Positions 1-64,000 of a stretch of 64,000 bases of DNA are shown here, piece after piece. The notes under the pieces are model-generated. The model was given only the letters and a program-made list of their open reading frames with translations, ran no database searches and had not been told where the DNA came from. This DNA comes from Heterodontus francisci. Lineage: Eukaryota. Each line of letters begins with the position of its first letter. Position 1 is the first letter of the stretch. The position numbers and the translations under genes are program-made. Location: positions 121,009,593 to 121,073,592 of the forward strand of contig NC_090378.1 in NCBI RefSeq assembly GCF_036365525.1, given 5' to 3'.

Positions 1-899
1 ATAATGGACACACAGTCCCACCTCCTGGACTGACACATCCCACAGTTATATATAATATATAATAATGGACACACAGTCCCACCTCCTGGACTGACACATC
101 CCACAGCTATATATAATATATAATAATGGACACAGAGTCCCACCTCCTGGACTGACACATCCCACAGTTATATATAATATATAATAATGGACACAGAGTC
201 CCACCTCCTGGACTGACACATCCCACAGTTATATATAATATATAATAATGGACACACAGTCCCACCTCCTGGACTGACACATCCCACAGTTATATATAAT
301 ATATAATAATGGACACACAGTCCCACCTCCTGGACTCACACATCCCACAGTTATATATAATATATAATAATGGACACACAGTCCCACCTCCTGTACTGAG
401 ACATCCCACAGTTATATATAATATATAATAATGGACACACAGTCCCACCTCCTGGACTGACACATCCCACAGTTATATATAATATATAATAATGGATACA
501 CAGTCCCACCTCCTGGACTGACACATCCCACAGCTATATATAATATATAATAATGGACACACAGTCCCACCTCCTGGACTGACACATCCCACAGTGATAT
601 ATAATATATAATAATGGACACACAGTCCCACCTCCTGTACTGAGACATCCCACAGTTATATATAATATATAATAATGGATACACAGTCCCACCTCCTGTA
701 CTGAGACATCCCACAGTTATATATAATATATAATAATGGACACACAGTCCCACCTCCTGTACTGAGACATCCCACAGTTATATATAATATATAATAATGG
801 ACACACAGTCCCACCTCCTGTACTGACACATCCCACAGTTATATATAATATATAATAATGGACACACAGTCCCACCTCCTGTACTGAGACATCCCACAG

Positions 900-1870
900 T
901 TATATATAATATATAATAATGGACACACAGTCCCACCTCCTGGACTGACACATCCCACAGTTATATATAATATATAATAATGGACAAATAGTCCCACCTC
1001 CCGGACTGAGACATCCCACAGCTATATATAATATATAATAATGGACACACAGTCCCACCTCCCGTACTGACGCATCCCACAGTGATATATAATATATAAT
1101 AATGGACACACAGTCCCACCTCCTGGACTGACACATCCCACAGTTATATATAATATATAATAATGGATACACAGTCCCACCTCCTGGACTGACACATCCC
1201 ACAGTGATATATAATATATAATAATGGACACACAGTCCCACCTCCTGGACTGACACATCCCACAGTTATATATAATATATAATAATGGACAAATAGTCCC
1301 ACCTCCCGGACTGAGACATCCCACAGCTATATATAATATATAATAATGGACACACAGTCCCACCTCCCGTACTGACGCATCCCACAGTGATATATAATAT
1401 ATAATAATGGACACACAGTCCCACCTCCTGGACTGACACATCCCACAGTTATATATAATATATAATAATGGATACACAGTCCCACCTCCTGGACTGACAC
1501 ATCCCACAGTGATATATAATATATAATAATGGACACACAGTCCCACCTCCTGGACTGACACATCCCACAGTTATATATAATATATAATAAAGGACACACA
1601 GTCCCACCTCCTGTACTGACACATCCCACAGTTATATATAATATATAATAATGGACACACAGTCCCACCTCCCGTACTGACGCATCCCACAGTGATATAT
1701 AATATATAATAATGGACACACAGTCCCACCTCCTGGACTGACACATCCCACAGTTATATATAATATATAATAATGGACACACAGTCCCACCTCCTGGACT
1801 GACACATCCCACAGTTATATATAATATATAATAATGGACACAGAGTCCCACCTCCTGGACTGACACATCC
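900..1870. repeat. 5-monomer (305-bp) higher-order repeat, ~3 copies
   Basis: Diagnostic variant CCCGTACTGACGC at 1061, 1366, 1671; ACAAATAGTCC...CCGGACTGAG at ~985 and ~1290. Confidence 0.9.
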
Positions 1871-3299
1871 CACAGTTATATATAATATATAATAATGGAC
1901 ACACAGTCCCACCTCAGGTACTGACACATCCCACAGTTATATATAATATATAATAATGGACACACAGTCCCACCTCCTGGACTGACACATCCCACAGTTA
2001 TATATAATATATAATAATGGATACACAGTCCCACCTCCTGGACTGACACATCCCACAGCTATATATAATATATAATAATGGACACAAAGTCCCACCTCCT
2101 GGACTGAAACATCCCACAGTTATATATAATATATAATAATGGACACACAGTCCCACCTCAGGTACTGAAACATCCCACAGTTATATATAATATATAATAA
2201 TGGACACACAGTCCCACCTCCTGTACTGACACATCCCACAGTTATATATAATATATAATAATGGACACACAGTCCCACCTCCTGGACTGACACATCCCAC
2301 AGTTATATATAATATATAATAATGGACACACAGTCCCACCTCAGGTACTGAAACATCCCACAGTTATATATAATATATAATAATGGACACAGAGTCCCAC
2401 CTCCTGTACTGACACATCCCACAGTTATATATAATATATAATAATGGACACACAGTCCCACCTCCTGGACTGACACATCCCACAGTTATATATAATATAT
2501 AATAATGGACACACAGTCCCACCTCCTGGACTGACACATCCCACAGTTATATATAATATATAATAATGGACACACAGTCCCACCTCAGGTACTGAAACAT
2601 CCCACAGTTATATATAATATATAATAATGGACACACAGTCCCACCTCCTGGACTGACACATCCCACAGTTATATATAATATATAATAATGGACACACAGT
2701 CCCACCTCCTGTACTGACACATCCCACAGTTATATATAATATATAATAATGGACACACAGTCCCACCTCCTGGACTGACACATCCCACAGTTATATATAA
2801 TATATAATAATGGATACACAGTCCCACCTCCTGCACTGACACATCCCACAGCTATATATAATATATAATAATGGACACACAGTCCCACCTCAGGTACTGA
2901 AACATCCCACAGTTATATATAATATATAATAATGGACACAGAGTCCCACCTCCTGGACTGACACATCCCACAGTTATATATAATATATAATAATGGACAC
3001 ACAGTCCCACCTCCTGCACTGACACATCCCACAGTTATATATAATATATAATAATGGACACACAGTCCCACGTCCTGCACTGAAACATCCCACAGTTATA
3101 TATAATATATAATAATGGACACACAGTCCCACCTCCTGCACTGACACATCCCACAGTTATATATAATATATAATAATGGACACACAGTCCCACGTCCTGC
3201 ACTGACACATCCCACAGTTATATATAATATATAATAATGGACACACAGTCCCACCTCCTGGACTGAAACATCCCACAGTTATATATAATATATAATAAT

Positions 3300-5200
3300 G
3301 GACACACAGTCCCACCTCCTGGACTGACACATCCCACAGTTATATATAATATATAATAATGGACACACAGTCCCACCTCAGGTACTGAAACATCCCACAG
3401 TTATATATAATATATAATAATGGACACACAGTCCCACCTCAGGTACTGAAACATCCCACAGTTATATATAATATATAATAATGGACACAGAGTCCCACCT
3501 CCTGTACTGACACATCCCACAGTTATATATAATATATAATAATGGACACACAGTCCCACCTCCTGTACTGACATGGCCCACAGTTATATATAATATATAA
3601 TAATGGACACACAGTCCCACCTCCTGGACTGACACATCCCACAGTTATATATAATATATAATAATGGACACACAGTCCCACCTCCTGGACTGACACATCC
3701 CACAGTTATATATAATATATAATAATGGACACACAGTCCCACCTCAGGTACTGAAACATCCCACAGTTATATATAATATATAATAATGGACACAGAGTCC
3801 CACCTCCTGTACTGACACATCCCACAGTTATATATAATATATAATAATGGACACACAGTCCCACCTCCTGTACTGACATGGCCCACAGTTATATATAATA
3901 TATAATAATGGACACACAGTCCCACCTCCTGGACTGACACATCCCACAGTTATATATAATATATAATAATGGACACACAGTCCCACCTCCTGGACTGACA
4001 CATCCCACAGTTATATATAATATATAATAATGGACACACAGTCCCACCTCAGGTACTGAAACATCCCACAGTTATATATAATATATAATAATGGACACAC
4101 AGTCCCACCTCCTGTACTGACACGTCCCACAGTTATATATAATATATAATAATGGACACACAGTCCCACCTCAGGTACTGAAACATCCCACAGTTATATA
4201 TAATATATAATAATGGACACACAGTCCCACGTCCTGCACTGACACATCCCACAGTTATATATAATATATAATAATGGACACACAGTCCCACCTCAGGTAC
4301 TGAAACATCCCACAGTTATATATAATATATAATAATGGACACACAGTCCCACCTCCTGGACTGACACATCCCACAGTTATATATAATATATAATAATGGA
4401 CACACAGTCCCACCTCAGGTACTGAAACATCCCACAGTTATATATAATATATAATAATGGACACACAGTCCCACCTCAGGTACTGAAACATCCCACAGTT
4501 ATATATAATATATAATAATGGACACAGAGTCCCACCTCCTGTACTGACACATCCCACAGTTATATATAATATATAATAATGGACACACAGTCCCACCTCC
4601 TGTACTGACATGGCCCACAGTTATATATAATATATAATAATGGACACACAGTCCCACCTCCTGGACTGACACATCCCACAGTTATATATAATATATAATA
4701 ATGGACACACAGTCCCACCTCCTGGACTGACACATCCCACAGTTATATATAATATATAATAATGGACACACAGTCCCACCTCAGGTACTGAAACATCCCA
4801 CAGTTATATATAATATATAATAATGGACACAGAGTCCCACCTCCTGTACTGACACATCCCACAGTTATATATAATATATAATAATGGACACACAGTCCCA
4901 CCTCCTGTACTGACATGGCCCACAGTTATATATAATATATAATAATGGACACACAGTCCCACCTCCTGGACTGACACATCCCACAGTTATATATAATATA
5001 TAATAATGGACACACAGTCCCACCTCCTGGACTGACACATCCCACAGTTATATATAATATATAATAATGGACACACAGTCCCACCTCAGGTACTGAAACA
5101 TCCCACAGTTATATATAATATATAATAATGGACACACAGTCCCACCTCCTGTACTGACACGTCCCACAGTTATATATAATATATAATAATGGACACACAG
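3300..5200. repeat. 305-bp HOR nested in a 1037-bp (17-monomer) duplication
   Basis: Variant ACATGGCCCAC at 3571, 3876, 4608, 4913 (305 within pairs, 1037 between pairs); CACGTCCCAC at 4121 and 5158. Boundaries approximate. Confidence 0.88.
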
Positions 5201-8200
5201 TCCCACCTCCTGGACTGACACATCCCACAGTTATATATAATATATAATAATGGATACACAGTCCCACCTCCTGGACTGACACATCCCACAGCTATATATA
5301 ATATATAATAATGGATACACAGTCCCACCTCCTGGACTGACACATCCCACAGCTATATATAATATATAATAATGGATACACAGTCCCACCTCCTGGACTG
5401 ACACATCCCACAGCTATATATAATATATAATAATGGATACACAGTCCCACCTCCTGGACTGACACATCCCACAGCTATATATAATATATAATAATGGATA
5501 CACAGTCCCACCTCCTGGACTGACACATCCCACAGTTATATATAATATATAATAATGGATACACAGTCCCACCTCCTGGACTGACACATCCCACAGCTAT
5601 ATATAATATATAATAATGGACACACAGTCCCACCTCCTGCACTGACACATCCCACAGTTATATATAATATATAATAATGGACTCACAGTCCCACCTCCTG
5701 CACTGACACATCCCACAGCTATATATAATATATAATAATGGATACACAGTCCCACCTCCTGGACTGACACATCCCACAGCTATATATAATATATAATAAT
5801 GGATACACAGTCCCACCTCCTGGACTGACACATCCCACAGTTATATATAATATATAATAATGGATACACAGTCCCACCTTCTGGACTGACACATCCCACA
5901 GCTATATATAATATATAATAATGGACACACAGTCCCACCTCCTGCACTGACACATCCCACAGTTATATATAATATATAATAATGGATACACAGTCCCACC
6001 TCCTGGACTGACACATCCCACAGCTATATATAATATATAATAATGGACACACAGTCCCACCTCCTGCACTGACACATCCCACAGTTATATATAATATATA
6101 ATAATGGACACACAGTCCCACCTCCTGCACTGAAACATCCCACAGTTATATATAATATATAATAATGGACACACCGTCCCACCTCCTGGACTGACACATC
6201 CCACAGTTATATATAATATATAATAATGGACACACAGTCCCACCTCAGGTACTGAAACATCCCACAGTTATATATAATATATAATAATGGACACACAGTC
6301 CCACCTCCTGGACTGACACATCCCACAGTTATATATAATATATAATAATGGACACACAGTCCCACCTCCTGCACTGACACATCCCACAGTTATATATAAT
6401 ATAGAATAATGGACACACAGTCCCACCTCCTGTACTGACACATCCCACAGTTATATATAATATATAATAATGGACACACAGTCCCACCTCCTGCACTGAC
6501 ACATCCCACAGTTATATATAATATAGAATAATGGACACACAGTCCCACCTCCTGTACTGACACATCCCACAGTTATATATAATATATAATAATGGACACA
6601 AAGTCCCACCTCCTGCACTGACACATCCCACAGTTATATATAATATATAATAATGGACACACAGTCCCACCTCCTGGACTGACACATCCCACAGTTATAT
6701 ATAATATATAATAATGGACACAAAGTCCCACCTCCTGCACTGACACATCCCACAGTTATATATAATATATAATAATGGACACACAGTCCCACGTCCTGCA
6801 CTGAAACATCCCACAGTTATATATAATATAGAATAATGGACACACAGTCCCACCTCCTGCACTGACACATCCCACAGTTATATATAATATATAATAATGG
6901 ACACACAGTCCCACGTCCTGCACTGAAACATCCCACAGTTATATATAATATATAATAATGGATACACAGTCCCACCTCCTGGACTGAAACATCCCACAGT
7001 TATATATAATATATAATAATGGACACACAGTCCCACGTCCTGCACTGAAACATCCCACAGTTATATATAATATATAATAATGGATACACAGTCCCACCTC
7101 CTGGACTGAAACATCCCACAGTTATATATAATATATAATAATGGACACAAAGTCCCACCTCCTGCACTGACACATCCCACAGTTATATATAATATATAAT
7201 AATGGACACACAGTCCCACCTCCTGTACTGACACATCCCACAGTTATATATAATATATAATAATGGACACACAGTCCCACCTCCTGCACTGACACATCCC
7301 ACAGTTATATATAATATATAATAATGGACACACAGTCCCACGTCCTGCACTGAAACATCCCACAGTTATATATAATATATAATAATGGATACACAGTCCC
7401 ACCTCCTGGACTGAAACATCCCACAGTTATATATAATATATAATAATGGACACACAGTCCCACGTCCTGCACTGACACATCCCACAGTTATATATAATAT
7501 ATAATAATGGACACACAGTCCCACGTCCTGCACTGAAACATCCCACAGTTATATATAATATATAATAATGGATACACAGTCCCACCTCCTGTACTGAAAC
7601 ATCCCACAGTTATATATAATATATAATAATGGATACACAGTCCCACCTCCTGGACTGACACATCCCACAGCTATATATAATATATAATAATGGACACAAA
7701 GTCCCACCTCCTGGACTGACACATCCCACAGTTATATATAATATATAATAATGGACACACAGTCCCACCTCCTGCACTGACACATCCCACAGTTATATAT
7801 AATATATAATAATGGACACACAGTCCCACCTCCTGCACTGACACATCCCACAGTTATATATAATATATAATAATGGACACACAGTCCCACGTCCTGCACT
7901 GAAACATCCCACAGTTATATATAATATAGAATAATGGACACACAGTCCCACCTCCTGGACTGACACATCCCACAGCTATATATAATATATAATAATGGAC
8001 ACAAAGTCCCACCTCCTGGACTGAAACATCCCACAGCTATATATAATATATAATAATGGACACAAAGTCCCACCTCCTGCACTGACACATCCCACAGTTA
8101 TATATAATATATAATAATGGACACACAGTCCCACCTCCTGCACTGACACATCCCACAGTTATATATAATATATAATAATGGACACACAGTCCCACCTCCT

Positions 8201-9104
8201 GCACTGACACATCCCACAGTTATATATAATATATAATAATGGACACACAGTCCCACGTCCTGCACTGAAACATCCCACAGTTATATATAATATAGAATAA
8301 TGGACACACAGTCCCACCTCCTGGACTGACACATCCCACAGCTATATATAATATATAATAATGGACACAAAGTCCCACCTCCTGCACTGACACATCCCAC
8401 AGTTATATATAATATATAATAATGGACACACAGTCCCACCTCCTGCACTGACACATCCCACAGTTATATATAATATATAATAATGGACACACAGTCCCAC
8501 CTCCTGCACTGACACATCCCACAGTTATATATAATATATAATAATGGACACACAGTCCCACGTCCTGCACTGAAACATCCCACAGTTATATATAATATAG
8601 AATAATGGACACACAGTCCCACCTCCTGGACTGACACATCCCACAGCTATATATAATATATAATAATGGACACAAAGTCCCACCTCCTGGACTGAAACAT
8701 CCCACAGCTATATATAATATATAATAATGGACACAAAGTCCCACCTCCTGGACTGACACATCCCACAGTTCTATATAATATATAATAATGGACACAGAGT
8801 CCCACCTCCTGGACTGACACATCCCACAGTTATATATAATATATAATAATGGACACACAGTCCCACCTCAGGTACTGAAACATCCCACAGTTATATATAA
8901 TATATAATAATGCACACACAGTCCCACCTCATGTTCTGACACATCCCACAGTTATATATAATATATAATAATGGACACACAGTCCCACCTCCTGCACTGA
9001 CACATCCCACAGTTATATATAATATATAATAATGGACACACAGTCCCACCTCCTGCACTGACACATCCCACAGTTATATATAATATATAATAATGGACAC
9101 ACAG

Positions 9105-11625
9105 TCCCACGTCCTGCACTGAAACATCCCACAGTTATATATAATATAGAATAATGGACACACAGTCTCACCTCCGGTACTGACACATCCCACAGTTATA
9201 CATAATACTTAATAATGGACACACGGTCCCACCTCCCGCACTGACACATCCCACAGGCTTATCTAATATATAATAATGCACACACAGTCCAACCTCATGT
9301 TCTGACACATCCCGTAGTTATATATAATATATAATAATGGACAGAGAGACCCACCTCCTGCACTGACACATCGCACAGTTATATATAATATATAATAATG
9401 GACACACAGTCCCACCACCCGTACTGACACATCCCACAGTAATATATAATATATAATAATGGACACACAGTCCCACCTCCTGTACTGACACATCCCACAG
9501 TAATATATAATATATAATAATGGACACACAGTCCCACCTCCTGTACTGACACATCCCACAGTTATATATAATATATAATAATGGACACACAGTCCCACCA
9601 CCCGTACTGAGACATCCCACAATTATATATAATATATAATAATGCACACACAGTCCCACCTCCTGCACTGACACATCGCACAGTTATATATAATATATAA
9701 TAATGGATACATAGTCCCACCTCCTGCACTGACACATCCCAGTTATATATAATATATAATAATGGACACACGGTCCCACCTCCCGCACTGACACATCCCA
9801 CAGGTTTATCTAATATATAAAAATGGACACACAGTCCCACCTCCTGAACTGACACATCCCACAGGTTTATCTAATATATAATAATGGACACACAGTCCCA
9901 CCTCATGTTCTGACACATCCCACAGTTATATATAATATATAATAATGGACACACGGTCCCACCTCCCGCACAGACACATCCCACAGGTTTATCTAATATA
10001 TAATAATGAACACACAGTCCCACCTCCCGCACTGACACATCCCATAGGTTTATCTAATATATAATAATGGACACACAGTCCCACCTCATGTTCTGACACA
10101 TCCCACAGTTATATATAATATATAATAATGGACACACGGTCCCACCTCCCGCACAGACACATCCCACAGGTTTATCTAATATATAATAATGGACACACAG
10201 TCCCACCTCCTGTACTGACACATCCCACAGTTATATATAATATATAATAATGGACACACGGTCCCACCTCCCGCACTGACACATCCCACAGGTTTATCTA
10301 ATATATAATAATGGACACACAGTCCCACCTCATGTTCTGACATATCCCACAGTGATATATAATATATAATAATGGACACACGGTCCCAAATCCCACACTG
10401 ACACATCCCACAGTTATATATAATATCTAATAATGGACACACAGACTCACCTCCGGTACTGACACATCCCACAGTTATATATAATATATAATAATGGACA
10501 CACAGTCCCACCGCCTGCACTGACACATCCCACAGTTATATATAATATATAATAATGGACACACAGTCCCACCTCCCGCACTGACACATCCCACAGGTTT
10601 ATCTAATATATAATAATGGACACACAGTCCCACCGCCTGCACTGACACATCCCACAGTTACATATAATATATAATAATGGACACACAGTCCTACGTCCTG
10701 CACTGAAACATCCCACAGTTATATATAATACTTAATAATGCAGACACAGTCCCACCTCCCGCACTGACACATCCCACAGGTTTATCTAATATATAACAAT
10801 GCACATACGGTCCCACCTCATGTACTGACACATCCCACAGTTATATATAATATATAATAATGGACACACAGTCCCACCTCATGTTCTGACACATCCCACA
10901 GTTATATATAATAGATAATAATGGACACTGAGTCCCACCTCCCGCACTGACACATCCCACAGGTTTCTATAATATATAACAATTGACACACAGTCCCACC
11001 TCCTGTACTGACACATCCCACAGTTATATATAATATATAATAATGGACACACAGTCCCACCTCCTGTACTGGCACATCCCACAGTTATATATAATATATA
11101 ATAATGGACACACAGTCCCACCTCCTGTACTGGCACATCCCACAGTTATATATAATACATAATAAAGGACACACAGTCCCACCTCCTGCACTGACACATC
11201 CCACAGTTATATATAATATATAATAATGGACACACAGTCCCACCTCCTGTACTGGCACATCCCACAGTTATATATAATACATAATAAAGGACACACAGTC
11301 CCACCTCCTGCACTGACACATCCCACAGTTCTATATAAAATATAATAATGGACACACAGACTCACCTCCGGTACTGACACATCCCACAGTTATATATAAT
11401 ATATAATAATGGACACACAGACTCACCTCCTGTACTGACACATCCCACAGTTATATATAATACATAATAATGTACACACGGTACCATCTCCTGCACTGAC
11501 ACATCCCACATTTATATATAATATATAATAATGGACACACAGTCCCAAATCCCTCACTGACACATCCCACAGTTATATATAATAGATAATAATGGACACA
11601 CAGTCCCACCTCCCGCAATGAAACA
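9105..11625. repeat. Diverged monomer block, copy 1 of a ~2.5-kb intra-array duplication
   Basis: Ordered rare variants recur 8965 bp downstream (GGCTTATCTA 9256/18221; CCCGCAATG 11612/20577); a 59-bp deleted monomer is present in both copies. Confidence 0.9.
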
Positions 11626-14600
11626 TCCCACAGTTATATATAATATATAATAATGGACACACAGTCCCACCTCCTGGACTGAAACATCCCACAGTTATAT
11701 ATAATATATAATAATGGACACACAGTCCCACCTCCTGTACTGACACATCCCACAGTTATATATAATATATAATAATGGACACACAGTCCCACCTCCCGAA
11801 CTGACACATCCCACAGTTATATATAATATATAATAATGGACACACAGTCCCACCTCCTGTACTGACACATCCCACAGTTAGATATAATATATAATAATGG
11901 ACACACAGTCCCACCTCCCGCAATGAAACATCCCACAGTTATATATAATATATAATAATGGACACACAGTCCCACCTCCTGGACTGACACATCCCACAGT
12001 TATATATAATATATAATAATGGACACACAGTCCCACCTCCTGGACTGACACATCCCACAGCTATATATAATAGATAATAATGGACACACAGTCCCACCTC
12101 CTGTACTGACACATCCCACAGTTATATATAATATATAATAATGGACACACAGTCCCACCTCCTGTACTGACACATCCCACAGTTATATATAATATATAAT
12201 AATGGACACACAGTCCCACCTCCTGTACTGACACATCTCACAGTTATATATAATATATAATAATGGACACACAGTCCCACCTCCCGCAATGAAACATCCC
12301 ACAGTTATATATAATATATAATAATGGACACACAGTCCCACCTCCTGTACTGACACATCCCACAGTTATATATAATATATAATAATGGACACACAGTCCC
12401 ACCTCCTGTACTGACACATCCCACAGTTATATATAATATATAATAATGGACACACAGTCCCACCTCCTGTACTGACACATCCCACAGTTATATATAATAT
12501 ATAATAATGGACACACAGTCCCACCTCCTGTACTGACACATCCCACAGTTATATATAATAGATAATAATGGACACACAGTCCCACCTCCTGTACTGACAC
12601 ATCCCACAGTTATATATAATATATAATAATGGACACACAGTCCCACCTCCTGTACTGACACATCCCACAGTTATATATAATATATAATAATGGACACACA
12701 GTCCCACCTCCTGGACTGAAACATCCCACAGTTATATATAATATATAATAATGGATACACAGTCCCACCTCCTGCACTGACACATCCCACAGTTATATAT
12801 AATATATAATAATGGACACACAGTCCCACCTCCTGGACTGACACATCCCACAGTTATATATAATATATAATAATGGACACACAGTCCCACCTCCTGGACT
12901 GACACATCCCACAGTTATATATAATATATAATAATGGACACACAGTCCCACCTCCTGGACTGACACATCCCACAGTTATATATAATATATAATAATGGAT
13001 ACACAGTCCCACCTCCTGCACTGACACATCCCACAGTTATATATAATATATAATAATGGACACACAGTCCCACCTCCTGGACTGACACATCCCACAGTTA
13101 TATATAATATATAATAATGGATACACAGTCCCACCTCCTGCACTGACACATCCCACAGTTATATATAATATATAATAATGGATACACAGTCCCACCTCCT
13201 GCACTGACACATCCCACAGTTATATATAATATATAATAATGGACACACAGTCCCACCTCCTGCACTGACACATCCCACAGTTATATATAATATATAATAA
13301 TGGACACACAGTCCCACCTCCTGTACTGACACATCCCACAGTTATATATAATATATAATAATGGACACACAGTCCCACCTCCTGGACTGACACATCCCAC
13401 AGTTATATACAATATATAATAATGGACACACAGTCCCACCTCCTGGACTGACACATCCCACAGTTATATATAATATATAATAATGGACACACAGTCCCAC
13501 CTCCTGGACTGAAACATCCCACAGTTATATATAATATATAATAATGGACACACAGTCCCACCTCCTGTACTGACACATCCCACAGTTATATATAATATAT
13601 AATAATGGACACACAGTCCCACCTCCTGGACTGAAACATCCCACAGTTATATATAATATATAATAATGGACACACAGTCCCACCTCCTGTACTGACACAT
13701 CCCACAGTTATATATAATATATAATAATGGACACACAGTCCCACCTCCTGGACTGACACATCCCACAGTTATATATAATATATAATAATGGACACACAGT
13801 CCCACCTCCTGGACTGACACATCCCACAGTTATATATAATATATAATAATGGATACACAGTCCCACCTCCTGCACTGACACATCCCACAGTTATATATAA
13901 TATATAATAATGGACACACAGTCCCACCTCCTGGACTGACACATCCCACAGTTATATATAATATATAATAATGGACACACAGTCCCACCTCCTGGACTGA
14001 CACATCCCACAGTTATATATAATATATAATAATGGATACACAGTCCCACCTCCTGCACTGACACATCCCACAGTTATATATAATATATAATAATGGACAC
14101 ACAGTCCCACCTCCTGGACTGACACATCCCACAGTTATATATAATATATAATAATGGACACACAGTCCCACCTCCTGGACTGAAACATCCCACAGTTATA
14201 TATAATATATAATAATGGACACACAGTCCCACCTCCTGTACTGACACATCCCACAGTTATATATAATATATAATAATGGACACACAGTCCCACCTCCTGG
14301 ACTGACACATCCCACAGTTATATATAATATATAATAATGGACACACAGTCCCACCTCCTGTACTGACACATCCCACAGTTATATATAATATATAATAATG
14401 GACACACAGTCCCACCTCCTGGACTGACACATCCCACAGTTATATATAATATATAATAATGGACACACAGTCCCACCTCCGGCACTGACACATCCCACAG
14501 TTATATATAATATATAATAATGGACACACAGTCCCACCTCCTGTACTGACACATCCCACAGTTATATATAATATATAATAATGGACACACAGTCCCACCT

Positions 14601-17600
14601 CCTGCACTGACACATCCCACAGTTATATATAATATATAATAATGGACACACAGTCCCACCTCCTGGACTGACACATCCCACAGTTATATATAATATATAA
14701 TAATGGACACACAGTCCCACCTCCTGGACTGACACATCCCACAGTTATATATAATATATAATAATGGACACACAGTCCCACCTCCTGGACTGACACATCC
14801 CACAGTTATATATAATATATAATAATGGATACACAGTCCCACCTCCTGCACTGACACATCCCACAGTTATATATAATATATAATAATGGACACACAGTCC
14901 CACCTCCTGGACTGACACATCCCACAGTTATATATAATATATAATAATGGACACACAGTCCCACCTCCTGGACTGACACATCCCACAGTTATATATAATA
15001 TATAATAATGGATACACAGTCCCACCTCCTGCACTGACACATCCCACAGTTATATATAATATATAATAATGGACACACAGTCCCACCTCCTGGACTGACA
15101 CATCCCACAGTTATATATAATATATAATAATGGACACACAGTCCCACCTCCTGGACTGAAACATCCCACAGTTATATATAATATATAATAATGGACACAC
15201 AGTCCCACCTCCTGTACTGACACATCCCACAGTTATATATAATATATAATAATGGACACACAGTCCCACCTCCTGGACTGAAACATCCCACAGTTATATA
15301 TAATATATAATAATGGACACACAGTCCCACCTCCTGTACTGACACATCCCACAGTTATATATAATATATAATAATGGACACACAGTCCCACCTCCTGGAC
15401 TGAAACATCCCACAGTTATATATAATATATAATAATGGACACACAGTCTCACCTCCTGTACTGACACATCCCACAGTTATATATAATATATAATAATGGA
15501 CACACAGTCTCACCTCCTGTACTGACACATCCCACAGTTATATATAATATATAATAATGGACACACAGTCCCACCTCCTGTACTGACACATCCCACAGTT
15601 ATATATAATATATAATAATGGACACACAGTCCCACCTCCTGGACTGACACATCCCACAGTTATATATAATATATAATAATGGACACACAGTCCCACCTCC
15701 TGGACTGAAACATCCCACAGTTATATATAATATATAATAATGGACACACAGTCCCACCTCCTGTACTGACACATCCCACAGTTATATATAATATATAATA
15801 ATGGACACACAGTCCCTCCTCCTGGACTGACACATCCCACAGTTATATATAATATATAATAATGGACACACAGTCCCACCTCCTGGACTGACACATCCCA
15901 CAGTTATATATAATATATAATAATGGACACACAGTCTCACCTCCTGTACTGACACATCCCACAGTTATATATAATATATAATAATGGACACACAGTCCCA
16001 CCTCCTGGACTGACACATCCCACAGTTATATATAATATATAATAATGGACACACAGTCTCACCTCCTGTACTGACACATCCCACAGTTATATATAATATA
16101 TAATAATGGACACACAGTCCCACCTCCTGGACTGACACATCCCACAGTTATATATAATATATAATAATGGACACACAGTCCCACCTCCTGGACTGACACA
16201 TCCCACAGTTATATATAATATATAATAATGGACACACAGTCTCACCTCCTGTACTGACACATCCCACAGTTATATATAATATATAATAATGGACACACAG
16301 TCCCACCTCCTGGACTGAAACATCCCACAGTTATATATAATATATAATAATGGACACACAGTCCCACCTCCTGTACTGACACATCCCACAGTTATATATA
16401 ATATATAATAATGGACACACAGTCCCACCTCCTGTACTGACACATCCCACAGTTATATATAATATATAATAATGCACACACAGTCCCACCTCCTGGACTG
16501 ACACATCCCACAGTTATATATAATATATAATAATGGACACACAGTCCCACCTCCCGCACTGACACATCCCACAGTTATATATAATATATAATAATGCACA
16601 CACAGTCCCACCTCCTGGACTGACACATCCCACAGTTATATATAATATATAATAATGGACACACAGTCCCACCTCCTGGACTGAAACATCCCACAGTTAT
16701 ATATAATATATAATAATGGACACACAGTCCCACCTCCTGTACTGACACATCCCACAGTTATATATAATATATAATAATGGACACACAGTCCCACCTCCTG
16801 TACTGACACATCCCACAGTTATATATAATATATAATAATGCACACACAGTCCCACCTCCTGGACTGACACATCCCACAGTTATATATAATATATAATAAT
16901 GGACACACAGTCCCACCTCCCGCACTGACACAACCCACAGTTATATATAATATATAATAATGGACACACAGTCCCACCTCCTGTACTGAAACATCCCACA
17001 GTTAGATATAATATATAATAATGGACACACAGTCCCACCTCCTGTACTGACACATCCCACAGTTAGATATAATATATAATAATGGACACACAGTCCCACC
17101 TCCTGTACTGACACATCCCACAGTTATATATAATATATAATAATGGACACACAGTCCCACCTCCTGGACTGACACATCCCACAGTTATATATAATATATA
17201 ATAATGGACACACAGTCCCACCTCCTGTACTGACACATCCCACAGTTATATATAATATATAATAATGGACTCACAGTCCCACCTCCTGGACTGACACATC
17301 CCACAGTTATATATAATATATAATAATGGACACACAGTCCCACCTCCTGTACTGACACATCCCACAGTTATATATAATATATAATAATGGACTCACAGTC
17401 CCACCTCCTGGACTGAAACATCCCACAGTTATATATAATATATAATAATGGACACACAGTCCCACCTCCTGGACTGAAACATCCCACAGTTATATATAAT
17501 ATATAATAATGGACACACAGTCCCACCTCCTGGACTGAAACATCCCACAGTTATATATAATATATAATAATGGACACACAGTCCCACCTCCTGGACTGAC

Positions 17601-18069
17601 ACGTCCCACAGTTATATATAATATATAATAATGGACACACAGTCCCACCTCCTGTACTGACACATCCCACAGTTATATATAATATATAATAATGGACACA
17701 CAGTCCCACCTCCTGGACTGACACGTCCCACAGTTATATATAATATATAATAATGGACACACAGTCCCACCTCCTGTACTGACACATCCCACAGTTATAT
17801 ATAATATATAATAATGGACACACAGTCCCACCTCCTGTACTGACACATCCCACAGTTATATATAATATATAATAATGGACACACAGTCCCACCTCCTGTA
17901 CTGACACATCCCACAGTTATATATAATATATAATAATGGACACACAGTCCCACGTCCTGCACTGAAACATCCCACAGTTATATATAATATATAATAATGG
18001 ACACAGAGTCCCACCTCCTGTACTGACACATCCCACAGTTATATATAATATATAATAATGGACACACAG

Positions 18070-20590
18070 TCCCACGTCCTGCACTGAAACATCCCACAGT
18101 TATATATAATATAGAATAATGGACACACAGTCTCACCTCCGGTACTGACACATCCCACAGTTATACATAATACTTAATAATGGACACACGGTCCCACCTC
18201 CCGCACTGACACATCCCACAGGCTTATCTAATATATAATAATGCACACACAGTCCAACCTCATGTTCTGACACATCCCGTAGTTATATATAATATATAAT
18301 AATGGACAGAGAGACCCACCTCCTGCACTGACACATCGCACAGTTATATATAATATATAATAATGGATACACAGTCCCACCTCCTGTACTGACACATCCC
18401 ACAGTTATATATAATATATAATAATGGACACACAGTCCCACCACCCGTACTGAGACATCCCACAATTATATATAATATATAATAATGCACACACAGTCCC
18501 ACCTCCTGCACTGACACATCGCACAGTTATATATAATATATAATAATGGACACACAGTCCCACCACCCGTACTGAGACATCCCTCAATTATATATAATAT
18601 ATAATAATGCACACACAGTCCCACCTCCTGCACTGACACATCCCACAGTAATATATAATATATAATAATGGACACACAGTCCCACCTCCTGTACTGACAC
18701 ATCCCACAGTTATATATAATATATAATAATGGACACACAGTCCCACCACCCGTACTGAGACATCCCACAATTATATATAATATATAATAATGCACACACA
18801 GTCCCACCTCCTGCACTGACACATCGCACAGTTATATATAATATATAATAATGGATACATAGTCCCACCTCCTGTACTGACACATCCCAGTTATATATAA
18901 TATATAATAATGGACACACGGTCCCACCTCCCGCACTGACACATCCCATAGGTTTATCTAATATATAATAATGGACACACAGTCCCACCTCATGTTCTGA
19001 CACATCCCACAGTTATATATAATATATAATAATGGACACACGGTCCCACCTCCCGCACAGACACATCCCACAGGTTTATCTAATATATAATAATGGACAC
19101 ACAGTCCCACCTCCTGTACTGACACATCCCACAGTTATATATAATATATAATAATGGACACACAGTCCCACCTCCTGAACTGACACATCCCACAGCTGTG
19201 CATAATATATAATAATGAACACACAGTCCCACCTCCCGCACTGACACATCCCATAGGTTTATCTAATATATAATAATGGACACACAGTCCCACCTCATGT
19301 TCTGACACATCCCACAGTTATATATAATATATAATAATGGACACACGGTCCCACCTCCCGCACAGACACATCCCACAGGTTTATCTAATATATAATAATG
19401 GACACACAGTCCCACCTCCTGTACTGACACATCCCACAGTTATATATAATATATAATAATGGACACACAGTCCCACCGCCTGCACTGACACATCCCACAG
19501 TTATATATAATATATAATAATGGACACACAGTCCCACCTCCCGCACTGACACATCCCACAGGTTTATCTAATATATAATAATGGACACACAGTCCCACCG
19601 CCTGCACTGACACATCCCACAGTTACATATAATGTATAATAATGGACACACAGTCCTACGTCCTGCACTGAAACATCCCACAGTTATATATAATACTTAA
19701 TAATGCAGACACAGTCCCACCTCCCGCACTGACACATCCCACAGGTTTATCTAATATATAACAATGCACATACGGTCCCACCTCATGTACTGACACATCC
19801 CACAGTTATATATAATATATAATAATGGACACACAGTCCCACCTCATGTTCTGACACATCCCACAGTTATATATAATAGATAATAATGGACACTGAGTCC
19901 CACCTCCCGCACTGACACATCCCACAGGTTTCTATAATATATAACAATTGACACACAGTCCCACCTCCTGTACTGACACATCCCACAGGTTTATCTAATA
20001 TATAACAATGCACATACGGTCCCACCTCCTGGACTGAGACATCCCACAGTTATATATAATATATAATAATGGACACACAGTCCCACCTCATGTTCTGACA
20101 CATCCCACAGTTATATATAATATATAATAATGGACACTGAGTCCCACCTCCCGCACTGACACATCCCACAGTTATATATAATATATAATAATGGACACAC
20201 AGTCCCACCTCCTGTACTGGCACATCCCACAGTTATATATAATACATAATAAAGGACACACAGTCCCACCTCCTGCACTGACACATCCCACAGTTCTATA
20301 TAAAATATAATAATGGACACACAGACTCACCTCCGGTACTGACACATCCCACAGTTATATATAATATATAATAATGGACACACAGACTCACCTCCTGTAC
20401 TGACACATCCCACAGTTATATATAATACATAATAATGTACACACGGTACCATCTCCTGCACTGACACATCCCACATTTATATATAATATATAATAATGGA
20501 CACACAGTCCCAAATCCCTCACTGACACATCCCACAGTTATATATAATAGATAATAATGGACACACAGTCCCACCTCCCGCAATGAAACA
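18070..20590. repeat. Diverged monomer block, copy 2 (of ~9105-11625)
   Basis: Same ordered variants at +8965, with compensating internal monomer gains and losses (local offset 9148). Confidence 0.9.
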
Positions 20591-23219
20591 TCCCACAGTT
20601 ATATACAATACATAATAATGGACACACGGCCCCACCCCCGCACTGACACATCCCACAGTTATATATAATATATAATAATGGACACACAGTCCCACCTCCC
20701 ACACTGACACATCCCACAGGTTTCTATAATATATAATAATTGACACACAGTCCCACCTCCTGTACTGGCACATCCCACAGTTATATATAATACATAATAA
20801 AGGACACACGGTACCACCTCCTGCACTGACACATCCCACTGTTATATATAATATATAATAATGGACACACAGTCCCACCTCATGTTCTGACACATCCCAC
20901 AGTTATATATAATATATAATACTGGACACACGGTCCCACCTCCTGCACTGACACATCCGACAGATTTCTATAATATATAATAATTGACACACAGTCCCAC
21001 CTCCTGTACTGGCACATCCCACAGTTATATACAATACATAATAATGGACACACGGCCCCACCCCCGCACTGACACATCCCACAGTTATATATAATATATA
21101 ATAATGGACACACAGTCCCACCTCCCACACTGACACATCCCACAGGTTTCTATAATATATAATAATTGACACACAGTCCCACCTCCTGCACTGGCACATC
21201 CCACAGTTATATATAATACATAATAAAGGACACACGGTACCACCTCCTGTACTGACACATCCCACTGTTATATATAATATATAATAATGGACACAGAGTC
21301 CCACCTCATGTTCTGACACATCCCACAGTTATATATAATATATAATAATGGACACACAGTCCCACCTCCCGCACTGACACATCCCACAGGTTTCTATAAT
21401 ATATAATAATGGACACACAGTCCCACCTCCTGCACTGAAACATCCCACAATTATATATAATAGATAATAATGGGCACACAGTCCACCTCCCGCACTGACA
21501 CATCCCACAGTTATATATAATATATAATAATGGACACACAGTCCCACCTCCCGCACTGACACATCCCACAGGTTTCTATAATATATAATAATGGACACAC
21601 AGTCCCACCTCCTGCACTGAAACATCCCACAATTATATATAATAGATAATAATGGGCACACAGTCCCACATCCCGCACTGACACATCCCAGAGTTATATA
21701 TAATACATAATGATGGACACAGGGTCCCACCTCCTGTACTGGCACATCCCAGAGTCATATATAATACATAATAATGGTCACAGAGTCCCACCTCCCGCAC
21801 TGACACATCCCATAGTTATATATAATATATAATAATGTACAAACAGTCACACCTCCCGCACTGACACATCCCACAGTTATATCTAATATATAATAATGGA
21901 CACACAGCCCCACCTCCTGCAATGAAACATCCCACAGTCATATATAATATATAATAATGGACACACAGTCCCAAATCCCGCACTGACACATCCCACAGTT
22001 ATATATAATATATAATAATGGACACACAGTCCCAAATCCCGCACTGAGACATCCCACAGTTATATATTAAATAAAATCATGGACACACAGACCCACCTCC
22101 CGCACTGACACATCCCACAGGCTTATCTAATATATAATAATGCACACACAGTCCCACCTCATGTTCTGACACATCCCACAATTATATATAATATATAATA
22201 ATGCACACACAGTCCCACCTCATGTTCTGACACATCCCGCAGTTATATATAATATATAATAATGGACAGAGAGACCCACCTCCTGCACTGACACATCGCA
22301 CAGTTATATATAATATATAATAATGGATACACAGTCCCACCTCCTGGACTGACACATCCCACAGTTATATATAATATATAATAATGGACACACAGTCCCA
22401 CCTCCTGTACTGACACATCCCACAGTTATATATAATATATAATAATGGACACACAGTCCCACCTCCTGTACTGACACATCCCACAGTTATATATAATATA
22501 TAATAATGGATACACAGTCCCACCTCCTGGACTGACACATCCCACAGTTATATATAATATATAATAATGGACACACAGTCCCACCTCCTGTACTGACACA
22601 TCCCACAGTTATATATAATATATAATAATGGACACACAGTCCCACCACCCGTACTGAGACATCCCACAATTATATATCATATGTAATAATGCACACACAG
22701 TCCCACCTCCTGTACTGACACATCCCGCAGTTATATATAATATATAATAATGGACAGAGAGACCCACCTCCTGCACTGACACATCGCACAGTTATATATA
22801 ATATATAATAATGGACACACAGTCCCACTGCCCGGACTGAGACATCCCACAATTATATATAATATATAATAATGGATACACATTCCCACCACCCGTACTG
22901 AGACATCCCACAATTATATATCATATGTAATAATGCACACACAGTCCCACCTCCTGTACTGACACATCCCGCAGTTATATATAATATATAATAATGGACA
23001 GAGAGACCCACCTCCTGTACTGACACATCCCACAATTATATATAATATATAATAATGGACACACAGTCCCACCTCCCGCACTGACACATCCCACAGTTTA
23101 TCTAATATATAATAATGGACACACAGTCCCACCTCCTGAACTGACACATCCCACAGTTATATATAATATATAATAATGGACACACAGTCCCACCTCCCGC
23201 ACTGACACATCCCACAGTT

Positions 23220-24360
23220 TATCTAATATATAATAATGCACACACAGTCCCACCTCATGTTCTGACACATCCCACAGTTATATATAAAATATAATAATGG
23301 ATACCCAGTCCCACCACCCGTACTGATACATCCCACAATTATATATAATATATAATAATGGACACACAGTCCCACCTCCTGTACTGATACATCCCACAAT
23401 TATATATAATATATAATAATGGACACACAGTCCCACCTCCTGTATGGATACATCCCACAATTATATATAATATACAATAATGGACACACGGTCCCCCCTC
23501 CCGCACTGACACATCCCACAGGTTTATCTAATATATAATAATGCACACACTGTCCCACCTCATGTTCTGACACATCCCACAGTTATATATAAAATATAAT
23601 AATGGATACACAGTCCCACCACCCATACTGATACATCCCACAATTATATATAATATATAATAATGGACACACAGTCCCACCTCCTGTACTGACACATCCC
23701 ACAGTTATATATAAAATATAATAATGGATACACAGTCCCACCACCCGTACTGATACATCCCACAATTATATATAATATACAATAATGGACACACGGTCCC
23801 CCCTCCCGCACTGACACATCCCACAGGTTTATCTAATATATAATAATGCACACACTGTCCCACCTCATGTTCTGACACATCCCACAGTTATATATAAAAT
23901 ATAATAATGGATACACAGTCCCACCACCCATACTGATACATCCCACAATTATATATAATATATAATAATGCACACACAGTCCCACCTCCTGTACTGATAC
24001 ATCCCACAATTATATATAATATATAATAATGGACACACAGTCCCACCTCCTGTACTGACACATCCCACAGTTATATATAAAATATAATAATGGATACACA
24101 GTCCCACCACCCGTACTGATACATCCCACAATTATATATAATATACAATAATGGACACACGGTCCCCCCTCCCGCACTGACACATCCCACAGGTTTATCT
24201 AATATATAATAATGCACACACTGTCCCACCTCATGTTCTGACACATCCCACAGTTATATATAAAATATAATAATGGATACACAGTCCCACCACCCATACT
24301 GATACATCCCACAATTATATATAATATATAATAATGCACACACAGTCCCACCTCATGTTC
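23220..24360. repeat. 5/6-monomer (305/366-bp) HOR, ~3 copies
   Basis: Variant GGTCCCCCCTCC at 23490, 23795, 24161. Confidence 0.85.
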
Positions 24361-24699
24361 TGACACATCCCACAGTTATATATAAAATATAATAATGGAT
24401 ACACAGTCCCACCTCCTGTACTGACACATCCCACAGTAATATATAATGTATCATCATGGACACACAGTCCCACCTCCTGTACTGACACATCCCACAGTAA
24501 TATATAATGTATCATCATGGACAAACAGTCCCACCTCCTGTACTGACACATCCCACATTTATATATAATATATAATAATGGACACACAGTCCCACCTCCT
24601 GTACTGACACATCCCACAGTAATATATAATGTATCATCATGGACACACAGTCCCACCTCCTGTACTGACACATCCCACAGTAATATATAATGTATCATC

Positions 24700-27600
24700 A
24701 TGGACACACAGTCCCACCTCCTGTACTGACACTACCCACAGTTATATATAATATATAATAATGGACACACAGTCCCACCTCCCGTACTGACACATCCCAC
24801 AGTGAAATATAATACTTAATAATGGACACATGGTCCCACCTCAAATACTGACGCATCCTACAGTTATATACAATACATAACCATGGACACACAGTCCCAC
24901 CTCCCGCACTGACACATCCCACAGTTATATATTAAGTATAATCATGGACAGACAGACCCACCTCCTGCACTGACACATCACACAGTTATATATAATATAT
25001 AATAAGGGACACACAGTCCCACCTCATGTTCTGACACATCCCACAGTTATATATAATATATAATAATGGACACACAGTCCCACCTCCTGTACTGGCACAT
25101 CCCACAGTTATATATAATACATAATAAAGGACACACAGTACCACTTCCTGCACTGACACATCCCACAGTTATATATAATATATAATAATGGACACACAGT
25201 CCCACCTCCTGCAGTGACACATCCCACAGTTATATATAATATATAATAATGGACACACAGTCCCACCTCCTGCACTGACACATCCCACAGTTATATATAA
25301 TATATAATAATGGACACACAGTCCCACCTCCTGCACTGCAACATCCCACAGTTATATATAATAATGTATACACAGTCCCACCTCCTGTACTGACACATCC
25401 CACAGTTATATATAATATATAATAATGGACACACAGTCCCACCTCCCGCACTGACACATACCAGAGTTATATATAATACATAATGATGGACACAGAGTCC
25501 CACCTCCCGTACTGATACATCCCACAATTATATATAATATACAATAATGGACACACAGTCCCACCTCCAGTACTGACACATTCCACAGATTTATATAATA
25601 TATAATAATGGACACACAGACCCACCTCCTGCACTGACACATCCCACAGTTATATATAATATATAATAATGGAGACACAGTCCCACCTCCTGTACTGACA
25701 CATCCCACATTTATATATAATATATAATAATGGACACACAGTCCCACCTCCTGCACTGACACATCCCACAGTAATATATAATGTATCATCATGGACACAC
25801 AGTCCCACCTCCTGTACTGACACATCCCACAGTAATATATAATGTATCATCATGGACACACAGTCCCACCTCCTGTACTGACACTACCCACAGTTATATA
25901 TAATATATAATAATGGACACACAGTCCCACCTCCTGTACTGACACTACCCACAGTTATATATAATATATAATAATGGACACACAGTCCCACCTCCCGTAC
26001 TGACACATCCCACAGTAATATATAATGTATCATCATGGACACACAGTCCCACCTCCTGTACTGACACTACCCACAGTTATATATAATATATAATAATGGA
26101 CACACAGTCCCACCTCACATACTGACGCATCCTACAGTTATATACAATACATAACCATGGACACACAGTCCCACCTCCCGCACTGACACATCCCACAGTT
26201 ATATATTAAGTATAATCATGGACAGACAGACCCACCTCCTGCACTGACACATCACACAGTTATATATAATATATAATAAGGGACACACAGTCCCACCTCA
26301 TGTTCTGACACATCCCACAGTTATATATAATATATAATAATGGACACACAGTCCCACCTCCTGTACTGGCACATCCCACAGTTATATATAATACATAATA
26401 AAGGACACACAGTACCACCTCCTGCAGTGACACATCCCACAGTTATAAATAATATATAATAATGGACACACAGTCCCACCTCCTGCACTGACACATCCCA
26501 CAGTTATATATAATATATAATAATGGACACACAGTCCCACCTCCTGCACTGCAACATCCCACAGTTATATATAATAATGTATACACAGTCCCACCTCCTG
26601 TACTGACACATCCCACAGTTATATATAATACATAATGATGGACACAGAGTCCCACCTCCCGTACTGACACATCCCACAGTTATATATAATATATAATAAT
26701 GGACATATAGTCCCACCTCATGTTTTGACACATCCCACATTTATATATAATATATAATAATGGACACACAGTCCCACCTCCCGCACTGACACATACCAGA
26801 GTTATATATAATACATAATGATGGACACAGAGTCCCACCTCCTGTACTGACACATCCCACAGTAATATATAATATATCATATTGGACACACAGTCCCACC
26901 TCCTGTACTGACACATCCCACAGTTATATATAATATATAATAATGGACACACAGTCCCACCTCCCATACTGAGACATCCCAGCTTTATATATAATATATA
27001 ATAATGGACACACAGTCCCAGGTCCTGGACTGACACATCCCACTGTTATATATAATATAGAATAATGGACACACAGTCCCACGTCCTGCACTGAAACATC
27101 CCACAGTTATATATAATACTTAATAATGCACACACGGTCCCACCTCCCAGACTGACGCATCCTACAGTTATATACAATACATAATAATGGACACACAGCC
27201 CCACCTCCTGCACTGACACATCCCACAGTTATATATAACAGATAATAATGGACACTGAGTCCCAACTCCCGCACTGACACATCCCACAGGTTTCTATAAT
27301 ATATAACAATTGACATACAGTCCCAGCTCCTGTACTGGCACATCCCACAGTTATATATAATAAATAATAATGGACACACAGTCCCACCTCCTGCACTGAC
27401 ACATCCCTCAGATCTATATAATATCTAATAATGGACACACAGACTCACCTCCGGTACTGACACATCCCACAGTTATATATAATACATAATAATGTACACA
27501 CGGTACCATCTCCTGCACTGACACATCCCACAGTTATATATAATGTATAATAATGGACACACAGTCCCACCTCCTGCACTGACACATCCCACAGTTGAAG

Positions 27601-30600
27601 ATAACATATAATAATGGACACACAGTCCCAACTCCCGCCCTGACACATCCCACAGTTATATATAATAGATAATAATGGACACACAGTCCCACTTTCTCCA
27701 CTGACACGTTCCACAGTTTTATAAAATATATAATAATGGACACACAGTCCCACCTCCCGCAATGAAACATCCCACAGTTATATACAATATATAATAATGT
27801 ACACACGGTACCATCTCCTGTACTAACACATCCCACATTTATATATAATATATAATAATGGACACACAGTCCCACCTCCTGTACTGACACATCCCACAGT
27901 AATATATAATATATCATAATGGACACACAGTCCAACCTCCTGCACTGACACATCCCTCAGTTATATATAATATATAATAATGCACACACAGTCCCACCTC
28001 ATGTTCTGACACATCCCACAGTTATATATAATATATAATAATGGACACACAGTCCCACCTCCTGTACTGACACATCCCACAGTAATATATAATATATCAT
28101 AATGGACACACAGTCCAACCTCCTGCACTGACACATCCCTCAGTTATATATAATATATAATAATGCACACACAGTCCCACCTCATGTTCTGACACGTCCC
28201 ACAGTTATATATAATATATAATAATGGACAGACAGTCCCACCTCCTGTACTGACACTACCCACAGTTATATATAATATATAATAATGGACACACAGTCCC
28301 ACCTCCTGTACTGACACATCCCACAGTAATATATAATGTATCATCATGGACACACAGTCCCACCTCCTGTACTGACACATCCCACAGTAATATATAATGT
28401 ATCATCATGGACACACAGTCCCACCTCCTGTACTGACACATCCCACAGTAATATATAATGTATCATCATGGACACACAGTCCCACCTCCTGTACTGACAC
28501 TACCCACAGTTATATATAATATATAATAATGGACACACAGTCCCACCTCCCGTACTGACACATCCCACAGTTAAATATAATACTTAATAATGGACACATG
28601 GTCCCACCTCACATACTGACGCATCCTACAGTTATATACAATACATAACCATGGACACACAGTCCCACCTCCCGCACTGACACATCCCACAGTTATATAT
28701 TAAGTATAATCATGGACAGACAGACCCACCTCCTGCACTGACACATCACACAGTTATATATAATATATAATAAGGGACACACAGTCCCACCTCATGTTCT
28801 GACACATCCCACAGTTATATATAATATATAATAATGGACACACAGTCCCACCTCCTGTACTGGCACATCCCACAGTTATATATAATACATAATAAAGGAC
28901 ACACAGTACCACTTCCTGCACTGACACATCCCACAGTTATATATAATATATAATAATGGACACACAGTCCCACCTCCTGCAGTGACACATCCCACAGTTA
29001 TATATAATATATAATAATGGACACACAGTCCCACCTCCTGCACTGACACATCCCACAGTTATATATAATATATAATAATGGACACACAGTCCCACCTCCT
29101 GCACTGCAACATCCCACAGTTATATATAATAATGTATACACAGTCCCACCTCCTGTACTGACACATCCCACAGTTATATATAATATATAATAATGGACAC
29201 ACAGTCCCACCTCCCGCACTGACACATACCAGAGTTATATATAATACATAATGATGGACACAGAGTCCCACCTCCCGTACTGATACATCCCACAATTATA
29301 TATAATATACAATAATGGACACACAGTCCCACCTCCTGTACTGACACATTCCACAGATTTATATAATATATAATAATGGACACTCAGACCCACCTCCTGC
29401 ACTGACACATCCCACAGTTATATATAATATATAATAATGGACACACAGTCCCACCTCCTGTACTGACACATCCCACAGTAATATATAATGTATCATCATG
29501 GACACACAGTCCCACCTCCTGTACTGACACTACCCACAGTTATATATAATATATAATAATGGACACACAGTCCCACCTCCCGTACTGACACATCCCACAG
29601 TTAAATATAATACTTAATAATGGACACATGGTCCCACCTCACATACTGACGCATCCTACAGTTATATACAATACATAACCATGGACACACAGTCCCACCT
29701 CCCGCACTGACACATCCCACAGTTATATATTAAGTATAATCATGGACAGACAGACCCACCTCCTGCACTGACACATCACACAGTTATATATAATATATAA
29801 TAAGGGACACACAGTCCCACCTCATGTTCTGACACATCCCACAGTTATATATAATATATAATAATGGACACACAGTCCCACCTCCTGTACTGGCACATCC
29901 CACAGTTATATATAATACATAATAAAGGACACACAGTACCACTTCCTGCACTGACACATCCCACAGTTATATATAATATATAATAATGGACACACAGTCC
30001 GACCTCCTGTACTGACACATCCCACAGTTATATATAATATATAATAATGGACACACAGTCCCACCTCCTGCAGTGACACATCCCACAGTTATATATAATA
30101 TATAATAATGGACACACAGTCCCACCTCCTGCACTGACACATCCCACAGTTATATATAATATATAATAATGGACACACAGTCCCACCTCCTGCACTGCAA
30201 CATCCCACAGTTATATATAATAATGTATACACAGTCCCACCTCCTGTACTGACACATCCCACAGTTATATATAATACATAATGATGGACACAGAGTCCCA
30301 CCTCCCGTACTGACACATCCCACAGTTATATATAATATATAATAATGGACATATAGTCCCACTTCATGTTTTGACACATCCCACATTTATATATAATATA
30401 TAATAATGGACACACAGTCCCACCTCCCGCACTGACACATACCAGAGTTATATATAATACATAATGATGGACACAGAGTCCCACCTCCTGTACTGACACA
30501 TCCCACAGTAATATATAATATATCATATTGGACACACAGTCCCACCTCCCGTACTGACACATCCCACAGTTATATATAATATATAATAATGGACACACAG

Positions 30601-31605
30601 TCCCACCTCCCATACTGAGACATCCCAGCTTTATATATAATATATATTAATGGACACACAGTCCCAGGTCCTGGACTGACACATCCCACTGTTATATATA
30701 ATATAGAATAATGGACACACAGTCCCACGTCCTGCACTGAAACATCCCACAGTTATATATAATACTTAATAATGCACACACGGTCCCACCTCCCAGACTG
30801 ACGCATCCTACAGTTATATACAATACATAATAATGGACACACAGCCCCACCTCCTGCACTGACACATCCCACAGTTATATATAACAGATAATAATGGACA
30901 CTGAGTCCCAACTCCCGCACTGACACATCCCACAGGTTTCTATAATATATAACAATTGACAAACAGTCCCAGCTCCTGTACTGGCACATCCCACAGTTAT
31001 ATATAATAAATAATAATGGACACACAGTCCCACCTCCTGCACTGACACATCCCTCAGATCTATATAATATCTAATAATGGACACACAGACTCACCTCCGG
31101 TACTGACACATCCCACAGTTATATATAATACATAATAATGTACACACGGTACCATCTCCTGCACTGACACATCCCACAGTTATATATAATGTATAATAAT
31201 GGACACACAGTCCCACCTCCTGCACTGACACATCCCACAGTTGAAGATAACATATAATAATGGACACACAGTCCCAACTCCCGCCCTGACACATCCCACA
31301 GTTATATATAATAGATAATAATGGACACACAGTCCCACTTTCTCCACTGACACGTTCCACAGTTTTATAAAATATATAATAATGGACACACAGTCCCACC
31401 TCCCGCAATGAAACATCCCACAGTTATATACAATATATAATAATGTACACACGGTACCATCTCCTGTACTAACACATCCCACATTTATATATAATATATA
31501 ATAATGGACACACAGTCCCACCTCCTGTACTGACACATCCCACAGTAATATATAATATATCATAATGGACACACAGTCCAACCTCCTGCACTGACACATC
31601 CCTCA
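24700..31605. repeat. ~3.65-3.77-kb tandem duplication, each copy containing an internal ~1.1-1.2-kb duplication
   Basis: A 54-bp monomer (7-bp deletion, CTGCAAC variant) occurs at 25351, 26564, 29119, 30210; offsets 1213, 3768, 3646 = 20x61-7, 62x61-14, 60x61-14. Confidence 0.92.
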
Positions 31606-33990
31606 GTTATATATAATATATAATAGTGGACACACAGTCCCACCTCCCGCACTGACACATCCCACTGTTATATATAATATATAATAATGGACACACAGTC
31701 CCACCTCCTGCACTGACACATCCCACTGGTTTCTATAATATATAATAATTGACACACAGTCCCACCTCCTGTACTGGCACATCCCACAGTTATATATAAT
31801 ACATAATAAAGGACACACGGTACCACCTCCTGCACTGACACATCCCACAGTTATATATAATATATAATAATGGACACACAGTCCCACCTCCTGCACTGAC
31901 ACATCCCACAGTTATATATAATATATAATAATGGACACACAGTCCCACCTCCTGCACTGAAACATCCCACAATTATATATAATATATAATAATGGACACA
32001 CAGTCCCACCTCCTGCACTGAAACATCCCACAGTTATATATAATATATAATAATGGATACACAGTCCCACCTCCTGTACTGACACATCCCACAGTTATAT
32101 ATAATATATAATAATGGACACAAAGTCCCTCCACCCGTACTGAGACATCCCACAATGATATATAATATATAATAATGGACACACAGTCCCACCTCATGTT
32201 CTGACACATCCCGCAGTTATATATAATATATAATAATGGACACACAGTCCCACCTCCTGCACTGACACATCCCACAGTTACATATAATATATAATAATGG
32301 AAAAACACAGTCCCACCTCCTGCACTGACACATCCCAGAGTTATATATAATATATAATGATGGACACAGAGTCCCACCTCCCGCACTGACACATCCCATA
32401 GTTAGATATAATATATAATAATGTACAAACAGTCCCACATCCCGCACTGACACATCCCAGAGTTATATATAATATATAATGATGGACACAGGGTCCCACC
32501 TCCTGTACTGGCACATCCCACAGTTATATATAATAAATAATAATGGACACACAGTCCCACCTCCTGCACTGACACATCCCTCAGATCTATATAATATCTA
32601 ATAATGGACACACAGACTCACCTCCGGTACTGACACATCCCACAGTTATATATAATACATAATAATGTACACACGGTACCATCTCCTGCACTGACACATC
32701 CCACAGTTATATATAATGTATAATAATGGACACACAGTCCCACCTCCTGCACTGACACATCCCACAGTTGAAGATAACATATAATAATGGACACACAGTC
32801 CCAACTCCCGCCCTGACACATCCCACAGTTATATATAATAGATAATAATGGACACACAGTCCCACTTTCTCCACTGACACGTTCCACAGTTTTATAAAAT
32901 ATATAATAATGGACACACAGTCCCACCTCCCGCAATGAAACATCCCACAGTTATATACAATATATAATAATGTACACACGGTACCATCTCCTGTACTAAC
33001 ACATCCCACATTTATATATAATATATAATAATGGACACACAGTCCCACCTTCTGTACTGACACATCCCACAGTAATATATAATATATCATAATGGACACA
33101 CAGTCCAACCTCCTGCACTGACACATCCCTCAGTTATATATAATATATAATAGTGGACACACAGTCCCACCTCCCGCACTGACACATCCCACAGTTATAT
33201 ATAATATATAATAATGGACACACAGTCCCACCTCCTGCACTGACACATCCCACTGGTTTCTATAATATATAATAATTGACACACAGTCCCACCTCCTGTA
33301 CTGGCACATCCCACAGTTATATATAATACATAATAAAGGACACACGGTACCACCTCCTGCACTGACACATCCCACAGTTATATATAATATATAATAATGG
33401 ACACACAGTCCCACCTCCTGCACTGACACATCCCACAGTTATATATAATATATAATAATGGACACACAGTCCCACCTCCTGCACTGAAACATCCCACAAT
33501 TATATATAATATATAATAATGGACACACAGTCCCACCTCCTGCACTGAAACATCCCACAGTTATATATAATATATAATAATGGATACACAGTCCCACCTC
33601 CTGTACTGACACATCCCACAGTTATATATAATATATAATAATGGACACACGGTCCCTCCACCCGTACTGAGACATCCCACAATGATATATAATATATAAT
33701 AATGGACACACAGTCCCACCTCATGTTCTGACACATCCCGCAGTTATATATAATATATAATAATGGACACACAGTCCCACCTCCTGCACTGACACATCCC
33801 ACAGTTACATATAATATATAATAATGGAAAAACACAGTCCCACCTCCTGCACTGACACATCCCAGAGTTATATATAATATATAATGATGGACACAGAGTC
33901 CCACCTCCCGCACTGACACATCCCATAGTTAGATATAATATATAATAATGTACAAACAGTCCCACCTCCCGCACTGACACATCCCATAGT
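30985..33990. repeat. 1527-bp (25-monomer + 2 bp) tandem duplication
   Basis: CAGATCTAT, GTTGAAGATAAC and GGAAAAACAC variants recur at +1527; ORF-track pairs 31180/32707 and 31973/33500. Confidence 0.92.
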
Positions 33991-36900
33991 TATATATAAT
34001 ATATAATAATGTACAAACAGTCACACCTCCCGCACTGACACATCCCACAGTTATATATGATATATAATAATGGACACACAGTCCCACCTCATGTTCTGAC
34101 ACATCCCACAGTTATATATAATATATAATAATGGACAGAGAGACCCACCTCCTGCACTGACACATCGCACAGTTATATATGATATATAATAATGGATACA
34201 CAGTCCCACCTCCTGTACTGACACATCCCATAGTTATATATAATATATAATAATGTACAAACAGTCACACCTCCCGCACTGACACATCCCACAGTTATAT
34301 ATGATATATAATAATGGACACTGGGTCACAACTCCTGTACTGAGACATCCCACAGTTATATATAATATATAATAATGGACACACAGTCCCACCTCCTGTA
34401 CTGAGACATCCCACAGTTATATATAATATATAATAATGGACACACAGTCCCACCTCCTGTACTGACACATCCCACAGTTATATATAATACATAATAATGG
34501 TCACAGAGTCCCACCTCCTGTACTGAGACATCCCACAGTTATATATAATATATAATAATGGACACACAGTCCCACCTCCTGTACTGACACATCCCACAGT
34601 TATATATAATATATAATAATGGACACACAGTCCCACCTCCTGTACTGAGACATCCCACAGTCATATATAATATATAATAATGGACACACAGTCCCACCTC
34701 CTGTACTGAGACATCCCACAGTTATATATAATATATAATAATGGACACACAGTCCCACCTCATGTTCTGACACATCCCGCAGTTATATATAATATATAAT
34801 AATGGACAGAGAGACCCACTTCCTGCACTGACACATCGCACAGTTATATATAATATATAATAATGGACACACAGTCCCTCCACCCGTACTGAGACATCCC
34901 ACAATTATATATAATATATAATAATGGACACACAGTCCCACCCCATGTTCTGACACATCCCGCAGTTATATATAATATATAATAATGCACACACAGTCCC
35001 ACCTCATGTTCTGACACATCCCGCAGTTATATATAACATATAATAATGGACAGAGAGACCCACCTCCTGCACTGACACATCGCACAGTTATATAGAATAT
35101 ATAATAATGGACACAGAGTCCCACCTCATGTTCTGACACATCCCGCAGTTATATATAATATATAATAATGGACAGAGAGACCCACCTCCTGTCCTGACAC
35201 ATCCCACAGTTATATATAATATATAATAATGGATACAGAGTCCCACCTCCCGCACTGACACGTCCCACAGTTAAATATAATATATAATAATGGACACACA
35301 GTCCCACCTCCTGGACTGACACATCCCACAGGTTTATATAATATATAATAATGGACACACAGTCCCACCTCCTGGACTGACACATCCCACAGGTTTATCT
35401 AATATATAATAATGCACACACAGTCCCACCTCCTGAACTGACACATCCCACAGCTATGCATAATATATAATAATGAACACACAGTCCCACGTCCTGTACT
35501 AACACATCCCACAGTTATATATAATATATAATAATGCACACACGGTCCCACCTCCTGCACTGACAAATCCCACAGTTATATATAATATATAATAATGGAC
35601 ACACAGTCCCACCTCCTGGACTGACACATCCCACAGGTTTATATAATATATAATAATGGACACACAGTCCCACCTCCTGTACTGGCACATCCCACAGTTA
35701 TATAAAATATAAAATAATGGACACACAGTCCCACCTCCTGGACTGACACATCCCACAGGTTTATATAATATATAATAATGGACACACAGTCCCACCTCCT
35801 GTACTGGCACATCCCACAGTTATATATAATACATAATAAAGGACACACAGTCCCACCTCCTGGACTGACACATCCCACAGGTTTATCTAATATATAATAA
35901 TGGACACACAGTCCCACCTCCTGCACTGACACATCCCACAGTTATATATAATATATAATAATGGACACACAGTCCCACCTCCTGCACTGAAACATCCCAC
36001 AGTTATATATAATATATAATAATGGATACACAGTCCCACGTCCTGTACTGACACATCCCACAGTTACATAGAATATATAATAGTGGACACACAGTCCCAC
36101 CTCCTGTACTGACACATCCCAGAGTTATATAGAATAAATAATAATGGATACACAGTCCCACCTCAAGCACTTAAACATCCCACAGGTTTATATAATATAT
36201 AATAATGGACACACAGTCCCACCTCCCGCACTGACACATCCCAGAGTTATATAGAATAAATAATAATGAACACACAGTCCCACCTCCTGTACTGACACAT
36301 CCCATAGTTATATATAATATATAATAATGTAAAAACAGTCACACATCCCGCACTGACACATACCACAGTTCTATAGAATATATAATAATGGACACACAGA
36401 CTCACCTCCGGTACTGACACATCCCATAGTTATATATAATACATAATAATGTACACACAGTCCCACCTCCTGTACTGACATATACCACAGTTATATATAA
36501 TATATAATAATGGAAACACAGTCCCACCTCCTGCAATGAAACATCCCACAGTTATATATAATATATAACAATGGACACACAGTCCCACCTCCTGCACTGA
36601 AACATCCCACAGTTACATTTAATATATAAAAATGGACACACAGTACCACCTCCCGGACTGACACATCCCACAGTTATATATAATATATAATAATGGACAC
36701 ACAGTCACACCTCATGTTTTGACACTTTCCACATTTATATATAATATATAATAATGGACACACAGTCCCACCTCATGTTTTGACACATCCCACATTTATA
36801 GATAATATATAATAATGGACACAAAGTCCCACCTCCTGTACTGAAACATCCCACAGTTACATTTAATATATAAAAATGGACACACAGTACCACCTCCCGT

Positions 36901-39900
36901 ATTGACACATCCCACAGTTATATATGATATATAATAAGGAACACACAGTCCCACCTCCCGCACTTACACATCCCACAGTAATATATAATATATAACAATG
37001 GACACACAGTCCCACCTCCTGCACTGAAACATCCCACAGTTACATTTAATATATAAAAATGGACACACAGTACCACCTCCCGTACTGACACATCCCACAG
37101 TTATATATAATATATAATAATGGACACACATTCCCACCTCCCGCACTTCCACATCCCACAGGTTTATATAATATATAATAATGGACAAACAGTCCCACCT
37201 CCCGCACTGACACATCCCAGAGTTATATATAATATATAATGATGGACACAGGGTCCCACCTCCTGCACTGACACATCCCATAGTTATATGTGATATATAA
37301 TAATGGACACACAGTCCCACCTCCTGTACTGACACATCCTACAGTTCTATATAATATATAATAATGGACACACAGACTCACCTCCGGTACTGACACATCC
37401 CACAGTTAGATATAAGACATAATAATGTACACACGGTACCATCTCCTGCACTGACATATCCCACAGTTATATATAATATATAATAATGGACACACAGTCC
37501 CACCTCCCGCTCTGACACATCCCACAGTAATATATAATATATAATAATGGACACACAGTCCCACCTCCTGCAATGAAACATCCCACAGTTATATATAACA
37601 AATAATAATGAACACACAGTCCCACCTCCTGCACTGACACATCCCATAGTTATATGTGATATATATTAATGGACACACAGTCCCACCTCCTGTACTGACA
37701 CATCCCACAGTTATATCTAATATATAGTAACGGACACACAGTCCCACCTCCTGTACTGACACATCCCACAGTTATATGTAATATATATTAATGGACACAC
37801 AGTCCCACCTCCTGTACTGACACATCCCACAGTTATACATAATATAAAATAATGGACACACAGTCCCACCTCCTGTACTGACACATCCCACAGTTATATA
37901 TAATAAATAATAATGAACACACAGTCCCACCTCCTGTACTGACACAGCCCACAGTTATATATAATAAATAATAATGAACACACAGTCCCACCTCCTGTAC
38001 TGACACATCCCACAGTTATATATAACAAATAATAATGAACACACAGTCCCACCTCCTGTACTGACACATCCCACAGTTATATATAATATATAATAATGGA
38101 CACACAGTCCCACCTCATGATCTGACACATCCCACATTTATATATAATATATAATAAAGGACACACAGTCCCACCTCCTGTACTGACACATCCCACAGTT
38201 ATATAGAATATATAATAATGAATACACAGTCCCACCTCATGATCTGACACATCCCACAGTTATATATAATATATAATAATAGACACACAGTCCCACCTCC
38301 TGTACTGACACATCCCACAGTAATATATAATATATAATAATGGACACACAGTCCCACCTCCTGTACTGACACATCCCACAGTTATATATAATAAATAATA
38401 ATGGACACACAGTCCCACCTCCTGCACTGACACATCCCACAGTTATATATAATATATAATAATGGACACACATTCCCACCTCCGGCACTGACACATCCCA
38501 CAGTTATATATAATATATAATAATGGACACACAGTCCCACCTCCCGCACTGACACATCCCACAGTTATATATAATATATAATAATGGACACACAGTCCCA
38601 CCTCCCGTACTGACACATCCCACAGTTATATATAATAAATAATAATGGACACACAGTCCCACCTCCTGCACTGACACATCCCACAGTTATATATAATAAA
38701 TAATAATGGACACACAGTCCCACCTCCTGTACTGACACATCCCACAGTTATATATAATATATAATAATGGACACACAGTCCCACCTCCTGCACTGACACA
38801 TCCCACACATATATATAATATATAATAATGGATACACAGTCCCACCTCCTGCACTGACACATCCCACAGTTATATATAATATATAATAATGGATACACAG
38901 TCCCACCTCCTGCACTGACACATCCCACAGTTATATATAATATATAATAATGGACACACAGTCACACCTCCTGTACTGACACATCCCACAGTTATATATA
39001 ATATATAATAATGGACACACAGTCCCACCTCCTGCACTGACACATCCCACAGTTATATATAATATATAATAATGGATACACAGTCCCACCTCCTGCACTG
39101 ACACATCCCACAGTTATATATAATATATAATAATGGACACACAGTCCCACCTCCTGTACTGACACATCCCACAGTTATATATAATATATAATAATAGACA
39201 CACAGTCCCACCTCCTGTACTGACACATCCCACAGTTATATATAATATATAATAAAGGACACACAGTCCCACGTCCTGCACTGAAACATCTCACAGTTAT
39301 ATATAATATATAATAATAGACACACAGTCCCACCTCCTGTACTGACACATCCCACAGTAATATATAATATATAATAATGGATACACAGTACCACCTCCTG
39401 GACTGACACATCCCACAGTTATATATAATATATAATAATGGACACACAGTCCCACCTCCCGCAATGAAACATCCCACAGTTATATATAATATGTAATAAT
39501 GGACACACAGTCCCACGTCCTGCACTGAAACATCTCACAGTTATATATAATACTTAATAATGGACACACGGTCCCACCTCCTGCACTGAAACATAGCACA
39601 TTTATATATAATATATAATAATGGACACACAGTCCCACCTCCCGCAATGAAACATCCCACAGTTATATATAATATATAATAATGGACACAGAGTCCCACC
39701 TCCTGTACTGACACATCCCACAGTTATATATAATATGTAATAATGGACACACAGTCCCACCTCCTCTACTGACATATCCCGCAGTAATATATAATATATC
39801 ATCATGGACACACAGTCCCACCTCCTGCACTGACACATCCCAAAGGTTTATATAATATATAAGAATGGACACACAGTCCCACCTCCTGCACTGACACATC

Positions 39901-42900
39901 CCACTGTTATATATAATATATAATAATGGACACACAGTCCCACATCATGTTCTGACACATCCCACAGTTATATATAATATATAATAATGGACACAGAGTC
40001 CCACCTCCTGCACTGACACATCCCACAGTTATATATAATATATAATAATGGACACAGAGTCCCACCTCCCGCAATGACACATCCCAAAGGTTTATATAAT
40101 ATATAATAATGGACACACAGTCCCACCTCCTGCACTGACACATCCCACAGTTATATATAATATATAATAATGGACACACAGTCCCACCTCCTGTACTGAC
40201 ACATCCCACAGTTATATATAATATATAATAATGGACACACAGTCCCACCTCCTGTGCTGACACATCCCACAGTTATATCTAATATATAATAATGCTCACA
40301 CGGTCCCACCTCCTGCACTGTCACATCCCACTGTTGTATATAATATAAAATAATGGACACACAGTCCCACCTCCTGCACTGACACATCCCACAGTTATAT
40401 CTAATATATAATAATGCACACACGGTCCCACCTCCTGCACTGTCACATCCCACTGTTATATATAATATAAAATAATGGACACACAGTCCTACCTCCCGCT
40501 CTGACACATCCCACAGATATATATAATATATAATAATGGACACAGAGTCCCACCTCCTGTACTGACACATCCCACAGTTATATATAATACATAATAATGG
40601 ACACAGAGTCCCACCTCCTGTACTGACACATCCCACAGTTATATATAATACATAATAATGGACACACAGTCCCACCTCCCGCACTGACACATCCCACAGT
40701 TATATATAATATATAATAATGGACACAGAGTCCCACCTCCCGCACTGACACATCCCAAACGGTTATATAATATATAATAATGGACACACAGTCCTACCTC
40801 CCGCTCTGACACATCCCACAGTTATATATAATACATAATAATGGACACAGAGTCCCACCTCCTGTACTGACACATCCCACAGTTATATATAATACATAAT
40901 AATGGACACACAGTCCCACCTCCCGCTCTGACACATCCCAAACGTTTATATAATATATAATAATGGACACACAGTCCCACCTCTTGTACTGGCACATCTC
41001 ACACTTATATATAATACATAATAAAGGACACACGGGACCTCCTCCTGCACTGACACATCCCACAGTTATATATAATATATAATAATGGACACACAGTCCC
41101 ACCTCCTGCACTGAAACATCCCAGTTATATATAATATATAATAATGGACACACAGTCCCACCTCCTGTGCTGACACATCCCACAGTCACATATAATATAT
41201 AATAATGGACACACAGTACCACCTCCCGTACTGACACATCCCAAAGTTATATATAATATATAATAATGGACACACAGCCCCACCTCCCACCTTTACACAT
41301 CCCTCAAGTTTATATAATCTATAATAATAGACACACAGTACCACCTCCCGTACTGACACTTCCCACAGTTATATATAATATATAATAATGGACACAGAGT
41401 CCCACCTCCTGTACTGACACATCCCACAGTAATATATAATATATAATAATGGACACACAGTCCCACCTCCTGCACTGACACATCCCACAGTTATATATAA
41501 TATATAATAATGGACACACAGTCCCACCTCAAGCACTTACACATCCCACAGGTTTATATAATATATAATAATGGACACACAGTCCCACCTCCTGCACTGA
41601 CACATCCCATAGTTATATATAATAAATGATAATGTACAAACATTCCCACCTCCTGTACTGACACATCCCACAGTTATATATAATACATAATAATGGACAC
41701 AGAATCCCACCTCCCGCACTGACACATCCCACAGTGTTTATATAATATATAATAATGGACTCACAGTCCCACCTCCTGCACTGACACATCCCATAGTTAT
41801 ATATAATATATGATAATGTACAAACAGACTCACCTCCGGTACTGACACATTACACAGTTATATATAATACATAATAAAGGACACACAGTCCCACCTCCAG
41901 CACTGACACATCCCACAGTTATATATAATATATAATATTGGACACACAGTCCCACCTCCCGCACTGACACATCCCACAGTTATATATAATATATAATAAT
42001 GGACACACAGTCCCACCTCCTATTCTGACACATCCCACAGTTATATATAATACATAATAAAGGACACACAGTCCCACCTCCAGCACTGACACATCCCACA
42101 GTTATATATAATATATAATAATGGACACACAGTCCCACCTCCTGTACTGACACATCCCACAGTTATATATAATATATAATAAAGGACACATGGTACCATC
42201 TCCTGCACTGACATATCCCACAGTTATATATAATATATAATAATGGACACACAGTCCCACCTCCTGTACTGACACATCCCATAGGTTTATCTAATATATA
42301 ATAATGCACACACGGTCCCACCTCCAGCACTGACACATCCCACAGTTATATATATTATATAATAATAGACACACAGTCCCACCTCCTATTCTGACACATC
42401 CCACAGTTATATATAATACATAATAAAGGACACACAGTCCCACCTCCCGCACTGACACATCCCACAGTTATATATAATATATAATAATGGACACACAGTC
42501 CCACCTCCTGTACTGACACATCCCAAACGTTTATATAATACATAATAAAGGACACATGGTACCATCTCCTGCACTGACATATCCCACAGTTATATATAAT
42601 ATATAATAATGGACACACAGTCCCACCTCCTGTACTGACACATCCCAAACGTATATATAATACATAATAAAGGACACACGGGATCACCTCCTGCACTGAC
42701 ACATCCCACAGTAATATATAATATATAATAATGGACACACAGTCCCAGCTCCTGCACTGACACATCCCACAGTTATATATAATATATAAAAATGGACACA
42801 CAGTCCCACCTCCTGCAATGAAACATCCCAGTTATATATTATATATAATAATGGACACACAGTCCCAGCTCCTGCACTGACACATCCCACACTTATATAT

Positions 42901-43549
42901 AATATATAATAATGGACACACAGTCCCAGCTCCTGCACTGACACATCCCACAGTTATATATAATATATAAAAATGGACACACAGTCCCACCTCCTGCACT
43001 GAAACATCCCACAGTTATATATAATATATAATAATGGACACAGAGTCCCACCTCCCGCACTGACACATCCCACATTTATATAATATATAATAATGGACAC
43101 ACAGTCCCACCTCCTGCACTGACACATCCCACAGTTACATATAATATATAATAATGTACACACAATCCCACCTCCTGTCCTGACACATCCCACAGGTTTA
43201 TATAATACATAATAATGGACACACAGTCCCACCTCCCGCACTGACACATCCCACAGTTATATATAATATATAATAATGGACACACAGTCCCACCTCAAGC
43301 ACTTACACATCCCACAGGTTTATATAATACATAATAATGGACACACAGTCCCACCTCCCGCACTGACACATCCCAGAGTTACATATAATACATAATGATG
43401 GACACAGAATCCCACCTCCCGCACTGACACATCCCAAAGTGTTTATATAAGATATAATAATGGATACACAGTCCCACCTCCTGCACTGACACATCCCACA
43501 GTTATATATAATATGTAATAATGGACACACAGTCCCACCTCCTGCACTG

Positions 43550-46500
43550 ACACATTCCACAGTTATATATAATATATAGTAATGGACACAATGTCCCACC
43601 TCCTGTACTGACACATTCCACAGTTATATATAATATATAGTAATGGACACAAAGTCCCACCTCCTGTACTGACACATTCCACAGTTATTTATAATATATA
43701 GTAATGGACATACAGTCCCACCTCCTGTACTGACACATCCCACAGTTATATATAATAAATAATAATGAACACACAGTCCCACCTCCTGTACTGACACATC
43801 CCACAGTTATACATAATATATAGTAATGGACACAAAGTCCCACCTCCTGTACTGTCACATCCCACAGTTATATATAATAAATAATAATGAACACACAGTC
43901 CCACCTCCTGTACTGACACATCCCATAGTTATATATAATATATGATAATGTACAAACAGTCACACCTCCCGGACTGACACATCCCACAGTTATATATAAT
44001 GCATAATATTGGACACACAGACTCACCTCCTGTACTGACACATCCCACAGTTATATATATTATATAATAATGGACACCCAGTCCCACCTCCCGCTCTGAC
44101 ACATCCCACAGTAATATATAATATATAATAATGGACACACAGTCCCACCTCCTGCAATGAAACATACCACAGTTATATATAATATATAGTATTGGACACA
44201 AAGTCCCACCTCCTGTACTGACACATTCCACAGTTATATATAATATATAGTAATGGACACAAAGTCCCACCTCCTGTACTGGCACATCCCACAGTTATAT
44301 ATAATAAATAATAATGAACACACAGTCCCACCTCCTGTACTGACACATCCCACAGTTATATATAATAAATAATAATTAACACACAGTCCCACCTCCTGTA
44401 CTGACACATCCCACAGTTATATATAATAAATAATAATTAACACACAGTCCCACCTCCTGTACTGACACATCCCACAGTTATATATAATAAATAATAATGG
44501 ACACAAAGTCCCACCTCCTGTACTGACACATCCCACAGTTATATATAATAAATAATAATTAACACACAGTCCCACCTCCTGTACTGACACATCCCACAGT
44601 TATATATAATAAATAATAATGGACACAAAGTCCCACCTCCCGCACTGACACATCCCACAGGTTTATCTAATATATATTAATGCACACATGGTCCCACCTC
44701 CTGTACTGACACATCCCACAGTTATATATATTATATAATAATGGACACCCAGTCCCACCTCCCGCTCTGACACATCCCACAGTTATATATAATATATAAT
44801 AATGGACACACAGTCCCACCTCCTGCAATGAAACATACCACAGTTATATATAATATATAGTATTGGACACAAAGTCCCACCTCCTTTACTGACACATTCC
44901 ACAGTTATATATAATATATAGTAATGGACACAAAGTCCCACCTCCTGTACTGGCACATCCCACAGTTAAATATAATAAATAATAATGAACACACAGTCCC
45001 ACCTCCTGTACTGACACATCCCACAGTTATATATAATAAATAATAATGAACACACAGTCCCACCTCCTGTCCTGGCACATCCCACAGTTATATATAATAA
45101 ATAATAATGAACACACAGTCCCACCTCCTGTACTGACACATCCCACAGTTATATATAATATATAGTAATGGACACAAAGTCCCACCTCCTGTACTGGCAC
45201 ATCCCACAGTTATATATAATAAATAATAATGAACACACAGTCCCACCTCCTGTACTGACACATCCCACAGTTATATATAATAAATAATAATGAACACACA
45301 GTCCCACCTCCTGTACTGACACATCCCACAGTTATATATAATATATAGTAATGGACACAAAGTCCCACCTCCTGTACTGACACATTCCACAGTAATATAT
45401 AATATATAGTAATGGACACAAAGTCCCACCTCCTGTACTGACACATCCCACAGTTATATATAATAAATAATAATGAACACACAGTCCCACCTCCTGTACT
45501 GACACATCCCACAGTTATATATAATAAATAATAATGAACACACAGTCCCACCTCCTGTACTGACACATCCCACAGTTATATATAATATATAGTAATGGAC
45601 ACAAAGTCCCACCTCCTGTACTGACACATTCCACAGTAATATATAATATATAGTAATGGACACAAAGTCCCACCTCCTGTACTGACACATCCCACAGTTA
45701 TATATAATAAATAATAATGAACACACAGTCCCACCTCCTGTACTGACACATTCCACAGTTATATATAATATATAGTAATGGACACAAAGTCCCACCTCCT
45801 GTACTGACACATTCCACAGTTATATATAATATATAGTAATGGACACAAAGTCCCACCTCCTGTACTGACACATTCCACAGTTATATATAATATATAGTAA
45901 TGGACACAAAGTCCCACCTCCTGTACTGACGCATCCCACAGTTATATATAATATATAATAATGGACACAAAGTCCCACCTCCTGTACTGACACATCCCAC
46001 AGTTATATATAATATATAGTAATGGACACAAAGTCCCACCTCCTGTACTGACAGAACCCACTGTTATATATAATAAATAATAATGAACACACAGTCCCAC
46101 ATCCTGTACTGACACATCCCACAGTTATATATAATATATAGTAATGGACACAAAGTCCCACCTCCTGTACTGACACATCCCACAGTTATATGTAATAAAT
46201 AATAATGAACACACAGTCCCACCTCCTGTACTGACGCATCCCACAGTTATATATAATATATAGTAATGGACACAAAGTCCCACCTCCTGTACTGACACAT
46301 CCCACAGTTATATATAATAAATAATAATGAACACAAAGTCCCACCTCCTGCACTGACACATTCCACAGTTATATATAATCTATAATAATGGACACACAGT
46401 CCCACCTCCTGTACTGACACATCCCACAGTAATATATAATATATAATAATGGACACACAGTCCCACCTCCTGTACTGACACATCCCACAGTTATATATAA

Positions 46501-49500
46501 TAAATAATAATGAACACAAAGTCCCACCTCCTGCACTGACACATTCCACAGTTATATATAATCTATAATAATGGACACACAGTCCCACCTCCTGTACTGA
46601 CACATCCCACTGTTATATATAATAAATAATAATGAACACACAGTCCCACCTCCTGTACTGACACATCCCACAGTAATATATAATAAATAATAATGAACAC
46701 ACAGTCCCACCTCCTGTACTGACACATCCCACAGTTATATATAATAAATAATAATGAACACACAGTCCCACCTCCTGTACTGACACAACCCACAGTTATA
46801 TATAATATATAGTAATGGACACAAAGTCCCACCTCCTGTACTGACACATTCCACAGTAATATATAATATATAGTAATGGACACAAAGTCCCACCTCCTGT
46901 ACTGACACATCCCACAGTTATATATAATAAATAATAATGAACACACAGTCCCACCTCCTGTACTGACACATCCCACAGTTATATATAATATATAGTAATG
47001 GACACAAAGTCCCACCTCCTGTACTGACACATTCCACAGTAATATATAATATATAGTAATGGACACAAAGTCCCACCTCCTGTACTGACACATCCCACAG
47101 TTATATATAATAAATAATAATGAACACACAGTCCCACCTCCTGTACTGACACATCCCACAGTTATATATAATATATAGTAATGGACACAAAGTCCCACCT
47201 CCTGTACTGACACATTCCACAGTTATATATAATAAATAATAATGGACACACAGTCCCACCTCCTGTACTGACACATCCCACAGTTATATATAATATCTAG
47301 TAATGGACACAAAGTCCCACCTCCGGTACTGACACATTCCACAGTTATATATAAAATATAGTAATGGACACAAAGTCCCACCTCCTGTACTGACACATCC
47401 CACAGTTATATATAATAAATAATAATGAACACACAGTCCCACCTCCTGTACTGACGCATCCCACAGTTATATATATTATATAGTATTGGACACAAAGTCC
47501 CACCTCCTGTACTGACACATTCCACAGTTATATATAATATATAGTAATGGACACAAAGTCCCACCTCCTGTACTGACACATTCCACAGTTATATATAATA
47601 TATAGTAATGGACACAAAGTCCCACCTCCTGTACTGACGCATCCCACAGTTATATATAATATATAATAATGGACACAAAGTCCCACCTCCAGCACTGACG
47701 CATCCCACAGTTATATATAATATATAGTAATGGACACAAAGTCCCACCTCCTGTACTGACGCATCCCACAGTTATATATAATATATAATAATGGACACAA
47801 AGTCCCACCTCCTGTACTGACACATCCCACAGTTATATATAATATATAGTAATGGACACAAAGTCCCACCTCCTGTACTGACAGAACCCACTGTTATATA
47901 TAATAAATAATAATGAACACACAGTCCCACCTCCTGTACTGACACATCCCACAGTTATATATAATATATAATAATGGACACAAAGTCCCACCTCCTGTAC
48001 CGACACATCCCACAGTTATATATAATATATAATAATGGACACAAAGTCCCACCTCCTGTACTGACACATCCCACAGTTATATATAATATATAGTAATGGA
48101 CACAAAGTCCCACCTCCTGTACTGACAGAACCCACTGTTATATATAATAAATAATAATGAACACACAGTCCCACCTCCTGCACTGACGCATCCCACAGTT
48201 ATATATAATATATAATAATGGACACAAAGTCTAACCTCCTGTACTGACACATTCCACAGTTATATATAATATATAGTAATGGACACAAAGTCCCACCTCC
48301 TGTACTGACACATCCCACAGTTATATATAATAAATAATAATGAACACAAAGTCCCACCTCCTGAACTGACACATTTCACAGTTATATATAATATATAGTA
48401 ATGGACACAAAGTCCCACCTCCTGTACTGACACATCCCACAGTTATATATAATAAATAATAATGAACACACAGTCCCACCTCCTGTACTGACACGTCCCA
48501 CAGTTATATATAATAAATAATAATGGACACACAGTCCCACCTCCTGTACTGACACATCCCACAGTTATATATAATAAATAATAATGAACACACAGTCCCA
48601 CCTCCTGTACTGACACGTCCCACAGTTATATATAATAAATAATAATGAACACACAGTCCCACCTCCTGTACTGACACATTCCACAGTTATATATAATATA
48701 TAGTAATGGACACAAAGTCCCACCTCCTGTACTGACACATCCCACAGTTATATGTAATAAATAATAATGAACACACAGTCCCACCCCCTGTACTGACGCA
48801 TCCCACAGTTATATATAATATATAGTAATGGACACACAGTCCCACCCCCTGTACTGACGCATCCCACAGTTATATATAATAAATAATAATGAACACAAAT
48901 TCCCACCTCCTGCACTGACACATCCCACAGTTATATATAATAAATAATAATGAACACACAGTCCCACCTCTGTACTGACACATCCCACAGTTATATATAA
49001 TAAATAATAATGAACACACAGTCCCACCTCCTGTACTGACACATCCCACAGTTATATATAATATATAGTAATGGACACAAAGTCCCACCTCCTGTACTGA
49101 CACATTCCACAGTAATATATAATATATAGTAATGGACACAAAGTCCCACCTCCTGTACTGACACATTCCACAGTAATATATAATATATAGTAATGGACAC
49201 ACAGTCCCACCTCCTGTACTGACACATCCCACAGTTATATATAATATATAGTAATGGACACAAAGTCCCACCTCCTGTACTGACACATTCCACAGTTATA
49301 TATAATATATAATAATGGACACACAGTCCCACCTCCTGTACTGACACATCCCACAGTTATATATAATATATAGTAATGGACACAAAGCCCCACCTCCTGT
49401 ACTGACACATTCCACAGTTATATATTAAATATAGTAATGGACACAAAGTCCCACCTCCTGTACTGACACATCCCACAGTTATATATAATAAATAATAATG

Positions 49501-50450
49501 AACACACAGTCCCACCTCCTGTACTGACGCATCCCACAGTTATATATAATATATAGTATTGGACACAAAGTCCCATCTCCTGTACTGACACATTCCACAG
49601 TTATATATAATATATAGTAATGGACACAAAGTCCCACCTTCTGTGCTGACACATTCCACAGTTATATATAATATATAGTAATGGACACAAAGTCCCACCT
49701 CCTGTACTGACGCATCCCACAGTTATATATAATATATAATAATGGACACAAAGTCCCACCTCCTGCACTGACGCATCCCACAGTTATATATAATATATAG
49801 TAATGGACACAAAGTCCCACCTCCTGTACTGACGCATCCCACAGTTATATATAATATATAGTAATGGACACAAAGTCCCACCTCCTGTACTGACGCATCC
49901 CACAGTTATATATAATATATAATAATGGACACAAAGTCCCACCTCCTGTACTGACGCATCCCACAGTTATATATAATATATAGTAATGGACACAAAGTCC
50001 CACCTCCTGTACTGACGCATCCCACAGTTATATATAATATATAATAATGGACACAAAGTCCCACCTCCTGTACTGACACATCCCACAGTTATATATAATA
50101 TATAGTAATGGACACACAGTCCCACCTCCTGTACTGACGCATCCCACAGTTATATATAATATATAATAATGGACACAAAGTCCCACCTCCTGTACTGACA
50201 CATCCCACAGTTATATATAATATATAGTAATGGACACACAGTCCCACCTCCTGCACTGACACATTCCACAGTTATATATAATATATAGTAATGGACACAC
50301 AGTCCCACCTCCTGTACTGACGCATCCCACAGTTATATATAATATATAATAATGGACACAAAGTCCCACCTCCTGTACTGACACATCCCACAGTTATATA
50401 TAATATATAGTAATGGACACACAGTCCCACCTCCTGCACTGACACATTCC
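43550..50450. repeat. Monomer subfamily domain (ATATAGTAAT, AATAAATAATAATGAAC, ACAAAGTCCC, ACATTCCAC variants)
   Basis: These variants dominate here, recur at ~51200-52560 and are rare elsewhere. Boundaries approximate. Confidence 0.85.
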
Positions 50451-53400
50451 ACAGTTATATATAATATATAGTAATGGACACACAGTCCCACCTCCTGCAC
50501 TGACACGTCCCACAGTTATATATAATATATAATAATGGACACACAGTCCCACCTCCTGCACTGACACGTCCCACAGTTATATATAACATATAATAATGGA
50601 CACACAGTCCCACCTCCTGCACTGACACATCCCACAGTTATATATAATATATAATAATGGACACACAGTCCCACCTCCTGCACTGACACATCCCACAGTT
50701 ATATATAATATATAATAATGGACACACAGTCCCACCTCCTGCACTGACACGTCCCACAGTTATATATAATATATAATAATGGACACACAGTCCCACCTCC
50801 TGCACTGACACATCCCACAGTTATATATAATATATAATAATGGACACACAGTCCCACCTCCTGCACTGACACATCCCACAGTTATATATAATATATAATA
50901 ATGGACACACTGTCCCACCTCCTGCACTGACACATCCCACAGTTATATATAATATATAATAATGGACACACAGTCCCACCTCCTGCACTGACACATCCCA
51001 CAGTTATATATAATATATAATAATGGACACACAGTCCCACCTCCTGCACTGACACATCCCACAGTTATATATAATATATAATAATGGACACACAGTCCCA
51101 CCTCCTGCACTGACACGTCCCACAGTTATATATAATATATAATAATGGACACACAGTCCCACCTCCTGAACTGACACCTCTAACAGTTATATATAATAAA
51201 TAATAATGAACACACAGTCCCACCTCCTGTACTGACACATCCCACAGTTATATATAATATATAATAATTGACACACAGTCCCACCTCCTGTACTGACACA
51301 TCCCACAGTTATATATAATCTATAATAATGGACACACAGTCCCACCTCCTGTACTGACACATCCCACAGTTATATATAATATATAGTAATGGACACACAG
51401 TCCCACCTCCTGAACTGACACCTCCCACAGTTATATATAATAAATAATAATGAACACACAGTCCCACCTCCTGTACTGACACATCCCACAGTTATATGTA
51501 ATATATAGTAATGGACACAAAGTCCCACCTCCTGTACTGACACATTCCACAGTTATATATAATCTATAATAATGGACACACAGTCCCACCTCCTGTACTG
51601 ACACATCCCACAGTTATATATAATATATAGTAATGGACACACAGTCCCACCTCCTGAACTGACACCTCCCACAGTTATATATAATAAATAATAATGAACA
51701 CACAGTCCCACCTCCTGTACTGACACATCCCACAGTTATATGTAATATATAGTAATGGACACAAAGTCCCACCTCCTGTACTGACACATTCCACAGTTAT
51801 ATATAATCTATAATAATGGACACACAGTCCCACCTCCCGCACTGACACATCCCAGAGTTACATACAATACATAATGATGGACACAGAATCCCACCTCCCG
51901 CACTGACACATCCCACAGTGTTTATATAAGATATAATAATGGACTCACAGTCCCACCTCCTGCACTGACACATCCCATTGTTATATCTAATATATGATAA
52001 TGTACAAACAGTAACACCTCCCGGACTGACACATCCCACAGTTATATATAATGCATAATATTGGACACACAGACTCACCTCCTGTACTGACACATCCCAC
52101 AGGTTTATCTAATATATATTAATGCACACACGGTCCCACCTCCTGTACTGACACATCCCACAGTTATATATATTATATAATAATGGACACACAGTCCCAC
52201 CTCCTGCAATGAAACGTCCCACAGTTATATATAATATATAGTATTGGACACAAAGTCCCACCTCCTGTACTGACACATTCCACAGTTATATATAATATAT
52301 AGTAATGGACACAAAGTCCCACCTCCTGTACTGACACATTCCACAGTTATATATAATATATAGTAATGGACACAAAGTTCCACCTCCTGTACTGACACAT
52401 CCCACAGTTATATATAATAAATAATAATGAATACACAGTCCCACCTCCTGTACTGACACATCCCACAGTTATATATAATAGATAGTAATGGACACAAAGT
52501 CCCACCTCCTGTACTGACACATCCCACAGTTATATATAATATATAGTAATGGACACACATTCCCACCTCCTGCACTGACACATTCCACAGTTATATATAA
52601 TATATAATAATGGACACACAGTCCCACCTCCTGCACTGACACATCCCACAGTTATATATAATATATAATAATGAACACACAGTCCCACCTCCTGCACTGA
52701 CACGTCCCACAGCTATATATAATAAATAATAATGAACACACAGTCCCACCTCCTGTACTGACACAGCCCACAGTTATATAATATAATAATGGACACACAG
52801 TCCCACCTCCTGTACTGGCACGTCCCACAGTTATATATAATATATAATAATGGACACACAGTCCCACCTCCTGCACTGACACATCCCACAGTTATATATA
52901 ATATATAATAATGGACACACAGTCCCACCTCCTGCACTGACACATCCCACAGTTATATATAATATATAATAATGAACACACAGTCCCACCTCCTGTACTG
53001 ACACAGCCCACAGTTATATAATATAATAATGGACACACAGTCCCACCTCCTGCACTGACACATCCCACAGTTATATATAATATATAACAATGGACACACA
53101 GTCCCACCTCCTGCACTGACACATCCCACAGTTATATATAATATATAATCATGGACACACAGTCCCACCTCCTGCACTGACACATCCCACAGTTATATAT
53201 AATATATAATAATGGACACACAGTCCCACCTCCTGCACTGACACATCCCACAGTTATATATAATATATAATAATGGACACACAGTCCCACCTCCTGTACT
53301 GACACATCCCACAGTTATATATAATATATAATAATGGACACACAGTCCCACCTCCTGCACTGACACGTCCCACAGTTATATATAATATATAATAATGGAC

Positions 53401-53459
53401 ACACAGTCCCACCTCCTGTACTGACACATCCCACAGTTATATATAATATATAATAATGG

Positions 53460-56400
53460 ACACACAGTCCCACCTCCTGCACTGACACGTCCCACAGTTA
53501 TATATAATATATAATAATGGACACACAGTCCCACCTCCTGTACTGACACATCCCACAGTTATATATAATATATAATAATGGACACACAGTCCCACCTCCT
53601 GCACTGACACATCCCACAGTTATATATAATATATAATAATGGACACACAGTCCCACCTCCTGCACTGACACATCCCACAGTTATATATAATATATAATAA
53701 TGGACACACAGTCCCACCTCCTGTACTGACACATCCCACAGTTATATATAATATATAATAATGGACACACAGTCCCACCTCCTGCACTGACACGTCCCAC
53801 AGTTATATATAATATATAATAATGGACACACAGTCCCACCTCCTGTACTGACACATCCCACAGTTATATATAATATATAATAATGGACACACAGTCCCAC
53901 CTCCTGCACTGACACGTCCCACAGTTATATATAATATATAATAATGGACACACAGTCCCACCTCCTGTACTGACACATCCCACAGTTATATATAATATAT
54001 AATAATGGACACACAGTCCCACCTCCTGCACTGACACGTCCCACAGTTATATATAATATATAATAATGGACACACAGTCCCACCTCCTGTACTGACACAT
54101 CCCACAGTTATATATAATATATAATAATGGACACACAGTCCCACCTCCTGCACTGACACGTCCCACAAGTTTATATAATATATAATAATGGACACACAGT
54201 CCCACCTCCTGCATTGACACGTCCCACAGTTATATATAATATATAATAATGGACACACAGTCCCACCTCCTGTACTGACACATCCCACAGTTATATATAA
54301 TATATAATAATGGACACACAGTCCCACCTCCAGTACTGACACATCCCACAGTTATATATAATATATAATAATGGACACACAGTCCCACCTCCTGCACTGA
54401 CACGTCCCACAGCTATATATAATAAATAATAATGAACACACAGTCCCACCTCCTGTACTGACACAGCCCACAGTTATATATAATATATAATAATGGATAC
54501 ACAGTCCCACCTCCTGCACTGACACGTCCCACAAGTTTATATAATATATAATAATGGACACACAGTCCCACCTCCTGCATTGACACGTCCCACAGTTATA
54601 TATAATATATAATAATGGACACACAGTCCCACCTCCTGCACCGACACATTCCACAGTTATATATAATATATAATAATGGACACACAGTCCCACCTCCTGT
54701 ACTGACACATCCCACAGTTATATATAATAAATAATAATGAACACAAAGTCCCACCTCCTGTACTGACACATTCCACAGTTATATATAATATATAATAATG
54801 GACACACAGTCCCACCTCCTGCACTGACACGTCCCACAAGTTTATATAATATATAATAATGGACACACAGTCCCACCTCCTGCATTGACACGTCCCACAG
54901 CTATATATAATATATAATAATGGACACACAGTCCCACCTCCTGTACTAACACGTCCCACAGTTATATATAATATATAATAATGGACACACAGTCCCACCT
55001 CCTGCACTGACACGTCCCACAGTTATATATAATATATTATAATGGACACACAGTCCCACCTCCTGTACTGACACATCCCACAGTTATATATAATAAATAA
55101 TAATGAACACACAGTCTGACCTCCGGTCCTGACACATTCCACAGTTATATATAATATATAATAATGGACACAGAGTCCCACCTCCTGTACTGACACATCC
55201 CACAGTTATATATAATAAATAATAATGAACACACAGTCCCACCTCCTGTACTGACACATCCCACAGTTATATATAATATATAATAATGGACACAGAGTCC
55301 CACCTCCTGTACTGACACATCCCACAGTTATATATAATAAATAATAATGAACACACAGTCCCACCTCCGGTACTGACACATTCCTCAGTTATATATAATA
55401 TATAATAATGGACACACAGTCCCACCTCCGGTACTGACACATTCCACAGTTATATATAATATATAATAATGGACACAGAGTCCCACCTCCTGTACTGACA
55501 CATCCCACAGGTTTATCTAATATATAATAAAGGAGACACAGTCCCACCTCCCATACTGACGCATCCCACAGTTATATACAATACATAATAAAGGACACAC
55601 AGTCCCACCTCCTGCACTGACACATCCCACAGTTATATATTATATATAATAATGGACACACAGTCCCACCTCCCGCCGTTGCACATCCCACAAGTTTATA
55701 TAATATATAATAATGGACACACAGCCCCACCTCCCGCCGTTGCACATCCCACAAGTTTATATAATATATAATAATGGACACACAGTCCCACCTCCCGCAC
55801 TGAGACATCCCACAGTTATATGTAACACATAATAATGGACACACAGTCCCACCTCCTGTACTGACACATCCCACAGTTATATATAATATATAATAATGGA
55901 CACACAGTCCCACCTCCTGTACTGACACATCCCACAGTTATATATAATATATAATAATGGACACACAGTCCCACCTCCTGTACTGACACATCTCACAGTT
56001 ATATATAATATATAATAATGGACACACAGTCCCACCTCCTGCACTGACACGTCCCACAGTTATATATTATATATAATAATGGACACACAGTCCCACCTCC
56101 CGCACTGACACTTCCCACAGTTATATATAATATATAATAATGGACACACAGTCCCACCTCCAGTACTGACACATCCCACAGTTATATATAATATATAATA
56201 ATGGACACACAGTCCCACCTCCTGCACTGACACGTCCCACAGTTATATATAATATATAATAATGGACACACAGTCCCACCTCCCGCACTGACACTTTCCA
56301 CAGTTATATATAATATATAATAATGGACACATAGTCCCACCTCCCGCACTGACACTTCCCACAGTTATATATAATATATAATAATGGACACACAGTCCCA

Positions 56401-59400
56401 CCTCCCGCACTGACACTTCCCACAGTTATATATAATATATAATAATGGACACACAGTCCCACCTCCCGCACTGACACTTCCCACAGTTATATATAATATA
56501 TAATAATGGACACACAGTCCCACCTCCCGCACTGACACTTCCCACAGTTATATATAATATATAATAATGGACACACAGTCCCACCTCCTGTACTGACACA
56601 TCCCACAGTTATATATAATATATAATAATGGACACACAGTCCCACCTCCCGCACTGACACTTCCCACAGTTATATATAATATATAATAATGGACACACAG
56701 TCCCACCTCCCGCACTGACACATCCCACAGTTATATATAATATATAATAATGAACACACAGTCCCACCTCCTGTACTGACACTTCCCACAGTTATATATA
56801 ATATATAATAATGGACACACAGTCCCACCTCCTGTACTGACACATCCCACAGTTATATATAATAAATAATAATGAACACAAAGTCCCACCTCCTGTACTG
56901 ACACATCCCACAGTTATATATAATATATAATAATGGACTCACAGTCCCACCTCCTGCACTGACACATCCCACAGTTATATATAATATATAGTAATGGACA
57001 CACAGTCCCACCTCCTGCACTGACACGTCCCACAGTTATATATAATATATAATAATGGACACACAGTCCCACCTCCTGTACTGACACATCCCACAGTTAT
57101 ATATAATATATAATAATGGACACACAGTCCCACCTCCTGCACTGACACATCCCACAGTTATATATAATATATAATAATGGACACACAGTCCCACCTCCTG
57201 CACTGACACATCCCACAGTTATATATAATATATAATAATGGACACACAGTCCCACCTCCTGTACTGACACATCCCACAGTTATATATAATATATAATAAT
57301 GGACACACAGTCCCACCTCCTGCACTGACACGTCCCACAGTTATATATAATATATAATAATGGACACACAGTCCCACCTCCTGTACTGACACATCCCACA
57401 GTTATATATAATATATAATAATGGACACACAGTCCCACCTCCTGCACTGACACGTCCCACAGTTATATATAATATATAATAATGGACACACAGTCCCACC
57501 TCCTGTACTGACACATCCCACAGTTATATATAATATATAATAATGGACACACAGTCCCACCTCCTGCACTGACACGTCCCACAGTTATATATAATATATA
57601 ATAATGGACACACAGTCCCACCTCCTGTACTGACACATCCCACAGTTATATATAATATATAATAATGGACACACAGTCCCACCTCCTGCACTGACACGTC
57701 CCACAAGTTTATATAATATATAATAATGGACACACAGTCCCACCTCCTGCATTGACACGTCCCACAGTTATATATAATATATAATAATGGACACACAGTC
57801 CCACCTCCTGTACTGACACATCCCACAGTTATATATAATATATAATAATGGACACACAGTCCCACCTCCAGTACTGACACATCCCACAGTTATATATAAT
57901 ATATAATAATGGACACACAGTCCCACCTCCTGCACTGACACGTCCCACAGCTATATATAATAAATAATAATGAACACACAGTCCCACCTCCTGTACTGAC
58001 ACAGCCCACAGTTATATATAATATATAATAATGGATACACAGTCCCACCTCCTGCACTGACACGTCCCACAAGTTTATATAATATATAATAATGGACACA
58101 CAGTCCCACCTCCTGCATTGACACGTCCCACAGTTATATATAATATATAATAATGGACACACAGTCCCACCTCCTGCACCGACACATTCCACAGTTATAT
58201 ATAATATATAATAATGGACACACAGTCCCACCTCCTGTACTGACACATCCCACAGTTATATATAATAAATAATAATGAACACAAAGTCCCACCTCCTGTA
58301 CTGACACATTCCACAGTTATATATAATATATAATAATGGACACACAGTCCCACCTCCTGCACTGACACGTCCCACAAGTTTATATAATATATAATAATGG
58401 ACACACAGTCCCACCTCCTGCATTGACACGTCCCACAGCTATATATAATATATAATAATGGACACACAGTCCCACCTCCTGTACTAACACGTCCCACAGT
58501 TATATATAATATATAATAATGGACACACAGTCCCACCTCCTGCACTGACACGTCCCACAGTTATATATAATATATTATAATGGACACACAGTCCCACCTC
58601 CTGTACTGACACATCCCACAGTTATATATAATAAATAATAATGAACACACAGTCTGACCTCCGGTCCTGACACATTCCACAGTTATATATAATATATAAT
58701 AATGGACACAGAGTCCCACCTCCTGTACTGACACATCCCACAGTTATATATAATAAATAATAATGAACACACAGTCCCACCTCCTGTACTGACACATCCC
58801 ACAGTTATATATAATATATAATAATGGACACAGAGTCCCACCTCCTGTACTGACACATCCCACAGTTATATATAATAAATAATAATGAACACACAGTCCC
58901 ACCTCCGGTACTGACACATTCCACAGTTATATATAATATATAATAATGGACACAGAGTCCCACCTCCTGTACTGACACATCCCACAGGTTTATCTAATAT
59001 ATAATAAAGGAGACACAGTCCCACCTCCCATACTGACGCATCCCACAGTTATATACAATACATAATAATGGACACACAGTCCCACCTCCTGCACTGACAC
59101 ATCCCACAGTTATATATTATATATAATAATGGACACACAGTCCCACCTCCCGCCGTTGCACATCCCACAAGTTTATATAATATATAATAATGGACACACA
59201 GCCCCACCTCCCGCCGTTGCACATCCCACAAGTTTATATAATATATAATAATGGACACACAGTCCCACCTCCCGCACTGAGACATCCCACAGTTATATGT
59301 AACACATAATAATGGACACACAGTCCCACCTCCTGTACTGACACATCCCACAGTTATATATAATATATAATAATGGACACACAGTCCCACCTCCTGTACT

Positions 59401-60475
59401 GACACATCCCACAGTTATATATAATATATAATAATGGACACACAGTCCCACCTCCTGTACTGACACATCTCACAGTTATATATAATATATAATAATGGAC
59501 ACACAGTCCCACCTCCTGCACTGACACGTCCCACAGTTATATATTATATATAATAATGGACACACAGTCCCACCTCCCGCACTGACACTTCCCACAGTTA
59601 TATATAATATATAATAATGGACACACAGTCCCACCTCCAGTACTGACACATCCCACAGTTATATATAATATATAATAATGGACACACAGTCCCACCTCCT
59701 GCACTGACACGTCCCACAGTTATATATAATATATAATAATGGACACACAGTCCCACCTCCCGCACTGACACTTCCCACAGTTATATATAATATATAATAA
59801 TGGACACATAGTCCCACCTCCCGCACTGACACTTCCCACAGTTATATATAATATATAATAATGGACACACAGTCCCACCTCCCGCACTGACACTTCCCAC
59901 AGTTATATATAATATATAATAATGGACACACAGTCCCACCTCCCGCACTGACACTTCCCACAGTTATATATAATATATAATAATGGACACACAGTCCCAC
60001 CTCCCGCACTGACACTTCCCACAGTTATATATAATATATAATAATGGACACACAGTCCCACCTCCTGTACTGACACATCCCACAGTTATATATAATATAT
60101 AATAATGGACACACAGTCCCACCTCCCGCACTGACACTTCCCACAGTTATATATAATATATAATAATGGACACACAGTCCCACCTCCCGCACTGACACAT
60201 CCCACAGTTATATATAATATATAATAATGAACACACAGTCCCACCTCCTGTACTGACACTTCCCACAGTTATATATAATATATAATAATGGACACACAGT
60301 CCCACCTCCTGTACTGACACATCCCACAGTTATATATAATAAATAATAATGAACACAAAGTCCCACCTCCTGTACTGACACATCCCACAGTTATATATAA
60401 TATATAATAATGGACTCACAGTCCCACCTCCTGCACTGACACATCCCACAGTTATATATAATATATAGTAATGGA
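53460..60475. repeat. ~3.5-kb near-identical tandem duplication (58/57 monomers)
   Basis: ORF-track pairs 53986/57524 (+3538 = 58x61) and 55572/59049 (+3477 = 57x61); CGCCGTTGCAC doublets at ~55674/55735 and ~59151/59212. Confidence 0.93.
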
Positions 60476-61080
60476 CACAAAGTCCCACCTCCTGTACTGA
60501 CACATTCCACAGTTATATATAATATATAATAATGGACAGACAGTCCCACCTCCTGTACTGACACGTCCCACAGTTATATATAATATATAATAATGGACAC
60601 ACAGTCCCACCTCCTGTACTGACACGTCCCACAGTTATATATAATATATAATAATGGACACACAGTCCCACCTCCTGTACTGACACGTCCCACAGTTATA
60701 TATAATATATAATAATGGACACACAGTCCCACCTCCTGCACTGACACATCCCACAGTTATATATAATATATAATAATGGACACACAGTCCCACCTCCTGC
60801 ACTGACACATCCCACAGTTATATATAATATATAATAATGGACACACAGTCCCACCTCCTGTACTGACACATCCACAGTTATATATAATATATAATAATGG
60901 ACACACAGTCCCACCTCCTGCACTGACACATCCCACAGTTATATATAATATATAATAATGGACACACAGTCCCACCTCCTGCACTGACACATCCCACAGT
61001 TATATATAATATATAATAATGGACACACTTTCCCAATTTCTCTGCTGACACATCCACAGTTATATTTATTATATAATAAA

Positions 61081-61786
61081 CAGACGTTCTGTTAAAACAG
61101 TTGCTTCAATCTCCTGTCTTATCTGTCTGGGAAATATTTCCTGTTTTGTGCATTGCTGCCACATGTGTCGATGAGAGTGTTGACAGAAACATTCCCCTGA
61201 ACGGTGTGAGGAATTGGGAAAGGATGGAGGAGTTTAGAGAGGACGAGGAGCTGCTGTCTTCATCAGTGAGAATCTCACAGCTCTGGAGATTTGACATTTT
61301 GCTTCATCCGATTCTCTCTGGGTTCTGGTGGAGTCCATCCATCTCAGGCCTGTGGATGGACACCTTAGCCTGGCCCAGGAGCAGACCCACGAGGAGGGGC
61401 CTCCAACCTGCCCACTCCCCTCTGCACTGGGTGGCCAAAGATCAGGAGCGTGGGCCTGATTTAGAACCAGAGGATGAGGAGCAGCCCCTTCAAATAATGG
61501 AACAGGGGCCACAACCTCTCCCACTCCATGTAGACATGATCCACCGACTCTGAAACTCACTGTTTTCAAATGGTCCATGAGGAAGACCAGAGTCAGCAAC
61601 AGAAACATCACATTTACAGAAACACTCCTCCCCTTTTTTCCAGGGCACAGGCAGGTGAGCTCGGTTTGCTGGGAGATTTTCATTTTCCAGGAATTGAGTG
61701 GCTCCAGGCTTTTCCATCTGATGTGGTGGGAAGAGCAGCTGGAAGATTTATCATCGACAAGTAGAATTCCCAACTTTCCCAAGCAC
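61081..61786. other. Unique non-repetitive sequence of unknown identity
   Basis: Mixed composition; no Ig V motifs (WYQQ, DxAxYYC), leader, octamer or 12-RSS recognised; ORFs have no recognisable domain. Confidence 0.6.
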
Positions 61787-61971
61787 NNNNNNNNNNNNNN
61801 NNNNNNNNNNNNNNNNNNNNNNNNNNNNNNNNNNNNNNNNNNNNNNNNNNNNNNNNNNNNNNNNNNNNNNNNNNNNNNNNNNNNNNNNNNNNNNNNNNNN
61901 NNNNNNNNNNNNNNNNNNNNNNNNNNNNNNNNNNNNNNNNNNNNNNNNNNNNNNNNNNNNNNNNNNNNNNN
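61787..61971. other. Assembly gap or masked run (185 N)
   Basis: Run of N. Confidence 1.
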
Positions 61972-62012
61972 AGAGATAGTGGGAGAGAGAGAGAGAGAGA
62001 AACAGAGACAGT

Positions 62013-62049
<37 letters not shown>

Positions 62050-62416
62050 AGAGAGAGGGAGAAACAGAGATAGTGGGAGAGAGAGAGAGAGAGAAACAGA
62101 GACAGTGGGAGAGAGAGAGAAACAGAGACAGTGGGAGAGAGAAAGAGAGACAGTGTGAGCGAGAGAGAGAAAAATACTGACAGTGGGAGAGAGAGANNNN
62201 NNNNNNNNNNNNNNNNNNNNNNNNNNNNNNNNNNNNNNNNNNNNNNNNNNNNNNNNNNNNNNNNNNNNNNNNNNNNNNNNNNNNNNNNNNNNNNNNNNNN
62301 NNNNNNNNNNNNNNNNNNNNNNNNNNNNNNNNNNNNNNNNNNNNNAAAGAGAGAGAGAAACAGAGACAGTGGGAGAGAGAGAGAGAGAGAAAGAGAGATA
62401 TCGGGTGAGAGTGTGA

Positions 62417-62453
<37 letters not shown>

Positions 62454-62594
62454 TGAGAAGCACCAAAAGACAAAGAGAGGGACAGATTGAGACAGAGACA
62501 GAATGAGTGAGAAAAAGAGAGTCAGAGTGAGAGATAGAGAGAGAAACAGAGAGAAAGATAGAGTGCTAGAGGGATGGAGTGATAGAGAGAGAGA
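61972..62594. repeat. GA-rich simple repeat/minisatellite ((GA)n-AACAGAGACAGTGGGA units), interrupted by a gap
   Basis: Repeated (GA)n tracts separated by AACAGAGA(C/T)AGTGGGA. Confidence 0.95.
62197..62345. other. Assembly gap or masked run (149 N)
   Basis: Run of N. Confidence 1.
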
Positions 62595-63353
62595 TGTCTG
62601 GATGTCCCAGTGGACATTGGGACCCTGACGTTTGGCCTATATGAGGGTCCCGAGCCTGCCCATGTCATCACGCCCGCCGGACCAACCTTCTGGGAGGCAG
62701 CCTCCTAATTGGTCACCTCCATACTCACTGTCCTATTAATGATGGCGGTCAGACTCCCGAGGCTGTAGGCCCAATCAGAGGGCCCGCAGTGATGTCAGGC
62801 TGGCAGCTCCACCGGGAGAGGTGGGCCCTGCTGAAACAGGCAGGTGAGAGTGAGGACCCCTCAACATGGAGACGCCCTCGGCTGCCTGCAGAGGAATAGT
62901 AAAATAAAAAGGGCTGAAGCCAGTAGGTCCATCAGGTTGGAGGTGACACCCCTCCACAGGATTATTCATGGACAGGGCAGCAGCCTTTCATCCCTCTGGC
63001 TCCGTCATTGGGACATGGTGTCTCCGTCTCCGATGGTCCCCTGGCCTGCTGCCGGGAAGCCACCTCCATTGAGCTGGGGGCTTCCACACACGGGGGTGGG
63101 GAGGCCGCTCCGACGTTGGTAAAATACAATCACCGGCTCAAAATGGCCCCTAAGTGGGGCCTTCATTGCTCTAATTGTCTGCCCATCTCCATGGAGCTGC
63201 CAGCTGACCCAATTCCCAGTCCGCCCCTGGGAAAGTACCCCGGAGGTGGGAATGTGTCAGGGAGCCGTGTTGATGCAGCTCCCCACTATTTTCCCAGTCC
63301 TTCCTGCCTCCAACCCAGAATACTGTCTCCATGGCACCGGGAGTATTCATCCC
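62595..63353. mobile_element. Probable decayed non-autonomous DNA transposon (MITE-like) inserted in the GA-rich tract
   Basis: GC-richer ~760-bp island with sharp borders inside GA repeats. Weak terminal inverted similarity (TCTGGATGTCCCAGTG vs reverse complement of the 3' end, GGGATGAATACTCCCGGTG). Short internal palindromes: GGGACCCT/AGGGTCCC 62619-62651, GGAGGC-A-GCCTCC ~62693-62705, GGCCCC/GGGGCC ~63145-63161. Family not assigned. Confidence 0.5.
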
Positions 63354-63359
63354 AGCCTG

Positions 63360-63840
63360 TGAGAGACAGAGTGAGAGCGTGAGAGAGGGAGTGAGAGAAT
63401 GAGAGAGAGAGTGAAAGAGAGTGAATGAGAGAGAGAGAGAGAGAGAGTGAATGAGAGAGAGAGAGAAAAAGAGAGGCAGAGTGAGAGAGGGAGACAAAGT
63501 GAGAGAGAGACAGCGTGTGACAGAGACAGAGTAACAGCGATTGGGAGAGAGGGACATAATGAGAGGGTGAAAGAGACAGAGTGAGAGAAAACAATGAGAG
63601 AGGGACAGAATGGGAGAGAAACCCAAAGTAGCAGAAACAGAGTGTGACACACTGAAAGCGACAAACACAGACAGAGACAGACAGAAGCACACATAGAGAC
63701 AGAGACAAATAGATATATATAGAGAGAGTGTGAGAGACAGAGACACACATACACACAGGCAAAGAGTGACAGAGAGAGAGACACAGTGACAGTGAAAGAC
63801 AGAGAGAGGGTGAGAGTGAGTGAGTGAAACACAGAGCAGA
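63360..63840. repeat. Degenerate GA/purine-rich low-complexity tract directly upstream of the J RSS
   Basis: (GA)n, GAGT and GACA reiterations; strongly purine-biased + strand. Confidence 0.93.
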
Positions 63841-63879
63841 GGATATTGTACAGCCCCTGCACTGGAAGCTGTCAGTGTG
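63841..63879 (-). promoter_or_regulatory. Recombination signal sequence (23-RSS) of the J segment
   Basis: + strand GGATATTGT (63841-63849; consensus GGTTTTTGT, 7/9), exactly 23-bp spacer (63850-63872), CAGTGTG (63873-63879; consensus CACTGTG, 6/7, essential CAC/GTG intact) abutting the J coding end. Confidence 0.93.
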
Positions 63880-63914
63880 GTATACGTTTGGTAAAGGAAC
63901 CAAGCTCAGACTGA
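63880..63914 (+). CDS. IGKJ: Immunoglobulin light-chain joining (J) gene segment, kappa-like (resembles cartilaginous-fish type III/NS4), unrearranged germline configuration
   Basis: G TAT ACG TTT GGT AAA GGA ACC AAG CTC AGA CTG A = YTFGKGTKLRL: FGxGTKL motif, 5' 23-RSS, 3' phase-1 donor. FGxG plus 23-RSS fits kappa or sigma-type light chains, not lambda or TCR J (12-RSS) or IgH J (WGxG). Kappa and shark assignment is from recalled similarity, not a search. Confidence 0.9.
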
Positions 63915-64000
63915 GTAAGTAAACCTCAATCCTCCGTTACTAATCCTTTAAATACTGAAACTTTCTAAAACACAAATGCTGAATAGTGGAAGGTGTTAGT
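63915..64000 (+). other. 5' splice donor (GTAAGT, 63915-63920) and start of the J-C intron
   Basis: Consensus GTAAGT in phase 1 immediately after the J codons, as expected for J-to-C splicing; the C exon would lie beyond the window. Confidence 0.88.

What the first reader, a model, noticed from the sequence alone, without database searches (positions are those of the whole stretch)
1..61080. ~1,000 tandem 23-RSS-like signals on one strand, ending 2.8 kb from an Ig light-chain J segment
Seen: each monomer reads CACAGTT, exactly 23 bp, then ACACAGTCC (heptamer 6/7 to CACAGTG, nonamer 6/9 to ACAAAAACC). Each also has a second CACAGT and five CAC trinucleotides on + with none on - in the consensus. 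All point toward the J 23-RSS. Established: RAG needs CAC, follows the 12/23 rule, and its off-target cutting from a J-centred recombination centre favours convergent CAC motifs. Inference: the array could be a RAG decoy or sink, a source of cryptic joins, or an amplified RSS-derived sequence. Caveats: 23/23 pairing with the J is disfavoured, the nonamer lacks A6/A7, and CA-rich satellites give CAC by chance.
Basis: partly seen in the sequence, partly recalled or inferred. Interest (0 to 1): 0.7.

Follow-up and report, generated by a model that had tools for sequence, protein, structure and literature searches.

The report
Satellite-swollen shark antibody gene spacers
In this shark, each of the 28 kappa antibody light-chain gene clusters has its V and J pieces pushed 7 to 217 thousand bases apart by a 61-base repeat found almost nowhere else in the genome, where about 500 bases is reported for the nurse shark; the repeat's likeness to the gene-cutting signal is likely a by-product, but the long gaps would test whether shark antibody genes need short distances to rearrange.

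Summary
The array is real (61-bp unit, about 1,000 copies) but was misplaced. It is the DNA between V and J of an intact Ig-kappa V-J-C cluster. The V, with a 12-RSS, lies 4.3 kb before the window and the array starts 5 bp behind its nonamer; J lies 68 kb on.

All 28 kappa clusters of this shark genome are built this way: V-J 7.5-217 kb, about 1.47 Mb and 24,000 units in all. 4,340 of 4,346 exact genome-wide copies lie in these intervals. Nurse-shark kappa V-J is about 0.5 kb; IgH clusters here span about 1.3 kb. Spliced V-J transcripts exist.

The 23-RSS look-alike (12/16) beats shuffles modestly (p 0.006-0.03). But it forms only across the head-to-tail junction, is no better conserved than its spacer, does not derive from the V or J RSS, and has left no inherited inversions or signal joints. 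Its 12/23 partner would be V, not J.

Best reading: a locus-born passenger satellite excised at each V-J join. A brake on rearrangement, by distance or by cryptic cutting, is not excluded. No paper describing it was found.

The parts
1..61079 (+). 61-bp tandem array filling the V-J interval of an Ig-kappa cluster. It continues 4.26 kb upstream of the window (65.3 kb, about 1,070 units in all) to 5 bp behind the 12-RSS (CACAGTG-12-ACAAAATCC) of an open V-kappa exon at G000:C8:121,005,0xx-121,005,3xx (L047:5410-5732).
61080..63840 (+). Rest of the V-J interval: a flank shared by most clusters, GA-rich simple repeats and other sequence; no V exon found here. 2.7-5.4 kb across the 28 clusters.
   Evidence: all 28 V hits lie elsewhere
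63841..63879 (-). J 23-RSS, CACACTG-23-ACAATATCC (13/16 to the recalled consensus), facing the V and the array
63880..63914 (+). J-kappa coding segment (YTFGKGTKLRL), followed by a GTAAGT splice donor. The open C1-set exon lies 10.8 kb downstream, outside the window (G000:C8:121084292-121084616).

Best explanation
The array is the intervening DNA between the V and J of an intact shark Ig-kappa V-J-C cluster, made of a 61-bp unit that likely grew in place from the short flank behind the V's 12-RSS and is likely cut out whole when RAG joins V to J, its 23-RSS look-alike being likely a by-product of head-to-tail joining. Shown: the position, confinement to the 28 clusters, fixed start and nearly fixed end, open V, J and C, spliced V-J transcripts. 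Inferred: a short run existed in the ancestral cluster, was copied with each cluster duplication, and then changed length by unequal exchange or slippage; its size is tolerated because it is non-coding and is lost at rearrangement; RAG reaches across 7-200 kb by looping or scanning rather than simple proximity.
For: 28 V, 28 J and 28 C on C8 115.7-124.8 Mb pair one to one. Exactly 28 RSS-array junctions exist genome-wide. 4,340 of 4,346 exact 48-mers and 21,303 of 21,382 two-mismatch 26-mers fall in the fetched intervals, the latter all on the V-to-J strand. First and last units are more alike between clusters (0.94, 0.96) than middle units (0.87), and neighbours are more alike than distant units. 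Retroelement-like insertions were themselves copied 2-4 times inside arrays. The array begins with the half that supplies the 'nonamer' and ends with the half that supplies the 'heptamer', which has no nonamer-like follower in 28 of 28 arrays, so the 23-RSS geometry exists only across copy junctions. Conservation over 23,897 units: heptamer 0.943, spacer 0.953, nonamer 0.954; only 6 units reach 14/16. About 4 in 10 of the listed indel events fall in the spacer, which is 38% of the unit (my tally of the 30 classes printed). No inverted unit or signal-joint motif in any array. Organism A contigs show the leader intron spliced and V ends running into J at several positions.
Against: The 12/16 match is uncommon in shuffles (0.6-3%) and equals the scores of real VH 23-RSS in this genome (12-14/16). 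The unit is about 95% identical in contigs of organisms C and D, while the V-kappa of organism C is about 84% identical; slow change of a collapsed consensus may explain this, but constraint is possible. All 28 clusters keep an array of at least 55 units. Absence of inherited joints says nothing about cutting in lymphocytes. 79 of 21,382 loose matches were not located.
Confidence: 0.68

Rival explanations
1. The array is a selected or co-opted spacer that lowers the rearrangement rate of each kappa cluster, by distance or by repeat chromatin (possibly weak CTCF sites), so that a B cell with 56 kappa alleles rearranges few at a time; array length would then tune V usage.
For: Present in 28 of 28 clusters and absent from 8 of 8 split IgH clusters whose J-side RSS was in view. 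Unit conserved in organisms B, C, D. An allele private to the 7.5-kb cluster makes up 17-18% and one private to the 21.5-kb cluster 19% of summed contig depth, against 3.6% for equal use; alleles of the 217-kb cluster make up 0.1-0.9%. The consensus has 3 mismatches to a recalled 14-letter CTCF consensus (72 of 3,000 shuffles do as well).
Against: Lengths vary 60-fold with no common set point. Contig depth is a poor measure, hypermutation and unseen alleles confound it, alleles of 51-66 kb clusters appear at about equal-use share, and a 31-kb divergent cluster is as rare as the 217-kb one. The CTCF-like match points away from J, and the better 2-mismatch variant is not enriched near V (6-11% in all tenths).
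Confidence: 0.17
2. The units work as cryptic 23-RSS. They would pair under the 12/23 rule with the V's own 12-RSS (same orientation, giving an inversion that kills the cluster) or be caught as convergent CAC by RAG scanning from J, acting as a sink or an inactivation route.
For: 15,969 sites in the arrays pass CAC plus at least 12/16 with a 23 spacer on the V-to-J strand, against 14 with a 12 spacer and 5 on the other strand. This is the filter for strong cryptic RSS in PMC11153149 (passage). Mouse gamma-satellite cryptic RSS are cut by RAG (PMC2193808 passages).
Against: The nonamer has G6 and T7 in place of A; none of the real RSS listed at V, D or J ends has G at position 6. No excess conservation. 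No inherited inversion or signal joint in 1.47 Mb, although germline RAG joining is reported for nurse-shark kappa (PMC2193156). No V-to-satellite loose end among the rows shown (14 of 102 rows, 17 of 92).
Confidence: 0.12
3. The long arrays are inflated or duplicated by the assembly.
For: Six pairs of clusters have V exons differing at 0-1 sites, one pair with identical V-J length, so some clusters may be false duplications.
Against: Units are diverse (332 distinct strings between anchors in the window), carry cluster-specific variants and insertions, overlapping fetches had 0 conflicts and no gaps, and the tandem unit appears in contigs from four organisms and at least four studies.
Confidence: 0.03

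Closest known systems
Nurse-shark NS4 / horned-shark type III (kappa) light-chain V-J-C miniloci (Lee et al. 2000, PMC2193156; passages read)
   Same: Split V and J in repeated clusters; leader intron of 186 bp, the same length as the joint seen here; FR1 fits the NS4 primer given there with one mismatch; type III reported as all split, as here.
   Different: V-J is 502-524 bp in NS4 and 7.5-217 kb here; the word 'repeat' does not occur in that paper's main text; NS4 includes germline-joined genes, none found here.
Shark IgH miniloci (Malecek et al. 2008, PMC2435157; passages read)
   Same: Independent clusters that rearrange within the cluster.
   Different: Segments about 400 bp apart, taken there to mean no long-distance recombination or locus contraction in shark IgH; IgH clusters in this genome fit that (V to J about 1.25 kb), the kappa clusters do not.
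Cryptic RSS in mouse gamma-satellite (Cowell et al. 2003, PMC2193808; passages read)
   Same: A tandem satellite whose unit holds a 23-RSS look-alike.
   Different: Gamma-satellite is about 6% of the mouse genome and was shown to be cut by RAG; this repeat is confined to the DNA that RAG excises, and cutting is not shown.
63-bp tandem copies of the true 23-RSS behind NAR-TCR-supporting-type V-delta segments in this same genome (family name recalled)
   Same: A unit of about 60 bp repeated directly behind a V exon.
   Different: There the unit starts at the V's own heptamer and holds near-perfect RSS in 3-14 copies; the kappa unit excludes the V's RSS, is not homologous to the 63-mer and has 55-3,460 copies.

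Membership tests
Bona fide 23-RSS | CAC-led heptamer close to CACAGTG | tested here: met
   CACAGTT in 728 of 1,000 window units, CAC in 911
Bona fide 23-RSS | 23-bp spacer | tested here: met
   Holds in full-length units (976 of 999 spacings are 61), but follows from the 31+30 half-unit layout
Bona fide 23-RSS | A-rich nonamer core (positions 5-7; importance recalled) | tested here: not met
   ACACAGTCC keeps only A5; 6 of 23,897 units reach 14/16
Bona fide 23-RSS | Borders a coding segment | tested here: not met
   Each look-alike borders the previous satellite unit
Bona fide 23-RSS | Heptamer and nonamer more conserved than spacer | tested here: not met
   0.943 and 0.954 against 0.953
Bona fide 23-RSS | Passing RIC-23 score; cleavage by RAG | not testable with these tools
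   No RIC model or assay available; a match count was used instead
Tandemly amplified RSS (as behind the V-delta family on C34) | Unit contains the segment's own RSS | tested here: not met
   Array starts 4-12 bp after the nonamer in 28 of 28; alignment to V 12-RSS, J 23-RSS and the 63-mer reached by 73%, 83% and 54% of 2,000 shuffles
Shark kappa (type III / NS4) minilocus | One V with 12-RSS, one J with 23-RSS, one C per cluster | tested here: met
   28 V, 28 J, 28 C; 23 of 28 V-RSS perfect; V-set and C1-set domains; 27 of 28 J heptamers keep CAC
Shark kappa (type III / NS4) minilocus | Orthology to NS4 | tested here: inconclusive
   186-bp leader intron and FR1 primer fit; light chains among the best PDB matches; no tree was built and no NS4 sequence was on hand
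Shark kappa (type III / NS4) minilocus | V-J interval of about 0.5 kb | tested here: not met
   7.5-216.6 kb, median 49 kb
RSS-adjacent CTCF element | Strong CTCF motif facing the recombination centre | tested here: inconclusive
   3 mismatches to a recalled consensus, on the strand facing away from J; no matrix score or binding data

The most novel reading that the evidence does not exclude
Sharks use a kappa-specific satellite between V and J as a rate control on V(D)J recombination: array length, and thousands of co-oriented cryptic 23-signals that can trap the V's 12-RSS or a scanning RAG, set how often each of 28 clusters rearranges. This would be a repeat-based route to light-chain exclusion and would mean long-range RAG search already operates in cluster-type loci.
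Probability: 0.2. Interest if true: 0.85.

Novelty: new variant of a known kind. Interest (0 to 1): 0.58.

Why it matters
The minilocus view holds that shark Ig segments lie a few hundred bases apart and need no long-range search (PMC2435157). Here a whole light-chain isotype has V-J gaps of 7-217 kb and is expressed, so RAG likely works over long distances in a cluster-type locus. The 28 near-identical clusters differ mainly in spacer length, giving a natural titration of recombination against distance, with about 16,000 co-oriented cryptic signals as a built-in reporter of RAG scanning.

Tried and rejected
Amplified-RSS origin: rejected. Dispersed satellite: rejected. An ancestral single copy at the orphan J on C2: no V, C or satellite within 30 kb upstream and 20 kb downstream. 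CTCF array: weak match only. Usage against array length from contig depth: inconclusive; the tool warns that depth cannot rank genes, and the runs are only guessed to be RNA (no RNA holder on record), though spliced joints show transcripts. J-to-array cryptic joints were not examined in reads: no stretch holding both was laid. Other split light-chain types were not examined, so 'kappa-specific' rests on the genome-wide counts and on the 21 non-kappa V loci. RIC scores could not be computed. Literature: nine full-text searches found no description of a repeat-filled shark kappa V-J interval. Three relevant papers were not held (Criscitiello and Flajnik 2007; Hsu and Criscitiello 2006; Iacoangeli 2017), Rast et al. 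1994 (recalled) was not looked up, and no supplements were read; any of these could mention it. Look-ups of earlier scan notes by place and by sequence returned nothing.

Full report
Observation. TRF finds one array, 1-61,079, period 61, 1,002 copies. The consensus holds CACAGTT, 23 bp, ACACAGTCC; 528 units match this exactly and 707 have CAC plus at least 12 of 16 consensus letters (the consensus CACAGTG/ACAAAAACC is recalled and also quoted in PMC11153149). CAC is strand-biased, 4,823 against 24. A J segment with a 23-RSS sits at 63,841-63,914.

Context. The window is G000:C8:121,009,593-121,073,592 of a 6.0-Gb genome; the Ig organisation marks it as a cartilaginous fish. 4.3 kb upstream lies a leader, an open V exon and a 12-RSS, and the array starts 5 bp behind the nonamer. 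An open C exon lies 10.8 kb past J. The array is therefore the V-J interval of one light-chain cluster, 68.2 kb long. The 186-bp leader intron and FR1 fit nurse-shark NS4, i.e. kappa; no tree was built.

The family. Searches of the genome give 28 full-length V hits (40 of 147 candidates were scored), 29 J hits of 29 candidates, 28 of them on C8, 28 C hits of 28 and exactly 28 RSS-array junctions. I fetched all 28 intervals. V-J distances are 7.5-216.6 kb, median 49 kb; arrays hold 55-3,460 units, about 1.47 Mb in all, and end 2.7-5.4 kb before J. All 28 V exons are open, 23 have a perfect 12-RSS, and 27 of 28 J heptamers keep CAC. Of the genome-wide exact 48-mer matches (2,590 + 1,756), 2,586 + 1,754 lie in these intervals. 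Of the 26-mer matches with up to two mismatches (11,441 + 9,941), 11,391 + 9,912 lie there, all on the V-to-J strand; 79 were not located. As a control, among 21 non-kappa V loci examined, 8 split IgH clusters had their J-side RSS about 1.25 kb from V and none held the repeat. Nurse-shark kappa V-J is about 500 bp (PMC2193156 passages).

How it grew. Every array begins with the same half-unit and most end in one of two flanks. End units are more alike between clusters than middle units, and similarity decays with distance. LINE- and SINE-like insertions (class recalled, not searched) interrupt 8 of 28 arrays, some copied several times within an array. This fits growth in place from the V's 3' flank, inheritance through cluster duplication and turnover by unequal exchange (inference). 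The tandem unit also appears in contigs of organisms B, C and D, with a variant shared by C and D and rare in A, so it predates their split; no contig there bridges V and repeat, so its position and length in those organisms are not shown.

Is it an RSS? The 12/16 match is reached by 0.6% (23 spacer), 1.1% (12 or 23) and 2.8% (+-1) of 5,000 dinucleotide shuffles, and real VH RSS here score 12-14, so it is not negligible. But the unit is two CACAGT-led halves, and the 'nonamer' is the start of the second half; with CACAGT fixed, 4-13% of shuffles match as well. Since arrays start with the nonamer half and end with the heptamer half, which lacks a nonamer in 28 of 28, the geometry arises only across junctions. 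Heptamer and nonamer are no better kept than the spacer. The unit does not align to the V RSS, the J RSS or the true RSS repeat on C34 better than shuffles. No inverted unit or signal-joint motif occurs in any array. If RAG uses these sites, the 12/23 partner is the V's 12-RSS in the same orientation, giving inversion; capture from J would be the very low-level convergent-CAC kind described in mouse (PMC11153149 passages).

Function. Contigs of organism A (0.8 of sampled C-region words shared; runs guessed to be RNA; X1 and X2 are one sample) show the leader spliced to V and V ends continuing into J at positions 1661-1670 of L040. As no germline-joined kappa gene was found in the assembly, these joins are likely somatic and made across arrays, if that animal's arrays resemble the assembly's. 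Alleles private to 51-66 kb clusters are present. Usage against length is inconclusive: the shortest cluster's allele is over-represented and the 217-kb cluster's alleles are rare, but a 31-kb cluster is rare too, the runs hold alleles missing from the assembly, and contig depth is a poor measure.

Verdict. A known kind of locus (shark kappa minilocus) in an undescribed state as far as nine searches reach: its V-J spacer is 15-430 times the nurse-shark length, through a locus-confined satellite. Passenger growth is most likely (0.68); a brake by distance or chromatin (0.17) and cryptic-RSS action (0.12) stay open. Papers seen as passages only: PMC2193156, PMC12227049, PMC2435157, PMC11153149, PMC2193808, PMC13320880; one reference line of PMC6901605; all others as search listings. 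Earlier unreviewed scan notes report the same layout in this genome and in another; I saw them after my own mapping, and they are not independent support.

Noticed in passing
G000:C34:3.6-13.7 Mb (L262, L263, L273, L277, L279, L284): A V family with a Cys in CDR1 (NAR-TCR-supporting V-delta type, name recalled) carries 3-14 tandem 63-bp copies of its own 23-RSS, many perfect; 83 matches genome-wide, all on C34.
   Followed up: partly
G000:C8:119.17-119.53 Mb and 122.82-123.18 Mb: Three kappa clusters are mirrored as an inverted duplication with identical V exons and array lengths within 0.5 kb. All minus-strand clusters lie below 120.7 Mb and all plus-strand clusters above 121.0 Mb.
   Followed up: no
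G000:C8:122.10-122.42 Mb and 123.80-124.04 Mb: Three clusters recur at an offset of about 1.69 Mb; the third pair has arrays of 77 kb and 3.4 kb.
   Followed up: no
G000:C2:125446251 (L039): Orphan J-kappa (90% identical) with no V, C or satellite in the 50 kb examined.
   Followed up: partly
Cluster with J at G000:C8:120123403: The J heptamer has T in place of the third C, so this cluster likely cannot rearrange.
   Followed up: no
L047:5591-5593 and 5724-5732 (the window's own V): This V and its sister at C8:118378405 have an extra Cys in FR3 and a nonamer with T at position 7.
   Followed up: no
Arrays of 8 clusters: One LINE-like family has inserted repeatedly into the AT-rich half of the unit, in both orientations.
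   Followed up: no
window about 63,240-63,260: A short stretch on the minus strand resembles pieces of the satellite unit, in 2 of 28 clusters; probably chance.
   Followed up: partly
L287:2211-3315 (G000:C13): A 24-bp C-rich tandem repeat (47 copies) follows a germline-joined VJ-type exon.
   Followed up: no
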